This document shows positions 1 through 64,000 of a stretch of DNA of 64,000 bases, one piece after another. The translations under genes were made by a program, and so were the position numbers. This DNA comes from a virus (lineage: Duplodnaviria > Caudoviricetes): the IMG/VR virus record IMGVR_UViG_3300037400_004242; one strand, 5' to 3'. The notes beneath the pieces are model-generated. The model was not told the origin of the DNA. It worked only from the letters and a program-made list of their open reading frames with translations, and searched no databases. How positions within the stretch are numbered: the stretch's first letter is position 1; each line of letters begins with the position of its first letter.

Positions 1-126
1 GATGTTTCAGATGATGTATTTAATCACTTATACAAAACGAAATTGAATGATGATATGATGCATCAGATTCATGATAAAGTATATCAGTTGACAAATAAAT
101 ATTATGTATCCAATTTAGGAGTATAA
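1..126 (+). CDS. 3' end of a G-phi C-terminal-tag family protein (partial)
   Basis: Frame 1 is open from base 1: DVSDD...NKYYVSNLGV*. Not in the ORF track. Confidence 0.8.
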   Translation, partial: DVSDDVFNHLYKTKLNDDMMHQIHDKVYQLTNKYYVSNLGV

Positions 127-780
127 AAGTAATAAAATAAATTTTATTTACTTTTAATGTATAAAAAATATATGCAAGAGTAATAAATGAGAAGTACAAA
201 TATTTTTGCGTTTTCTAATGTTCAATGCATATATATCTTCTTTTTATACCTGATTGTCCTATGTTTGATATATATCGGAAAATTCTTGAAAAGGAAAAAA
301 TCGTTACGAAAAAATCCCTTATCAAATTGTAATAAATCTTTTCACAAGAGACATTAACTGAAAAAGTTCGCCACTAATGTACATTCTAAAAATAAAATTA
401 AAATCGTTGCAGGAGAGCAAAATTAAAATAAAAATAAAGTTAAAAAATAAAGTGAAAATAAAATAAATTATAAAAATAAAAAAAGATATATATTTCGGAT
501 GGAAATAGCATATAAGAAAAAAGAAATATATATCTTAAAAAATATGAAAAATAACATTAAATCGGAATGAAGCATATATAATGTGAGAACATATATAAGA
601 AATTATTAGTACTTAATCATCGTATTACTGATACCTAAATCATATCGGGAAAGATATATAAGAAATTAAATAATAAGGATATATATAAATTTTTTTGTTT
701 ATGAAGAAAATAATATATATTTAGATAAAGAAAAATAAAGAACAACAATGATTATTTAGATAAGAAAAAAATAACAAATA

Positions 781-960
781 AAATATTTTAGAGAATAGTA
801 GATAATGATATATATTTGAATAAAGAAAAAGAATTGAATAAAATCTTTTAGAGAATAATAGATAATGATATATATTTGAATAAAGAAAAATGACAAATAA
901 AAATATCTTAGAAACTAGAGAACAATAGTATATTATTAGATGAAGAAAAAAGGTAAATAA
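781..960. repeat. ~60-bp period tandem repeat in AT-rich non-coding DNA
   Basis: 781-840 and 841-900 are near-identical (ttttagagaatartagataatgatatatatttgaataaagaaaaa); 901-960 is a degenerate copy. Confidence 0.75.
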
Positions 961-1170
961 AAACATATCCCGCGCATCATTCATCAAAATTTTTCATAAA
1001 AATTTTTAACACTTCTCATTCGTGCCGACCATGGATGAACAGCGAGATATTTTTTTCTTATATATAGGAAAAATAAAAAAAACTTATATATATGGAAAAA
1101 TAAAAGCATATATATAAGAGAAAAGAAAAAATGTCTGACATTTTAGGCATTTTTTATATAAGGGAGAAAA

Positions 1171-1186
1171 TGTTCCATGTGAAACA
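1171..1186. promoter_or_regulatory. parS-like site 1
   Basis: TGTTCCATGTGAAACA, one mismatch from the Spo0J/ParB parS consensus TGTTNCACGTGAAACA. Confidence 0.7.
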
Positions 1187-1216
1187 TTTTTCTATATATA
1201 AGAAAAATTATTAAAT

Positions 1217-1232
1217 TGTTCCATGTGGAACA
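1217..1232. promoter_or_regulatory. parS-like site 2
   Basis: TGTTCCATGTGGAACA, a near-perfect 16-bp palindrome with two mismatches from the parS consensus. Confidence 0.65.
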
Positions 1233-1337
1233 TTTTGTTTCTTATATATACCAAAATTTTTATTTTTTCTATATATATAAGAAACAAAAGAAAAAATGTC
1301 TGATTTTTCAGACATTTTGCAAGAACGAAGAAAGTGA

Positions 1338-1366
1338 TTTACAGAATAGATAGAACAATGTATAAT
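1338..1366 (+). promoter_or_regulatory. sigma-70/sigma-A promoter
   Basis: TTTACA-N17-TATAAT upstream of 1394. Confidence 0.7.
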
Positions 1367-1393
1367 ATATAAGAAGGAATAGATGTGAAATAA

Positions 1394-1753
1394 ATGAGAA
1401 AGAAACAAAAATTCCATATATATAAGAAAAAAACAAAAATTACAGATGGGATGCAACATTACGTAAAAAGCTATCAATATATATCAGACGATTGCAAATT
1501 TGATTTTGACATATATGCGTATGATAATGCATATGGATATAATGATTACGATGAAATGTTTGTAGATATAAAGAATGAAGAAGCATTACATAGTGTGTAC
1601 ACTTATAATATTCGAGTAATAGACGATGAGATTTCTTATTCAACGATGGGTTCATATATGAATCCACAAGCGAAGAAAGAAATAGGGGAAATGATACAAA
1701 AAATACCGCAGGAGTATTTTTTAAGATATTTTCTTTTATACAATGGAGTATAA
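1394..1753 (+). CDS. G-phi tag family protein
   Basis: Ends IPQEYFLRYFLLYNGV*. Confidence 0.85.
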   Translation: MRKKQKFHIYKKKTKITDGMQHYVKSYQYISDDCKFDFDIYAYDNAYGYNDYDEMFVDIKNEEALHSVYTYNIRVIDDEISYSTMGSYMNPQAKKEIGEMIQKIPQEYFLRYFLLYNGV

Positions 1754-1756
1754 TAA

Positions 1757-2056
1757 ATGAATAGAACAATATGGAATGAAGAAACATATACATATCATTA
1801 TGAAAGAGATACAATTTATATTAAAATTAGTGATGAACTAGAAAAAGAAGGAAAGAAAAATGTAGTTGTGAGTGTATATTGCTATGTAAATGATGGGATT
1901 CCATTTCAATTTATTTATCAATGTAGCAGAGAGTATATAGATTTTCAACCATATCGTAGTCATTTCAACTCAGAGGATAAAAGATTTCAAGACATATTAA
2001 AGCTAATTCCGAAGGAAACATTATTTCAAAGAGATATACATTTAAATGGAGTATAA
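1757..2056 (+). CDS. G-phi tag family protein
   Basis: Ends IPKETLFQRDIHLNGV*. Confidence 0.85.
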   Translation: MNRTIWNEETYTYHYERDTIYIKISDELEKEGKKNVVVSVYCYVNDGIPFQFIYQCSREYIDFQPYRSHFNSEDKRFQDILKLIPKETLFQRDIHLNGV

Positions 2057-2083
2057 AAAATAACATATAAGAGGAAATTAGAA

Positions 2084-2383
2084 ATGAAATTGATAAAAAT
2101 AGGCTCAAACGGATTAGAAAAGTATTCTACTATATATAAGAAAAGAGAAGTAATGATTGAAATTTATCAATTCATTTCTTTAGTAGGGAAGAAAGAAATA
2201 GGATTTAATATATATATCAAAAAACGAGCGAATATGGTATATAAATTCATCTTATGTGTAGAAGATGATAAAATATCATTTTTCCCTAGATTAGGGAGTG
2301 AAAATAAAGATATGATGAATATATTAAATACTATTCCGAAGGAAAAAATAAAAGAACGATATATAAAAGTAAATGGAATATGA
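2084..2383 (+). CDS. G-phi tag family protein
   Basis: Ends IPKEKIKERYIKVNGI*. Confidence 0.85.
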   Translation: MKLIKIGSNGLEKYSTIYKKREVMIEIYQFISLVGKKEIGFNIYIKKRANMVYKFILCVEDDKISFFPRLGSENKDMMNILNTIPKEKIKERYIKVNGI

Positions 2384-2626
2384 CATGCATTATAAAACAG
2401 ATGTATTTCAATGCAATATATATGCATATGTTAGTCGTGGGGACGAAAAATTGCGAATTGGTATAAAAGGTATGTATTTATAGATTACATGAAAAATTAT
2501 GAATCAAGAAAACGGAAACATTATGAAGAATTTGGTGCAAATACATATAAGATATTAGAAATAGATAACACGTATTTTCCGAAAGAGACATTAAAGAGAA
2601 TACATATATTAGGGTATGACTTATGA
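2373..2626 (+). pseudogene. frameshifted G-phi tag family member
   Basis: The ATG 2373 frame stops at TAG 2481. The -1 frame continues from ~2465 to FPKETLKRIHILGYDL* (2626). Confidence 0.65.
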
Positions 2627-2880
2627 AAATCGTAAGTAGTAAAAAAAAGACAGTATATTATGGATATGGTAAGGCGCTTAGATATACATTTGACATATCA
2701 TCATTTAATGAGTGCTATATATGTGGGAAAAATATATGTGAATATACAAAATCGTATAAATATTACGTTACGCCTGATGGGAAATTTGCGAGTGAAGTTT
2801 ACACATTTTTTGAAAAAGAAATGTTTGATATACCTAGAGAACAAGTAACAAAGATGTTTGTAAAGGTCATGGGTGTTTAA
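2623..2880 (+). CDS. G-phi tag family protein
   Basis: Ends IPREQVTKMFVKVMGV*. Confidence 0.85.
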   Translation: MKIVSSKKKTVYYGYGKALRYTFDISSFNECYICGKNICEYTKSYKYYVTPDGKFASEVYTFFEKEMFDIPREQVTKMFVKVMGV

Positions 2881-2917
2881 AAATGCTATTGACAAAATAG
2901 CATTTTTTGTTTAATAT
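2879..2917 (+). promoter_or_regulatory. overlapping hairpin/terminator and sigma-70 promoter
   Basis: AAAAATGCTATT-gacaa-AATAGCATTTTT inverted repeat enclosing TTGACA (2889), with TAATAT at N17. Confidence 0.6.
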
Positions 2918-2941
2918 GTATGTAAAGAGAGGTGATGAAAA

Positions 2942-3301
2942 ATGTGTTCTAAGGTAATGGTTTCAGATAAGATTAATACGAAGCATAAAAAATGGAATTT
3001 ACGGAGATACAAATTAGAATATAATGGAAAGATGTATAATTTTTCATTGTATCGGTATTGTATGCATCAAAAATCAGATGGGATTTATATGAGCATGTAT
3101 ATTAACAAAAAGAAATATTATTATCGGTTGTGTTTTCATAAAGATTACACATACACATTTTTTCGGATAACAAGCTCTAATGAATTATTTGAACATTTGA
3201 AAAGAACTTATGATGAAAAATTTAAATTAGCAGATGAAATTCCTGATACTATAGATGAAAGAATTGTGCATGAATATGTACGATATGTAGATGGAGTATG
3301 A
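2942..3301 (+). CDS. G-phi tag family protein
   Basis: Ends DERIVHEYVRYVDGV*; RBS gaggtg. Confidence 0.85.
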   Translation: MCSKVMVSDKINTKHKKWNLRRYKLEYNGKMYNFSLYRYCMHQKSDGIYMSMYINKKKYYYRLCFHKDYTYTFFRITSSNELFEHLKRTYDEKFKLADEIPDTIDERIVHEYVRYVDGV

Positions 3302-3663
3302 CAATAAATTCTTATATACGGTATCATTTAAAATCTGCTAAATTTTTATCAAAGAATATTTCCTGCGTTCGATTTCAAATAACATATAAATATGGGACTT
3401 TGCCATGTATTTTTTATTTTGACAATAACAGATATGGAACATGTTTATTGCATGTATGGTATCATCAAACATACTTATTCAAATGGAAAGTAAAAATAAC
3501 AAAAAGGAGAACATTCCTTCTTGAACTAAAAGACGAAGACATATCCAATATTGTTAATAAAAAAGAAAAAATAGAAAAAATCTTAAAAGATAAGAAAAGA
3601 ATCATTAAATTTTTAAAGAAAAATTTTATTAAAAAAGCGTTTATATTAGAATATGGGATATAA
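3298..3663 (+). CDS. G-phi tag family protein
   Basis: Ends KAFILEYGI*; ATGA overlap with the previous gene. Confidence 0.85.
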   Translation: MTINSYIRYHLKSAKFLSKNISCVRFQITYKYGTLPCIFYFDNNRYGTCLLHVWYHQTYLFKWKVKITKRRTFLLELKDEDISNIVNKKEKIEKILKDKKRIIKFLKKNFIKKAFILEYGI

Positions 3664-3668
3664 AGAAA

Positions 3669-4031
3669 ATGAAATTAACAAGAATACGTCATGATGAAAC
3701 ACCAATTGGAGACGGAACACGAAATTTTCATTACTTTTACTTTTATTATGAACACAAGGATAAAATATTTAAGATAGAATTTATAAGTTCTAGTGAAGGA
3801 ATGAAATTAGAGCAAAAATATAAATATTTTGTTACATATAAAGATGCAGATAGAAACTATTTTTATCCAATGGAATTACATTCTTATTTATGGATAACAT
3901 ATGATGAAGGAAGAATTTGGATTCATATGCTTGAAGATTTCAACATGGATAAATTTGGAGACATATCAGATACACTTGCATTAAACGGGGAAGAAATGAA
4001 AAGGATGTTTATCTATAGCAATGGTGTATAA
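3669..4031 (+). CDS. G-phi tag family protein
   Basis: Ends NGEEMKRMFIYSNGV*. Confidence 0.85.
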   Translation: MKLTRIRHDETPIGDGTRNFHYFYFYYEHKDKIFKIEFISSSEGMKLEQKYKYFVTYKDADRNYFYPMELHSYLWITYDEGRIWIHMLEDFNMDKFGDISDTLALNGEEMKRMFIYSNGV

Positions 4032-4033
4032 AA

Positions 4034-4366
4034 ATGAGGAAAAGAAATTGTATAATGATAGGGGAAAAAAGAACAAGATTTTATTTTGGAAAAATAAAAA
4101 GTATAAAATGGTGTCTATGTGTATATGAAAATAGAGCAAGATTAGATTTCATGCATATAGATACAGGTTTTTCTATTTTTCAAGAAGAACTATGGAATTA
4201 TCCATTTAATATTATTCAAGAACATGGGGAATGTAAATTTCTATTTACAAAAATGCATTATCATGTATATTCAGAAAAAGAATTAAAATCTATTCAAGAA
4301 TATATAAAAATATGTTTTCCTAGAATTATATTACACCACATGATAATCGAAGAAAGTGGTGTATAA
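4034..4366 (+). CDS. G-phi tag family protein
   Basis: Ends FPRIILHHMIIEESGV*. Confidence 0.85.
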   Translation: MRKRNCIMIGEKRTRFYFGKIKSIKWCLCVYENRARLDFMHIDTGFSIFQEELWNYPFNIIQEHGECKFLFTKMHYHVYSEKELKSIQEYIKICFPRIILHHMIIEESGV

Positions 4367-4735
4367 ATGGAGATAAAAGAATTTTATAAAAAATATAAAC
4401 TCTATAAGAGAGAAAAACAATTAGATAAGATATTCTTTTTTCGTAATTTAGATGGAAAAATAAGTTTACTATTTCAAATTTCAAAAGATGTACGATTTGA
4501 TTTAGGAAGAATTTTATTTTATCGGCAAAATCAGGATAATAATCATAGAATTTATGATACTATGTTTGATACAAAAGAATTTACATTTGATGTAAATTGT
4601 GGTGACATAAAAATTTATAGAAGTAAGAAATATTTTGCATCAGAATCAGAAAATGAATATTACGCAGAAGAATTTAATAAAATTTTGCCGAAGGAAATTG
4701 TAAAAAAAATATTTATAGAAATGTATGGCTTATGA
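4367..4735 (+). CDS. G-phi tag family protein
   Basis: Ends LPKEIVKKIFIEMYGL*. Confidence 0.85.
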   Translation: MEIKEFYKKYKLYKREKQLDKIFFFRNLDGKISLLFQISKDVRFDLGRILFYRQNQDNNHRIYDTMFDTKEFTFDVNCGDIKIYRSKKYFASESENEYYAEEFNKILPKEIVKKIFIEMYGL

Positions 4736-5070
4736 ACAATATTAAATGGAAAAGTTACTTCAACATTAAATGGAAAAGTTACTTCAACTTATATTATGAA
4801 AGATTTGGATTTTCTATTTGCATAGATAGATATAATGTGTTTTTAATATCTATGTTTACATATACATTAAATAAGAAAAAAGTCGTTTTTAAGGAAAAGA
4901 CGAAAGATTATCTATTTGTATATGATAATGGATTTCAGTTTTTTCATGATGAAAATGAAATGGCGTACACAGAAACTATGCAAAAGGAAAGAGAGTATTT
5001 GAAAGAAAAATTAAAAATTGTGCCTGAAAAACTTGTTACAAAAATGTGTATTATTAGCTCAGGTATATGA
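4732..5070 (+). CDS. G-phi tag family protein
   Basis: Ends VPEKLVTKMCIISSGI*; has a 24-nt tandem duplication near the start. Confidence 0.85.
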   Translation: MNNIKWKSYFNIKWKSYFNLYYERFGFSICIDRYNVFLISMFTYTLNKKKVVFKEKTKDYLFVYDNGFQFFHDENEMAYTETMQKEREYLKEKLKIVPEKLVTKMCIISSGI

Positions 5071-5100
5071 AACGCAAACTTTTTGTTTGCGTTTTTTATT
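5070..5100 (+). terminator. intrinsic terminator
   Basis: AAACGCAAAC-ttttt-GTTTGCGTTT followed by a T tract. Confidence 0.75.
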
Positions 5101-5106
5101 TTTCTG

Positions 5107-5135
5107 TTGACAAAAAATCATGTATTTGCTATAAT
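5107..5135 (+). promoter_or_regulatory. consensus sigma-70/sigma-A promoter with extended -10
   Basis: TTGACA-N17-TATAAT with TG upstream of the -10. Confidence 0.85.
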
Positions 5136-5159
5136 TTAGAAAGAAGGTGGAGAGAAAAA

Positions 5160-5495
5160 ATGGAAGAACAAGAATTTTATTTACAAAAACATAAAAATAA
5201 CTGTAGAATTGGAAGTTTTTATGAACAAGTAGGAATTTATACTTTACAATTGCGTTTTATATATGAAGATGATGATGGAACACAATTTTTTGATATGTAT
5301 ATTTATAATCATGGAGTTCTCCTAATGCCTGGCATGAGGTATCGTAGAAAATTTGGAGAATATCGAAGTGGGATTAATCCTGCGATGAATAAAAGTATTC
5401 GTGAAATGAGCCAAAGAATGAAACAAAAACCTTTTATCAATGAAACGTTTTATGATGCTGTAAGTTCCATGTATATTAAATGGAGGGGCGTATAA
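5160..5495 (+). CDS. G-phi tag family protein
   Basis: Start moved from 5067 to ATG 5160 (after promoter and RBS aggtggag). Ends SMYIKWRGV*. Confidence 0.85.
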   Translation: MEEQEFYLQKHKNNCRIGSFYEQVGIYTLQLRFIYEDDDGTQFFDMYIYNHGVLLMPGMRYRRKFGEYRSGINPAMNKSIREMSQRMKQKPFINETFYDAVSSMYIKWRGV

Positions 5496-5498
5496 AAA

Positions 5499-5891
5499 AT
5501 GACTGTTGAAGAACTCAAAAAAGATTTTGTAACGCATCGAATGCAAGATGAATTTTTAGGTTCCTCAACAATTGTTGTTACTCCTAAGAACAAAAAATAT
5601 AAATATATTTATGTATTGAGAATTGAGCAACTTTTTTGTGAGACATATTCATTAACAATGAATGTATGTTTTTACTATGCGAATACACATCGAAAAGTCT
5701 TTAAAAGAACAAATCGTAATGCTACATCATATGTATACGTATATAAAAATCAATATCATTATGATGCAGATTTGCTAATTAAAGGATGTTGCTATTCCAA
5801 AAGGACTTATAAAAGATTCTATAAAATGATGGATGAATATTGTCCACCGGAAATTCTTAGTTATTTTGTTCATATGTTTATAGGAGTATAA
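5499..5891 (+). CDS. G-phi tag family protein
   Basis: Ends CPPEILSYFVHMFIGV*; similar to the next gene. Confidence 0.85.
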   Translation: MTVEELKKDFVTHRMQDEFLGSSTIVVTPKNKKYKYIYVLRIEQLFCETYSLTMNVCFYYANTHRKVFKRTNRNATSYVYVYKNQYHYDADLLIKGCCYSKRTYKRFYKMMDEYCPPEILSYFVHMFIGV

Positions 5892-5904
5892 GGAGGTAAT
5901 TCCT

Positions 5905-6297
5905 ATGACGTTAGAAGAAATAAAAGAAAAAATAGAATCTTGTTCTAATGTAAAAGTAAAATATATTAGTCGGTATTTAACTACATTAGAATGTGAATTA
6001 AACGATGATGAATATAATTACGTTGGCATTATGAGCGTTATTAAATGGCACCGTTTTGACTTTAGAGTAAATTTTAATTTCTATCATAAAATAACTGGAA
6101 AAAGAATATTTAAACAAGCAGAGTTTTATTATGCTCCATTAAAATATGATGGTACAAAGTATCGTGTTCCAATATACAATATTTTATCAAAAACAGAATA
6201 TACAGATGAAACAAAAGAAAAATTTGAAAAAGTTGTTCATAAATATTTTCCGAATGAATTGATTAACTACTATGGCATGATATTGAATGGGGTGTAA
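5905..6297 (+). CDS. G-phi tag family protein
   Basis: Ends FPNELINYYGMILNGV*; RBS aggaggt. Confidence 0.85.
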   Translation: MTLEEIKEKIESCSNVKVKYISRYLTTLECELNDDEYNYVGIMSVIKWHRFDFRVNFNFYHKITGKRIFKQAEFYYAPLKYDGTKYRVPIYNILSKTEYTDETKEKFEKVVHKYFPNELINYYGMILNGV

Positions 6298-6691
6298 AAT
6301 TATGCTAAAATTATATACGGATTGCTTTCAGGCATCACAAGAACAAATTCAAACATGGGAAAGCGAAATGTTTTTTCATGGAACAGAAGAAATTCATTTG
6401 AAAAACATTTATAATGATAATATATGTGTAGAAAAACTTGAATACACGGTAAATTACAATATTGATAGCAATTTGTTGTATGTAGTTTATCGTTTACAGA
6501 CGTATGGAACGCATGTAACGCAGGAGTACTATATTACAGATAAAAATAAAGACAAACTTTCTTTAAAACTACATAATATCTTTATGGATAAAGTTATTCA
6601 TTATGATACAATGTTTCAGGTACAAGAAAGAAGATTAAAAACTTTTCCTGAGATTACTTTAAGCACTTTAGTAAAGAGGTTTGGAGCATGA
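6287..6691 (+). CDS. G-phi tag family protein
   Basis: Ends FPEITLSTLVKRFGA*; start uncertain. Confidence 0.8.
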   Translation: MGCKIMLKLYTDCFQASQEQIQTWESEMFFHGTEEIHLKNIYNDNICVEKLEYTVNYNIDSNLLYVVYRLQTYGTHVTQEYYITDKNKDKLSLKLHNIFMDKVIHYDTMFQVQERRLKTFPEITLSTLVKRFGA

Positions 6692-7320
6692 GTACTATTA
6701 TTGAAATTTTCAATGCTTTTATAAGTACTGTTTATAATTTATTTTTATCTGTTTTGTTTTACTTTTTCTATATATATCATTTTGTTTTAGTTCACTTTAA
6801 TTCAAAACTCACGAATCAAGAAAAATTGTTCTTTTACAATGATAAATATAGAATTGGATTACAAGCATTAAGCCATATTACAGGAAAATTTGATTTAGAT
6901 AATATGGACGCTCAAAAGAGAAAAAATTTACATAATCTTATGGTATGGTTATATGAAATCACATATAAAGAATATACTGTAAAATTTTCCATTCGTAATT
7001 ATACAATTATGGATGGAAAATTTTCTAATGACTATAGTATTTGTGTAACTGTATATAATTATTTGTATTGGGAAGATGCTTGGAGTGGAGAATTACAATA
7101 CAAACGCGGTATGATAGGAAGATATCTTTATCGAAAAGACTTTGCATTTTCTGATTTTAACAAATTTTGGAAAAAATGTATGTTTTTCAAATATAGCATT
7201 GAAAATCGTCCATATTATAAAGCGATGTTGTTTGTTTTAATTCAATATGCTTATAAGAAGTATATTGTAAAGGAATATCCTGAATTTGTTCATAAATCTA
7301 TTATTAAATTAGGATTGTAA
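6688..7320 (+). CDS. G-phi tag family protein with hydrophobic N-terminus
   Basis: Ends YPEFVHKSIIKLGL*; possible N-terminal transmembrane helix. Confidence 0.8.
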   Translation: MSTIIEIFNAFISTVYNLFLSVLFYFFYIYHFVLVHFNSKLTNQEKLFFYNDKYRIGLQALSHITGKFDLDNMDAQKRKNLHNLMVWLYEITYKEYTVKFSIRNYTIMDGKFSNDYSICVTVYNYLYWEDAWSGELQYKRGMIGRYLYRKDFAFSDFNKFWKKCMFFKYSIENRPYYKAMLFVLIQYAYKKYIVKEYPEFVHKSIIKLGL

Positions 7321-7393
7321 TTTGTTATTACTCATTGTTTTTTAATAAAACGATGATATAATAAAACCATCTAAAATATAGGAGGATATTGTT

Positions 7394-7702
7394 ATGACGA
7401 GGACATTTGTAAACAATAAGACAAAGGTTGTAACGACTTGTAAAAAATCGAAACGGATTCGTGTTGTAGCAAAAGCAAAATGCCATGATTTGGATGCTTT
7501 TAATGAAAAAGTGGGTAAAAAACTTGCTACAATTCGTGCGGAAAAGAAATTTGCGACAGCACAGAAAGTGTATTTCACAAAACGTGCTGAGAAATATTCT
7601 AATAATGCAAAAGCATATGCACAGTATGCAGAAAATGCGCATGAATCATATGAAAAAGCGGTACGAGATTTAAAAGAATTTCTGTTCATGCTGAATCATT
7701 AA
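7394..7702 (+). CDS. small phage protein with AxCxxxDxF...G..LA..RA motif (paralog 1)
   Basis: AKAKCHDLDAFNEKVGKKLATIRA; RBS aggagg; extended -10 TGATATAAT at 7354-7362. Confidence 0.8.
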   Translation: MTRTFVNNKTKVVTTCKKSKRIRVVAKAKCHDLDAFNEKVGKKLATIRAEKKFATAQKVYFTKRAEKYSNNAKAYAQYAENAHESYEKAVRDLKEFLFMLNH

Positions 7703-7714
7703 GGAGAAATAAAT

Positions 7715-8032
7715 ATGTATACAAAGCCTTATTGTAATAAAGAAAAGAATGTCATCACAATTTCTGAAGTAGACAAAAAGAAAAATATTGTTACAACAGG
7801 AAAAGCAAAATGTAATCACATTGACAATTTTTCCTTTGAAAAAGGAAAAGAACTTGCTCGTTTGCGTGCACATGTAAAATTTGAACGTGCAAAGGAAGTA
7901 TACTTTAAGAAAATTTCTCGTAGTTATGCACGTCAGGCATTGTATAGTAAAGAACGTGCAGATGAAGCAGAACAGGTTGCTAAAAAATGGAGTTCTGTTT
8001 TGGAAGAAATGGAAAATAATCTGAAATATTAA
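7715..8032 (+). CDS. small phage protein with AxCxxxDxF...G..LA..RA motif (paralog 2)
   Basis: GKAKCNHIDNFSFEKGKELARLRA; RBS aaggag. Confidence 0.8.
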   Translation: MYTKPYCNKEKNVITISEVDKKKNIVTTGKAKCNHIDNFSFEKGKELARLRAHVKFERAKEVYFKKISRSYARQALYSKERADEAEQVAKKWSSVLEEMENNLKY

Positions 8033-8037
8033 AAATG

Positions 8038-8098
8038 AGGGTACTTGAATATTCGAGTACCCTTTTTATTGACTTAGATACAAAACTCGTTGTATAAT
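8038..8098 (+). promoter_or_regulatory. terminator followed by sigma-70 promoter
   Basis: AGGGTACTTGAA/TTCGAGTACCCT hairpin with T tract, then TTGACT-N18-TATAAT. Confidence 0.65.
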
Positions 8099-8119
8099 AT
8101 TATTGGGGGTGGAATAAAT

Positions 8120-8464
8120 ATGATGACTTGTGATTTCTGTAATGGAATGAGTGTAAAAGGAGCATTTAGTTTTTATGGATATGGAGATTACGATATTCTT
8201 CTTGAAATTTATCCGTCTACGTATCGTAGAAATATGATTGCCTATGTATATATAGATATACAATCTCCAATGAGAGGGGATTTTTGTGATACGATTCTAT
8301 GCAGAATTAAAAAGAAATATGGGAGATTAGTATTTGAAATGGGTAAGAAAAGTGCGATGGGAACGGAATATAATCAAAAGAAAGTTCATAAAATGCTAGA
8401 GAAAATTCATTTATTTGACGAAAAAACATTAAGGAGATTGCTAATCTATGGAGAAGGAATTTGA
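8120..8464 (+). CDS. G-phi tag family protein
   Basis: Start moved to ATG 8120. Ends DEKTLRRLLIYGEGI*. Confidence 0.85.
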   Translation: MMTCDFCNGMSVKGAFSFYGYGDYDILLEIYPSTYRRNMIAYVYIDIQSPMRGDFCDTILCRIKKKYGRLVFEMGKKSAMGTEYNQKKVHKMLEKIHLFDEKTLRRLLIYGEGI

Positions 8465-8681
8465 TTTTCGGGTTATAGATAATGGAATTGCTCTAGATAT
8501 AAAAAAGAAAGCGTATTTATTTATCACATCAAAATTTAGTTTCGATGTTGTTATCTTATTTGATAATGAGCAGGGGACATATTATAATAGTTATGATGAA
8601 AATGATGATATTATAGATATAGTCGGTAAAAAAATGTTTTTCCAAGCAAGGAAATATACGATACTACAGTATGGTGTTTAA
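8448..8681 (+). CDS. G-phi tag family protein
   Basis: Ends RKYTILQYGV*. Confidence 0.8.
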   Translation: MEKEFDFRVIDNGIALDIKKKAYLFITSKFSFDVVILFDNEQGTYYNSYDENDDIIDIVGKKMFFQARKYTILQYGV

Positions 8682-8688
8682 AAAACTG

Positions 8689-8718
8689 TTGACAAGAAAT
8701 GATGAAAAATGATATAAT
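8689..8718 (+). promoter_or_regulatory. sigma-70 promoter
   Basis: TTGACA-N18-TATAAT with extended TG. Confidence 0.75.
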
Positions 8719-8740
8719 ATCAATAAGAGGTGAAGAAAAA

Positions 8741-9145
8741 TTGATTTCGTCGTGGATTTTGTATGGTGGTTTATTTCTATTATTTGGGAGCATGTTTGTT
8801 TATGCAGTATTTCCAATTCCAATGATACTGTTAGATTTCTTTACTTATGTATTCATTACGGGTCTAATTTGTATAGGAATTGGAATTGTATGGAAAGCGA
8901 TTCGGTTGTGTTGTAAAAAAGACTTAAAAATTACTGAGATTAGTAAACCAATTGTTCGTTTACCAAAACTTTCATTCTTATATGATAACAGAAAAATTAA
9001 AGATGAAATTGTTCGTCAAGAATTAATGCTAAAGAACTTAGAATTTTTAGCTAGGTCAAATCAAATTGAAGAAAAAGAATATGCACAAGCAAGAGATAGA
9101 GTTTCTTATGCAATTCAGATTCTAAGAGAATTAAAAAAGAGGTAA
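8741..9145 (+). CDS. membrane protein with two predicted TM helices
   Basis: TTG start after gaggtg; two hydrophobic segments. Confidence 0.75.
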   Translation: MISSWILYGGLFLLFGSMFVYAVFPIPMILLDFFTYVFITGLICIGIGIVWKAIRLCCKKDLKITEISKPIVRLPKLSFLYDNRKIKDEIVRQELMLKNLEFLARSNQIEEKEYAQARDRVSYAIQILRELKKR

Positions 9146-9149
9146 CATC

Positions 9150-10748
9150 ATGCGAGAGGTCAATATTTATAAGACGGAAGGTAAATTAATTAAGCTGATT
9201 GAGGATGATAAACTGGAAACGATTAAACGTCAGACGGCACAGGATTTTAAGCGTGTAAACGTCACGTTTAATTATTTCGCAGTTCACGCAAAGAGTAGAG
9301 GAAGTGTACTGTGTTCTGTTCATGGACAGAATCAGAATCCTGTATTCTTTTTTTTGTACTATGATAAAAATGAAAAACTGAGAGCTTTCTTCCCAAAGTG
9401 CAATCTCCTTCAGAAGAATCATGAAGGAGAAGGAATGACTTTTAACAAAATTTACGATAAGGATTATTATAAGATTTATCGTAGAAACGCGATGAAAGCG
9501 GATGACGATGTTTTTAATGAATTTTATAACAATAAAAACACACTTAAAAATATGTGTCTTCAGTTTGAAAGAGCAACAACGTTCTGTGTTTCTAAAAAAG
9601 AATTTGAAGCAGATTCAAATGTAAATATGGAAACGGCAAGGCACTATATTGCAACGATTAAAAACGATATTTTGAATTATGTGTATAAAGATTTTAGCTT
9701 TTTGATTGATTACGATGAAATTACAGATGTTAAAATCCTTCGTTTTGAAAACGGTGGATACTTCTCTGTACCTCATGCAATTGCAGAAGTTTCTGTAAAA
9801 GAAAAGCAAAATTTCATTATCTATCTTTATATTGATAAGAAAAAAGCTGTCAGAGCTTTTGTTCCTATGCTTGGAAATCATATTCATCCACATATTCCTG
9901 AAGTTTGCTCTGAAAAAGAATATACGTTGGAATATAATTACTATAAAATGAATAAAGCATTTCGGAAGCAAATTGTTCCACATGAAACATTGAAAAAGAT
10001 GAAACCATATAATGCACTTTTACATTGTGGTATTCCTTATGAAAAAGTAGAGGATAAAGAGATTGAAGCAAAAGAAAGTTCCATTGGCGAAATGAAACGT
10101 TCTTTCGATAAAGAAAAAATTGAAGAAATTCTGAAAAATAAATTTGGCAAAGATGTTTCTGTGGATGAAATCAATCGTGATAAAGAGAGTGCAGGATATG
10201 ATAAAATTGATATTCAGTATTCTAAGGTATATTTTGTTCGCATGAAATGTAGCATTAAAAAATATCATAGTTTTTATGCACTTATGTATATGGATAAAAA
10301 CGATGATATTAAAATTGCAATCCCAAAACAGGGGAATTATTTTTATCATGATGAACTGATTAATGAAAAATATAAGACACCATATTTACATGGATATGAA
10401 GAATTGAAGTGTGATATTTTTAAGAAAATCGAGGAACAGGCAAACGAATTTGAAATCTATGAAGTAAGACACGCTAGACCTTATGGCAAAAAGAATTTGG
10501 AGAAATACTTGAACGATGATATTCTTTCCAATGTACCAAAAGATGACCTTCGCGAAGAAGTTTCTGATTTGAAAGTGAATACAGAAGTTCATGAAACGAG
10601 CGATAATCTTGATTATGCGATTATGGATTATGGCGATGGCAAAAAAATTTGTTTTTATTTAGATGAAATGAATAAATTGCGTGCATATATTCCATATAAT
10701 AAAGATTATACGAGAGATATTGAAGAAAGTATCATTGTAAGGGGATAA
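9150..10748 (+). CDS. hypothetical protein with four YxD....RA(F/Y)xP repeats
   Basis: LYYDKNEKLRAFFP, LYIDKKKAVRAFVP, MYMDKNDDIKIAIP, FYLDEMNKLRAYIP. Confidence 0.8.
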   Translation: MREVNIYKTEGKLIKLIEDDKLETIKRQTAQDFKRVNVTFNYFAVHAKSRGSVLCSVHGQNQNPVFFFLYYDKNEKLRAFFPKCNLLQKNHEGEGMTFNKIYDKDYYKIYRRNAMKADDDVFNEFYNNKNTLKNMCLQFERATTFCVSKKEFEADSNVNMETARHYIATIKNDILNYVYKDFSFLIDYDEITDVKILRFENGGYFSVPHAIAEVSVKEKQNFIIYLYIDKKKAVRAFVPMLGNHIHPHIPEVCSEKEYTLEYNYYKMNKAFRKQIVPHETLKKMKPYNALLHCGIPYEKVEDKEIEAKESSIGEMKRSFDKEKIEEILKNKFGKDVSVDEINRDKESAGYDKIDIQYSKVYFVRMKCSIKKYHSFYALMYMDKNDDIKIAIPKQGNYFYHDELINEKYKTPYLHGYEELKCDIFKKIEEQANEFEIYEVRHARPYGKKNLEKYLNDDILSNVPKDDLREEVSDLKVNTEVHETSDNLDYAIMDYGDGKKICFYLDEMNKLRAYIPYNKDYTRDIEESIIVRG

Positions 10749-10754
10749 ATTTAT

Positions 10755-11123
10755 ATGATTATTAAGCTGATGATTAAAGACACACCATATTTAAGTGCGA
10801 TTGAAGAATCCGCTTCAAAACTTATGCATCATTTAAAAGAAACGAATACTTTTCATCAGTATATGATGACACATAGTGATTTAGGCGGTGTAAAACGTAA
10901 TATTATTATGGGTGCGATGGGGATTGAAATAACGAAACGTTCAACAGAAGAGCCATATATTAGATTTTTCTTAGAATCTGATTATATTCAACTTTTGCAA
11001 GAAATAACAGAAAGTATTTATATTGAAAAAATGTATGATGATGAATTAAAAGAAGAACCTATAGGTGAATATAAAAAAGCCATTTATTTAGATATGGCTA
11101 ATGGAACGATTGTGTGTTTTTAA
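10755..11123 (+). CDS. hypothetical protein
   Basis: ORF within an operon, RBS aagggg. Confidence 0.75.
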   Translation: MIIKLMIKDTPYLSAIEESASKLMHHLKETNTFHQYMMTHSDLGGVKRNIIMGAMGIEITKRSTEEPYIRFFLESDYIQLLQEITESIYIEKMYDDELKEEPIGEYKKAIYLDMANGTIVCF

Positions 11124-11139
11124 AAGTTGGTGAAGTAAT

Positions 11140-11562
11140 ATGTCAGATGAAATTTCGTTTCGTGAATCTTGTAATTGTTTTAATTTACAAGGACATAAAA
11201 TTAAGCAACAATTCTTTTTTACATCAAACGCATGGCGGTATCAGTACACTATAAATTTTATAAAAACAAAAACTGGTGAAGCTAAAATTAATTATACCAT
11301 TGAAGATTTTCATAAGTATGGCAGATTAAATTTTGGTAATAGTAGTCATAGAATTTATAAACCCGAAATTACTAAAATTAAAGGCATGAAACCTCCATAT
11401 ACAGATGTAAATGTAAAAGATTTATTTGCTAAATATAAGAAAGATGTTTTGAATCACAAAGAACGATTTGAAGAAAAAGATTGCCAAACAGGACTATCAA
11501 AATGTTTCGATTATCTTTCTAAAAATGTAAATTTAATTGACTTAAAATCATATAATGAATAA
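11140..11562 (+). CDS. hypothetical protein
   Basis: ORF followed by a terminator hairpin at 11566-11594. Confidence 0.75.
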   Translation: MSDEISFRESCNCFNLQGHKIKQQFFFTSNAWRYQYTINFIKTKTGEAKINYTIEDFHKYGRLNFGNSSHRIYKPEITKIKGMKPPYTDVNVKDLFAKYKKDVLNHKERFEEKDCQTGLSKCFDYLSKNVNLIDLKSYNE

Positions 11563-11615
11563 AATAAAAACGGTAACAAAATGTTGCCGTTTTTCGTTCA
11601 AAAGGGGGTATTTTT

Positions 11616-13496
11616 ATGAATCAACACGATTTATTATTGAAAAAAATTCAAGATGCAGATAAAGCATATTACGATGATGATAATCCTATTATGTCAGATA
11701 GAGATTATGATAAGATTCGTAGTCTTTTTATCCAACAATATGGAGATAAAGATTTAGATTATGTCCCTGGTAATATTAAAAAAGAATTAAAACCGTTTCA
11801 TCATACATCAAATATTAATTCTTTGTTTAAAGTAAAACAAACAGAACAAGAAGAATTAATGAAACAAATTAAAAAACTTTCTCCTGTTGTTTTAGAATTA
11901 AAATTAGACGGACTAACGATTGTTGCATATCCTGACGGAAAATATGTAACAAGGGGAAATGGAACGGATGGTGAAATTTTATTACATTTTCCAGAAAGAT
12001 ACCATCATAACACATCAGAGTATCCTATTCGTGGAGAAGCGTTTCTGAAAAAAAGCGATTTTGAAGAGATTAATAAGCAACGTGAAGAAGAAGGCTTACC
12101 TCTTTTTGCAAACGCTAGAAACGCATCAGCCGGGATTCTACGGCGTTTAGACAAGAGTTCCTACTTAGACAAGATACAATTCGTTTGCTATGATGTTATC
12201 GGATATGATGTATCAGAAGATGAAAAATTAAAATACATTAAAGAACATACAGATTTTGATGTTATTAATAGTACATCTGCTATGGGAAATCCAATTCAAA
12301 TTGTTTCTATGATAGAGCAGATGTATCAGACAAATTCTGATGGTGAAATTCCAATTGATGGAATCGTAGTAAAGTCAAATATAAATAAAAGTTTGGAAAC
12401 TTTTGGTTCTACAGTTCATCATCCATTAAATGCATTTGCTTATAAAGCAGAAGATGAAATTAAAATTACAACGATTCGAGATATTATTTGGAATGTAGGA
12501 AGAGAAAAAGTTACGCCAATTGCAGTATTTGACCCTGTATTATTAGAAGGTACAACTGTTTCTAATGCAAGTCTATCCAATGCAGGTATTGCAAAATCTT
12601 TTGATTTTCATATTGGTGATATTATTTCTGTTCAAAAAGCAAATAAAATTATTCCGCAAGTTGTAGAAAAAGTAGAAGATAAACATGGTATGCCAATTTC
12701 TGAACCATTATATTGTCCTTCTTGCCGCAGTAAATTAGAAGTAAGAAAACAAACGTTGGACGATGGATATGATTTAATTTGTATAAATCCAAATTGTATT
12801 GGAAAACTTGCAAATACTATTGAGTATATGTTCTCTAAACAGAATTTAAATGTAAAAGGATTAAGTGCTCAAACAATTAAAAAACTTATTGATAAAAAGT
12901 ATGTGAGCGAACCTACTGATATATTCAAAATTACAAAAGAACAATTAAAAACTTTAGATGGATTTGGGGATAAAAGTGCATCAAATCTTTATAATGGAAT
13001 CCATAATATTTCTTCTGCTCCATTAAATGTATTTATTGCTTCTGTTGGAGCTTTAGGTATTGGTTCTAATGTAGGGAATATTTTAGCGAATAATTTTCAT
13101 ACCTATGAAAATGTACTGAAAGTATTAGAAGCGAAAGATAAAGATGCGCTGCAAGAATTAAAGGGGATAGGAACATCCGTTACTGATATTCTATTATCAG
13201 AAGATTTTATTCAAAAGATGAAGGATTTAAGAGAGTTTGTAATTCCAACACCTGTATTACAAAAAGATATAAAATTAAAAGTTGTAATTACAGGTCAGCT
13301 TTCTAAGTCTCGTACTGAATATACAAAATTTTTAAAAGAACATGATATTCAAGTATCTAGTTCTGTCACAAAAAATACAAATTATGTAATTACAGATAAT
13401 CCAAATGGAACATCTACAAAATTAAAGAAAGCAAAAGAATTAAACATTCCAATTATAAGTGAACAACAAATGGACGAATTAATTAGAAAGGAATAA
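11616..13496 (+). CDS. ligA: NAD-dependent DNA ligase
   Basis: YY...P.MSD..YD Ia domain, KLDG adenylation motif, TRGNG, RGE, NARN, DGIVVK, C4 zinc finger, HhH repeats, C-terminal BRCT. Confidence 0.97.
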   Translation: MNQHDLLLKKIQDADKAYYDDDNPIMSDRDYDKIRSLFIQQYGDKDLDYVPGNIKKELKPFHHTSNINSLFKVKQTEQEELMKQIKKLSPVVLELKLDGLTIVAYPDGKYVTRGNGTDGEILLHFPERYHHNTSEYPIRGEAFLKKSDFEEINKQREEEGLPLFANARNASAGILRRLDKSSYLDKIQFVCYDVIGYDVSEDEKLKYIKEHTDFDVINSTSAMGNPIQIVSMIEQMYQTNSDGEIPIDGIVVKSNINKSLETFGSTVHHPLNAFAYKAEDEIKITTIRDIIWNVGREKVTPIAVFDPVLLEGTTVSNASLSNAGIAKSFDFHIGDIISVQKANKIIPQVVEKVEDKHGMPISEPLYCPSCRSKLEVRKQTLDDGYDLICINPNCIGKLANTIEYMFSKQNLNVKGLSAQTIKKLIDKKYVSEPTDIFKITKEQLKTLDGFGDKSASNLYNGIHNISSAPLNVFIASVGALGIGSNVGNILANNFHTYENVLKVLEAKDKDALQELKGIGTSVTDILLSEDFIQKMKDLREFVIPTPVLQKDIKLKVVITGQLSKSRTEYTKFLKEHDIQVSSSVTKNTNYVITDNPNGTSTKLKKAKELNIPIISEQQMDELIRKE

Positions 13497-13499
13497 TTT

Positions 13500-13823
13500 A
13501 TGAGTGATGAAAATTTATGTGATTTAAACGTAAAGTATGTAGAATTACAATCTAAATATTATGATTTAGAAACGCAATACTTATTGTTAAAACATGAAAA
13601 AGAAACTTTACAAACACAATTACAAGAAAAAATTGATTATATTGATAGTATTTGTGAAGCATTAAATAAGAAAAGTTTCCCAAAGACTTTTACACGTCCG
13701 ACGGTATCTAGTGATTTTCAAGTAGAAGAATCAAAACCTTTAGGGGATTTAAAAGTTCCATCAAGGAATTTAAAAGAAATTGTTCACGGTGAGCGTATTA
13801 ATGTAACACCAAAAAGTATTTAA
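13500..13823 (+). CDS. hypothetical coiled-coil protein
   Basis: Heptad-like N-terminal half. Confidence 0.7.
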   Translation: MSDENLCDLNVKYVELQSKYYDLETQYLLLKHEKETLQTQLQEKIDYIDSICEALNKKSFPKTFTRPTVSSDFQVEESKPLGDLKVPSRNLKEIVHGERINVTPKSI

Positions 13824-13832
13824 TAAAAGAGG

Positions 13833-13897
13833 GGGATGTATTTTATACATCCCTTTTTTAAATATATATTGACAAAAAATGCGTTTTTCGATACAAT
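13833..13897 (+). promoter_or_regulatory. terminator followed by sigma-70 promoter
   Basis: GGGATGTA/TACATCCC hairpin with T tract, then TTGACA(13869)-N17-TACAAT. Confidence 0.75.
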
Positions 13898-13914
13898 ATA
13901 CTAGGGGGAGGAAT

Positions 13915-14397
13915 ATGTATTCAATTAAAAAATTTAAACCTCTTGTGGAAACAAAAATCTGTACACAAAAATACCCACCTTTAGATGATATTATGGTCTA
14001 TATTCGTAATGTAGATGAATATCAAGTAAAAACAACAGAAACACATTATGATAAAAAACATTTTTGCGATACATATAGAGTAAAAGTTTCAACTTTATTT
14101 TTTACAAATTACTTTGATGAATTTTATATAAATATTCGTTTTGATTTAGTTACGAAAGAAAAGAACAATATAAGTTATAATTCTGGTAGTATTTATCCTA
14201 TTCAATTATTTTTTGATAAGACATTAATAGATAAATTATTAGAATTATTTGATAAAAATTTATATTGTTCTTGTGATGATTATAATACACATAAAGTAAT
14301 TATAAGAATAATTAAAGAAACTTTTCCTGCATATTTTTATAAATATATGAATCGTGAACAAATGTTGCATAATTACATTACTATGCAAGGAGTTTAA
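13915..14397 (+). CDS. G-phi tag family protein
   Basis: Start moved to ATG 13915 (RBS ggggagg). Ends NREQMLHNYITMQGV*. Confidence 0.85.
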   Translation: MYSIKKFKPLVETKICTQKYPPLDDIMVYIRNVDEYQVKTTETHYDKKHFCDTYRVKVSTLFFTNYFDEFYINIRFDLVTKEKNNISYNSGSIYPIQLFFDKTLIDKLLELFDKNLYCSCDDYNTHKVIIRIIKETFPAYFYKYMNREQMLHNYITMQGV

Positions 14398-14398
14398 T

Positions 14399-14887
14399 AT
14401 GATAGGAGAAATTGATGATATATATGATGGTAAAAATAAATGTAAATTAATCATATATAAAAAACAAGATAATTTGTATCAAGATTTTCTATTTAATTGT
14501 GATGTAGATACAAAGAAATATATAATAGATTTTTTCTATTTACATTATTTTGCAAAAGAATATGATAAAAAATGGAAAATACGTTTTGATATAAAATTGG
14601 AATTATCAAAATTTGAAAGGCTAATTTATCAACAACAATTTACTCTATATTCAGATGATTTAATGAAACAATCTTTTATTGATGATGTTCCTAATATAAT
14701 AGATTCTTATATAGATAGAAATTTTCGTAGTAATTACAATTCAAGCGATGGTCTATACGATTTGCCACATAAGATTACATCGCAGGAAATAAAAATATTT
14801 AAAAAATTATCTGATTATTTTAACGAGAAATTCCCTATTGTAATGAATAATATTATAAAAAATAGTATATATGGATTTGGAGTATAA
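14399..14887 (+). CDS. G-phi tag family protein
   Basis: Likely start ATG 14399. Ends KNSIYGFGV*. Confidence 0.85.
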   Translation: MIGEIDDIYDGKNKCKLIIYKKQDNLYQDFLFNCDVDTKKYIIDFFYLHYFAKEYDKKWKIRFDIKLELSKFERLIYQQQFTLYSDDLMKQSFIDDVPNIIDSYIDRNFRSNYNSSDGLYDLPHKITSQEIKIFKKLSDYFNEKFPIVMNNIIKNSIYGFGV

Positions 14888-15311
14888 TAATAATATGTGT
14901 CCACATCACAAATCTTTTAAAATATATAATAATGGTAAAAAAGGATTTGAATATCAAGGAAATTTGTTTTATGGTTTGCGAATGGAATCCTTTGTAAAAC
15001 GAGAAAAAGAATACAACTTTAATGTTGTGTTTGATTTTGAAGATGGATATTACATGATGTATATGTTTTTTGAAATCTGTAAATTAAACAAAGTTTTATT
15101 CAGTAAGTATACATGGAAAGAATTCATTGGCTTAAATGAAGAAAATATACAAGATGTAATTAATGTCATTAGTTGCTATGAAACAAATTTATATTTGGAT
15201 GAACCTAGTTATTTAAAGGCTTTTCATAAAACAATAAAACCATTTTATCATAAAAAATATAGAGTTGTTAAAATGCTAAAACAATACATTATAAAAAATG
15301 TAGGAGTTTAA
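14871..15311 (+). CDS. G-phi tag family protein
   Basis: Ends KQYIIKNVGV*. Confidence 0.85.
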   Translation: MDLEYNNNMCPHHKSFKIYNNGKKGFEYQGNLFYGLRMESFVKREKEYNFNVVFDFEDGYYMMYMFFEICKLNKVLFSKYTWKEFIGLNEENIQDVINVISCYETNLYLDEPSYLKAFHKTIKPFYHKKYRVVKMLKQYIIKNVGV

Positions 15312-15312
15312 A

Positions 15313-15783
15313 ATGGAGTTTATCATTCACCATGTTTCAAACATAATTACTACAGATAATTATGCACCAAGTAAAAATTTTGAGCCGATTGAAAAATGGT
15401 ATGAAGCACATAATTATTTTGAAGTTACATATATGAATTGTTTTCATCATGTTTATCGTTTACTTTTATGTTTTGATATAGCAAATGAATCCTCATATGA
15501 TTGTATTGTATATATAGCGATGTACAAAAAAGACAAAAAAATATCAGATTTATCTTCTTTTAAATATAGTTCTTTAAATAAAAAGTTTAAAGATGCATTT
15601 GCAAATCATTTACGTAATCAACCTAATTTTATTCGGTCGATGATAAATAACTATAATATACATTTATTAAGTGATGAACAAATCTTTATATATAAAAGAA
15701 TGTACGAATTCTTTATTAAGAAACATTTAAATACATTTTATAATATTATCAAAAGAGATTTTATTCTTGCAAAAGGAGTATAA
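15313..15783 (+). CDS. G-phi tag family protein
   Basis: Ends KRDFILAKGV*. Confidence 0.85.
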   Translation: MEFIIHHVSNIITTDNYAPSKNFEPIEKWYEAHNYFEVTYMNCFHHVYRLLLCFDIANESSYDCIVYIAMYKKDKKISDLSSFKYSSLNKKFKDAFANHLRNQPNFIRSMINNYNIHLLSDEQIFIYKRMYEFFIKKHLNTFYNIIKRDFILAKGV

Positions 15784-15785
15784 AA

Positions 15786-16244
15786 ATGGTTATTTCAAAA
15801 GAAGAACGTGGATATTCTTACCATTTGGTTATTCGTTATGTTTATAAGAATAAAACATATATGATAAAAACAAGTTTTGATAATCGTAGATTACCTAATT
15901 GTGTTTGTCCAAGTATTTATTTTGATTTTAGAATTTACTCATTAGCCACAAGACAAAGATATTATCGTGCAAGATTTCATCAAGTTTTTAGTATGTATGA
16001 TGAACATCATTTACAAAAGATGTTTAATTATACATTTGTATATGTTTTTTGGTGTTTAAAAAAACATGTGCATACGGTTATGAATAGTCCTGCTAAAGCA
16101 CAGTTGTATAGAAATTTCATTCCATTTAGCATAGATATGAATGATGTTAGGGCTTATCTTGATATGATAGAATGTGTTATTAAAAATAAAGAAAGCATTT
16201 GTCATTCAATTCATCATTACTATTTAAAAAATTACGGCATGTAA
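15786..16244 (+). CDS. G-phi tag family protein
   Basis: Ends HHYYLKNYGM*; followed by a terminator. Confidence 0.85.
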   Translation: MVISKEERGYSYHLVIRYVYKNKTYMIKTSFDNRRLPNCVCPSIYFDFRIYSLATRQRYYRARFHQVFSMYDEHHLQKMFNYTFVYVFWCLKKHVHTVMNSPAKAQLYRNFIPFSIDMNDVRAYLDMIECVIKNKESICHSIHHYYLKNYGM

Positions 16245-16250
16245 TAAATT

Positions 16251-16281
16251 AAAGCACTCTACAATTTAGTAGAGTGCTTTT
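16251..16281 (+). terminator. intrinsic terminator
   Basis: AAAGCACTCTAC-aattta-GTAGAGTGCTTT. Confidence 0.8.
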
Positions 16282-16282
16282 C

Positions 16283-16550
16283 TATACTTGATATACTCCC
16301 CATCAAAAGTAACAATGAACCATATCTCTTAAGGATAACAACTAGTTCATATACTCCCTGTCAAAAGTAAATATATATATATTTACTTCTCAAAAGTAAC
16401 AAACAGTTATATCTCTATAGATGATTGTATACGAATGTAAATTTACAATAAAGGTTATACTTGATATATCCCCTGTTAAGATGTATGGATAAGTTAAGAT
16501 GTACATATTACCATCGTAATATTCATATACTTAATATAATTCCCTGTTAA
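16283..16550. repeat. five degenerate direct repeats in an intergenic region
   Basis: TATACTTgATATAcTCCCcTGTyAA(AAGTAA)-like units near 16283, 16349, 16384, 16456 and 16526. Confidence 0.65.
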
Positions 16551-16658
16551 ATTCTATTCAATATAACTTTTTGATATATTCTATTGAATACTAAATTCAA
16601 TTTTATTTTAATCTATATAAAGACATTATTTTTCTTTACACTCTAAAATGTATTGATA

Positions 16659-16688
16659 TTGACAAGTTTCATTTTCAAGTGATATAAT
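16659..16688 (+). promoter_or_regulatory. sigma-70 promoter
   Basis: TTGACA-N18-TATAAT with extended TG. Confidence 0.75.
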
Positions 16689-16716
16689 ATACATAGATAA
16701 GGAGAGTGGAGGAAAG

Positions 16717-17265
16717 ATGAAAACGGAAGAATTCTATAAACACATTAAATGTCTTCATCAAGAAGTAAAGCGACATGTAAAAGGAAACAATATCATAGAA
16801 AGAATAACATCTTTAGAAAGGAACAAATATAAATATAATAATATTTATTATGACAATCAAACGATAGAAGAAGATTTTCTATATGAAGGAAAATGTAATA
16901 TTAAATTAAAAGTACAGATGTTAGAGTGTTATATAAAAGAGTTTGAAATTAAACATAGTGGAAATCAGCAATATATATCTGCGGATTATAAGATATATTT
17001 TAATGAATTACGGCAAAGAATATATGTTCGTCTTTATATAGGCAAGTATACAACAACACATACATATTTATTAGGCACAGAGATTTGTGATACGAAAGGA
17101 ATCAAAGAAGAGATAAAAAATTTAGTATATGAAGAACTCATGAAATATATAGAGGGGAATAATTTGCCTGTAGAAGAGATAGAAGAAGTACAGCGTTTTC
17201 AGAATATTAAAGAGAAAGAATTACGAGAGCACTATCGGAAAGCGGTGTTGAAATATGGTGTATAA
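16717..17265 (+). CDS. G-phi tag family protein
   Basis: Ends YRKAVLKYGV*; RBS ggagg. Confidence 0.85.
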   Translation: MKTEEFYKHIKCLHQEVKRHVKGNNIIERITSLERNKYKYNNIYYDNQTIEEDFLYEGKCNIKLKVQMLECYIKEFEIKHSGNQQYISADYKIYFNELRQRIYVRLYIGKYTTTHTYLLGTEICDTKGIKEEIKNLVYEELMKYIEGNNLPVEEIEEVQRFQNIKEKELREHYRKAVLKYGV

Positions 17266-17656
17266 TATACAGTATAATAATACTAGAAATAATATTACGA
17301 GTTATAATGATGACAAATTTTCACAAATAGAAAGAATTACGATGTATATAGATGATGCGTTCATTATCTTAGGAGAGTTAATGACAAAGGTAAAGTATGC
17401 CATTTATTATGATTATGATGAAATGCATACTTGTGTCATTGTGGCGATAGATGGAATGATACCATCAGCATATCGTTTAGACACCTATGAAATTGGAAAT
17501 AGTAGAGAAGTTTTAGAAGAGAACATTAATAGTGCAATTTATACAAAATTTAAGTCAAATAAAAGAAATTTAATGAATTTAATGAATTACAAAATAAAAT
17601 TTCATATTAAAGATAACTTAGATTTTAAAAGTTTAATTATTATGAATGGTGTTTAA
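17255..17656 (+). CDS. G-phi tag family protein
   Basis: Ends FKSLIIMNGV*. Confidence 0.85.
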   Translation: MVYNIQYNNTRNNITSYNDDKFSQIERITMYIDDAFIILGELMTKVKYAIYYDYDEMHTCVIVAIDGMIPSAYRLDTYEIGNSREVLEENINSAIYTKFKSNKRNLMNLMNYKIKFHIKDNLDFKSLIIMNGV

Positions 17657-18027
17657 TGTGGTGCGTGAGAATGAAAGAAACATTAAGTTATAAATTATGG
17701 AATGAAGAGCACAAAAAAATGTATCGTGAGGAATTGATGTATTCTATTGGGTATAATGTAAATGAAAAAGGATTTTGTATTATTTTAGATGTAAGAACAC
17801 TATATGTATGGGATGAATTAATTTTAACACGCAAAATGACAGACTATAAAAATATTTATAAAAAAGCGAATGAATTTATCAAGAAAGTGGTACAAGATAG
17901 TGTAAAAAATAAGAGTTATAATTATGATAAAACATCATATCAGTTAAAAGAAATACAAGACATGACATATATGCCATATCATTATGCAAATATTTACAAA
18001 GGTTACATAAAAGATTATGGAGTATAA
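17656..18027 (+). CDS. G-phi tag family protein
   Basis: Ends YKGYIKDYGV*. Confidence 0.85.
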   Translation: MWCVRMKETLSYKLWNEEHKKMYREELMYSIGYNVNEKGFCIILDVRTLYVWDELILTRKMTDYKNIYKKANEFIKKVVQDSVKNKSYNYDKTSYQLKEIQDMTYMPYHYANIYKGYIKDYGV

Positions 18028-18484
18028 AATGGAACATGAAACGCATGAAGGATTTGCAACGAATTTAGGAGTAAGAGTAAAAGTAAAAGAAGATGATGAT
18101 GAGATAAACATCTATTACTCTTTCAATAACTATAAAAATTTTATTAATATCATTGTGAAGTATCGTTTTTGTAGTCATTATTTAAAGAGTTATAATTTAT
18201 TAGATTATAATAAAGAAGAATGGATATATGGAGGGAAAGTAGGAGAAAAATGCAGTATATTGGAAGGAATTCAATCAGTACCTAAAATTATTCGGGAATT
18301 AACAACATTGGAAGAACTACAATATTCTGATTTAATTACAGATGAACGAGGAATAATTGAAAAACAATATGTTACATCTGATGATATAAAGAAAATGATA
18401 AAGATTGTAAATTTTATAGAACAACATTATAATGAAATATTATCAAAAGTGCGGTATTTTTTTTGCAAGTATCAAGGAGTATAA
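18017..18484 (+). CDS. G-phi tag family protein
   Basis: Ends RYFFCKYQGV*; alternative start 18029. Confidence 0.85.
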   Translation: MEYKMEHETHEGFATNLGVRVKVKEDDDEINIYYSFNNYKNFINIIVKYRFCSHYLKSYNLLDYNKEEWIYGGKVGEKCSILEGIQSVPKIIRELTTLEELQYSDLITDERGIIEKQYVTSDDIKKMIKIVNFIEQHYNEILSKVRYFFCKYQGV

Positions 18485-18502
18485 AATTTTTTCAAAAAGG
18501 TG

Positions 18503-18531
18503 TTGACAAAAATAGAAAGTTTTAGTATAGT
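18503..18531 (+). promoter_or_regulatory. sigma-70 promoter
   Basis: TTGACA-N17-TATAGT. Confidence 0.75.
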
Positions 18532-18568
18532 ATACATAGGATAAAGAGAACAAAAGGAGGAAAATAAA

Positions 18569-19840
18569 ATGAAAGAGGTCAACACGAACTTTTTGAAAAA
18601 GATAGATAAGCAGGTAATTGCGGAAGCATTTACAGAGAAAGAGAAGATGCATAAAGTAAGAACGTCAGGAGATTACGATGTTATTATTTCTATGCATGAA
18701 GATGGATTTCGAGTAGTAGATAGTATGGGAGAGTATGATGTTCAGAAAGCAGAAGTGAAAGTTTATGACATTATGGTAATTGACCATAAGAAAATGAATG
18801 TAAAGGGGAATCTTTCTCATACGGTAAATGTTTTTCAGGATTATATGGGAAAAGTTGCAGGAATTGTAGTAAATTATAAACAGAAGCATAATGTAGAAAC
18901 GGAAGGAGATAAATATCTTTCTTTACTGAAAAATGCGGAAGAAGGATTCAATGTAATTCCGATTGATGCATATGGAAGTCTGAACGAAAATGGCATTTAT
19001 AATTGCATTTTGGTAAAGAATGGGAAAGATGCATTTTTTATGAATTTACAGGATGACTACTACAATGCTGTATCTCTTTCTGATGATGAATACGACAGGT
19101 TTAATGTACCGATGGTATCCTGCTATGCAAAAGTAGGAAGCTATATGTTTGCGCTTTCTTCTCGTGAGCAGGTAGAAGTGCTGATGTCTTCATTTGAAGA
19201 TAATAAAGATATGATGAAAGCATATCGGATGTATCAGACGCTATATAAAGACTTTGATGACATGAACGAAGAAGAATTAGAAGATATGAAAATCGTTTGT
19301 GGCAAAGAATTTGAGCATCTGTATCAGCCTGTATTTAATGATGACAAGGATTGCATTAAGCTTCGCACGCCGATTGGTTACGACAAGAATTATTTTTATT
19401 ATGGGTACAAGGATAGTTACTATCTGAAGATGCATGATTCTACGACTTCTATTTCTTCTCAGATGGCATTTAAGCATATAGGAAGGGTAGCAAAGAAGGA
19501 TAAGTATACCCTTTATATTTACATGCTGTATCTGAATGAAGGACAGCAGAAATTGGATAGTTTCAAGGATATATACAAAGTAATAGAACTTGAAAAAGGG
19601 TATGTTGTCATGATGGATGAAACGGATGCATCAAAGGATATGTACTACGTAAAGACAAAGTATGGTATTTTGAAGATGCATTATGTAAATGATAACAACT
19701 ATCAGTGCATGGATAAATCAGAAAAGCAGTCGCAGTTAATTTTGGATACGATAGCGTTGCAGAAGCAGTACGAAAATAAGCTCAATGTCATGATGAAGAT
19801 GACAGGAAAGTCGAAAGCAGAATTGATGAAGAAAGGGTGA
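18569..19840 (+). CDS. hypothetical protein (paralog of the next gene)
   Basis: RBS aggagg; shares VYD, RxPIG, ExExGYV and C-terminal motifs with 19837. Confidence 0.8.
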   Translation: MKEVNTNFLKKIDKQVIAEAFTEKEKMHKVRTSGDYDVIISMHEDGFRVVDSMGEYDVQKAEVKVYDIMVIDHKKMNVKGNLSHTVNVFQDYMGKVAGIVVNYKQKHNVETEGDKYLSLLKNAEEGFNVIPIDAYGSLNENGIYNCILVKNGKDAFFMNLQDDYYNAVSLSDDEYDRFNVPMVSCYAKVGSYMFALSSREQVEVLMSSFEDNKDMMKAYRMYQTLYKDFDDMNEEELEDMKIVCGKEFEHLYQPVFNDDKDCIKLRTPIGYDKNYFYYGYKDSYYLKMHDSTTSISSQMAFKHIGRVAKKDKYTLYIYMLYLNEGQQKLDSFKDIYKVIELEKGYVVMMDETDASKDMYYVKTKYGILKMHYVNDNNYQCMDKSEKQSQLILDTIALQKQYENKLNVMMKMTGKSKAELMKKG

Positions 19841-21183
19841 TGAAAAAAATGGAAATCAAAATGGAAAACATGTGTAAGGATAAGAAAAAATCCTTTCGCA
19901 AATTTACGAGAGAATTAAATGAAGAAATTTTGAATCGCTCCTTTACTTCTGATAAAGTATATCAGTATGCATGTACCTTTAAAGGTACATGTGTATATGT
20001 GGTATATAATGGAAATGCTTTGGGGAATAATAGTACATATTGGTTAGCACAGGGGGAAGACTATCGAGGAGACTATAATAGCTCCTTGTATTCTTATGGT
20101 ACAAGTTACAGTTCATATGATGGAATTGTTGATTCTAGAAATATTTTGCATTTTGATGATTTAGAAGTTTATGATGTATTTATCATGAATGAATTAATGA
20201 TTCAGAGCAAATATAGTTACACATTGTATTGTGTAAAAGATATGTTCGGGAAGAAAATCTATTTTAAAAAAAGTTTTAAAAGAGATTTTTCAATTGAAGA
20301 AGCGAAACGTGTTTTGGAAAAATTCGATGAAAAGAATCCAAATTTAAAATTGACAAAGATTGATACAAACTTGTACTATGCTCAGGTAGGAAACCATGAA
20401 GAGTATCGTTCTATTTTGTATAAAAATGGAGAAGATATGATTTGTTTCTATATTTTTGATAAAAAATATGATAGCTATTACATGTATCATAATGAAGATG
20501 GATGGGATAAAATGGAGTATGGTACATTCCCACCAAAAATTACAATGGCAATAAAGCATGGCGATATTTGTTCTATTGTATATAAGCATGATGTATGTGA
20601 TATTTTAAAGAAAATTGGAAACAAAAAGTTAACAGAAATTTACTATGCATTATTTACAGATTTTGATAAGATGCGGAAGAAGGCAAAAGGGTATGTAAAG
20701 AGAATTCTTTATAAGAAGTATGATAAGCTCAGAAAACCGTTATATGAAAATGAGTATATGACGATAAAAGTAAGAAACCCGATTGGAGACTGCCCCGGTA
20801 TTCTTTATCGTCGTATGGGAACGTATAACGATACAAGTGGAGTTAAAATCAAAAGTAAAGAAAAAGATGTACTGATGTTGCAGAAAGCACATGAAGTCAT
20901 GGCAGGAATTACGAATGAGTTTCAGGAGGATTTGAAAAAACGAAATGTTTTGGAATTTGAACATGGATATGTATATTTGAATGGTGATAATAAAAAACGT
21001 TTCTTTATCAAGACAGAAAAATGTGGTGTTGTGAAGACAGATGAAAATCTTCCAAATTGTGTTTCGTTGAGAAATGAAAGTGAACTTGTTACAAATACGA
21101 AAAAACTCTTAAAAGAATATGAAAAGAAAAAAAATATTATGATACGTTTATTGGGTAAAAAAGAAGAAGAAATTTTTAAATAA
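19837..21183 (+). CDS. hypothetical protein (paralog of the previous gene)
   Basis: Long ORF followed by a terminator hairpin at 21189-21213. Confidence 0.8.
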   Translation: MMKKMEIKMENMCKDKKKSFRKFTRELNEEILNRSFTSDKVYQYACTFKGTCVYVVYNGNALGNNSTYWLAQGEDYRGDYNSSLYSYGTSYSSYDGIVDSRNILHFDDLEVYDVFIMNELMIQSKYSYTLYCVKDMFGKKIYFKKSFKRDFSIEEAKRVLEKFDEKNPNLKLTKIDTNLYYAQVGNHEEYRSILYKNGEDMICFYIFDKKYDSYYMYHNEDGWDKMEYGTFPPKITMAIKHGDICSIVYKHDVCDILKKIGNKKLTEIYYALFTDFDKMRKKAKGYVKRILYKKYDKLRKPLYENEYMTIKVRNPIGDCPGILYRRMGTYNDTSGVKIKSKEKDVLMLQKAHEVMAGITNEFQEDLKKRNVLEFEHGYVYLNGDNKKRFFIKTEKCGVVKTDENLPNCVSLRNESELVTNTKKLLKEYEKKKNIMIRLLGKKEEEIFK

Positions 21184-21264
21184 CGAAAGGACACGGTAAT
21201 TGAAGCCGTGTCTATTTTTTATATTTTATATAGGAAGTTTCTCAAAGGTAGAGGGGTGAAAAAT

Positions 21265-23373
21265 GTGCCGAAATATATTGTAACGGAAGATGAAAAACTT
21301 TGGGAACATAATTCAAAATGTGATTTATGTTCTGCAATAGATAATCAGTATAAATATGTATTAGATTTGAAAGCGGCGAAAGAGAATCCGTACTATATCG
21401 AGCAACAGATGAAAGTTCTAGAGCACATGTTAGTAGATGGGTATCATGTAATATTTACTTATGAAGCAAATGCGATAGAACATAAAAAAGTAAATAACTT
21501 GTTTCGCAATATGCAAATGTATAACGAAGATTTGTATAAGCACATGATACAAACTCGTGGTGGAAAAAAGCAAATATATAATAATACAACAATTACAGAC
21601 GCAAGTTTAATCTTTAGTCGTTTTTGTAGAGATTGTGGAGCAAGGAAGCTAGATATTGTAGATTCTGAGCGTTTATCAAATTTTAATTTTTTGTTTCAAG
21701 CGAAAGTAAGAAAAGATTTACATAGTATTGATGTAACATGGTTAAAATTAGATTATGATTTTCCGTATACTTTAAAATTATATAAAAGAGCAGATAATAC
21801 AGAAATAGATGATACTACAGATGATGAAGGATATAAATTAATTGCATCTTTGACAAAAAATGATACTTCTTATTATGATGATATAGTAGCAGATGGGCGT
21901 GCATATTATTATAAATTGGAATATATAGATGAAGATGGATTTGTTTTTCATACAGAAAAAACGGATGTATGGAATAAAGTATGGTTTGACCATATTCCAA
22001 AGCAGTTATTAAATTTGGAATATCATCAACATCGTCATTTGATTAAGAATCCATTTCATAAGTTAATCACAGAAGATTTTATTTATGCAACGTATGATAT
22101 AGACCCAAATGATAAAGATTTTGGAGAAGTATTTTTTAAAGTTAATGATGACCATGTTCCATCTGTAGATTTCTTTGTGAAAGATTATCAATTTGAAAAT
22201 AAAAAATATTTTAAATTTCCAAGTAAAGAAAAGTCTTATTTTGTAAAGCCATATATTAGAAGTAAGCTGTTTAAAAAAGATTGGGATAATGACCATCAGA
22301 TATATCCTGATTTATATTTTTGGAATACAGATATGCAAGCAAGTATTCTAAAATGGCATCCATTAGGTGATGACTTATATAATTTAAAATTTGAAGATGG
22401 AATTAGGAGTATGAAAATCAGTTATGATTTACGTATCCGAAATGATGTAGACCATGTACGAATTATGTTTAAACAAGATAATCAATATATTACAGATGAT
22501 GATGATGGAACATATAAAGTATTAGATGTTCCTGCACCACATGCTATTTATCATTATGAGGTAAATATTACGGGATTAGCAAGTAACAGCTATTGGGTAT
22601 TTGGTGTATTTCCTGTGTATAAGGGAAGTGACCCTGATATACAGTTAAAATATCAAACAATTGTAAAGATTCGTCCGTGGTATGCGGAAGACGAATGGTT
22701 TTTAGAGCCATTAGACTTTTATTATGTTGGAAAATGGTATTATGATAAAGATTTTGATTATTATGATATGCCAAGTTTGAATCATGTAATCGGTGGTAAT
22801 GCAAAACGTAAAAAAGTCATGATGGTAGATAAGCAACAAAAAAAAGATGTTGCCCCATTATTAATTCATAGAGATACTTGTTCAGAATGTTTTCAATTAG
22901 ATTTTGATTTTAAACAAATTTCAAAAACAGAACAGGATAGATTACACAATTATGTAAATCATAAGCGACAATTAAAAGTTGTTACAACACATGATTTGTG
23001 GGAGCATTATACAGAAAAATTCTATAATCTAGAATGGATGATTATTCGTTGGGACCAAATGAAAATGAGTGATAGTCCTTGGACTTGTAGTTACGTAGAT
23101 AATGTACATATTCATAATTATATCATTATAGACAAAGAAACAGATAATTTCACGAGAAAAGATGAAATTAAATTAATTAATGTACATTATTATAATCACA
23201 CATTTAAACATAATAGTATGCATCAGCATACAGCAGATAAGTGTTATCAGGTAGATGTAAAGATTAATCAATATATGCCTGATTATATTGATGCAAATAA
23301 TAATGGAATTGCTGATATTGATGAAGATTATACGGTTGGCGTTCCTGATGAGAACTTCGATTGGTTGCCTTGA
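21265..23373 (+). CDS. putative virion protein with Fn3/Ig-like domains
   Basis: GTG start after gagggg; Fn3-like YYDD...YYYKL and ITGLASNSYWVFGVFP; C-terminal DANNNGIAD calcium-binding-like motif. Confidence 0.55.
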   Translation: MPKYIVTEDEKLWEHNSKCDLCSAIDNQYKYVLDLKAAKENPYYIEQQMKVLEHMLVDGYHVIFTYEANAIEHKKVNNLFRNMQMYNEDLYKHMIQTRGGKKQIYNNTTITDASLIFSRFCRDCGARKLDIVDSERLSNFNFLFQAKVRKDLHSIDVTWLKLDYDFPYTLKLYKRADNTEIDDTTDDEGYKLIASLTKNDTSYYDDIVADGRAYYYKLEYIDEDGFVFHTEKTDVWNKVWFDHIPKQLLNLEYHQHRHLIKNPFHKLITEDFIYATYDIDPNDKDFGEVFFKVNDDHVPSVDFFVKDYQFENKKYFKFPSKEKSYFVKPYIRSKLFKKDWDNDHQIYPDLYFWNTDMQASILKWHPLGDDLYNLKFEDGIRSMKISYDLRIRNDVDHVRIMFKQDNQYITDDDDGTYKVLDVPAPHAIYHYEVNITGLASNSYWVFGVFPVYKGSDPDIQLKYQTIVKIRPWYAEDEWFLEPLDFYYVGKWYYDKDFDYYDMPSLNHVIGGNAKRKKVMMVDKQQKKDVAPLLIHRDTCSECFQLDFDFKQISKTEQDRLHNYVNHKRQLKVVTTHDLWEHYTEKFYNLEWMIIRWDQMKMSDSPWTCSYVDNVHIHNYIIIDKETDNFTRKDEIKLINVHYYNHTFKHNSMHQHTADKCYQVDVKINQYMPDYIDANNNGIADIDEDYTVGVPDENFDWLP

Positions 23374-23380
23374 TTCTAGA

Positions 23381-23409
23381 GAAGCGTATGTTAAAAGCAT
23401 ACGCTTTTT
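23381..23409 (+). terminator. intrinsic terminator
   Basis: AAGCGTATG/CATACGCTT hairpin with T tract. Confidence 0.75.
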
Positions 23410-23453
23410 CTATTTCTTTTTTAGAAAATCTATGAGAAGGAGTTGAAAGTAAT

Positions 23454-25202
23454 TTGAGTACGCTATTGGAACAAAATTTATATTCCCCTAGTATTACATC
23501 AATTGATGCAAATAACGACGTTGCAAATAGTCAGTTAGCAAACCGTACTTTATTTCTTAAAAAGTCATTAGAAGCATTGAAAAATTACGTAGCGACGTTT
23601 AAATCTGGCAATAAAACAGATTTAGATAAAATCACGTTACGTTTAGATAATTTAACAAATGATTTAAATAACTTATCAAGTGCATCTGCGACTTTGGATG
23701 TTACAACTGTTGCCGCAAAGTTGACAAAGATGACATCTGATTTGTCAAAATTGGAAACAGATTTTAAGAATCATAAACATAATTATGCTGGTTCTGCTTC
23801 TCCTAGTGGTGATGCAAACTCTGTAGATGTTTTGGATGATAACGTATCGGAATTAAATTTAGTTGGTGTAACAGAAACTATGCCAAATAAAATACGTAGA
23901 AATTCAGACATTACGATTGAAGGAGATAAAATTACTGCAACTACATTTATTGGTGGTTTACAAGGTGTTGCAGATAAAGCTAAAAAATTGCATAAGCCTG
24001 CCACAATTACATTAAGTGGTGATGTTCAAGGTGCTGTAAAATTTGATGGTAGTACAGATGTTGTTATTAATACGAATATTCGTGACCAGAATGTTACAGC
24101 AGGTGAATATGGTACTGTTGGTAATTTTACATTAGGAATGGCAGGTTCCTTTACAGTACCTGATATTATTGTAAATAGTTTAGGTTTAATTACATCTATT
24201 CGTAATAGAACAATTACAATGCCTACAAATTTGGCAACGAATGGTGTAACAAGTTCTTTAAATTCTGAGAAAAAATTATTTATTTTAGGTGCTTCAGAAC
24301 AAGATGAACGTGCCGCAACATATTCTCAAAATGGATGCTTTATGAAAGAAAAACATCTTTACTCTAATAGTAAAGAAGTTGTAAATTTAGATGACTTTCA
24401 GGCATTAAAAAATAAAACATATGAAGGATATACATTAGGTGATGCTTGTGCGCATGGTGTAGATACCACTATTGGTGGTTCAGCAGATGATGATAGATTA
24501 GTCACCAGTAATGCTTTATATCGTCATAAGCATAAATATGCTTTAAGTGATACGATTGATGGCAAGGCTTTGTATGTTCATGTTTATGATGATAACATTA
24601 ATAAGACATACATTGTAAATAATAATGATAAAAAAGGAAGACTAACTAGAAACACGACAATGTATATTCAAGGGAATGGACTGTTTTCGCATGACTTAAC
24701 TGCAACAGATAACATGTTTATTCCTGGTGGTCGTATTTGGATTGATTCGGAAAAAGTTCCAATTGATTCAGAAGCATGGTCAGGAAAGGCTGATATTATT
24801 AAAGATGTAAGCGATGCAATTGACCGTTCTGTGGAAGTAACATTAGCTCCTTCTGTTGCAGGAACAGGATTAGGTGTTTCTGTAAAAGTATATGCAGGTT
24901 CACTACTTTGTTACTCTCCTGCTGGTTATGTTTTCGCAGATTGTAAGAGTGATGCAACATGTGATAATGTTGTATTAGCAGTTACAGATGGTATTACGAA
25001 CAAAGTACGTGTTTTATATAGTGGAAGATATGATTTAGGCTCAAATACCAATAATGGTAAAAATTGTTATGTTGGGATTAATGGTTTAATTAGTTATAAT
25101 CCAATTTTAACAAAAGGACGCTATAACAAGAAAATTGGTTATGTAGAAAATAATTTCCTTGTATTTGAACCAACGCATTATGCTTTGTATAACAGACCAT
25201 AA
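23454..25202 (+). CDS. tail fibre protein A
   Basis: QLANRTLFLK, coiled coil, HKHNYAGS, ITLSGDVQGAVKFDGS; paralog of 29549. Confidence 0.8.
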   Translation: MSTLLEQNLYSPSITSIDANNDVANSQLANRTLFLKKSLEALKNYVATFKSGNKTDLDKITLRLDNLTNDLNNLSSASATLDVTTVAAKLTKMTSDLSKLETDFKNHKHNYAGSASPSGDANSVDVLDDNVSELNLVGVTETMPNKIRRNSDITIEGDKITATTFIGGLQGVADKAKKLHKPATITLSGDVQGAVKFDGSTDVVINTNIRDQNVTAGEYGTVGNFTLGMAGSFTVPDIIVNSLGLITSIRNRTITMPTNLATNGVTSSLNSEKKLFILGASEQDERAATYSQNGCFMKEKHLYSNSKEVVNLDDFQALKNKTYEGYTLGDACAHGVDTTIGGSADDDRLVTSNALYRHKHKYALSDTIDGKALYVHVYDDNINKTYIVNNNDKKGRLTRNTTMYIQGNGLFSHDLTATDNMFIPGGRIWIDSEKVPIDSEAWSGKADIIKDVSDAIDRSVEVTLAPSVAGTGLGVSVKVYAGSLLCYSPAGYVFADCKSDATCDNVVLAVTDGITNKVRVLYSGRYDLGSNTNNGKNCYVGINGLISYNPILTKGRYNKKIGYVENNFLVFEPTHYALYNRP

Positions 25203-25220
25203 TAAAAGAGGTGAAATATT

Positions 25221-26153
25221 TTGAAATATATTAATCCAGGATTCCCACAAGTATTTCAATATCAGACGATGAATGATAATACAATAGGTGATGACCCAAA
25301 TCACGAAGTAAGTGTTACGGGATTTTTCACACGTTTAAGTGAAAATGATATGGATGTATTTTATAAGGAAACGGATTTAACAAAAGAATTTTGGATAATG
25401 TTTGATTTAACATGGCAACAAAGTGATTTAACAACAAGTTTTCTTTCCACATGGACAAAGATATTTGATTTTTATAATGATGCTGACCCGACAAGATTTT
25501 TACAATTTTGTTATCGTCAGTATCAAGGTGCTGTATATGAAGTTGCTATGATGACAAGTAGTGGTGTTGTATTAGGTAATACGATTCGTGTTCGTCGTAA
25601 TGAATTAAATACATTTGAACTTCATGTAACTGTACAGAATGTATCTATTGTTGAAATTTTCTTAAATGGTCGTTTAAAGCAAACAGTTTTGGATACATCA
25701 TTGTATTCTACAACGGGCGGCTCAAATCAAATGAATCGTGTGAATTTTTATTGCCATTATGTTACGGATATGAATTTATGTTTATCTCATGTCATTTATA
25801 ATGATACAGGAAAAATTGGTAATGAACGTATTCATATGTTGACAACGGATTTAGTTCAGCAGACAGTTGCAAATGGTTCTACAGGCAAGTTTAAAATCAT
25901 AGAAACATTAGATACGAGTTTATATAAAGATATTGTGGATTTTGGAATTGTTTCTAAAGTAGAAAATGAAGATTCAGTACCTACAGAAGTAACAACATAT
26001 CTTGAAGCACAGCAAATTGATAAATATATAGTAAAAGCAAATGCTGAAAAATATAGCATTGATTTTACACCTCAAAATGCAGAAACAGGGAGCCAATTTA
26101 CTGCTAGTTATTTAACGAATAAAAATATTAATATTTTGACGGATAGGAAGTGA
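25221..26153 (+). CDS. putative tail/receptor-binding protein, YxNPG family
   Basis: N-terminal KYINPGF; beta-rich. Confidence 0.6.
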   Translation: MKYINPGFPQVFQYQTMNDNTIGDDPNHEVSVTGFFTRLSENDMDVFYKETDLTKEFWIMFDLTWQQSDLTTSFLSTWTKIFDFYNDADPTRFLQFCYRQYQGAVYEVAMMTSSGVVLGNTIRVRRNELNTFELHVTVQNVSIVEIFLNGRLKQTVLDTSLYSTTGGSNQMNRVNFYCHYVTDMNLCLSHVIYNDTGKIGNERIHMLTTDLVQQTVANGSTGKFKIIETLDTSLYKDIVDFGIVSKVENEDSVPTEVTTYLEAQQIDKYIVKANAEKYSIDFTPQNAETGSQFTASYLTNKNINILTDRK

Positions 26154-26160
26154 GGATGGA

Positions 26161-27135
26161 GTGAAAGTTTTATATGCAAATCCAGGGTATTATCAATTTT
26201 TACCTTGTAAAGTAACAGTATTAAAAGAAAATTCTGATAGGCATACAAATACAGGAACATCATTCTCATTAGATACTGGGGAAGAAAGAGAATTATTCTA
26301 TACAGATGAATTACATGAACACGAAATTTATTTTAATGTAGATGTTGCTTTTTCAAATCCTAGTCATTCAAATTTAAAAGTTCCATTTTTGAAATTTGAA
26401 ACAAATCATTTTTTGAACAAATATTTAGCAATTTATTTGGATGCGGATGATAATACGCTTGTAGTTACAAATATAGATAAGAATGGGACATATAGAGAAA
26501 TTGGCAGGATTCCAAATATGCGTCCATTATTAGATTTTTTTAATATTAATGTACATTTGTTTAATAACTATAATTCAGCGATGCTGAAAAAAGAAAAAAT
26601 CGAAGTTATTGTAAATAATGATGAAACTAGAAAACTAGAATCTGTTTCTACAGATTATTATTCTAGTTCACAAATTATAAATGTATATGTTGGTGGAGGA
26701 ATTGGTGGAGCAGGAGAAAAGGTGTTTTTCTCTAGCTTAGTTGTTGATAATACAGATACTATAGCAAAACGTTGCATTGTAGTTCCAATTCAAATAGATA
26801 AAAATCAATGGAAAATTGATGGTGGGAATTATACAGCAGATGATAAGAATTTGGAATTAACGTATAAAGCAAAACCAGCAGATTTCTTAAAAAATACGTA
26901 TGTATTAAATAATTCGACAGAAGTTCTTTCTTTACAAATGGGTGGAATACCTGCATTTTGTATTGGCGCGTCGGATGTAGAATGTTTAATTGATGGGACA
27001 TCTATTGGTACATATGCTTTACCAACACAAAAAGAATATGGTGTAGAGACAGAGCAAATAGAGAAAAATCCATCAAATAATTTCATATGGAATGTTAATA
27101 GTATTTCACAAGCTAAATTTACAATTAAAAGCTAA
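26161..27135 (+). CDS. putative tail/receptor-binding protein, YxNPG family
   Basis: N-terminal LYANPGYYQFLPC. Confidence 0.6.
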   Translation: MKVLYANPGYYQFLPCKVTVLKENSDRHTNTGTSFSLDTGEERELFYTDELHEHEIYFNVDVAFSNPSHSNLKVPFLKFETNHFLNKYLAIYLDADDNTLVVTNIDKNGTYREIGRIPNMRPLLDFFNINVHLFNNYNSAMLKKEKIEVIVNNDETRKLESVSTDYYSSSQIINVYVGGGIGGAGEKVFFSSLVVDNTDTIAKRCIVVPIQIDKNQWKIDGGNYTADDKNLELTYKAKPADFLKNTYVLNNSTEVLSLQMGGIPAFCIGASDVECLIDGTSIGTYALPTQKEYGVETEQIEKNPSNNFIWNVNSISQAKFTIKS

Positions 27136-27156
27136 ATGATGGGGAGGTAAAAAGAA

Positions 27157-28203
27157 TTGAGTATTTTATATGCAAATCCAGGGTATTATCAATTCTTGCC
27201 CTGTCATATAACGACAAGATGTCAGAATAATACTGTATCTACGAAATCGAATACAGGAATTTGTTTGGAATTAGCACAATTTGATGAATATCCTTTGTTT
27301 TGGAATAAAATGATAGACCATACAAAAGTATTTATGAATTTTGATATAAGAAATGTTTATCCATTAATGAATACAAAAAAGAAAATGGACAATTTTGCTT
27401 CTCATCCAATTATTTATGTAACAACATCCTCAACATTATATCCACGAATCGAATTTCGTCAGAAAATAGATGATAATACGCATGATTTAAAATATCAAAT
27501 TGTTGTTATTAAAAATAATGGGTTGGAAATAAATTTATTTGAAACAAAAGATAACTTGTATTCTAATATGAGAAATCGTTTGTATAATATGAAAATAAAT
27601 TTTAATATTGAAGCTCCAAAAGCAAGTATTAAAATGATATTTAATAATGATTCTAATTTCTCATATTCAGTAGATGATATGATTTATTTGTTCGATGCAT
27701 CTGGTCCAGTATTTATTAAGAACGTATATATTTGTGGTTCGGCAACAGATGATAATATTTTAACAAAAGAAGAAGTTATGGACTTTTCAGACATTTTGGT
27801 TGCTGATGAAGATTTGACAGATGTTCATTGTATAGATTTACCAATAGAAATGAATTATTCTGATTGGGGAATTACAACAGGAGATTTGTATAATTCTAGT
27901 AAAGATAAAGATTTGATTAAATATCATATAGATATGAATCGATTTAAAGACAAATATACATTTTATGATAATACAGAAATTAAAGGAATATTTTTTGGTG
28001 GAGATATTGCATATAGTGATGGTGCAAATGAATTAATTTTCTATATAAATAAGAATAAAGTAGATAGGAAACAATTAGCTTTAAATAATAAGTATGGATG
28101 TATTTCAAAAATTTTGGAAGTAAATCCTGTTACAAATGATACTTGGACAAGAGAAGAAATGGAAGATTTAATATTTACAATTGAAAACCATGTAAAGGGG
28201 TGA
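27157..28203 (+). CDS. putative tail/receptor-binding protein, YxNPG family
   Basis: N-terminal LYANPGYYQFLPC; C-terminal NPVTNDTW. Confidence 0.6.
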   Translation: MSILYANPGYYQFLPCHITTRCQNNTVSTKSNTGICLELAQFDEYPLFWNKMIDHTKVFMNFDIRNVYPLMNTKKKMDNFASHPIIYVTTSSTLYPRIEFRQKIDDNTHDLKYQIVVIKNNGLEINLFETKDNLYSNMRNRLYNMKINFNIEAPKASIKMIFNNDSNFSYSVDDMIYLFDASGPVFIKNVYICGSATDDNILTKEEVMDFSDILVADEDLTDVHCIDLPIEMNYSDWGITTGDLYNSSKDKDLIKYHIDMNRFKDKYTFYDNTEIKGIFFGGDIAYSDGANELIFYINKNKVDRKQLALNNKYGCISKILEVNPVTNDTWTREEMEDLIFTIENHVKG

Positions 28204-28207
28204 TAAT

Positions 28208-29545
28208 GTGAGTTCAACAAGAATTATCATCCCGAAATTGATAGCGGTTATTGATTCTAGTATTAGCATAAAATATGACCCTGTTTTAAATGGTATTATT
28301 CATAATAGAAATTCTTATTTCAGACCAAAGGCGGTTCTTGTTAAACAAGATAAAAGCTCAACTATTAACTTAAAAGCATTTACAGTTATGCGATTACCGA
28401 CGAAGAAAGGGTTGCATAATGATTTAGATATTACTTTTGAAGTTAGTAGAAAAACAAATGTAACTCGTGATATAGCTACAATTACATTTGAAATTCCTTT
28501 AATTAGTCGTGAAATAGAAGCACATCCATATATCGTTTATCATTTTACGGAAAGAGAAACTTTAACAGAGTATCCATTTATTACTTATATTAAACCTGAT
28601 GCATTGAATGTATATGATTATCCATTTATTACACATCATGATTCAACTTTTGGTTCAGGTGGAAGTAAGGTACAATGGTATTTAAATTTGTATTCTAATA
28701 AAGCACAAAAAGTTGTCCGTTGTAAAATGTATGATAGTAGCGAAGGATTTCCATTAAGAAATTGTTATTTAGAAGCATTATGTAAAGATGGAAAGCGTAG
28801 ATTCGTTCCATTAGATAGAGTGGATTCAGATTTTGATAGTGCTATGCGTGTTCAAGATAAATATGGTAATGATTATCAAATTTGTGTTGAACGTCAAGAA
28901 AATATCATTAACAAGTATTTCTCTTATGGAGACTTGTTAATACCGCTTACAAATTATGATGACTTGTATCATATTTTGGTTGGTATTTTTGGAACAGCAA
29001 GAGTTAAAATGGCTGATGATGCAAGTGGTGTATATTTTACACCTCCTGATTCTGTGGCAGGAATTACAAAATTGCTTGCAGTTGGATTAAATATAAAAAT
29101 TACAAATATATATGGCGTTACTTTTACAACATATAACAATGGTTTAAACATGACTTCTTATGGTGGCGACGAACATTGGAAAGCACATGCGATGTTAATT
29201 AAATTCCATAAACGTCAAACATTTAAAATACAATTTAAAAATGATTACTATGGGACAAGTTATACCGCAGATGCGATAGTTAAAAACGCATTAGTAATAG
29301 GAACAATTGTTGAATCAATGAGTGAACAAAGCAGTAGTTATGATATGTTGATTAAAAATCAGCGTTGGTATTTGTTTGATGTTCCAACAAACTATATTCA
29401 TATGACAAATAATTATAACAAAATAGTTTCTTATTTTATTAAACAGTATTTGTTATATCCACATTCTGGTAGAATGTACAATTATTACGATTTAGCAAAA
29501 TTTAAGTTACAAGATGACTTATATGAGAAAAATAAACAAAAATAA
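28208..29545 (+). CDS. putative tail-associated protein (paralog of 32908)
   Basis: Shares FDS..R, QIC and TTYNNGLN.TS..GDE..KA.AML with 32908. Confidence 0.6.
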   Translation: MSSTRIIIPKLIAVIDSSISIKYDPVLNGIIHNRNSYFRPKAVLVKQDKSSTINLKAFTVMRLPTKKGLHNDLDITFEVSRKTNVTRDIATITFEIPLISREIEAHPYIVYHFTERETLTEYPFITYIKPDALNVYDYPFITHHDSTFGSGGSKVQWYLNLYSNKAQKVVRCKMYDSSEGFPLRNCYLEALCKDGKRRFVPLDRVDSDFDSAMRVQDKYGNDYQICVERQENIINKYFSYGDLLIPLTNYDDLYHILVGIFGTARVKMADDASGVYFTPPDSVAGITKLLAVGLNIKITNIYGVTFTTYNNGLNMTSYGGDEHWKAHAMLIKFHKRQTFKIQFKNDYYGTSYTADAIVKNALVIGTIVESMSEQSSSYDMLIKNQRWYLFDVPTNYIHMTNNYNKIVSYFIKQYLLYPHSGRMYNYYDLAKFKLQDDLYEKNKQK

Positions 29546-29548
29546 TAG

Positions 29549-31483
29549 GTGGTGAGTAGTTTGTCAGGAATAAAAGTTACTTATCCTGGTTCATCTGGTG
29601 GTACATCAAGTGGTGGAACAACAGGTGGAACTTCAGGCGGCAGTACGATGGGAATACCACAGCAGAAAGATATTTTAACGCCAAATTCAAAAATTGATGA
29701 AGTAAATCAATGGGAAAATGATATTTACCTAATTGATGAACAAGATTATGTTCACGGTGGTAAAGATGGCTATGATAACGTACCGCATCAGCAGTTGGCA
29801 AATCGTACAAAATTTCTGAAATCTACGTGTGAAAAATTAAGAAAAGATTTAACAGATTTTCAAAATGCAGTTAAAGCACAAGATACAGCAAATGCAAACG
29901 ATTCGTTAGTAATTCATAATATGATTACGAATATTCGTACAGATTTGGATAATTTAAAGTCTGTAGTTGATGCGAATGATGCAAATGCACAAGCGGCAAT
30001 TACAAATTTGCAAACTGCTGTTGCAAATTTAATTACGCAATTAGCGAACCATAAGCATAAGTATGCTGGTTCAGATACTTATGGTGGGGATGCTAATACA
30101 GTAAAAGTTCTTGTTGATAATGCAAGTAAGTTATTGTTGACAGGTACAACAGGTGCGAATCCAAATTGTCTGTATCGAACAAGTAATGTATATATTCAGA
30201 ATGATGAAGTTACAGCACGACAATTTAATGGTAAATTAAATGGTGATGCATTAACAGCAAAGAAACTAACATCAAAGACACAGATTACATATTATAATGA
30301 TGTTATTGGTTCTTATTTATTTGATGGTTCTTCTCCAAATATTTCTGTTAAAATGAGTTTGAATACGACAGGTGTTACGGCTGATACGTATGGTAATAAT
30401 GCTTCTCATACGTTAACCATGAGCGAATCATTTGTTGTTCCAAAATTTGCAGTTAATAGTAAAGGGCAGTTAACTCATGCAGAAGATATAGTTTTAAAAC
30501 TTCCTGATGAAGCAGTAAGTGGTACGACTAATGCCACACAAAAAGGAGGTAAATTATATCTCATTGGTGGTAAGCATCAAAATCCAAAAGAATTTACGTA
30601 TAGTAATAATAAAGCGTATATGATAGATGGCACATTGTATTCTAATGATAGACAGGTTATCAATACGCATGATACACAATCTTTATGGAATAAAACATAT
30701 GAAGGTTATACATTAAAAGAAGCATGTAGTCGTGATGTAGAAACAAATACACAAGGTGTTAATGGCAGTAATAAACTTGTAACAAGTGATGCATTATTTA
30801 ACCATCAACATAAATATGCGGGTTCAGATACATATGGTGGGGATGCGAATACTGTTAAATTGACGTTAAATGATACTAACAAACGTTTTTTAACTGTAAA
30901 TCAAGGATTTAGTGGTCCACTTGAATATAATGACGAAGCATATATTGAAGGAAATGATTTAACAGTTCCTGTTGTTCATGCAACAGACATAATGCATATT
31001 CCTGGTGGTAAAGTTTGGATTGATACAAGCGTTAATGCAAAAGATGGTGGTGTGTTTAATCCTGCAATTGTTAAATGGATTCAGGAAATTCAGAAAAGTT
31101 CAAAATTGTTTTCAGGATTTATGGGTTCAGATACGCATAAAGGAAAATTGGCAGGTTCATTAGCATCATGTGATGCAGGTACAATTTTAAGTTATTCTGC
31201 GGGCGGCTACGTATTAGCAGATAACACAACGCAGTCAACATCTACAAATGTTGTAATCGCTTTGACAGATAGTGATACAAGTAAAAATGTATGGGTAAGT
31301 CAAGTAGCTATTTTTGAGACAAATGACTTTGCACATGATGGTGAAATGGTGTATTTGGATAAAAATGGTCAAACAACATTTACACGTCCAAAGACAGTCG
31401 GTGAAATTTCAAAACGTTTGGGATATATGGAAAACCAAATGTTTGTATTCAATGGTGCATATGTTGAATTGTTGAATAAATAA
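29549..31483 (+). CDS. tail fibre protein B
   Basis: Fibre N-terminus WENDIYLIDEQDYVHGG..G.DN...QQLANRTKFLK; two HxHKYAGSDTYGGDANTVK repeats. Confidence 0.85.
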   Translation: MVSSLSGIKVTYPGSSGGTSSGGTTGGTSGGSTMGIPQQKDILTPNSKIDEVNQWENDIYLIDEQDYVHGGKDGYDNVPHQQLANRTKFLKSTCEKLRKDLTDFQNAVKAQDTANANDSLVIHNMITNIRTDLDNLKSVVDANDANAQAAITNLQTAVANLITQLANHKHKYAGSDTYGGDANTVKVLVDNASKLLLTGTTGANPNCLYRTSNVYIQNDEVTARQFNGKLNGDALTAKKLTSKTQITYYNDVIGSYLFDGSSPNISVKMSLNTTGVTADTYGNNASHTLTMSESFVVPKFAVNSKGQLTHAEDIVLKLPDEAVSGTTNATQKGGKLYLIGGKHQNPKEFTYSNNKAYMIDGTLYSNDRQVINTHDTQSLWNKTYEGYTLKEACSRDVETNTQGVNGSNKLVTSDALFNHQHKYAGSDTYGGDANTVKLTLNDTNKRFLTVNQGFSGPLEYNDEAYIEGNDLTVPVVHATDIMHIPGGKVWIDTSVNAKDGGVFNPAIVKWIQEIQKSSKLFSGFMGSDTHKGKLAGSLASCDAGTILSYSAGGYVLADNTTQSTSTNVVIALTDSDTSKNVWVSQVAIFETNDFAHDGEMVYLDKNGQTTFTRPKTVGEISKRLGYMENQMFVFNGAYVELLNK

Positions 31484-31497
31484 AAGGAGGACATAAT

Positions 31498-31929
31498 ATG
31501 TCAACAACACCGAATGAGTATATTAATATTTATACAGGAGCTGTGACAGATGGTGGAAAAGACGGAGATTTAGTATCTCAGAATCAATTACAAACATCCC
31601 CTGTAACAGTATCTTTGGATGCTAAAAAGAATGAGGTTAAGTATATTTTATGTGCAGTTCGTACACAAAAAGGATATAAATCTACAAAAACTGCAATTAG
31701 TTTTGTTGGACAAACAAGAACAAAATGGAGAATTGCATTGGATGCAGGTTTTAAAGATGATAAAGAAGCAAAGGCAAAAGGATTGTTTAAAAATTCTTTA
31801 TTAATTACAAATGATATAACAGATACAAACACTTTGTTTTGGTTAGAAATATCATCGTCTGATGATGAAAAACCGAAAAAGGACGTATCAGTATCCATAC
31901 GAATAGATAGCTTTATTGTCACAGTATAA
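31498..31929 (+). CDS. putative tail-associated structural protein
   Basis: Lies in the fibre module; beta-rich; RBS aggagg. Confidence 0.55.
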   Translation: MSTTPNEYINIYTGAVTDGGKDGDLVSQNQLQTSPVTVSLDAKKNEVKYILCAVRTQKGYKSTKTAISFVGQTRTKWRIALDAGFKDDKEAKAKGLFKNSLLITNDITDTNTLFWLEISSSDDEKPKKDVSVSIRIDSFIVTV

Positions 31930-31945
31930 AAAGAGGGGATGAAAT

Positions 31946-32923
31946 ATGAGTATTGTTTATATGAATCCTGGTTTTGTACACTTGTTTCAAGGCGATACTT
32001 TCCCCTATTTTGAAGGTACAAAAGAGAAGTATACAAAATGTCAACAATATTTTGTACCATTAGACCATAAAAATTGGCATACTGTTTACACAAACGAAAA
32101 AATATTTGATTGGTATATTCGATTTGATATATATACAAATTTGGCAAATAAGCCAACCGATAAAAAAGAAGGATTCTTTCGTTTAATTACGTATGATAAA
32201 GATGAAACGAAAATTAAGGATATAACGATAAGTGTAGATTCAAGAGATAATTTAGTTTTATCAAGTGGAGAAGAAACTTTGTTAAAAACTCCATTACAAT
32301 TAGAAAAATTACATTGTTTTGAACTTCATGTAAAGAGTAATGAAAAATCAGAAACGATAGAATTATGGCATGGAGAAGAAAGAATTTATACAAATGGTAT
32401 GACAATTTATCAAAGATTGGATGGAAAGCAACCTGTTACAATTCAGATAAAGAATATTGTATATTTGCCAACAAAAGAAACGTATCGTTTTGGTATTGCA
32501 TTATCAGATTTTATTATTGGCAATACTAGATTGGGGAATTGTTATTGTCAAATATTGGATACAGATGTAAAATCTACGTTCAATAAAAAAAGTGATGGTA
32601 CATATGAAACAGAAATGTACAATAAATTTATTAATCAGACACTATCAAATTTAGACCAAATTAAAGATGTTAAGGACATGAAAAGTCTAGTTTTGGCTTT
32701 ATCAATCTCTGCTGTAGATGCAATTACTCCATTTTATAAAAATAACTTCTTGAAATATTGGGTAGATGATACTGGAATTAATTTACAAGATTTGCCTGAA
32801 ATAAAAGAAAAGGGCGTTCAATCAGAAGTTATGGAAACAGACCCTGTAGAGGGTGGATTTTGGATGTATGATACATTACAGAGAACTTATAAAATGATGA
32901 GTGGAGAGTGGGAATGGTCATGA
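31946..32923 (+). CDS. putative tail/receptor-binding protein, YxNPG family
   Basis: N-terminal VYMNPGF. Confidence 0.6.
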   Translation: MSIVYMNPGFVHLFQGDTFPYFEGTKEKYTKCQQYFVPLDHKNWHTVYTNEKIFDWYIRFDIYTNLANKPTDKKEGFFRLITYDKDETKIKDITISVDSRDNLVLSSGEETLLKTPLQLEKLHCFELHVKSNEKSETIELWHGEERIYTNGMTIYQRLDGKQPVTIQIKNIVYLPTKETYRFGIALSDFIIGNTRLGNCYCQILDTDVKSTFNKKSDGTYETEMYNKFINQTLSNLDQIKDVKDMKSLVLALSISAVDAITPFYKNNFLKYWVDDTGINLQDLPEIKEKGVQSEVMETDPVEGGFWMYDTLQRTYKMMSGEWEWS

Positions 32924-34134
32924 CGATGAAACAAACACTTGGTCGCCCAAAAGTTTTTATAGTCAAAATAGATTCAGATACTTCTGCATTTAAATATGTA
33001 TCTCAAAGAATAGATACTTGTCGTGTTCTTAGTCGAACGATTATGGAACGTTACGATACGAGACGTAATGTGTACATTACAAATCAAGTAGATTATGATA
33101 CAAAACGTGATGTTCATAATATGAATAATATTCAATTTGATACTTCACGCAAGATTAATACAGATGTGCAAACAGATTCTGATACAAAACGTTTTGTAAA
33201 ATCTGATGTTCCTGTAGATGGATATTCTTTTTGGGTAAATGCAGACGGTCATAGTCCTGTTGAATGTATTATTTTTACAAACATTTCATATTTCCCATAT
33301 CCTGATAAATTTGTGAAAGTACTGTTGGATGCTAATGGGAATTATGGGTTTTTACCATTAGCTCCTGTAGGTTCAGAATTTGATAGTGGATTTAGATTTA
33401 CAGAAGATGATGGTACTGTTTGGCAAATTTGTACGGATGTTATTTATGATTTAATTGACCAGTTATTTATCAATGATAATTATTTCATTAATATGTCAAG
33501 TTTAAATTATGTTCATCATGCATTAAGAAAAGTTTTTAATGATGACCATGTTACTAAAGATAGTACAAAAAATTGTATTTATTTTAAAACAATGATGACA
33601 AGTTGTGGGATACATAAAATGTTTGTGATTGGTTTGGATTGTAAAATTTCATGGAAGAATAATAATGACAAGGATGACTGGACAAATACAATTACATTGA
33701 CAACTTATAATAATGGTTTAAACGATACATCGTTTACTGGTGATGAAAAACATAAAGCAGATGCGATGTTAGTAGAATTTGAACAAAATAAATTGTATAA
33801 GATAGAATTTTCTAATAAACATAAAGGAATATCTTATGATGCAACAACAGAACCAATTAAAAATTGTATTATTTTTGGTAAGGATGTTGAGAAATTACTT
33901 GAAAAATCTTCTAATTATGAACGTTTATTGAAAACACAGCATTATTTTACATATGATGATATAGCTGATGATTTTGTTGATGCTGAACCAGCAACAAGTT
34001 CATATAATAAAGATATGAATGATATGAAAAAAATGTGGTTAGACCATACAGTTACAAAGCATCATTATAATTATTATAAATTGGAAGATTTAAGCCTTAG
34101 TAAATATGGTGTTCCTGAAGGTGTAACTCCATAA
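32908..34134 (+). CDS. putative tail-associated protein with DTxR repeats
   Basis: IDTCR, YDTRR, YDTKR, FDTSR, SDTKR at ~13-aa spacing. Confidence 0.6.
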   Translation: MGMVMTMKQTLGRPKVFIVKIDSDTSAFKYVSQRIDTCRVLSRTIMERYDTRRNVYITNQVDYDTKRDVHNMNNIQFDTSRKINTDVQTDSDTKRFVKSDVPVDGYSFWVNADGHSPVECIIFTNISYFPYPDKFVKVLLDANGNYGFLPLAPVGSEFDSGFRFTEDDGTVWQICTDVIYDLIDQLFINDNYFINMSSLNYVHHALRKVFNDDHVTKDSTKNCIYFKTMMTSCGIHKMFVIGLDCKISWKNNNDKDDWTNTITLTTYNNGLNDTSFTGDEKHKADAMLVEFEQNKLYKIEFSNKHKGISYDATTEPIKNCIIFGKDVEKLLEKSSNYERLLKTQHYFTYDDIADDFVDAEPATSSYNKDMNDMKKMWLDHTVTKHHYNYYKLEDLSLSKYGVPEGVTP

Positions 34135-34244
34135 TAAAAAAGGATGACTATAATAAAGAAAATGCCCCATATGGTGATATGAAGAAGTTAATTGATAAGT
34201 ATTTTGATGTAGATTGGGAAAAATAATTTTTCAATGATACAATA

Positions 34245-34272
34245 AAAAGCACGATTTGAATCGTGCTTTTTT
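34245..34272 (+). terminator. intrinsic terminator
   Basis: AAAAGCACGATT/AATCGTGCTTTT. Confidence 0.75.
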
Positions 34273-34334
34273 GCTATATATTCAATTATTGAAACTATAT
34301 TTTTAATGAAAGATATAATATAGGAGGTGCATTT

Positions 34335-34508
34335 ATGAGACTAAAATATCGTATTAAGAAATTTTTTACAAAAAGAAATATAATAAAAATATTAGATGCA
34401 ATTGTAAAAATTCTAACAGAAACATTGTTTTTTGTGATAGCAGTTGCATTTATTAATTTTATGATTTTTGTGGTTGTGAAACTTCTTGTTTTCTTGTTAG
34501 GGGCATAA
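34335..34508 (+). CDS. small membrane protein (57 aa)
   Basis: RBS aggagg; basic N-terminus then a long hydrophobic helix; below the ORF-track cutoff. Confidence 0.7.
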   Translation: MRLKYRIKKFFTKRNIIKILDAIVKILTETLFFVIAVAFINFMIFVVVKLLVFLLGA

Positions 34509-34512
34509 TTAA

Positions 34513-34884
34513 ATGGGATTAAAATTTGATAAAATTAAAGAAGAAAACGAAAAAGATAATAAACGACTTGTTGATGAATTAGAAAAAGAATTAGAAACAG
34601 CAGAAGATATAGAAGTAAAAGGTAATAAAGTTGGTATAAAAACAAAAAATCGAACGGTAGAATTAAATGGGAAACCTACAGAAATAGAAATGAACGTGAA
34701 TCGTTGTATGTTTTGTGGTCATGTTGGAACAAGTCAGCATCCATTATTTTCAATGGATGGAAAAAGTTTTATTTGCAAACCATGTTTAATTATGGGGTTT
34801 AGAACAATGTTGTTAAATCATGTTTCTATGCCTACTGTGGAGGAAATGAGTACAGATGAAAAATTTGATGCCTATCAGTACTGA
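34513..34884 (+). CDS. protein with ClpX-type C4 zinc finger
   Basis: RCMFCG...LFSMDGKSFICKPC resembles the ClpX N-terminal zinc-binding domain. Confidence 0.55.
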   Translation: MGLKFDKIKEENEKDNKRLVDELEKELETAEDIEVKGNKVGIKTKNRTVELNGKPTEIEMNVNRCMFCGHVGTSQHPLFSMDGKSFICKPCLIMGFRTMLLNHVSMPTVEEMSTDEKFDAYQY

Positions 34885-35449
34885 TGTATATGATTTATTA
34901 ATAGATAAAGGTATTAAAGAAAATGAAGTAATAGATGTATTAAAAAATATTTTATCAGATATTACTTCTCATTATTCTGTGCAAATAAAATTAGAAGAAA
35001 ATTATTTTAATATGCTTCAAGATATTGTTTGGTATAATTTAGAGAAGCAAGATGAAAATGATTTATCAAATGTAGGTAGGATGTATCCTAGTTTTCAATC
35101 TTTGTTTGATGTAGAAAATAAATTAGAATATAAGGATATTGTTTCTGTATCAGATAACTTAAAAGACATTAAAGAAAAATTAAAAGATTGCTATATTGTT
35201 CAATTAACAGGACCAAATGCATTATTTGAAAATCCATTTACAAAAATACGTTATGTAGATAAAAGAAAAAATAAACAAATACAAAAATCAGTACGCAAAA
35301 CAAAAAATATGATAACATGTGTAATCAAAGAACAAGTTATCGTATATAAAATGGAAGAAATAAAGTTAAATAATGTAATTGATACATTATTAGATGCAAT
35401 TGAAAAAGCAGAGAAAAATCATAGTAATATTGAGGTGACGTTTTTATGA
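34856..35449 (+). CDS. hypothetical protein
   Basis: ORF with RBS ggagg. Confidence 0.7.
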   Translation: MKNLMPISTDVYDLLIDKGIKENEVIDVLKNILSDITSHYSVQIKLEENYFNMLQDIVWYNLEKQDENDLSNVGRMYPSFQSLFDVENKLEYKDIVSVSDNLKDIKEKLKDCYIVQLTGPNALFENPFTKIRYVDKRKNKQIQKSVRKTKNMITCVIKEQVIVYKMEEIKLNNVIDTLLDAIEKAEKNHSNIEVTFL

Positions 35450-35772
35450 GTATGGAGAAACAGGCAAGATATGGAGATAAAGTTAAAATTACTTGCCCTC
35501 ATGGAATACAAATAGGAATTATTAAATCAGGCAGTTCTTATAGTTTTAGTGATAGTAAAAAAATTGCTAGATTAACAGATGTTGTAATTTGTACAACATG
35601 TGGAGCAAAAGGACATATTATTACAGGAAGTCCTTATACATTTCAAGATAGTTTAGCAACAGCTAGAGTTACAGATAAGTGTGTTGGAACTTGTAAATGG
35701 GGATGTAAACATTGTCCTCATAGTCGTACAGGAGTTATTATTGAAGGTAGTAATTATAAACATGCTGGTTAA
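35446..35772 (+). CDS. PAAR-like tail spike tip protein
   Basis: Three AR(Y/L/V)xD repeats with Cys/His ligands and I.xGS motifs. Confidence 0.8.
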   Translation: MSMEKQARYGDKVKITCPHGIQIGIIKSGSSYSFSDSKKIARLTDVVICTTCGAKGHIITGSPYTFQDSLATARVTDKCVGTCKWGCKHCPHSRTGVIIEGSNYKHAG

Positions 35773-35808
35773 TGCAATTCCAATAATTAATTAATGAAAG
35801 GATAAAAC

Positions 35809-36609
35809 ATGAGTTCTTTTGATGATTTTGTAAATCAATTTGATGAATGGAAAGAATCTAAAAATTTAATGATAGACATTCACAATTCTTGTTTATATGG
35901 ATGGAAAATTGGGTTAAATGTACAAAAAGACTTTAAAAGTCATTTGACGAATGAGGATGAAGGATTCGATGCCGCAACTGTAAAACAATTTCAAAGCATG
36001 TTTGAAATTGGTGGAAATATGATGGGTGTAGAAATTATATCTTTATTAAAGTCACAGAATAATATAAATAAGATTTGTTTATATAAAATAAGTGAGGGGA
36101 AAGATACTACAACGTTAAAAGATGTTGTATTCCAAGCCAACAAACAATTGTTTAAAAAGAAACTAATGAAAGACCCATTAGGTGGGTACATGGATTGGAA
36201 ATATGCTGTGAAAATCGGCGGTTTAAATATTAGAGATAGTAAAAATACCTATGTAGATGCACAAGATGTTGGTGACTTCGGAACATTTCATGGGGATGAA
36301 AATGGAGTACATGTGTGGGGTACTGTTAATTATACTACCTCTGATGTTATAATAAATCGTATTACAGATAAAAATGCAAAAAAAGCATTTGATTTGGAGA
36401 AAGAGTATCAGCAAATATTAAAAATCAATCCAGTCATTTTTTCAACAAGTGGTGGCAGTTCTACAGATTCATCAACAACTACTACTTCAACAACAATTGG
36501 AAAAGAATTAAATAAGAAACCTATTTCTTTGGAAAAAGAAGATTTTAAGATTTCGTATACGAAATTTGTAGAACCTGTCACCATAGTTTGGGAATACACA
36601 CTTCCTTAA
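35809..36609 (+). CDS. hypothetical protein
   Basis: ORF with an S/T-rich linker. Confidence 0.7.
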   Translation: MSSFDDFVNQFDEWKESKNLMIDIHNSCLYGWKIGLNVQKDFKSHLTNEDEGFDAATVKQFQSMFEIGGNMMGVEIISLLKSQNNINKICLYKISEGKDTTTLKDVVFQANKQLFKKKLMKDPLGGYMDWKYAVKIGGLNIRDSKNTYVDAQDVGDFGTFHGDENGVHVWGTVNYTTSDVIINRITDKNAKKAFDLEKEYQQILKINPVIFSTSGGSSTDSSTTTTSTTIGKELNKKPISLEKEDFKISYTKFVEPVTIVWEYTLP

Positions 36610-36628
36610 AATTTATAGGTGATAAAAT

Positions 36629-36832
36629 ATGAAATTCAGAACAAATTTATTCGAGTATAATGATACAGAACGTATTGCAGATGATAGTTCTAAAAACAAT
36701 GTAGAATGTTCCATTAATGGTAATAAAGTGGCTTTAATTGGTAAGGAAGCAAACATTCGTTCGGTGTTAAATAATTGCTTTGAGTTTTATAATATTCAAG
36801 AAGATAACGATATTTTGTTAGTTAATTGCTAA
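36629..36832 (+). CDS. hypothetical protein
   Basis: RBS aggtg. Confidence 0.6.
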   Translation: MKFRTNLFEYNDTERIADDSSKNNVECSINGNKVALIGKEANIRSVLNNCFEFYNIQEDNDILLVNC

Positions 36833-37263
36833 GAAAGAGGATTATCGTGAATAAATTTTTAGATGATTCTAAGATTATAAAAAAGGAAGAACAAGCAGAA
36901 GAATCTTTTGATTTGGGATTTGATGAAGAAGAACAAAAAGAGGAACATCCAATTCAAGCAAAAGAAGAAAAAAAGAAAATTATTCCAAAAAAGAAAAATG
37001 TAGAGAAAAAGGAAAAAGTAAATATACTTCAACCAAAAACAAAATTAGAAATTTTGGTAGAAATGGTTAATAAAACGAACGAGCAATTAATCAGTAAATA
37101 TATTGATTTAGATTTAAATCAATTTTTGTATAATGATTGTGGAAGTAATGCTGAAAGGAATCGTTATCAACAAACAATTAAAAATATTGCTCATGATATT
37201 AGAATCATTGAAAAGAAATTACAGTTTTTGCAAAAACGATATAATGATGAAAAAAAGGGATAA
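36826..37263 (+). CDS. hypothetical charged protein
   Basis: K/E-rich ORF; start uncertain. Confidence 0.65.
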   Translation: MLRKRIIVNKFLDDSKIIKKEEQAEESFDLGFDEEEQKEEHPIQAKEEKKKIIPKKKNVEKKEKVNILQPKTKLEILVEMVNKTNEQLISKYIDLDLNQFLYNDCGSNAERNRYQQTIKNIAHDIRIIEKKLQFLQKRYNDEKKG

Positions 37264-37292
37264 TAAATATCCTTTTTTTTATATATAGAGGT

Positions 37293-37802
37293 GTGAAAAT
37301 AATGGCAGAAAGTCAAATGCATAAAAAATTAAAAATTATTGCTTCAGCTTTTTTAAAAAAGCATTGTATTGATATTGTTTCTACTGAAACAAAATTTCGT
37401 AATATGCATAGTGTAGCGGATGCATGTGGCATTAATTTAAAGAAAAAAGAAATACGTGTAGTGGAAGTAAAAGCATCATTACAAGACTATAAGCGTGATA
37501 CAAAATTATTTAATTTAGAGAAATCATATTATCCACATTGTAATTATTTTTATATTATGTGTCCAACAGATGTAATACCAAAAGATTTGGTATTAAAAGA
37601 ATTCGGTTTATTGTATGTTGATGAAAATAATATAATAACAGTTGTACAAACTCCGACGAAAAATAAAAAGTTAAAAACTAGATTTGAAACTACATTAAAA
37701 AATTCATGTAGAAGTATGACAAATGATTTAGTGTTTAAATTAATGCGTGTTGCAGATTATGTAAAAGGATTTAAATATTCTAATAAATTAGATAAAGAAT
37801 GA
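37293..37802 (+). CDS. PD-(D/E)xK nuclease, MmcB-like
   Basis: ADACG...VVEVKASLQDYKRD.K...YYPHCNYFY. Confidence 0.75.
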   Translation: MKIMAESQMHKKLKIIASAFLKKHCIDIVSTETKFRNMHSVADACGINLKKKEIRVVEVKASLQDYKRDTKLFNLEKSYYPHCNYFYIMCPTDVIPKDLVLKEFGLLYVDENNIITVVQTPTKNKKLKTRFETTLKNSCRSMTNDLVFKLMRVADYVKGFKYSNKLDKE

Positions 37803-37818
37803 TAAAGGAGATAAACAA

Positions 37819-38028
37819 ATGGAAGATAAGTTAATGTTCATTTTATTCGCGTTAATTGCATTAGGGTTGCAAATTACTATTTTTTGTTGTAAAATGGTAG
37901 TGGTATATTGTTGTGCATATTTAATTTCAACATTTTTTGGATTTACATTATTATCTTGGATGCAAGTATTTATATTAACGATTATTTTAGAAGTTATTAG
38001 AATTGTTTATTTAAGAACATTAAGTTAA
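37819..38028 (+). CDS. small membrane protein
   Basis: Almost wholly hydrophobic; RBS aaggag. Confidence 0.7.
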   Translation: MEDKLMFILFALIALGLQITIFCCKMVVVYCCAYLISTFFGFTLLSWMQVFILTIILEVIRIVYLRTLS

Positions 38029-38063
38029 AAATAAAAAAATAAAAGTAGTGAGGTGATGATAAT

Positions 38064-38648
38064 ATGGCAAAGATATTTTGTTTGGTAGGAGCGAGTTGTA
38101 GCGGTAAAGATACAATATTTCGTAATTTAGTAGATAGTAATTTATCAGTTGTTCCAATTGTGACATATACAACTCGTCCAATTCGACCGAATGAAAAAAA
38201 TGGTAGAGAATATTATTTTGTTGATAAACATAATTTTATTAAATTACGTCATCAAGGTAAAATTATTGAATCACGTATATATCACACGGTACATGGAGAT
38301 TGGATATATTTTACAGCAAATGATGGGCAGTTTGATATGACCTCTAATAAAAAGTATTTGATGATAAATACTTTGGAAGGTGTTAGTAAGTTACAAAGAT
38401 TATATAAAGATGATGTGGTTACAATTCATTTATGCGTAGGAGATAGAGAACGGTTATTAAGAAATCTTTCTCGTGAAATGAATGGAAATGAAGATTATGT
38501 GGAAATGTGCAGAAGATTTATTTCTGATACGAAAGACTTTAGTGTAGAGAATCTTGCTAGATTGCACATTAAAGAAATCCGTGTTGTAAATGAAAACATT
38601 CCTGATTGCGTAAAAGAAGTTTCACAAATTATAACAAATAAGAACTAA
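38064..38648 (+). CDS. gmk: guanylate kinase
   Basis: P-loop GASCSGKDT and GK signature TTRPIRPNEKNGREYYFV. Confidence 0.9.
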   Translation: MAKIFCLVGASCSGKDTIFRNLVDSNLSVVPIVTYTTRPIRPNEKNGREYYFVDKHNFIKLRHQGKIIESRIYHTVHGDWIYFTANDGQFDMTSNKKYLMINTLEGVSKLQRLYKDDVVTIHLCVGDRERLLRNLSREMNGNEDYVEMCRRFISDTKDFSVENLARLHIKEIRVVNENIPDCVKEVSQIITNKN

Positions 38649-38653
38649 ATAAA

Positions 38654-38689
38654 AATAAGCCCGACGATGAGTATCAGGCTTATTTTTTT
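38654..38689 (+). terminator. intrinsic terminator
   Basis: AATAAGCC/GGCTTATT hairpin with T tract. Confidence 0.7.
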
Positions 38690-38767
38690 ATATTTATATA
38701 CTATTTTTTTAATAGAGATTTTTGAATGAACGTGAAACAATTCTAAAATAAGGGAGTAGTTGTTGGA

Positions 38768-40243
38768 ATGAAAAAAAGGCTAATTGCGAAAATCATAGTC
38801 AAACCTAGCGAATCAAAGAGTGAAGATTTTACATTAGCTTTGGTTGACTATTTTAATAAAGAATTTAAGAATAATAATTTAAATAGTAAAAGAAACAATG
38901 GATATGTAAAAGTTGCACTCAACGGAAAATATATGGATAAGTATGATTCTGTTGTTGTAGATTGTTGCAACGGGAAAGTTTATCTTCGTGGTGATAATGT
39001 AAAAGATAAATATTTTGGACGTTTAAGTAAATTTAATTTAAAACGTCGTAGCGATGCATATCATTGTGTAAATTATAATGCAAATCGTTTAATTCATCGA
39101 ATTAATAAAATCAATGAATCTTTTTTACAAAAAGATGTTCAGGCAAAACCTTTAGATTTGCGTCAAACTACTGCAAATATATTAGACTTAAGAACTGAAA
39201 CAGCCGCCATGTCTTTAGATGAAGCAATTAAGCATTGTGAAGAAGTTGCGAAAGAACAATTAACAAGTCCAAATGGATGTGCAGATTGTGCGAATGAACA
39301 TTTGCAATTAGCAAATTGGCTAGAGGAATTAAAAGAATATCGTCAACAATATTTATGTGATATGCGTGAAGATGAACCTGAAATGTATGTTGTAAAAGCT
39401 AAAAATGTTTACGATTTGCGTCGCACGGCAGAAAATGACGATTTAAATAAAGTGTTTAAAAATACTTTAAATTCTTTTTTAGACACAGAAGATACAAATG
39501 AGTTTCTTCAAAAAAAAGATATGAATGATGTGGCATTTTCTACACCTATCGACTTATATAAAGTATATAAAGATAAAATAGAGCAATCATTAAAGAATAA
39601 TTTAACAAAAGAATTTAATGAAGATATATCTGATGAAGATATGAATCAAATGTATCAACTTTTTAGAGAATATTTACAATCTGATGATGCTTATGATATT
39701 TATCGTTCTAAAGTAGAAAAAATATCTAATAATCGAGCGGAGGATTTTGTAAAAGAACTAGATAATAATAATGATGAAGTCGGTCGAAGGATTCCAACAA
39801 AAAATGTTCAATGGATAAATGCATTGAATCGTGATAAGCCATTCATTTATTTTAATGGGAAGATTTATTTTGGAAATCAAGAACAACGTACACATACAGA
39901 TTTAATTCATATGCTTGTGAAAAAGTTTAAATCTGATACAGGAAATCGAAATGATATACAAGATTTAACAAAAGATAATGTAATTGGTTTCGGTCATGTT
40001 GTTGGAGATATTGCATTTGTTGATGAAGAATGTTTTTCTTGTACACAAGAAGAAATAGCAAATGCAGTTGTCAAAGAGAATGGAATAAAAAAAGTGTATT
40101 CTAATCCGCATCCAACAGAAAATTATTTTGTTCGTTTAGCAAATTCTATTTATCAAGTTGCAGATAATCGTATTGTTAAAACTATTAAAAATAAAATCAT
40201 AGATTTTCGTAAAAAAATACAAAATGTCTTAGATATAAGATAA
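38768..40243 (+). CDS. multidomain putative head protein
   Basis: Starts MKKRLIA; internal LDEAIKHCEEVA...CANEHLQLANWLEELK module; repeated (L/Y)DLR. Confidence 0.6.
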   Translation: MKKRLIAKIIVKPSESKSEDFTLALVDYFNKEFKNNNLNSKRNNGYVKVALNGKYMDKYDSVVVDCCNGKVYLRGDNVKDKYFGRLSKFNLKRRSDAYHCVNYNANRLIHRINKINESFLQKDVQAKPLDLRQTTANILDLRTETAAMSLDEAIKHCEEVAKEQLTSPNGCADCANEHLQLANWLEELKEYRQQYLCDMREDEPEMYVVKAKNVYDLRRTAENDDLNKVFKNTLNSFLDTEDTNEFLQKKDMNDVAFSTPIDLYKVYKDKIEQSLKNNLTKEFNEDISDEDMNQMYQLFREYLQSDDAYDIYRSKVEKISNNRAEDFVKELDNNNDEVGRRIPTKNVQWINALNRDKPFIYFNGKIYFGNQEQRTHTDLIHMLVKKFKSDTGNRNDIQDLTKDNVIGFGHVVGDIAFVDEECFSCTQEEIANAVVKENGIKKVYSNPHPTENYFVRLANSIYQVADNRIVKTIKNKIIDFRKKIQNVLDIR

Positions 40244-40253
40244 AAGAATCGAG

Positions 40254-41294
40254 GTGAAAAACTTGATTTTAAATTCTAACAAATACTTCCGTTCAAAAAA
40301 GATTTTTGATATGTTTAAAGTTTCGCAATTGGATGTCCCTGATATGATGGTACATATTAATAGCGGAACGATTATATATAACAATCAAGTAATTAATTTT
40401 AGTGAACAAGATAGTGAGATATTAATTGCTCCAAAGATTGGTGCTTGGTTAGTTGTTCTTTCTATTAATACAAAGGGAGAACTTGTGTATACATATGGAG
40501 TACAATCTACAGAAGAAAAGTCAATTCCAAAACTTCCTGAAGATTGCTTCCATTTATGTATTGTAGAACTATCTGCAAGTACAACAATGATTACAAATGA
40601 TATGATTTATGATTTGCGTAATGTATTTAATTATAGTTCTACACAAGAGAAAACATGTACTTATAAATGTGGATTAGCTACAGATTATTCTTTTACATCA
40701 GAAGATAGACAACAATTAAAAGAATTTTATGATAAGTATGAGGAATTATCTGCTGAAATTGATAAACTAAAATTACGATTAAATCCACAGCAGGAATATA
40801 CTGTAATAACAGATGGCGGTTTAGAATATAACATTCGTTTTAATAACGATGGTACACCATATTTTAAACGTGCAGATAGTTATGATGATAATCCACCATA
40901 TTCTGATGGAAATGAACATTCTGATTATAAATTTGTATATAATACAAGTACTGTAAATCTTGTAACAGAATCTTGTGAAGACTTTGTTCAGATTGCAGTA
41001 AAAGTTAAATCTTTTGATAATTTAAACAATTTGATGAATTGTACATTATTTGTTCGTTGCAATAATGCTACGATTTATAATAGCAATTATCAACCACATT
41101 ATCAAGAAGAAGAATTTAAAATAGCAAATTTAGATTTAGATAGAGCAGGATTTTATGAAAAATTTTCTTTAAAATTTCATAATCATGGAAATCATGTATT
41201 AAGTCTATATTTATATGATAATGCAACTCATGCTTTAATTGATAAAGCAAATATATCATATATTGTAAACTTTCAAAATGAAAATGTAGAATAA
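40254..41294 (+). CDS. putative structural protein sharing its N-terminal domain with 60366
   Basis: ITNDMIYDLR versus ITSDMVFDIR, plus other aligned blocks. Confidence 0.6.
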   Translation: MKNLILNSNKYFRSKKIFDMFKVSQLDVPDMMVHINSGTIIYNNQVINFSEQDSEILIAPKIGAWLVVLSINTKGELVYTYGVQSTEEKSIPKLPEDCFHLCIVELSASTTMITNDMIYDLRNVFNYSSTQEKTCTYKCGLATDYSFTSEDRQQLKEFYDKYEELSAEIDKLKLRLNPQQEYTVITDGGLEYNIRFNNDGTPYFKRADSYDDNPPYSDGNEHSDYKFVYNTSTVNLVTESCEDFVQIAVKVKSFDNLNNLMNCTLFVRCNNATIYNSNYQPHYQEEEFKIANLDLDRAGFYEKFSLKFHNHGNHVLSLYLYDNATHALIDKANISYIVNFQNENVE

Positions 41295-41309
41295 AGGTCG
41301 TGTGATAAT

Positions 41310-42044
41310 ATGAATATAGTATTAAATAAAATTAGGCGTAAGGCTGAACTTGATATAGATAAAATTGATACTTCAAAAATTAGTGAGGTAAAAGCTAGTT
41401 GTGAAGGACTATATAAAGATTATATTATAGATTCTGTATCATCGTTATTAAGAGAAAAATATTTAAGTGATGATTCTTATGCTTATAAATGGGCAGAAGA
41501 TATAGCTAGTAGCGATGAATTAAATGATACAAATAGTGAAACATTTGAAAACGAAGCGTTTTCACTCGTTTCTAAGGTATATAATGGAATTAATGATAGT
41601 GTAGGATTAACGCTTACAAACTTTTTTGATAGTGATGTTGATGAAATTCTCGAAAAAATTCCATCAAGCAAAAAAATGAGTGTTATTGATGATTACATGA
41701 GTGATGTTGTAGATGAATACGAAATGGATTCAGATGAAGTTATTCGCCCAGGTACATCAGAATATAAAGAACTTATGATTTATGCAACAGGCATGGAAGA
41801 TAAATTCTCAGACAATAATGTTTCGGAAGCAGATATTGCTGATGAATTTGGAAGAGAGTACATTAATCGTTATTTAAATTATGAATCTAGCGATTTAGAT
41901 GATAAAATTAAAAAGCTAGTAAATTCTACTGTAAAAGAATGTTGTAGAGATATTGCAGAGAATTTAAGACGTAATTATAAAGGTGAAGCATTTGATATTA
42001 TAGAAGATGCTTTAAAAGAAGCAGATGAAAATCTTTTAAGTTAA
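41310..42044 (+). CDS. acidic hypothetical protein
   Basis: Basic N-terminus (KIRRKAE), acidic body; terminator at 42050-42074. Confidence 0.7.
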   Translation: MNIVLNKIRRKAELDIDKIDTSKISEVKASCEGLYKDYIIDSVSSLLREKYLSDDSYAYKWAEDIASSDELNDTNSETFENEAFSLVSKVYNGINDSVGLTLTNFFDSDVDEILEKIPSSKKMSVIDDYMSDVVDEYEMDSDEVIRPGTSEYKELMIYATGMEDKFSDNNVSEADIADEFGREYINRYLNYESSDLDDKIKKLVNSTVKECCRDIAENLRRNYKGEAFDIIEDALKEADENLLS

Positions 42045-42131
42045 ATAATAAAGAGCACATTATGTGCTCTTTTTGTTATAATTAGATATTAAACTTATAT
42101 AATATACGTAATAGTAAAGTTAGAGAAAGGA

Positions 42132-45100
42132 ATGATAGAATTGCCTATTAAGCATAAAGAGGAAACTGAAACGCAAGCATTGGCAAAAGATATAAAAAAT
42201 AATTTAACCGTTATTAAAGATGATATTGTTGAATCATCAAAAGAAAATGTAATTAATGGTCAAGAATTGGATGATTTTATATATCATCATTTTTTAAATC
42301 GTTTAGACCCTGTAGAATATTGTGAAAATATTCTACGTCATCATCTTCCAAAATCTCGTCAAAAACTTCATGAAAATCAAACAGCACTTATTCGTGCAGT
42401 CTGTAATCCAAAGTTAAAACAGGTTGCAGGAATGATGTCTCGTCAATGTTTACTACGAGGTACGATTATTCATACTCGTGATGGGAAATTAATTCCAATT
42501 GAAGAATATGAAGATTCATGGAAAACAAATACAAGTGCTCCTATTTTTGAGATTCATGTAAAAGGTGGACATATTATAAAATGTACTGCAAATCATCCAA
42601 TTTGTACACAAAATGGTTGGAAACGAGCAGATGAACTAACAACGAACGACTATGTTTTATGCTTAGATTATTGGAATAAATTTAATGATAAATACACGTT
42701 ACAATATTTGAATGAAAATATAAAAGAAATTATAATAGATAATCATTATGCAAAAATTAAAAATATATTAAATAACCAAATTCAATATATACGAGAAATC
42801 TTAAATAAATTAGGAATTCATGGAAAAATTAGTCAAGACGAAATTGAAATAGATTTAACATATCGTAATAATTTATTAAATTTTAAAAAGATTTTTCCAA
42901 ATATAGAAATCATAAATAATTTTGTACAAACAGATTTAGATACGCCAACTGGATACGGAATAGATGAAGAGCATTTATACTATTCTCCATTTATATCAAG
43001 AAAAGAAATTGGTGTAGGAGAAGTTTGGGACGTAGAATTTCCAAATAAAGGTTGGTTTATTGCAGGAGGTATGGTAGTCCATAACTCAGGTAAATGTTTC
43101 CAAAAAGGAACAAAAATTTTAATGGCCGATGGTTCCAAAAAGAATGTAGAAGATATTCAAGTAAATGATAAAGTTATGTCTCCTACAAGTGAACCTAGAA
43201 TCGTAACATCATTAGGGCATGGAACAGAACAAATGTACGAAATTATTCCTGATGATAAAGGATATAATTCTTTTACAGTAAATGCTTCTCATATCTTATC
43301 TTTAATCGGATGGAATGGAAATATATTTAATATCGAAGTAAAAGATTATTTAAAATTGTCCCCCAAAGAGAAAGTTACATTATTAGGCTATCGAGCGGCA
43401 GTAGATTATCCATATCAGCCATTAGATTTTAATGTTTATAATTTAGGGAAAATTTTATCAAATCATGAAACAAATATCTTTGATGAAAATATTAAAGATT
43501 ATATTACAAAATATACAGATAAAGATATTTTACAATCTATTAAAATAAATTCTTTCGGAACCAGATTGCAATTTATAGCAGGATTTATTGATGGAAATAG
43601 CGCAAGTATTAGAAAAAATAAAGTCGTACTAAAAATTAATGATAAATCTTTTGCATATGAAATGCAAGATATGATTCGTTCTGTTGGTATGCAGTCCTGC
43701 ATTAAGCGTTTAAAAGAAAATTATTATATCTACTTCTCAGGAAAATTTTCATTATTAAAGTCTATTAAAACGAAAGATTTAAAAGATGATAATGAAGCGA
43801 TGATTTTTACTTTTAAAGTAAAAGAGAAAAAAGTAGATGAATATTTTGGATTTACAATAGATTCCCCTGACCATTTATTTCTATTAGGTGATTATACTGT
43901 AACTCATAATACAGAATCTATTAGTTCATTTTGTGGATTTTTAATAGATAATTATCCACAAATGCGAGTGGGTGTCTTTACCCCACGTTTACAACAGGCG
44001 GAGGTATCTATTGGACGTTTATCTACATTTTTCCAAATGAACGAAGATAGATTAAATAACAAAATAGTAAAATTAACAAAAGATAGAATTGAATTAAGTA
44101 ATAAATCTTATGTGACTGCGGTATCAGCAAGTGACCAGTCCAATATCGAAGGTTTAACATTTGATGTTATTGTATTGGACGAAGCACAGAAAGTATCAGA
44201 TTATACATTTTCAGAAAGAATAGTTCCAATGGGGGGCGGCTGTATTATTGGTAGTTCTAAAATACAATTATTAGATGGAACTACTAAAACAATTGAAGAA
44301 TTGGTAGAAGAACAAAACGTTGATAAAATTCCTTGTATTAATATAGAAACGTGTAAATTGACAGAAGGAAAAATAACGCAATTTTGTGATACAGGAATTC
44401 AAGATACAATTAAAATTACATTATCAAACGGACAAGAAATTTGTGGTACATATGACCATCCAGTATTAGGGTATAATTCAAAAGAACGAAAAATAAAATG
44501 GTATCGTTTAGATGAAATTACTACAAATATAAATGCTTGTGTTCCGAAAGAAATAAATATATTTGGTAATGTTGAAGAACAAAAAGCAAAGATATTGGGT
44601 TTATTAATAGGTGATGGAAATTATTCAACTAGAAATGTTTATTATGCTACAAAAGATAGTGAATTGGAACAATGTATAATTAACTATTTTGGAAAAAATA
44701 ACGTTTGTATTGAAAGGTCACATATTACAAAAAATAAAGAGATTTTTAAATTTATGCGAATCAGAGGAAATGAAATTCATACATTAATTGGTAAATATGA
44801 AATGAGAGGTGAAAAAGGAAGCCAAAAACAATTACCAAAAAATTACGAAAAATTTAATAAAAAATCGTTATCACAATTAATAAGCGGATTATATGATACT
44901 GATGGAACTTTTGTTATTGAACAAAATCGTCGTGGTGTTATAGGATATAGTACTATAAGCGAAACTCTAGCACATCAATTAATTCATTGTTTAATGAAAT
45001 TTGGTATACATGCTAAGTTATACAAAAAATATTCAAAAACACACATTTATAATAATAGAATGATTAAAGGTGGACAAATTTTTGACGTTTCTATAAAAGG

Positions 45101-46397
45101 CAAAGAAAATATATTAAAGTTTAATTTAGCTTTTTATGATTATTTATTGGTAAAATATAAAAAAGATACATTAAAAAAAATGTCTATTATTTTAAAAAAT
45201 AGACGTGAAAAAATAGCTAAAAAATATTTTAATACAGATTTACGTTTTGAAAAAGTAATTAATGTTGAATATGCAGGTAAACAACATGTTTATGATTTAA
45301 CTGTTGATAAATATCACAACTTTATTGCTAATAATATTTTTGTTCATAATACGAACGCTAAAATAGTCCAAATTGGTACTCCAAAAACAAGAAATCATTT
45401 TTTTGATGCAGTAGAAGGTAAAGCACATGAAAAATGGACAGTAGTAAAAAGAGATTGGACACAATGCGCCCAATTGTGGAGTTTGGATGCGATATATTTA
45501 CCTGACCCAAAGACAGGAATTACTCGTCCTTACTCACGATTCGTTCTTGAACAAGCTATGCCAAAAGTTTTAAAACAAGATATGTTTCCAAATAATCCTG
45601 AAATATGGACAGAAGGAAACCTTTCTGTAGAAGATTTTAGGACGCAGTATATGCTTGAATTTATTGATGGCGCAGGAAAATATATTGATAGTGAACAAGT
45701 TAAACGAATGACAGATGGCGAATTTGACTGGTTAGACCATGGTATTATTGGAGAAACTTATGTAGCTGGTATTGACTTCGCAGGGAGTAATCCTGATGGA
45801 GATAGTACACAAATTTCTGTATTAAGAATTTGTCGTGATGGTACAAAACATAAGGTATTTGCAAAAGAATTCCAAGATACGAGTTATCCGCAACAAATGT
45901 ATTACATTTCAAACTTATTTGGCGGTTATCATCCAAGATTCGAATGTAAAAAGATATTTGCGGATTATACAGGTTGTGGTGCGGCTGTTGTTCAAACATT
46001 AAAAGAAGAATTTGGTATTAAAAATCTAGAGGGTATTATCTTTAATGCGCGTGATAGGTTTACAGGTTCAGGAATGAACATGAAAAACATTATGTACGCA
46101 AAATGGAGACAAGAACTAGACAACAATAAATTTAAATATATGACAAAAGAAAGATTTGAAAAATCTACAGCAGAAGGTGCAGGAGTAGATAATCTTGCAT
46201 ATTATCACCGTATGATAAGCGAATGGGCAGATTTGGAACAAACAGTTACAGGTTATTCTGTAAATAAAAAAATAGAAGCTCCAGTAGGTTATCATGATGA
46301 TGTTTGTGATAGTGATGTTCTTGCAAATTTTGCGGCAGGGGATGGACAAAGAAATCATATGCCAAGACCAACCGCAGGAAGGTTTATGTGGCATTAA
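42132..46397 (+). CDS. terL: terminase large subunit with three inteins
   Basis: After removing the inteins: Walker A SRQSGKT, Walker B VIVLDEAQ, motif III IGTP, nuclease AGIDFAG and HDDVCDS; 566 aa spliced. Confidence 0.93.
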   Translation: MIELPIKHKEETETQALAKDIKNNLTVIKDDIVESSKENVINGQELDDFIYHHFLNRLDPVEYCENILRHHLPKSRQKLHENQTALIRAVCNPKLKQVAGMMSRQCLLRGTIIHTRDGKLIPIEEYEDSWKTNTSAPIFEIHVKGGHIIKCTANHPICTQNGWKRADELTTNDYVLCLDYWNKFNDKYTLQYLNENIKEIIIDNHYAKIKNILNNQIQYIREILNKLGIHGKISQDEIEIDLTYRNNLLNFKKIFPNIEIINNFVQTDLDTPTGYGIDEEHLYYSPFISRKEIGVGEVWDVEFPNKGWFIAGGMVVHNSGKCFQKGTKILMADGSKKNVEDIQVNDKVMSPTSEPRIVTSLGHGTEQMYEIIPDDKGYNSFTVNASHILSLIGWNGNIFNIEVKDYLKLSPKEKVTLLGYRAAVDYPYQPLDFNVYNLGKILSNHETNIFDENIKDYITKYTDKDILQSIKINSFGTRLQFIAGFIDGNSASIRKNKVVLKINDKSFAYEMQDMIRSVGMQSCIKRLKENYYIYFSGKFSLLKSIKTKDLKDDNEAMIFTFKVKEKKVDEYFGFTIDSPDHLFLLGDYTVTHNTESISSFCGFLIDNYPQMRVGVFTPRLQQAEVSIGRLSTFFQMNEDRLNNKIVKLTKDRIELSNKSYVTAVSASDQSNIEGLTFDVIVLDEAQKVSDYTFSERIVPMGGGCIIGSSKIQLLDGTTKTIEELVEEQNVDKIPCINIETCKLTEGKITQFCDTGIQDTIKITLSNGQEICGTYDHPVLGYNSKERKIKWYRLDEITTNINACVPKEINIFGNVEEQKAKILGLLIGDGNYSTRNVYYATKDSELEQCIINYFGKNNVCIERSHITKNKEIFKFMRIRGNEIHTLIGKYEMRGEKGSQKQLPKNYEKFNKKSLSQLISGLYDTDGTFVIEQNRRGVIGYSTISETLAHQLIHCLMKFGIHAKLYKKYSKTHIYNNRMIKGGQIFDVSIKGKENILKFNLAFYDYLLVKYKKDTLKKMSIILKNRREKIAKKYFNTDLRFEKVINVEYAGKQHVYDLTVDKYHNFIANNIFVHNTNAKIVQIGTPKTRNHFFDAVEGKAHEKWTVVKRDWTQCAQLWSLDAIYLPDPKTGITRPYSRFVLEQAMPKVLKQDMFPNNPEIWTEGNLSVEDFRTQYMLEFIDGAGKYIDSEQVKRMTDGEFDWLDHGIIGETYVAGIDFAGSNPDGDSTQISVLRICRDGTKHKVFAKEFQDTSYPQQMYYISNLFGGYHPRFECKKIFADYTGCGAAVVQTLKEEFGIKNLEGIIFNARDRFTGSGMNMKNIMYAKWRQELDNNKFKYMTKERFEKSTAEGAGVDNLAYYHRMISEWADLEQTVTGYSVNKKIEAPVGYHDDVCDSDVLANFAAGDGQRNHMPRPTAGRFMWH
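42447..43085 (+). mobile_element. intein 1 (213 aa, endonuclease mostly lost)
   Basis: CLLRGT...TANHP...VVHN followed by Ser. Confidence 0.9.
43095..43910 (+). mobile_element. intein 2 (272 aa, degenerate LAGLIDADG)
   Basis: CFQKGT...NASH...FIAGFIDGN...VTHN followed by Thr. Confidence 0.9.
44241..45350 (+). mobile_element. intein 3 (370 aa) with LAGLIDADG homing endonuclease
   Basis: CIIGSS...TYDHP...LGLLIGDG...LISGLYDTDG...FVHN followed by Thr. Confidence 0.92.
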
Positions 46398-46399
46398 TA

Positions 46400-46430
46400 A
46401 AAAAGAGTATGCTATGTCATACTCTTTTTA
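46400..46430 (+). terminator. intrinsic terminator
   Basis: AAAAAGAGTATG/CATACTCTTTTT. Confidence 0.75.
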
Positions 46431-46465
46431 TTTTTATATTAGAGACAAAAAAGGAGTTGAAAAAT

Positions 46466-47821
46466 ATGATTCATATCTTAGATGCAAGAAATACTATTCA
46501 TAAAATTTTACAAGATACAAAAGACAATATATATCGAATTAATAAAGATTACAAAGGAAATATTACACGGTTTCATCTAGGAATTATTTTTATCGGAACA
46601 AATTCTATGTATCAAAAATTTTCTTACATACAAGGGAAAATTTGTGAATTTATGAATGTAAAGTTGACAGTTGTCCATTTACATTCTTATATCAGTAAAA
46701 AGGATATTTTAGAACAAATTGATAACTTAAATAAGGATGACACGATAACAGGTATCTTGATATATTCCCTCCCATCAAGTACTGCATATAAAACTGACTA
46801 TGTAGATGATACCTATAATATAGATACAGAGAAGAATAAAGATGTAGATTCTATTACTTCTAGGTTATCAGACATAAAGTACTCTTTATCTAATACTCTA
46901 TCAGAACCTGATATATATAGGACGCAAGTAAAAGATTCATATATAAGGAAGATATTAGATGGAGCATATCAACTCATGAAATATACAGAAGAGTATAATG
47001 AGAAGATAAAGATAAAGACTTTAATACAGCAATATGAAAATGAAGAACTATTTCAAAAGAGGTTAAATTTAGAGAAGTCATTCATTCATGATGAAATTAT
47101 AAAATGTATGGAAGAAAAATGGAATCAAATTACAGATGAAGAATTATTGCCGAGAGTAAAACATGGAAATTTCCCAAAAGCAAGGAAAGAATATATTGAT
47201 GAAAACTTAAATGAAATTTTGTTAAAGAGTATTTTTTCATGTATTGTTCCTCTTGAAATAATATTGCCAAAGAGATTACAAGAAGATAGGAATGAAATTG
47301 TAGAAGAAATTCAAGTGGAGAAAGATGTAAGTGGAAGTGTATCAAGCAGTTTAGGAAAAATAAGTATTCAAAAATATCAAATGTTACCCTGTATCGCGGA
47401 AGGAATTATTCGTGTATTAGAAGATAATGAAATTGAGTTAGATAAGAAAATTGTAACAATTGTAGGAAAAGAAAAAAGTTTTGGAAAGCAGTTGGCAAAT
47501 TTATTTATGGATAAAGGATGTACTGTCATAATATGTCATTCACATACAGAGAATTTAAGAGAGTATACAAAACAAGCAGATATATTAATTGTAGATGCAG
47601 GAATTTCAAATTTTATGACAAAAGAATATATCAAAGAAGGAAGTATTGTAATAGATAAAGGTTTATATGGATTAAATAATAAATTAATAGGAGATATAAA
47701 CTTTCAATCTATGTTAGAAATGGAGGAAGTTACATACTTATCGACAGCGAGTGGATTAAGAGCGATTGGAGAAGCAATTTTATTTGAGAATATATTAAAA
47801 GCCTATCTAATACAGAGTTAA
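46466..47821 (+). CDS. folD: divergent FolD-like methylene-THF dehydrogenase/cyclohydrolase with ~160-aa insertion
   Basis: LNKDDTITGILI, KDVD, LPCIAEGI, GCTVIICHSHT, ADILIV, IKEGSIVID, GDINF; start ATG 46466 after aaggag. Confidence 0.75.
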   Translation: MIHILDARNTIHKILQDTKDNIYRINKDYKGNITRFHLGIIFIGTNSMYQKFSYIQGKICEFMNVKLTVVHLHSYISKKDILEQIDNLNKDDTITGILIYSLPSSTAYKTDYVDDTYNIDTEKNKDVDSITSRLSDIKYSLSNTLSEPDIYRTQVKDSYIRKILDGAYQLMKYTEEYNEKIKIKTLIQQYENEELFQKRLNLEKSFIHDEIIKCMEEKWNQITDEELLPRVKHGNFPKARKEYIDENLNEILLKSIFSCIVPLEIILPKRLQEDRNEIVEEIQVEKDVSGSVSSSLGKISIQKYQMLPCIAEGIIRVLEDNEIELDKKIVTIVGKEKSFGKQLANLFMDKGCTVIICHSHTENLREYTKQADILIVDAGISNFMTKEYIKEGSIVIDKGLYGLNNKLIGDINFQSMLEMEEVTYLSTASGLRAIGEAILFENILKAYLIQS

Positions 47822-47890
47822 AAAATAAATATTTAATTTTTAGAGTTTATAATATAATAATTTTAGAAAAATATGAGGGGCTTTTGGCAT

Positions 47891-49117
47891 ATGATAGAAA
47901 AAACAGTATTACAAAACGGGTTAACAATAATTACAGAGCCTATGGATGGAGATTTTGTAAATGTAGCATACTATGTAAATAAAGGTAGTATTGATGAACC
48001 TGAAGATTGTTTAGGGATTGCGCATTTAGCAGAACATGAAGTATTTAAAGGTACAGCGAATCGAAATAAAGATGAAGTATGGGAAGATGTACAAAAATAT
48101 GGTGGAGAAATGAACGCTTATACAGCGGAAAATAGCACGGCATTTTTTTGTACAATTCTAAAAGAATATTGGGACAAAGCATTAGATGTCATATCAGATA
48201 TAGTATTTAATAATACAATTCCTGAAGAAGAATTTGAATTAGAAAAAGGTGTAGTTATTGAAGAACTAAAAATGTATGATGATGATGCAAAGCATAAAGT
48301 ATTTGATGAAACATCAAGAGTATTGTTTAAAGATTATAAAAATCGTTGGAATAATGGTGGAACGCCTGAAACGGTTCAAGGGATAAAAAGAGAACAATTA
48401 GTAGACTTTATTAACAACAATTACATTCCACAGAATATTACATTATTTGTTACAGGAAATGTAAAACATGAAGATATAGAAAAATTTGTGGAAGATTATC
48501 TAGATGGATATGAGTTTATTAATGATAGTCAAGAACATCGTGTAACAGTAGATAAGCTAAATATTACAGACGATGTAATTTCTTTACATGGAACGCAATC
48601 TACTATGATGGCAGTATGGGAAACGAAAGCAAGTGGAACGAGAGAACTTTTATTAAATGAAATATTATGTAGTATTTTAGGTGGAGGATTTGGTTCTCGT
48701 TTCATGGAGATACGAGAAAAATATGGATATGCATATACAGTAAACTGTAATTATCAAGCATTTGCTGAAAATGATAAAGCATTTATGTTTTGTTATGCAG
48801 GGTTAAATAAATACAATATTCCAAAAACAAAAGAACTAATTATTCAAAATTTAAAAGATATAAAAGAAAATGGACTAAGGTTCAATGAATTTAATCAAGC
48901 AAAGATTTGTGTAAAAAGTGATTACAAGAAACAATTCTCTTTCTGTGAAGATGTTAATAACTTCCGATTGATGCAGTATCCAATTGGAGGGACGATATAT
49001 ACAGAAGAGTTATTAAAAGTTTTAGAAAAGATAACAATTCAAGACGTAGAAAATTTTGCAAAAGAAATATTACAGGATATGAAGATAGGGTTTATTGTAG
49101 TAGAACAGACAGAATAA
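47891..49117 (+). CDS. M16 family zinc metallopeptidase
   Basis: LQNGL, GS.DE, GIAHLAEH (HxxEH), NAYT, EK.VV.EE, C-terminal SRF.EIREKYGYAY. Confidence 0.92.
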   Translation: MIEKTVLQNGLTIITEPMDGDFVNVAYYVNKGSIDEPEDCLGIAHLAEHEVFKGTANRNKDEVWEDVQKYGGEMNAYTAENSTAFFCTILKEYWDKALDVISDIVFNNTIPEEEFELEKGVVIEELKMYDDDAKHKVFDETSRVLFKDYKNRWNNGGTPETVQGIKREQLVDFINNNYIPQNITLFVTGNVKHEDIEKFVEDYLDGYEFINDSQEHRVTVDKLNITDDVISLHGTQSTMMAVWETKASGTRELLLNEILCSILGGGFGSRFMEIREKYGYAYTVNCNYQAFAENDKAFMFCYAGLNKYNIPKTKELIIQNLKDIKENGLRFNEFNQAKICVKSDYKKQFSFCEDVNNFRLMQYPIGGTIYTEELLKVLEKITIQDVENFAKEILQDMKIGFIVVEQTE

Positions 49118-49133
49118 AAAGGAGCATGAAACT

Positions 49134-49787
49134 TTGTTAGAAACAAAAGAAAAGCAAGAAGACTTTGATGCAGTTCCTCCATTTGAACCATTATATGAGT
49201 ATGTAAAAACGGATAAAAATAAAGTATGGTTTTTATATCAAGAAAAAATATTGAGACTTGTAGGATGGCTAGGGTGGATGAAAAACTTTAGCAAAGATGA
49301 GTTACTTCAGCAGTCATATATATACTTTGTAAGTTTATGTGATGCATATGACCCGTATTATGATGGTAAGTTTTTTAAATTTGATAGATACTTATTTAAA
49401 AATTTGATTATAAAATTAAGAGCTTATATCCAACGATATTATTTTAAAGGAAATCGTGAAAAGCCATCAGATTGTGATTATTTATTACAGAATCAAGTAG
49501 TTGATAACATTGGAACAAGTGAAAGCGAAATGTATGTAGAATATATATTTAGCTTATTAGAAGGAAGAGAAAAAGATGTTATTCGATTAACATTAGAAGG
49601 ATATAAACAGCAAGAAATAGGAAAGAAATTAAAGATTAGCCAAAGTCGTGTATCAGTTATTAAGAAACAAGCGTTAAAAGAACTTTATATGATATTGGAT
49701 GAAAAACACACAGAAGATGAAAAGAGAGAACTTCATATTGAAGAAATTAAAGCATATCTTTATGATAAAGTTAACAACTCCAAGTAA
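49134..49787 (+). CDS. phage sigma-70-family RNA polymerase sigma factor
   Basis: Region 2-like DELLQQ...YDP...F..Y; region 4 HTH GYKQQEIGKKLKISQSRVS. Confidence 0.85.
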   Translation: MLETKEKQEDFDAVPPFEPLYEYVKTDKNKVWFLYQEKILRLVGWLGWMKNFSKDELLQQSYIYFVSLCDAYDPYYDGKFFKFDRYLFKNLIIKLRAYIQRYYFKGNREKPSDCDYLLQNQVVDNIGTSESEMYVEYIFSLLEGREKDVIRLTLEGYKQQEIGKKLKISQSRVSVIKKQALKELYMILDEKHTEDEKRELHIEEIKAYLYDKVNNSK

Positions 49788-49793
49788 GAAAGT

Positions 49794-49825
49794 AAAAGGC
49801 ACTATATAATGGTTAGTGCCTTTTA
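49794..49825 (+). terminator. intrinsic terminator
   Basis: AAAAGGCACTA/TAGTGCCTTTT. Confidence 0.7.
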
Positions 49826-49953
49826 TTATTAGGAATTTTGTAATAATAAGTTATTATTTGCTTATTTTTTTTGTAGGATTAGAGTCTATTCTGAACGGAA
49901 AATTTTTTTGTTTTTGGATTCAGAATTTTGATAAAATACGTGAGGTGACAAAT

Positions 49954-50568
49954 TTGATTAGGAGAGTTTCAGATGAAATTTTCGATGATAAAGCGTTTAC
50001 ACGAATTGCAGAGACGATGCATAAAAATAGCAGGAAGTTGTTCTCTGTGGTAAATTCTGAAACAGAAGCACAAAAAATTCAGAAAGATTTAAATGTGAAC
50101 GGTTATCAGTCAAATTATGAGAAAAAAGGAGAATATTATAATGTATATTATTCTCCGACAGTTCCGAAGTTTAAAGTTGATGAAAGTATTTTAAAGCAAT
50201 TTGAAAATATTGGGAATAATCAATATCGTGCTTTTGAAAAACCAAGTAAGATTGCAGGATTATATGATTATAATTTTGATGATGGTTCCATTTGGACTTT
50301 AAAAACATATGAAGATGGGCAACAGTATCTAGTGAAAGAAGTACAAGATGATGACGAAGATACTGTTATTCGTAAGAAAGCTACGAAAGCTGGATTACAA
50401 AAAGATGTTTTTACAAATAAGTTAAATGAAATTTTAAAGAAAAATCATATTGTTGTTACGTCTAAGTTATTGTCAGAGATAAAGAATCAAGTATTAGCAG
50501 ATATGTTAGATGATATATCTGTTCAAAAAAAGATTACAAGTTTTGCGACGAAGGAGATAAACAAATGA
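49954..50568 (+). CDS. hypothetical (putative head) protein
   Basis: TTG start after gaggtg, giving MIRRVSDE. Confidence 0.7.
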   Translation: MIRRVSDEIFDDKAFTRIAETMHKNSRKLFSVVNSETEAQKIQKDLNVNGYQSNYEKKGEYYNVYYSPTVPKFKVDESILKQFENIGNNQYRAFEKPSKIAGLYDYNFDDGSIWTLKTYEDGQQYLVKEVQDDDEDTVIRKKATKAGLQKDVFTNKLNEILKKNHIVVTSKLLSEIKNQVLADMLDDISVQKKITSFATKEINK

Positions 50569-51452
50569 TTGATTTACGAATGAAACCTGAAGTCCATAAG
50601 CAATATGACTATAATTTAGATTTAAATGAACGTGATGATGGAGATGTATTAGGCGATGCTTCTATGAACGATTATTTAAAAGGGTATCAAATCGAGCCAT
50701 ATGCTTTTCAACAATGGGCAAAGAAAAAGAACATTAATTTGAAGAAGGTAGCAGGACAAGAAATGATTAACATGCATTTCTATCCTGAATTTTTAGCAGA
50801 TTATATTTTAACGTTATGGAATGGTACAGATGGAGAACTTCAAGATTTTTATGAAGCATTTACCTTGCGTTATGATAATAAGCTAAAAAAAGATGTAGCA
50901 AAAGAAATTGCAAAATTAGGTTATAAAGTTTATCCTGTATTAGTAGATGATAGAGCATTTTATGCAAGTAAGAAACGTTTTGAAAAAGTTATGAAGAAAG
51001 CAAGCAAAAAAGACATTCATACAAAGATGAATCTTGCGAAGAAACTTTTCCAAAATAGTGAAGCATTAAAACTTTGTATGGGAGAAGTAAATGACATAGA
51101 AGAAATGGGACAGCAAGTTTCTTCTCGTCGTGTATCTGATTTGTTAGGATATTATAATGAGATTTTCCCTGAAGATTATGCATTATCATTGACAAAGAAT
51201 TTAGTGGATGATAAACTTACAGATAATAGCTTTGAACATTATCAGGATTTTGGAATTTCTGATGAAAGTTTAAAAAATATAGAACGTATGATGGATGGCA
51301 ATCAAGACCCATATGACGGACAAATGTATAATGGTGGAAATACAAGTTCAACAGACATGGGATATGATTATATTGCAGATATGCGTGGATTTGATGGTGT
51401 AAAACCTGAATTGTATGAAACTCCTGTTGTTCATGCTAAAAAAAAAGACTAA
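50565..51452 (+). CDS. hypothetical protein
   Basis: ATGA overlap; RBS aaggag. Confidence 0.75.
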   Translation: MIDLRMKPEVHKQYDYNLDLNERDDGDVLGDASMNDYLKGYQIEPYAFQQWAKKKNINLKKVAGQEMINMHFYPEFLADYILTLWNGTDGELQDFYEAFTLRYDNKLKKDVAKEIAKLGYKVYPVLVDDRAFYASKKRFEKVMKKASKKDIHTKMNLAKKLFQNSEALKLCMGEVNDIEEMGQQVSSRRVSDLLGYYNEIFPEDYALSLTKNLVDDKLTDNSFEHYQDFGISDESLKNIERMMDGNQDPYDGQMYNGGNTSSTDMGYDYIADMRGFDGVKPELYETPVVHAKKKD

Positions 51453-51493
51453 AAATAACTGCTGATGAAATTGGGAATATTCCTTTAAGTAAA

Positions 51494-51838
51494 GTGATGG
51501 ATGCAATTAATGAAGCAAGTACTAATGTAAGTACATTATTAAAACAAAAATTTGCAAATCCACCAGTTCCAATTCGTAGTATCCGAAAACAGAAAAATAA
51601 AGCAAAAAGTAATATTGATGATTTTTATACAGTAGTAAATGTTCCTGATGTATTGGATGTTTATGAGGTTTGGAAATTTACATTAGATAATCAGGAGTAT
51701 GATGAGGTTTTTGTAGTTATATCTGCACTTTGTACATTAGCAGGATATAAGAAAGCAAAGTGGTCAGATGTACAGTATCGTGGATTTTATAGTACGGTAG
51801 ATGAAGCAATTGATGAAATCTACGGGAATTTAGCATAA
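51494..51838 (+). CDS. hypothetical protein
   Basis: ORF within the operon. Confidence 0.65.
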   Translation: MMDAINEASTNVSTLLKQKFANPPVPIRSIRKQKNKAKSNIDDFYTVVNVPDVLDVYEVWKFTLDNQEYDEVFVVISALCTLAGYKKAKWSDVQYRGFYSTVDEAIDEIYGNLA

Positions 51839-51844
51839 AAAGGA

Positions 51845-54800
51845 GTGTGGAGTAAGTATATGAATGAAGTAGATGGGAAGTTGCTTACGAATCCTAAAGT
51901 AGATGTTCCACAATGGATAAACGATATTCAGTTTAATACTCCTGTAGAACGTAAAATGGACATTCAATTTGATAAGAATGTCATTAATCGTAAGCATGTA
52001 ATTGCTGAAAGAAATGAAGGAATGGCAAATGTTCGTGAATTAAAATATTCCTTTAATGATAAGCAATTACAAGTATTCGCTATGAATGAATTAGCAAAAT
52101 TTTTAAAAGATTATCGTTATACTGCGGAAGCAGAAGTTAGTAATAATAAAGCAAAGATTGTTGCTAATTTAGTTAATAATCCATTACAGTATACTTTTAA
52201 TTATGAAAGTGTAGATGGAAAGATTATTCCAAATAAAGTGTTTACAACGAAAGTTGCAGATATTGTAAATGAATATCCATATAGTAAAGCAGGATTGGAA
52301 GATTCTATTGAAGATAGCACAACAATAGATTTAAAGAACCCAACAAAAGTTAAAAAAGCCGCATATCAGTATACGGTTATGACAAGATACGAAATTTTAC
52401 AACGTTGCAATAATCGTTTGGAAGTTGCAAGAGATTTAATTAATCAGCATATTAAAGATGGAAATATTGTTGCAGTTGGCAGTAATGAATATGCTTCAAC
52501 GTATGATATGAATTATTTATTTCCTGACAAGAGAGAAAAATATGCCGGTGAAGAAAATCATACACTTGAATTTGTAAATAATAAAGTTGCAAAAGCAAGT
52601 TATGAAAATAAATCTGCAAATCGTTTGGCATTAGAAGCAAGTAATATTTTAAATCGCGTATTTAATGTATACAAAATCGTGAATGCAAGTAGGGATAATG
52701 ATAACTTGTTTATCACTTCTTATATTTCACATAATAATATGCGAGATAAATATAGTTTTATTTTTAATGTTGAAAATGAAAAGGTAGCAAAGTTACAGTA
52801 TATTGAGGACGAAAAAATGAATCGTTATACTGTAGCTCAATTATTACAAAAATTCGGAGCAGATGATAAAGATATTGTTTCTTATTTAAATAATTCTGAT
52901 AAGCAAATTAATGGTGGATATGTTTATTCAATGAAATCTATAAAAGCTAGACTTCGTAAATATATTTCTATGAATAATATTCAAAAGATGATGCAGAATT
53001 GGGAAACAAATCATGATGTTACAAAACTTAATTCTACAACATACGCTTCAAAAAAATCTTTGAATGAATTAGTTCGTGGATGTAAGTTCTTAAATCAAGA
53101 ACAAATTCAAAATATTCGTAAGGCTTCTGCAACATTTGGCGAAAATGAACATTTCTATAGTTATGAAACAAAAGATAATGATACAAGAAACCAAGAAGCA
53201 TTAAAGAAAATTGCAAATCAAAAAGAAATGATTTATAACAAAATTCATAAATATTTTAAGAATTTTGATGTAAAAATGTTAAGCACAGATAAATTTGTAA
53301 TTTCTTTTAAAAATGATAATCAGAAGAAACGTATTGTTTCTGCAAGATTAGATAATGAAAATATTATTTGTAAAGTTGGTAGCAAAGAATTTACACTTGA
53401 TAAATTATCGAATGTATTTAAGCGTAGTGCTTTGCTAGCTAGTTATATTACAGATGAAGATGAAGATATTTCACAAGAACATAAACTTGTAATTAGCAAA
53501 AAACAATTCGCAAATAAATTGAAAGATTATTTAACGAATGAACAAATTGATGAATTAATTAATCATTTAGTAGATAGTGGGAAGCTGATTCGTTTAAATT
53601 CCAAGGATTATGCAAGTGAATATACATTTAATTCTTTGCTGAATGAATATGTTGGAACAATTGATTCTTCTATTAAAGAAGATAATCTAGTAAAAGCAAA
53701 TCGTAATACGTTGAAAGAACTTGTTCGTCATTATATGATGGATAATGATACACGTACAGAAGTTGCTTTGTCTAATAAAGAACAAAAATATCAGAAAGCA
53801 TATAATGCGATTGGAAAATATTTGAGTGATTTTGATTTAAAAATGATAGACGATAATCATATGGTTATTGCTTTTAAATCAAAAGATAATAAGCAAAGAA
53901 AACTTTTTGCTGAATTTAATGGGAATAAAATTACATGTTCCGTTGGGAATAATAAAATTCAGTTAGAAAATTTAGTTAATCGTTTTAAGAATAGTGCTTT
54001 GTTGAGCGCATATTTAAAAGAAAATCATTCAGATGAACATTCTAACGTTATTTTATCTTCTCGTGATTTTTATACAAAATTGGAAGATATGTTAACGAAA
54101 GAAGAAATTAAGGATATGATAGATGGATTAATTCAGAATCATATTATGACAAAAATTTCTTCTAATTTATATGCAAGTAAAAATAGTTTTGAAGATATTC
54201 TTAGGAATAGTAATCTAAATGTATCTAAAACTTTAAAAGAAGAAAATTTAGAGAAAAAGAATAAAGTTGCAGACAAAGTTTTAGAGAAGGATTATGTAAA
54301 TGATAATGATACACGTAAAGCTGAAAAGAAATTAAGTACATCAGAGTTTAAATCTCAATTTAATTATGCTTTACCGAAACATTTAATTTGTAAATCATTT
54401 GGTAATATTAGTATTGATGATACGAGTGCGCATTGTACGGCTGAAATTTTTAATAAGAAAAATGGTATTTCAATTACTGCTAGTTTTGATATGGCTGTAA
54501 AAGATGGTATTATTAATACTGAAAATGAACAAAATTTAGATGAACTATTTAAACTTGCAACAATTAACAAAACATATAATAAGTATAATGATGATAAAAA
54601 AGAAGCACATGAAATTGTATTTTCAAAACGTGAACTAACTGCAAAATTAAATAAAATTGCGGACGCTAAAGATATTGATAATGCAATTAATGAATGGGTA
54701 GAACATCATTATATTGAACAATTAGATACAGATAAATTCGCAAGTAAATATAGCATTGATAAACTGCTTTCTATGAGTAATGTAAAGGCTTATCAAGATG

Positions 54801-55087
54801 ATGTTGTAAAAGAAAATTATAAACATGCCAAAGTAAGTGCAGAGTTTGTTCCAAAAGAATATCATGTACAAGATACGGATAGTAAGGATTTGAAAAATAT
54901 TTCTGATGGAAAAACGGACGAATATTTAAAATCTGTTAAATCTGAATTGCATGAAAAATTAAATCATTTGGTTCAGGCTTCAAAAATTACAAAGAACCGT
55001 GCAGGAAAGTTAGAACAGCGGATTCAAAATGCAGATAATTATTTACAATTAAATGAAGTTGATAAACAATTGAATAGGTACTGTTGA
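51845..55087 (+). CDS. large repeat protein, putative virion protein
   Basis: Five (Y/F)AS-containing repeats, with DNDTR motifs. Confidence 0.7.
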   Translation: MWSKYMNEVDGKLLTNPKVDVPQWINDIQFNTPVERKMDIQFDKNVINRKHVIAERNEGMANVRELKYSFNDKQLQVFAMNELAKFLKDYRYTAEAEVSNNKAKIVANLVNNPLQYTFNYESVDGKIIPNKVFTTKVADIVNEYPYSKAGLEDSIEDSTTIDLKNPTKVKKAAYQYTVMTRYEILQRCNNRLEVARDLINQHIKDGNIVAVGSNEYASTYDMNYLFPDKREKYAGEENHTLEFVNNKVAKASYENKSANRLALEASNILNRVFNVYKIVNASRDNDNLFITSYISHNNMRDKYSFIFNVENEKVAKLQYIEDEKMNRYTVAQLLQKFGADDKDIVSYLNNSDKQINGGYVYSMKSIKARLRKYISMNNIQKMMQNWETNHDVTKLNSTTYASKKSLNELVRGCKFLNQEQIQNIRKASATFGENEHFYSYETKDNDTRNQEALKKIANQKEMIYNKIHKYFKNFDVKMLSTDKFVISFKNDNQKKRIVSARLDNENIICKVGSKEFTLDKLSNVFKRSALLASYITDEDEDISQEHKLVISKKQFANKLKDYLTNEQIDELINHLVDSGKLIRLNSKDYASEYTFNSLLNEYVGTIDSSIKEDNLVKANRNTLKELVRHYMMDNDTRTEVALSNKEQKYQKAYNAIGKYLSDFDLKMIDDNHMVIAFKSKDNKQRKLFAEFNGNKITCSVGNNKIQLENLVNRFKNSALLSAYLKENHSDEHSNVILSSRDFYTKLEDMLTKEEIKDMIDGLIQNHIMTKISSNLYASKNSFEDILRNSNLNVSKTLKEENLEKKNKVADKVLEKDYVNDNDTRKAEKKLSTSEFKSQFNYALPKHLICKSFGNISIDDTSAHCTAEIFNKKNGISITASFDMAVKDGIINTENEQNLDELFKLATINKTYNKYNDDKKEAHEIVFSKRELTAKLNKIADAKDIDNAINEWVEHHYIEQLDTDKFASKYSIDKLLSMSNVKAYQDDVVKENYKHAKVSAEFVPKEYHVQDTDSKDLKNISDGKTDEYLKSVKSELHEKLNHLVQASKITKNRAGKLEQRIQNADNYLQLNEVDKQLNRYC

Positions 55088-55109
55088 ATCGAAGGATAAG
55101 GAGATTTAC

Positions 55110-55373
55110 ATGAAGCGATTAGTAAAATTATCCGAGATTGACGTTCAAAATTTGGAAAAAGAATATCGTAGAATGATAGAAGATAATGAAAAAGATTTTT
55201 ACGATAAAGGTAAGAAAAATTATGAACTTCAAACTCATGAGAATAATGATGCAAAAACGTTTCTTATTAATCCTCAAAACCTTATAGATTATGATAATGA
55301 CCAGATAGATACAAGCCCTCGCCCAGGTATTCCTGGTCCGTGGGCTTCATCTTTAAGGTGGATAGGAAGATAA
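55110..55373 (+). CDS. small protein starting MKRLV
   Basis: RBS aaggag. Confidence 0.7.
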   Translation: MKRLVKLSEIDVQNLEKEYRRMIEDNEKDFYDKGKKNYELQTHENNDAKTFLINPQNLIDYDNDQIDTSPRPGIPGPWASSLRWIGR

Positions 55374-55400
55374 AAACGTTATAAAAAAGGTGTTAATATT

Positions 55401-55766
55401 ATGAAACGTTTAGTTGCTAAGAATATGTATTCTAAACCAACAATGGAATTAAATGGCTTTATGACGGATGGTGGTATATATTATCAATATTCTGTTCGTC
55501 TGTTAAATAATAAGCCAATGTATTCTATTTTTGCATTAGATACATATGATACATCATCGTTATATGATGGTGAATCTTTTGAGGAATCTTTTGAATTTTT
55601 TTGCGAATTAGCTATGGCATTAAAAGGAATTAGATATGCAGAAGATTTTACAAGAGAAAAACAACTCATTCAAGATAAAATATCTACATTAAAAGAAAAA
55701 TCACAAGATATGACATTAAAGATGAAACCTTTGTCGTTAGGTGATTCTGAATTTATAAATGGATAA
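55401..55766 (+). CDS. small protein starting MKRLVA
   Basis: RBS aaggtg. Confidence 0.7.
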   Translation: MKRLVAKNMYSKPTMELNGFMTDGGIYYQYSVRLLNNKPMYSIFALDTYDTSSLYDGESFEESFEFFCELAMALKGIRYAEDFTREKQLIQDKISTLKEKSQDMTLKMKPLSLGDSEFING

Positions 55767-56868
55767 AGGGAGAAACTTTATGACAAAAAAAGAATTAGAA
55801 AAAAAATATTCTATTGAAAATATGATTCGTTCAAAAAATGATTTTTCTTTAGAAGTATACTTTGGAAATGTTTGTAACTATAATTGTTCATATTGTTTTG
55901 ATGCTTATACTAGAAAGCAACATTGGTCTAATTGGAACAAAGAACAAGCAGATAAATGTTTAAAATTTATAGATAGTGTTAAAACTTTATATGATGTTAA
56001 CATTTATGGTGGGGAACCTAGCTTATGGAAATATTGTTTATATTTTATAGATAATATTCGTTCAGATGTTCATGTGTCTATTATTACAAATGGTTCAAAT
56101 AAGAAATTTACAAAAGAAATTTGTGAATTGGCAAAGAAAAATAATCGACAATTGTTATATTGTATGTCTGTACATTATGAAAAATATTTAGAAGATAAAG
56201 AAGCATATATGGATAATTTGAAATATGTATATCATACAATTGAGCAATATAAAGATAATGTGGCATTAGAGTTTGTTTTGTTATTAGACCAAAAAAATAC
56301 ATATAAATATATGGATTTATTAAACCTTTTATTAAGAGAGGGGAATGAAAACACTTTTTCAGCCACACTTTCTTATATAAGAAGAACACAAGATGTAGAA
56401 GAATGTATAAAAAATTATTGTATGATACCAAAATTAGACAAAGATGTTCAAGAAAAAGCAAAGAAACTGTTTTCGTTAGATAGATTTAGAATTGCAGAAA
56501 AGAATTTGTTTTATCATCGAAAATGTCCACAATTTTATCATCATGCAGAAGTACAGTTTGATGGAAGATTATTATCAACAGATTGTAAACAAGGAAAATT
56601 ATCTAAAAAATCTATTTTTGATGATGATTTCGATTTAAAAGATGAACAATTTGTTTGTGAATGTTGTCAAAAACATGAAAAAAATAATTATTCATGTGAA
56701 AAAGTTCATGGAATGCTAAATAATTTTGATAATGTATTTGAATGGTTAAATAGTGATATTTTTGATGATACGATTGATGCTATGAATCAAGAAAGATTGC
56801 GTGTTTCCGAATGGGATGATGAAGATGAAGAAAAAAAGGTTAGTGAGCAATCCAATAACGCATCGTGA
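55759..56868 (+). CDS. radical SAM protein
   Basis: CNYNCSYC (CxxxCxxC), GGEP, ITNG, Cys-rich C-terminus. Confidence 0.9.
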   Translation: MDKGRNFMTKKELEKKYSIENMIRSKNDFSLEVYFGNVCNYNCSYCFDAYTRKQHWSNWNKEQADKCLKFIDSVKTLYDVNIYGGEPSLWKYCLYFIDNIRSDVHVSIITNGSNKKFTKEICELAKKNNRQLLYCMSVHYEKYLEDKEAYMDNLKYVYHTIEQYKDNVALEFVLLLDQKNTYKYMDLLNLLLREGNENTFSATLSYIRRTQDVEECIKNYCMIPKLDKDVQEKAKKLFSLDRFRIAEKNLFYHRKCPQFYHHAEVQFDGRLLSTDCKQGKLSKKSIFDDDFDLKDEQFVCECCQKHEKNNYSCEKVHGMLNNFDNVFEWLNSDIFDDTIDAMNQERLRVSEWDDEDEEKKVSEQSNNAS

Positions 56869-57016
56869 AATTCCTATGCAAATAGGATTAGAGAATAATA
56901 CATATGAAGATATGTTAATTCAAAATGGAGAAATTGAAGATAGTAAAAATACTCCTGAATATAAATTTGAGGAACCAATAGATAATAATGAATGGAGATT
57001 TTTAAGTAAAAAATAA
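56825..57016 (+). CDS. small protein starting MKKKRLVS
   Basis: Overlaps the 3' end of the radical SAM gene; shares the KRLV motif. Confidence 0.55.
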   Translation: MKKKRLVSNPITHREIPMQIGLENNTYEDMLIQNGEIEDSKNTPEYKFEEPIDNNEWRFLSKK

Positions 57017-57104
57017 TATATTATCTTTGTATTTATTTATTTCTTTAGTAGATTTGATAGTAATAATAACGAAAATTTTTATATAAAAAAGGTTGTGAAG
57101 GTTA

Positions 57105-59273
57105 ATGAAAATTGAAAAGAATAGTGGCTCTCTACCTACATGGTTGGATAATTTTGTTTGTAAATTTCAAACAAAAACAAAGATTGCTACAAAGAATGTT
57201 CAGAATCTTCCTCAGGTAAAATGGAAGAATGAAACATATTATGTTAATTTAACAGATGATGGCGCAGTACTTTACAATGACCAAGCAAATGAGGTTATGT
57301 CTTTAGATGGTGTAAAATCTATTGACCAAGTAAATGATGCTTTAAATAAAGATTCTATTGTAGCTTCAACAGATGGTAATGATTCTACAGATAGTCAATT
57401 TTCTAATGAGGATGAAGAAAAAACTGTAACATCTGATTTTACTATTGATACGGCAGGAACTGGTATTGCAGGTGAATCTGATATGCCAACTAGTGATGAA
57501 CCAAGTGGGAAGGACAAAGAACCAGAACCGATTTCAAATTCATCATTTGGTGTTGACGATAATGAAAAACAAGATTTAGCAAAAGATTCTGAATTTGAAA
57601 ATGAGCTTGAAAAAGTAGCAGGTTTAGAAGATGGTATGCCACAGCAAGAAGACGAATCTTCTGATGCTGGTCAAATGGCTCCTGAACAGACAGAGACAAC
57701 AGCTTCAGTAGATGGTATTAATGAAGGTGTTGAAGATGTTTCTGGTCAGCAACATGAATCTATTGATGACATTTCAGGAACACAGCATGAATCTATTGAA
57801 GAAGCAGGAACAGATAAATATCAGAATAATGCTAATAGTGTTCCCGATACAGATGTCAATCCTGATGAACTTGTAACAAAAGCAAGTTATAATCGACTTT
57901 TGGCAAAAGTAAAACAGCTTGAAAAGAAACTTTCTGCTATAGATAAAAAAGCCGAAGGATATGGTGGTGGAATTGGATTTGATGATATAATAGATGGGGC
58001 GGCTAATGCTATTAGTAGTGGTGCTAGTTCTCTTTGGAATGCCGCAACTGGAGCATCGCAAGGCGATGATATTGATTATGGTGGCCAGCAAGATTTAGGT
58101 GGTAGTTCTCCAGTTGGTGAAGAAGGTGCATTAAAATCTAAAAAAGATGTAAAATGCAAACAGCGTTTAATATCATCTGTAGATAAAAAAGCTGGAGATT
58201 ATGATGGCAATGGAATTGGATTTGGAGATATAGCAAATGGGATTAGTAATGCATGGGATACTGCTTCTGGTGCTGTTGAAGATGCTTTTGATTGGGCACA
58301 ACAACAATCACAAGGTGAAAATGGCACATTTGATGCAAGAGATTCAAAAAAAGATGTAAAATGCAAACATCGTTTAATTGCTATTGCAGATGATTCCGCA
58401 TTAAAGAGCTTTGAACAATTAAATAAAGAAAGTATTCCAGATACAGATGATTATTCAATTGATGACAAAGTTAATAATTCTCGCGGTATAGATGTTGGCA
58501 GTGTTAATAATAAAAAAAAACATTTAATTGCTGATATACCAGAAGGTGGAATGAATTTAACAGATTTACCTGGGTATAGTGATGCAGTACAAGATGTTGA
58601 TATGAATGGTAGAGAAGAACCGCCATCATCAACAATGTCAGATGACCCAGATAGTAACGACTTACATAATGTAGAGCAGTTTGGTGGAATATTTGGCAAG
58701 AAAAATAATAAGACTGCTTTTACAGAAGCACAACATGCATATACAGCTCCAGAAAATGATGCATATGATTTAAATAGTCAGGATGAAGAAGTAAAGCATT
58801 TTAATGATTCTGCAAATCAGACGCAAAAAGTATTAGATAAAGAACATGCACTTGATTTATCAAATATGAATGATAGAGCAAAATTAAATGAATATTTTTT
58901 GTTAGATTTAGATAACGATATTGATGATATGGTGTTGGATGATGAAGAAATTGTTCCTGATGAAACAGTTAAAGAATTAACGACAGAAGAACTTCCACAA
59001 GAAGAAATAGTTGAAGAAGATAGTCCTGCTGTTGAAGAAATTGAAATTCCAGTTGCAGAAGATATTCCTGTAATCGAAGATGAAAATCCAACAATTTTAG
59101 TGTTAGATAATCCTGAATCTATTGAGGAATTTGAAAATCAGACTTGTCCAATTTGTCATCAGCAAAAATCTTTAGCTGGTGTACAAAATGCAGGTGACTA
59201 TATTGGTGTTGTTTGCAATCATTGTGGTCAGGAATATGCAGTTGGAAATGATAAAATTTTTGTAAGAAAATAA
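57105..59273 (+). CDS. very acidic low-complexity protein with C-terminal Zn ribbon (putative head/scaffold)
   Basis: D/E-rich, internal duplications, CPIC...CNHC. Confidence 0.65.
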   Translation: MKIEKNSGSLPTWLDNFVCKFQTKTKIATKNVQNLPQVKWKNETYYVNLTDDGAVLYNDQANEVMSLDGVKSIDQVNDALNKDSIVASTDGNDSTDSQFSNEDEEKTVTSDFTIDTAGTGIAGESDMPTSDEPSGKDKEPEPISNSSFGVDDNEKQDLAKDSEFENELEKVAGLEDGMPQQEDESSDAGQMAPEQTETTASVDGINEGVEDVSGQQHESIDDISGTQHESIEEAGTDKYQNNANSVPDTDVNPDELVTKASYNRLLAKVKQLEKKLSAIDKKAEGYGGGIGFDDIIDGAANAISSGASSLWNAATGASQGDDIDYGGQQDLGGSSPVGEEGALKSKKDVKCKQRLISSVDKKAGDYDGNGIGFGDIANGISNAWDTASGAVEDAFDWAQQQSQGENGTFDARDSKKDVKCKHRLIAIADDSALKSFEQLNKESIPDTDDYSIDDKVNNSRGIDVGSVNNKKKHLIADIPEGGMNLTDLPGYSDAVQDVDMNGREEPPSSTMSDDPDSNDLHNVEQFGGIFGKKNNKTAFTEAQHAYTAPENDAYDLNSQDEEVKHFNDSANQTQKVLDKEHALDLSNMNDRAKLNEYFLLDLDNDIDDMVLDDEEIVPDETVKELTTEELPQEEIVEEDSPAVEEIEIPVAEDIPVIEDENPTILVLDNPESIEEFENQTCPICHQQKSLAGVQNAGDYIGVVCNHCGQEYAVGNDKIFVRK

Positions 59274-59277
59274 GGGG

Positions 59278-59586
59278 TTGAAGAACCATATGAATAATGA
59301 TATTAATTTAATTCATGGTCGTAGTATTTGTGCTATGATAAATGATAATACGTCTGTAAAAGAAATGTTACAGATGATGGGTGTAGACCCAACAGATGAA
59401 ATGGTAAATGATGCTATGAATTATTTTGCATTAAACGGAAACGCTGTTACAATGGAAACTCTTTCTGATTTCTTAAAAGAAAAAGGTGTTTTTGGTGGAG
59501 AAGTAAAGGCTGAAGCTGATATTCCTGAAACAGAAGCAGTTGATAAAGAAGCACCAACGATTGCAACAGTCGTAGATGTTCGATAA
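59278..59586 (+). CDS. hypothetical protein
   Basis: ORF within the operon. Confidence 0.65.
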   Translation: MKNHMNNDINLIHGRSICAMINDNTSVKEMLQMMGVDPTDEMVNDAMNYFALNGNAVTMETLSDFLKEKGVFGGEVKAEADIPETEAVDKEAPTIATVVDVR

Positions 59587-59593
59587 TTTATAC

Positions 59594-59735
59594 TTGACAT
59601 TTTTTAATAGATAATGTATAATTATAACCGAAGTAGAGAAATAACCTGTTGTATATGGTTACTTCACGAATAGCAAATGTAGACATGATTTGCTCTTCAA
59701 ATAAAAAGCATGGTGAAATAATCCATGCTTTTTAT
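59594..59735 (+). ncRNA. candidate small non-coding RNA transcription unit
   Basis: TTGACA-N17-TATAAT, then ~100 nt with hairpins and no RBS-led ORF, then a terminator AAAAGCATGG/CCATGCTTTT. Confidence 0.5.
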
Positions 59736-59800
59736 TTTTTTGCGTATAAATAAATAAAATAAACATATTGAATAAGTGATGTAAAAATTTTTAAATTATC

Positions 59801-60211
59801 ATGGAGGAATACATTGTGATTTTACATAGTGGCAATAATAATTTTGTAAGTTATGGTTATGATGAAAATGATTTTAAAGAAGCACCTGTAAGTTCTTATC
59901 AAATGAATGAAGAAGAATTAGAAGAATTTAATGAATCAAATGGTTTATCTATTGATGATAATACATTAATGGATAATTTAGAAAAAAATGTAAAACCATC
60001 TTCTAAGCAAACGAAACATCGTGCAACAACAATGAAAAAGAAAAAAGTCGCAGAAAAAGTATTTAACATTGGTGATTCTGTTATTTATCGAAAACATAAT
60101 GCAACAGTAATGTTTGGCCCTTATGAAAGGAATTATAAACAACTTTATGAATTGCAGATGGAAGATGGAACAGTTATGAGTGCTGTATCAACTTCAATTA
60201 AAAAAGTATAA
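59801..60211 (+). CDS. hypothetical protein with SH3/KOW-like C-terminus
   Basis: FNIGDSVIY...; start uncertain; terminator at 60212-60248. Confidence 0.6.
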   Translation: MEEYIVILHSGNNNFVSYGYDENDFKEAPVSSYQMNEEELEEFNESNGLSIDDNTLMDNLEKNVKPSSKQTKHRATTMKKKKVAEKVFNIGDSVIYRKHNATVMFGPYERNYKQLYELQMEDGTVMSAVSTSIKKV

Positions 60212-60365
60212 AAATAAGGTGCTATAACAAGGATAGCACCTTATTTTTATGTGTGATAAAGAAAAAGATTATATAAAATAAAAAATCTATTTCTTTAGTG
60301 ATAATTATAGAATTTATTAAAATATAAAAATATATAATTGATAATAAATAATGAGGTGAAATTTT

Positions 60366-62798
60366 ATGAATAAACCAGTCTCAGGAAGTAATTATCGTGC
60401 GATGGGTGCTTTCTCAGAGGAATTGAGGGTTTTTGCACAAAAAGACCCAAATATGACAGTTGCAGTTAATGAAGGTTCATTTTATACAGATTCGATGAAG
60501 ATTGTTGAATTTGAAGGTGGGAATACACCAGCAATTAAGGCTCCTGCAACAGGTAATGAATGGGTTGTTATTTGTTTAAATAAGAAGGGAACTTTGGTTG
60601 TTTTGGAAGGTGTTCCAATGGCACAGCCAGACCTCCCAGAAATTCCAAAGAGTTATCTACCACTTGCGGCAATTTATTTAACGGCTATGACGAATAAAAT
60701 TACATCAGATATGGTGTTTGATATTCGTCCATTCTTAGCTTCAGGTGCATATCCAGGCGACCATGCTATGTTAACGAATACGAATATGCCAAATTGTCAT
60801 CCAATTTCAGCAATTACAAATTTACAAGCAGCTTTAGATGATAAGGTAACATATGCAGACCTTGATAAAGTTGCATTAAAGATGGATAATGTAAAAGGAA
60901 CGAATACAGCAACATTTGTTTTAAATCAAGCGCAAACAGGTGAACCAAGTTCAAATGTTGGTATTGCTGTTAACCGTGGTGATGAAGTTAATGTAGGTAT
61001 TCGTTATAATGAAGGATTAGGCGCATGGGAATTTACGAATGACGGTTCTGTGTGGAATCAGTTCATTTCTTCTGTAAATTTGGATGGTTCTTTAAAAGAT
61101 GCTACAGCTTCTATCAAAGGTGTTGCAAAGCTTTCTGTTGAACCAAAGGATGCATTTAATCCAATCGCTGTTGGAGATAATGACCCACGTATTACATCTA
61201 TTGCATTGAAAGCAAATAAAGATGCTGTATATTCTAAATCAGATGTAGATACAATGCTTGCTGATAAAGCAGATGTATCCAATACTTATACTCGTAAATC
61301 TATAGATGACATGCTTGATGGTAAGATGGACATCAATAAGATTTATACTGAAGCACAGATTGATGCTAAATTGTTAGGCAAAGCAAATGTAGGTGATAGC
61401 TATACAAAACCAGAAACGGATTTAGCTATGCTTAAGAAAGCAGATGCAGATGCAGTATATACAAAGACAGATGTAGATAAAATGCTTGCTGATAAAGCAA
61501 ATGTTGCAGATGTTTATACGTCTGCTCAAGTAGATACTTTATTAAATGATAAAGCAAATTCTGCGGATGTATATACACGCGCACAAGTTGATGGTCAGTT
61601 ACTTACAAAAGCTGATACATCTGATGTTTATACGCAGAGTGAAGTTGATAATGCTTTAGCATTAAAGGCAAATGCCGCTGATGTTAACACTAAGAAAGAA
61701 GTATCGGATGCTTTACTTTTGAAAGCGGATAAGACGAATGTTTATAGTATTGCAGATGCTGATGCTAAATTTGCTACAATCTCTGACTATTATAATAAGA
61801 CGGATACAGATTCTGCTCTTAGTTTAAAAGCAAACGTTTCAGATGTTTATCAGAAAACAGATGTTGATACTTTGTTAACGGGTAAGGCAAATGTTTCTGA
61901 TGTTTATACACAAACAGATGTTGATACAAAACTCAATGATAAAGCTGATAAAAGTAAAGTATATACAAAGACAGAAATTGATACAACATTAGGAGATTAT
62001 GAAAAATCTGATGCTGTAGTTGCTCGTCTTGGGAAATATGCAAAGGTTGCAGATGTTTATACAAAGGCTTCCGTTAATACGTTATTGAATGATAAAGCAA
62101 ATTCAACAGATGTTGCAAATGCTTTAAATACAAAGGCTGATAAAGCGCAGTATTATTCTGCGTCTGTTATTGATTCTAAATTAGATGGTTATGTCAAGCA
62201 AAATGACTTTGATGTTTTAAAATCTAAAGTTGTTCAAATTTCGGATGTTTATACAAAAGCTGACATTGATGCTAAATTGTTAGATAAAGGTGATAAAGCT
62301 CAGATTATCAATTTGCTTTCTACAAAAGTTGATGATTCTGATATGGCGGCTTATGTTGAAAAATCTGATTTAACAGCACAACTTTCTAAGTATGCTCCAT
62401 TAACAGTTGTAGATTCAAAGATTGATGCTTCAAAGGTTTATGACAAGACTTATATTGATTCTAATGTTGCATTAAATTCTTCTGTTGATGCTAAATTAGT
62501 TAACTATGCTAAGGTAACGGATGTTGTTACAAAGTCGAATTTGTCTAGTACACTTTCTACTTATGCAAAGGCATCAGATGTAGCATTAAAAGCTAATCAG
62601 ACAGATTTAACTTCTGCTCAGAATGATATTAATGATTTGAAGACTGCACAAGGCAGTATGGCAAAAGCATCTGATTTGGCTAATTATGTAAAGAAAACAG
62701 ATAGTGTTAATAGTGTTGTTCTTACATCTTCTAACGGTAGTAAATTCCGTTTAGTTGTAAGTGATACTGGTGAACTTTCAACGATTAAGATTTCTTAA
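60366..62798 (+). CDS. fibre/whisker-like structural protein with ~19-aa repeats
   Basis: Many KA(D/N)xxDVYTKxxVDxxL repeats. Confidence 0.75.
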   Translation: MNKPVSGSNYRAMGAFSEELRVFAQKDPNMTVAVNEGSFYTDSMKIVEFEGGNTPAIKAPATGNEWVVICLNKKGTLVVLEGVPMAQPDLPEIPKSYLPLAAIYLTAMTNKITSDMVFDIRPFLASGAYPGDHAMLTNTNMPNCHPISAITNLQAALDDKVTYADLDKVALKMDNVKGTNTATFVLNQAQTGEPSSNVGIAVNRGDEVNVGIRYNEGLGAWEFTNDGSVWNQFISSVNLDGSLKDATASIKGVAKLSVEPKDAFNPIAVGDNDPRITSIALKANKDAVYSKSDVDTMLADKADVSNTYTRKSIDDMLDGKMDINKIYTEAQIDAKLLGKANVGDSYTKPETDLAMLKKADADAVYTKTDVDKMLADKANVADVYTSAQVDTLLNDKANSADVYTRAQVDGQLLTKADTSDVYTQSEVDNALALKANAADVNTKKEVSDALLLKADKTNVYSIADADAKFATISDYYNKTDTDSALSLKANVSDVYQKTDVDTLLTGKANVSDVYTQTDVDTKLNDKADKSKVYTKTEIDTTLGDYEKSDAVVARLGKYAKVADVYTKASVNTLLNDKANSTDVANALNTKADKAQYYSASVIDSKLDGYVKQNDFDVLKSKVVQISDVYTKADIDAKLLDKGDKAQIINLLSTKVDDSDMAAYVEKSDLTAQLSKYAPLTVVDSKIDASKVYDKTYIDSNVALNSSVDAKLVNYAKVTDVVTKSNLSSTLSTYAKASDVALKANQTDLTSAQNDINDLKTAQGSMAKASDLANYVKKTDSVNSVVLTSSNGSKFRLVVSDTGELSTIKIS

Positions 62799-62817
62799 TA
62801 AATGATATAAATATAGA

Positions 62818-62852
62818 AATAAGCTATTCACAAAAGAATAGCTTATTTTTTT
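62818..62852 (+). terminator. intrinsic terminator
   Basis: AATAAGCTATTC/GAATAGCTTATT followed by a T tract. Confidence 0.75.
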
Positions 62853-62923
62853 AATATAATAATCAAAAACGCAACTATATCTTAATTAGAAGATTAATTT
62901 TTATAAAGAGCGGTGAAATAACT

Positions 62924-64000
62924 TTGAGAAAGAATCATAAAACAGTTCAGGCAGGATATAACGGAAACCTTGCTATGAATAGTATTGTGAATAAAAGTGA
63001 TTTGCCAAAAAATGTTCAACGTAGGATGAAAAAAGGCTCAAGGACAGTACGTGCCGCAAGTGGTGCGGTACGTATGGGGAATCCTACATTTTATCAGCCA
63101 TTATTTCAAACAACGAATATGTTGTTGCCAAGAGATAGGCGAGAACGTAATGAATGGTGCAGACATTTTTATCGTACAGAACCAATTATAGCAACGGCAT
63201 TAGATTTACATACAGAATTTCCAATTTCTGATTTAAGTAATGTTTGTAGTGACCCATATATTAAAAGATTTTTTGATTATATGGCTTTTGATAAATTAGA
63301 TTTAATTAATTTGTTATTAGAAATTGGATTAGAATATTGGAAAATAGGAGACGTATTTCCGTTTGGTCAGTTTAATGAATCGGAAGGAATTTGGGAGAAT
63401 TTTACATTATTAAATCCTGATTATGTAAATGTAACATCTTCTATTTTTGCAGATGAACAACAAATTGAATTAATTCCTGATGACCAAATTACAAATATTA
63501 TCGCAGGTGGACCATCAGGTGAATTCGGAGATTTATATCGTCAATTTCCTGATGATATTATTACTCAAGTAAAAATGGGTAAAAATATTCAATTGGATAA
63601 TCGTTTAATTTCTCATATTGCTCATAAAGCTAGTCCTTATGAGACATGGGGAACGCCATTAATGATGCGTTGTTTTAAAACGTTAATTTATAAAGATAAA
63701 TTACGTCAAGCGCAAGATGCTATTGCAAATCGTCATATTATGCCATTACGTGTAGCTAAAATAGGTACACCTGGTGAACCAATGCCAACGCAGGATGATA
63801 TTGATGCATTTCGTGATATTTTAATGGAAGGAGAAGATGACCCTAATTTCTTCTTAGTATATCATTATGGATTATCTTTTGAATATGTAGGTTCTACAGG
63901 AAAAATTCTTCCATTAAATACAGAGTTTGATTTTATTCAGAATGAATTAATGACAGGTTTAGGTATTACGCAAGCCATGTTAAATGGTGATGGTTCTGCA
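62924..64000 (+). CDS. portal protein (5' part, runs off the window)
   Basis: TTG start; WCRHFYRTEPIIATALDLHTEFP, EYWKIGDVFP, LLNPDYV, PYETWGTPLMMRCF...KDKLRQAQ. Absent from the ORF track, presumably because no stop falls in the window. Confidence 0.75.
   Translation, partial: MRKNHKTVQAGYNGNLAMNSIVNKSDLPKNVQRRMKKGSRTVRAASGAVRMGNPTFYQPLFQTTNMLLPRDRRERNEWCRHFYRTEPIIATALDLHTEFPISDLSNVCSDPYIKRFFDYMAFDKLDLINLLLEIGLEYWKIGDVFPFGQFNESEGIWENFTLLNPDYVNVTSSIFADEQQIELIPDDQITNIIAGGPSGEFGDLYRQFPDDIITQVKMGKNIQLDNRLISHIAHKASPYETWGTPLMMRCFKTLIYKDKLRQAQDAIANRHIMPLRVAKIGTPGEPMPTQDDIDAFRDILMEGEDDPNFFLVYHYGLSFEYVGSTGKILPLNTEFDFIQNELMTGLGITQAMLNGDGSA

Follow-up and report, generated by a model that had tools for sequence, protein, structure and literature searches.

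A set of small early genes, at least 27 of them intact and one a pseudogene, occupies ~11 kb of coding sequence in the window (the whole 64,000-nt stretch of Caudoviricetes DNA analyzed, IMGVR_UViG_3300037400_004242), and their products all close with the same short signature. We posit, at what we judge an even chance, that they form one lineage-specific, tandemly expanded, fast-diverging early family of a jumbo phage distantly related to phage G and that their shared tail is a structural helix cap. The 26 complete and one partial (1–126) open reading frames (ORFs) lie on the plus strand in five arrays, and every one ends in a single Gly at position −2 followed by Val (19 members), Ile (4), Leu (2), Met (1) or Ala (1). 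From the window composition, such an end is expected by chance at ~0.013 per ORF, and it is found in just 1 of the 147 non-member ORFs of at least 50 aa on both strands. Position −6 is Ile in 17 members, Val in 4, Leu in 2 and Met in 1 (24/27; hydrophobic in 93%), position −7 is Phe in 7 and Tyr in 6, and position −15 is Pro in 9, Asp in 2 and Asn in 2; position −3 is Asn, Tyr or others. These tallies reproduce those of an earlier note, which had read the ending as a tag and proposed a profile scan of the last 16 residues. Within the window, a leave-one-out position-specific scoring matrix (PSSM) of that length separates all 27 members (minimum 0.92 bits) from every one of the 147 other ORFs (maximum 0.68 bits, for 34335–34508, which ends in LLGA). 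When the two terminal positions are omitted, the median is still +1.4 bits for members versus −11.3 for other ORFs.

The arrays lie downstream of consensus σ70-type promoters, as the earlier note had claimed. The window opens with the 3′ end of a member (1–126; end YYVSNLGV) whose gene starts upstream of it. A σ70-like promoter at 1338–1366 (11/12) stands ahead of the sub-array 1394–2383, which comprises members of 119 aa (1394–1753; LLYNGV), 99 aa (1757–2056; IHLNGV) and 99 aa (2084–2383; IKVNGI); a frameshifted copy (2373–2626) and an 85-aa member (2623–2880; VKVMGV) follow. The next promoter, at 2889–2917 (10/12), precedes 2942–5070, with members of 119 aa (2942–3301; RYVDGV), 121 aa (3298–3663; ILEYGI), 120 aa (3669–4031; IYSNGV), 110 aa (4034–4366; IEESGV), 122 aa (4367–4735; IEMYGL) and 112 aa (4732–5070; IISSGI), the last trailed by a terminator-like hairpin at 5069–5095. 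Ahead of 5163–7320, a perfect TTGACA-17-TATAAT promoter (5107–5135) is followed by 5163–5495 (IKWRGV; longest ORF from 5067), two members of 130 aa (5499–5891, HMFIGV; 5905–6297, MILNGV), one of 134 aa (6287–6691; VKRFGA) and one of 210 aa (6688–7320; IIKLGL), whose long hydrophobic N-terminal stretch may span the membrane. The short array 8120–8681, behind a promoter at 8069–8098 (11/12), holds 8120–8464 (IYGEGI; longest ORF from 8090) and a 77-aa member (8448–8681; ILQYGV). Promoter 13869–13897 (11/12) leads into 13915–16244, with members of 160 aa (13915–14397; ITMQGV), 162 aa (14399–14887; IYGFGV), 146 aa (14871–15311; IKNVGV), 156 aa (15313–15783; ILAKGV) and 152 aa (15786–16244; LKNYGM), and a perfect TTGACA-18-TATAAT promoter (16659–16688) leads into 16717–18484, with members of 182 aa (16717–17265; VLKYGV), 133 aa (17255–17656; IIMNGV), 123 aa (17656–18027; IKDYGV) and, as the array's last gene, 155 aa (18017–18484; CKYQGV). 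Four ORFs (5163, 8120, 13915 and 14399) probably start at an internal ATG and not at the longest-ORF start, which leaves their ends unaffected.

The best-conserved tail positions, −6, −2 and −1, have the spacing of the C3, C′ and C″ positions of the Schellman motif, reportedly established knowledge on helix capping (Aurora, Srinivasan and Rose are said to have set it out in 1994); we take I(−6)-x-x-x-G(−2)-φ(−1), where φ is hydrophobic, to be this C3/C′/C″ arrangement. Gly stands at C′ in 27/27, and C3 and C″ are hydrophobic by residue class in 93% and 100% of members, respectively. Pro(−15) and Glu(−13) are compatible with a helix N-terminus. The hydrophobic fraction of the tails peaks at −16, −11, −8/−7/−6 and −1, positions −13, −10 and −9 are predominantly polar, and the periodicity is strongest at 80–100 degrees, not 160–180. 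In an AlphaFold2 (AF2) model of 1757–2056, DSSP assigns a helix to residues 86–97 directly followed by G98 and V99, in agreement with the fixed-length, Gly-capped terminal helix that had been proposed. The shared element would thus be the last helix of the domain, amphipathic and ~12 residues long, marked at its start by −16 (hydrophobic), −15 (Pro) and −13 (Glu) and closed by a Schellman-type C-cap (hydrophobic −6, Gly −2, hydrophobic −1), and the chain would terminate as soon as the helix-stop signal has been completed. For a helix at the very end of a protein, the cap is plausibly needed to keep it folded, residues past the cap would be dispensable, and dispensable tails could readily be lost through stop codons in a genome of 27% G+C. 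A purely structural cap alone does not explain the absence of any extension in 27/27 copies and leaves unaccounted for the far better conservation of the tail than of the body.

As the earlier note had noticed by eye, the bodies are not recognizably related by sequence. Similarity is detectable in only two pairs of members, which are similar over their full lengths: 1757/2084 (E 7e-10; 30% identity) and, weakly, 5499/5905 (E 1e-3). Leave-one-out profiles lacking the last 20 residues did not rank members above unrelated ORFs, and hhalign found no match between array-1 and array-2 bodies. The model of 1757–2056, based on 16 aligned paralogs (pLDDT 75.3, pTM 0.66), is a five-strand β-meander (4–15, 18–28, 34–43, 50–56 and 61–66) followed by helices 75–81 and 86–97, with confidence peaking (78–86) in the helical end. 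Structure prediction of all members had been suggested; two were modeled, and both show strands, then helices, then Gly-Val. The second, 15313–15783 of array 2, has low confidence (pLDDT 49.5) and comprises five strands and four helices reaching residue 154, then G155 and V156. Fold comparison gave no match above noise, the best being VIA at Z 6.7. Because the bodies cannot be recognized as related and body profiles and hhalign were negative, a shared fold is only weakly indicated, by one moderate and one poor model. The earlier note had held that its tag reading would fail if all bodies shared one fold in which the helix is simply structural core; this is now partly the case, in that the helix of the single usable model belongs to a compact α+β domain and the conserved positions match ordinary helix termination. 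Each protein is probably such a domain, with an N-terminal β-meander and then two or more helices. Tandem arrays, similar sizes, the two full-length pairs and the same strand-helix order in the weak second model suggest common descent, with the bodies presumably diverging past sequence recognition after duplication. The variable β-sheet surfaces could then constitute a set of binders against different host or defense targets early in infection.

Comparison with a 91–98% identical variant contig yields dN/dS of 0.08–0.65, so the family members are real genes under purifying selection; one of them (17255–17656) is represented by nine variant clusters, 86–98% identical, in public metagenomes. The earlier note's central proposal was a variable payload plus a constant handle, with adaptors docking on one shared partner among its options. 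In the form considered here, every member would dock on the same host or phage partner through the capped helix, possibly by way of its free carboxylate, while the bodies recruit or block different targets. This seems unlikely to us, and we hold a universal handle that couples at least 27 different early payload domains to a single host or phage machine (a protease, RNA polymerase or a membrane site, for example) to be equally doubtful. The proposal draws on the far better conservation of tail than of body, and the identical end position in 27/27 copies would be compatible with a partner that recognizes the terminal carboxylate. Strain variants keep G(−2) invariant, with substitutions at −1 and −6 staying within class, and the sole broken copy (2373–2626) is the one without the Gly: the frameshift in this 28th copy replaces it by Asp, and the second frame ends in FPKETLKRIHILGYDL. 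However, the tail as a whole is not the slower-evolving part among strain variants (7.2% of its positions changed, versus 4.5% in the body), and it is contiguous with the folded domain, without a linker, and predicted to be helical at the model's best confidence. Helix capping, moreover, fully accounts for which positions are conserved; these make up an ordinary helix-termination motif, and we obtained no evidence in support of payload and handle. What survives of the tag reading is the Gly-capped helix, the constraint at the protein level, the promoters and the lack of a match to any described family; the payload/handle idea gained no support, and the specific options attached to it do not fit the sequence.

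It is improbable that the expanded family consists of small early regulators binding DNA or RNA through a helix-turn-helix (HTH)-like end, its last two helices resembling the core of DUF2087. DUF2087 (PF09860) is a putative nucleic-acid-binding domain linked to transcription regulators, and in many winged-helix domains the recognition helix, too, ends with L-x-x-x-G-φ spacing. Most members are basic (pI 8.2–10.0 in 18/26), and one protein (8090–8464) matches profile positions 21–53 of 69 at 22.8 bits (cut-off 22.4), up to its terminal Gly-Ile. Yet this borderline match concerns one tail in 27, spans 33/69 positions, about half of the domain, and falls below the cut-off (22.3 bits) when the tail is taken alone; the other 26 members show no match even up to an E of 10. 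When all 27 tails were combined into a profile, no DNA-binding domain of solved structure was retrieved (the best result was ENPP3 at E 0.3), and the AF2 model ends in two helices rather than a three-helix bundle.

Slightly less probable still is a MinD/FtsA-type localization signal, in which otherwise different early proteins would share an amphipathic C-terminal helix for membrane targeting or sorting: an amphipathic tail at the extreme C-terminus, with basic −10/−9 and a hydrophobic face, would suit it, as would the hydrophobic N-terminal segment of one member, but the model places the helix inside a compact domain and the wide hydrophobic arc, which includes the capping box, is typical of a buried helix. 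Removal of early proteins by a host protease at a set time makes biological sense and every member has a nonpolar last residue; a degron is nonetheless quite improbable, given that the Gly-Val/Ile/Leu/Met/Ala ends come directly after a predicted helix and are not ssrA-like (no member ends in Ala-Ala), that the tail is predicted to be structured and not free, and that degrons need neither a fixed helix length nor Pro(−15). Trimming for ubiquitin- or Pup-like conjugation, another of the earlier options, finds neither a Gly-Gly end nor a nonhelical tail, and no β-grasp entry was among the fold matches, none of which rose above noise. Docking on the sliding clamp fares no better, with no QLxLxL or QL[SD]LF, no conserved Gln and a different hydrophobic spacing (−11, −7/−6, −1). 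Least credible, and largely refuted by codon use and the positions of downstream starts, is a nucleotide-level origin in which GGAGT at a gene end is the next gene's Shine-Dalgarno (SD) site or the boundary of a recombination cassette: GGAGT occurs in 11/27 ends and in ~8 members the next ATG lies 0–6 nt past the stop, so that there the Gly-Val codons could double as an SD site, but G-φ is kept in the ~19 members whose downstream start is overlapping, distant or absent, GGA is not commoner where SD coupling is possible, and −6, −7, −11 and −15 are likewise conserved at the residue level. All four Gly codons serve at −2 (GGA 15, GGT 7, GGC 3, GGG 2), at frequencies (GGA 0.56, GGT 0.26) like those within the family (GGA 0.57), and both TAA and TGA are used as stops; the earlier view that the ending is constrained as protein and not as ribosome-binding site is thus borne out by codon use and by ends without a usable downstream start.

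As the earlier note had supposed, the tail belongs to no family described in Pfam, PHROG or protein-representative searches, one borderline DUF2087 match apart. Across the family no Pfam or PHROG family was assigned, and we found no relatives outside its own phage lineage and none among 1.84 billion protein representatives. By sequence, the phage is a jumbo phage without close relatives that appears to be distantly related to Bacillus phage G: ORF 42132–46397 aligns in three pieces with phage G gp1, the large terminase (55.9% identity), and the neighboring M16 peptidase (47873–49117) parallels phage G gp2 (“zinc-dependent peptidase”) in its position after the terminase. The tail profile had no match in phage G.

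If the family is a diversified binder scaffold, it would represent a natural library of host-takeover or anti-defense proteins that have a single minimal fold in common. The family also illustrates that a helix-capping box can persist in rapidly evolving proteins after every other trace of sequence similarity has faded, and motif hunters could mistake such a structural stop signal for a tag. Were the handle real, it would reveal a new principle of phage early-gene organization, an adaptor library of an undescribed kind.

The Schellman motif, taken together with a helix N-terminus bearing Pro (N1) and Glu (N3), has the same C3/C′/C″ spacing (−6, −2, −1) as the phage tail, in which the helix is predicted to run to −3; it is a general structural motif and not a family, and it does not require the chain to end at C″. 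The last 34 residues of one member resemble DUF2087 in layout, with two helices joined by a short loop and then Gly and a hydrophobic residue, whereas the N-terminal parts are unrelated and DUF2087 continues for ~16 positions past the end of the phage protein. Phage T4 internal-protein capsid-targeting sequences (CTSs), ssrA/ClpX degrons and clamp-binding peptides are likewise short constant terminal elements on differing proteins. These are unstructured and have other sequences (the CTS is N-terminal, ssrA ends in LAA-COOH and clamp peptides carry QLxLxL or QL[SD]LF), in contrast to the phage end, a predicted capped helix in a folded domain encoded by early and not virion genes. Jumbo phages of the Bacillus phage G type (group 3.2) have lineage-specific expansions of small domains, among them Zn ribbons (~35 copies) and Myb-type HTH factors (PMC7824862). 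These expansions resemble the present family in that one small protein is present in numerous copies, in tandem or clustered, and in that they come from the same broad lineage. The domain that has expanded here is a different one, without a Zn-ribbon or Myb motif, and its bodies have diverged beyond recognition, with only the end kept.

The conserved tail of this family is real and, as a pattern, striking. When all plus-strand ORFs of at least 50 aa are listed and the candidates aligned from their C termini, 26 complete members and one partial member are found, in arrays at 1-126, 1394-7320, 8090-8681, 13879-16244, and 16717-18484, and the counts made in the earlier note are reproduced exactly. 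Numbering from the C terminus (the last residue being -1), position -2 is Gly in 27/27 members; -1 is Val in 19, Ile in 4, Leu in 2, Met in 1, and Ala in 1; -6 is Ile, Val, Leu, or Met in 24 of the 27; -7 is Phe or Tyr in 13; and Pro stands at -15 in 9, Asp or Asn in 4 more. With Gly at just 4.6% of the residues of the window's proteins, ~1.3% of ORFs would be expected to end in G-[VILMA]. Scored by a leave-one-out PSSM of the last 16 residues, every member outranks all 147 other ORFs on the two strands, and a PSSM lacking the last two positions gives a median of +1.4 bits in members versus -11.3 in other ORFs. A 28th copy (2373-2626) is frameshifted and ends in ...ILGYDL.

The GGAG within the end GGA GTA TAA prompted a check for a Shine-Dalgarno site. 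The next ATG lies 0-6 nt behind the stop in only ~8/27 members, and the others, which overlap the next gene, lie far from it, or are operon terminal, retain Gly plus a hydrophobic residue (G-phi); Gly codons at -2 (GGA 0.56, GGT 0.26, GGC 0.11, GGG 0.07) match use inside the family's genes (GGA 0.57). Spacing and codon use therefore place the constraint on the protein, as had been argued from the operon-terminal members that keep G-phi.

The tag, i.e., the last ~16 residues, is probably the last helix of a small alpha+beta domain, capped at both ends, as argued by the spacing of capping motifs together with a structural model. Across the tails, the hydrophobic fraction peaks at -16, -11, -8/-7/-6, and -1, polar residues prevail at -13, -10, and -9, and the periodicity peaks at 80-100 degrees, as in a helix. 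A Schellman C-capping motif combines a hydrophobic residue at C3, Gly at C', and a hydrophobic residue at C'', exactly the spacing of -6, -2, and -1, the three best-conserved positions; Pro at N1 and Glu at N3 are favored at the start of a helix, and these are the places taken by Pro(-15) and Glu(-13). An AlphaFold2 model of the member at 1757-2056, made with an alignment of 16 paralogs from array 1 (the 17 complete upstream members, 1394-8681), has a pLDDT of 75 and a pTM of 0.66 and runs through five antiparallel strands and two helices (75-81 and 86-97) to G98 and V99, with the highest confidence at the helical end. The terminal helix with a Gly cap anticipated in the earlier note is thus borne out by periodicity, Schellman spacing, and model, and the chain, as modeled, stops at the residue that completes the helix-stop signal. 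A homodimer co-fold of 1757-2056 scored 0.00 and speaks neither for nor against a dimer. Six non-family proteins of the window also have Gly as their final residue, at 9150-10748 (RG), 18569-19840 (KG), 27157-28203 (KG), 35446-35772 (AG), 36826-37263 (KG), and 55401-55766 (NG), or roughly double what the background Gly frequency predicts; proteins of this AT-rich phage may generally tend to end at a helix-capping Gly.

At the sequence level, the bodies are as unrelated as they had looked by eye. Among the members, BLASTP, phmmer, and jackhmmer connect only 1757 with 2084 and 5499 with 5905, each pair being similar from end to end. With leave-one-out full-length profiles, members of array 1 score 6-13 bits and those of array 2 (nine members, 13915-18484) at most 0; with the last 20 residues removed, such profiles rank members no higher than unrelated ORFs, and hhalign found no similarity between the two groups. 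An [I/V]-x-F-D-phi strand motif, present in 7/9 array-2 and 4/17 array-1 members (~2.8 times background), is a weak hint of body homology. A model of the array-2 member at 15313-15783 has five strands and then helices, in the same order as 1757-2056, at a pLDDT of only 49.5, so that a shared fold is only weakly indicated by the models. Common descent is the economical reading, because the genes are in tandem and of similar size and the two detectable pairs are alike throughout, and because 27 unrelated genes could have come by one tail only through repeated convergence or through a common 3' cassette, the latter being ruled out by the divergent codons. The longest member (6688-7320, plus strand, 210 aa) carries an N-terminal stretch of ~30 hydrophobic and aromatic residues that is absent from the other members and may span a membrane.

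Relatives were sought widely. The DNA of 1-18484 matched none of 50,697 phage records, and tblastn of two members against the same records gave nothing at E values up to 1; no relatives came out of IMG/VR when it was scanned with the ligase and two neighboring genes, and a word-index search with 8090-8464 returned only itself. Searched exhaustively with a profile of the array-1 alignment, 1.84 billion representatives yielded 13 matches, all of them 85-99% variants of the window's genes; the array-2 alignment, used in a word search, likewise recovered just such variants, again of 85-99% identity. For ten members, Pfam and PHROG gave nothing informative apart from a borderline match to DUF2087, at the cut-off in a single member and absent from the 26 others. 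For the 1757-2056 model, Foldseek found nothing at E <=0.001 in PDB and BFVD, a wide VIA search gave best Z scores of 6.7 (Der p 7) and 5.6 (p32/Mam33), both within the stated noise, and Atlas TM-scores reached at most 0.55, to unnamed Bacteroidota proteins; an ESM Atlas feature search gave no usable match.

Comparison of strain variants marks the family as expressed-type genes that evolve under purifying selection, in a region that changes fast. In L003, a metagenome contig of a 91-98% identical phage variant, the ten family genes covered have dN/dS of 0.08-0.65, and all ten keep their G-phi ends. Divergence or recombination is concentrated in the early arrays: between L003:5484-9916 and window:13915-18484, synonymous divergence is 0.04-0.18 in most family genes, several times the value in the adjacent ligase block (at most 0.04). 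Position -6 changes once from Ile to Thr between the window and L003; among the database variants (85-99% identical), no substitution occurs at G(-2), and those at -1 and -6 are conservative (I to V, M to I, V to I). Among variants, the tail taken as a whole evolves no slower than the body, and the deviating end of one singleton cluster is possibly a frameshift or assembly error. The sigma-70-type promoters reported ahead of the arrays are indeed present, as consensus sequences in the upstream gaps, three of them 12/12 matches; together with terminator-like hairpins behind some arrays they would fit early transcription by the host polymerase.

The family most likely arose by lineage-specific expansion from one small early protein, and the terminal helix cap would be the last sequence feature to survive the divergence of the members; their function is probably the diversified binding of host or defense targets. 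The earlier note had proposed a constant handle on variable payloads and offered, as one option, that the shared tail docks all members onto a common partner. The conservation on which that proposal was built stands and is the sole point in its favor, and we consider the docking function unlikely. A degron and a C-terminal Gly exposed for conjugation, also proposed there, find little support: the end is unlike ssrA-type degrons and Gly-Gly modifiers, and it does not fit a clamp-binding peptide.

Around the expansion, several further features were observed. Between the partial first member and the next array lies a non-coding, very AT-rich 1.27-kb gap (126-1393) that holds tandem repeats, among them one at 767-950 with 2.4-3.1 copies of a 60-bp unit. 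A Logan contig of this phage ends in its AT-rich repeat, and the gap may be an origin or regulatory region. The large proteins at 28208-29545 and 32908-34134 (plus strand) are paralogs (32% identity over 282 aa, E 5e-41), and the proteins of 23454-25202 and 29549-31483 resemble each other at their ends (...FEPTHYALYNRP and ...FNGAYVELLNK); duplication of a gene block is suggested. An apparent kinship of the member at 3669-4031 with the paralog pair was jackhmmer drift, the seed E value of 6e-4 from a single comparison being not significant after multiple testing. Near-identical pieces of the phage occur in several public metagenome assemblies (contigs L005, from ENA ERZ931678, PRJEB21624, and L001, L003, L004, and L006); if PRJEB21624 is, as we assume, a cattle rumen project, this would suggest a host in the rumen.

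The plus-strand terminase-like ORF at 42132-46397 (1421 aa) aligns with gp1, the large terminase of Bacillus phage G, over three separate stretches that cover 39% of the query at 56% identity and, because the match is split, probably carries large insertions such as inteins. It is followed by a FolD-like gene (46388-47821) and an M16 peptidase gene (47873-49117), which, since it occupies the place of phage G gp2, is better read as a conserved head-module gene than as a partner of the early family. Although the tail profile finds nothing in phage G itself (best E 0.2, with a stop codon inside the match), small-domain expansions are known in phage G-type jumbo phages too (PMC7824862).
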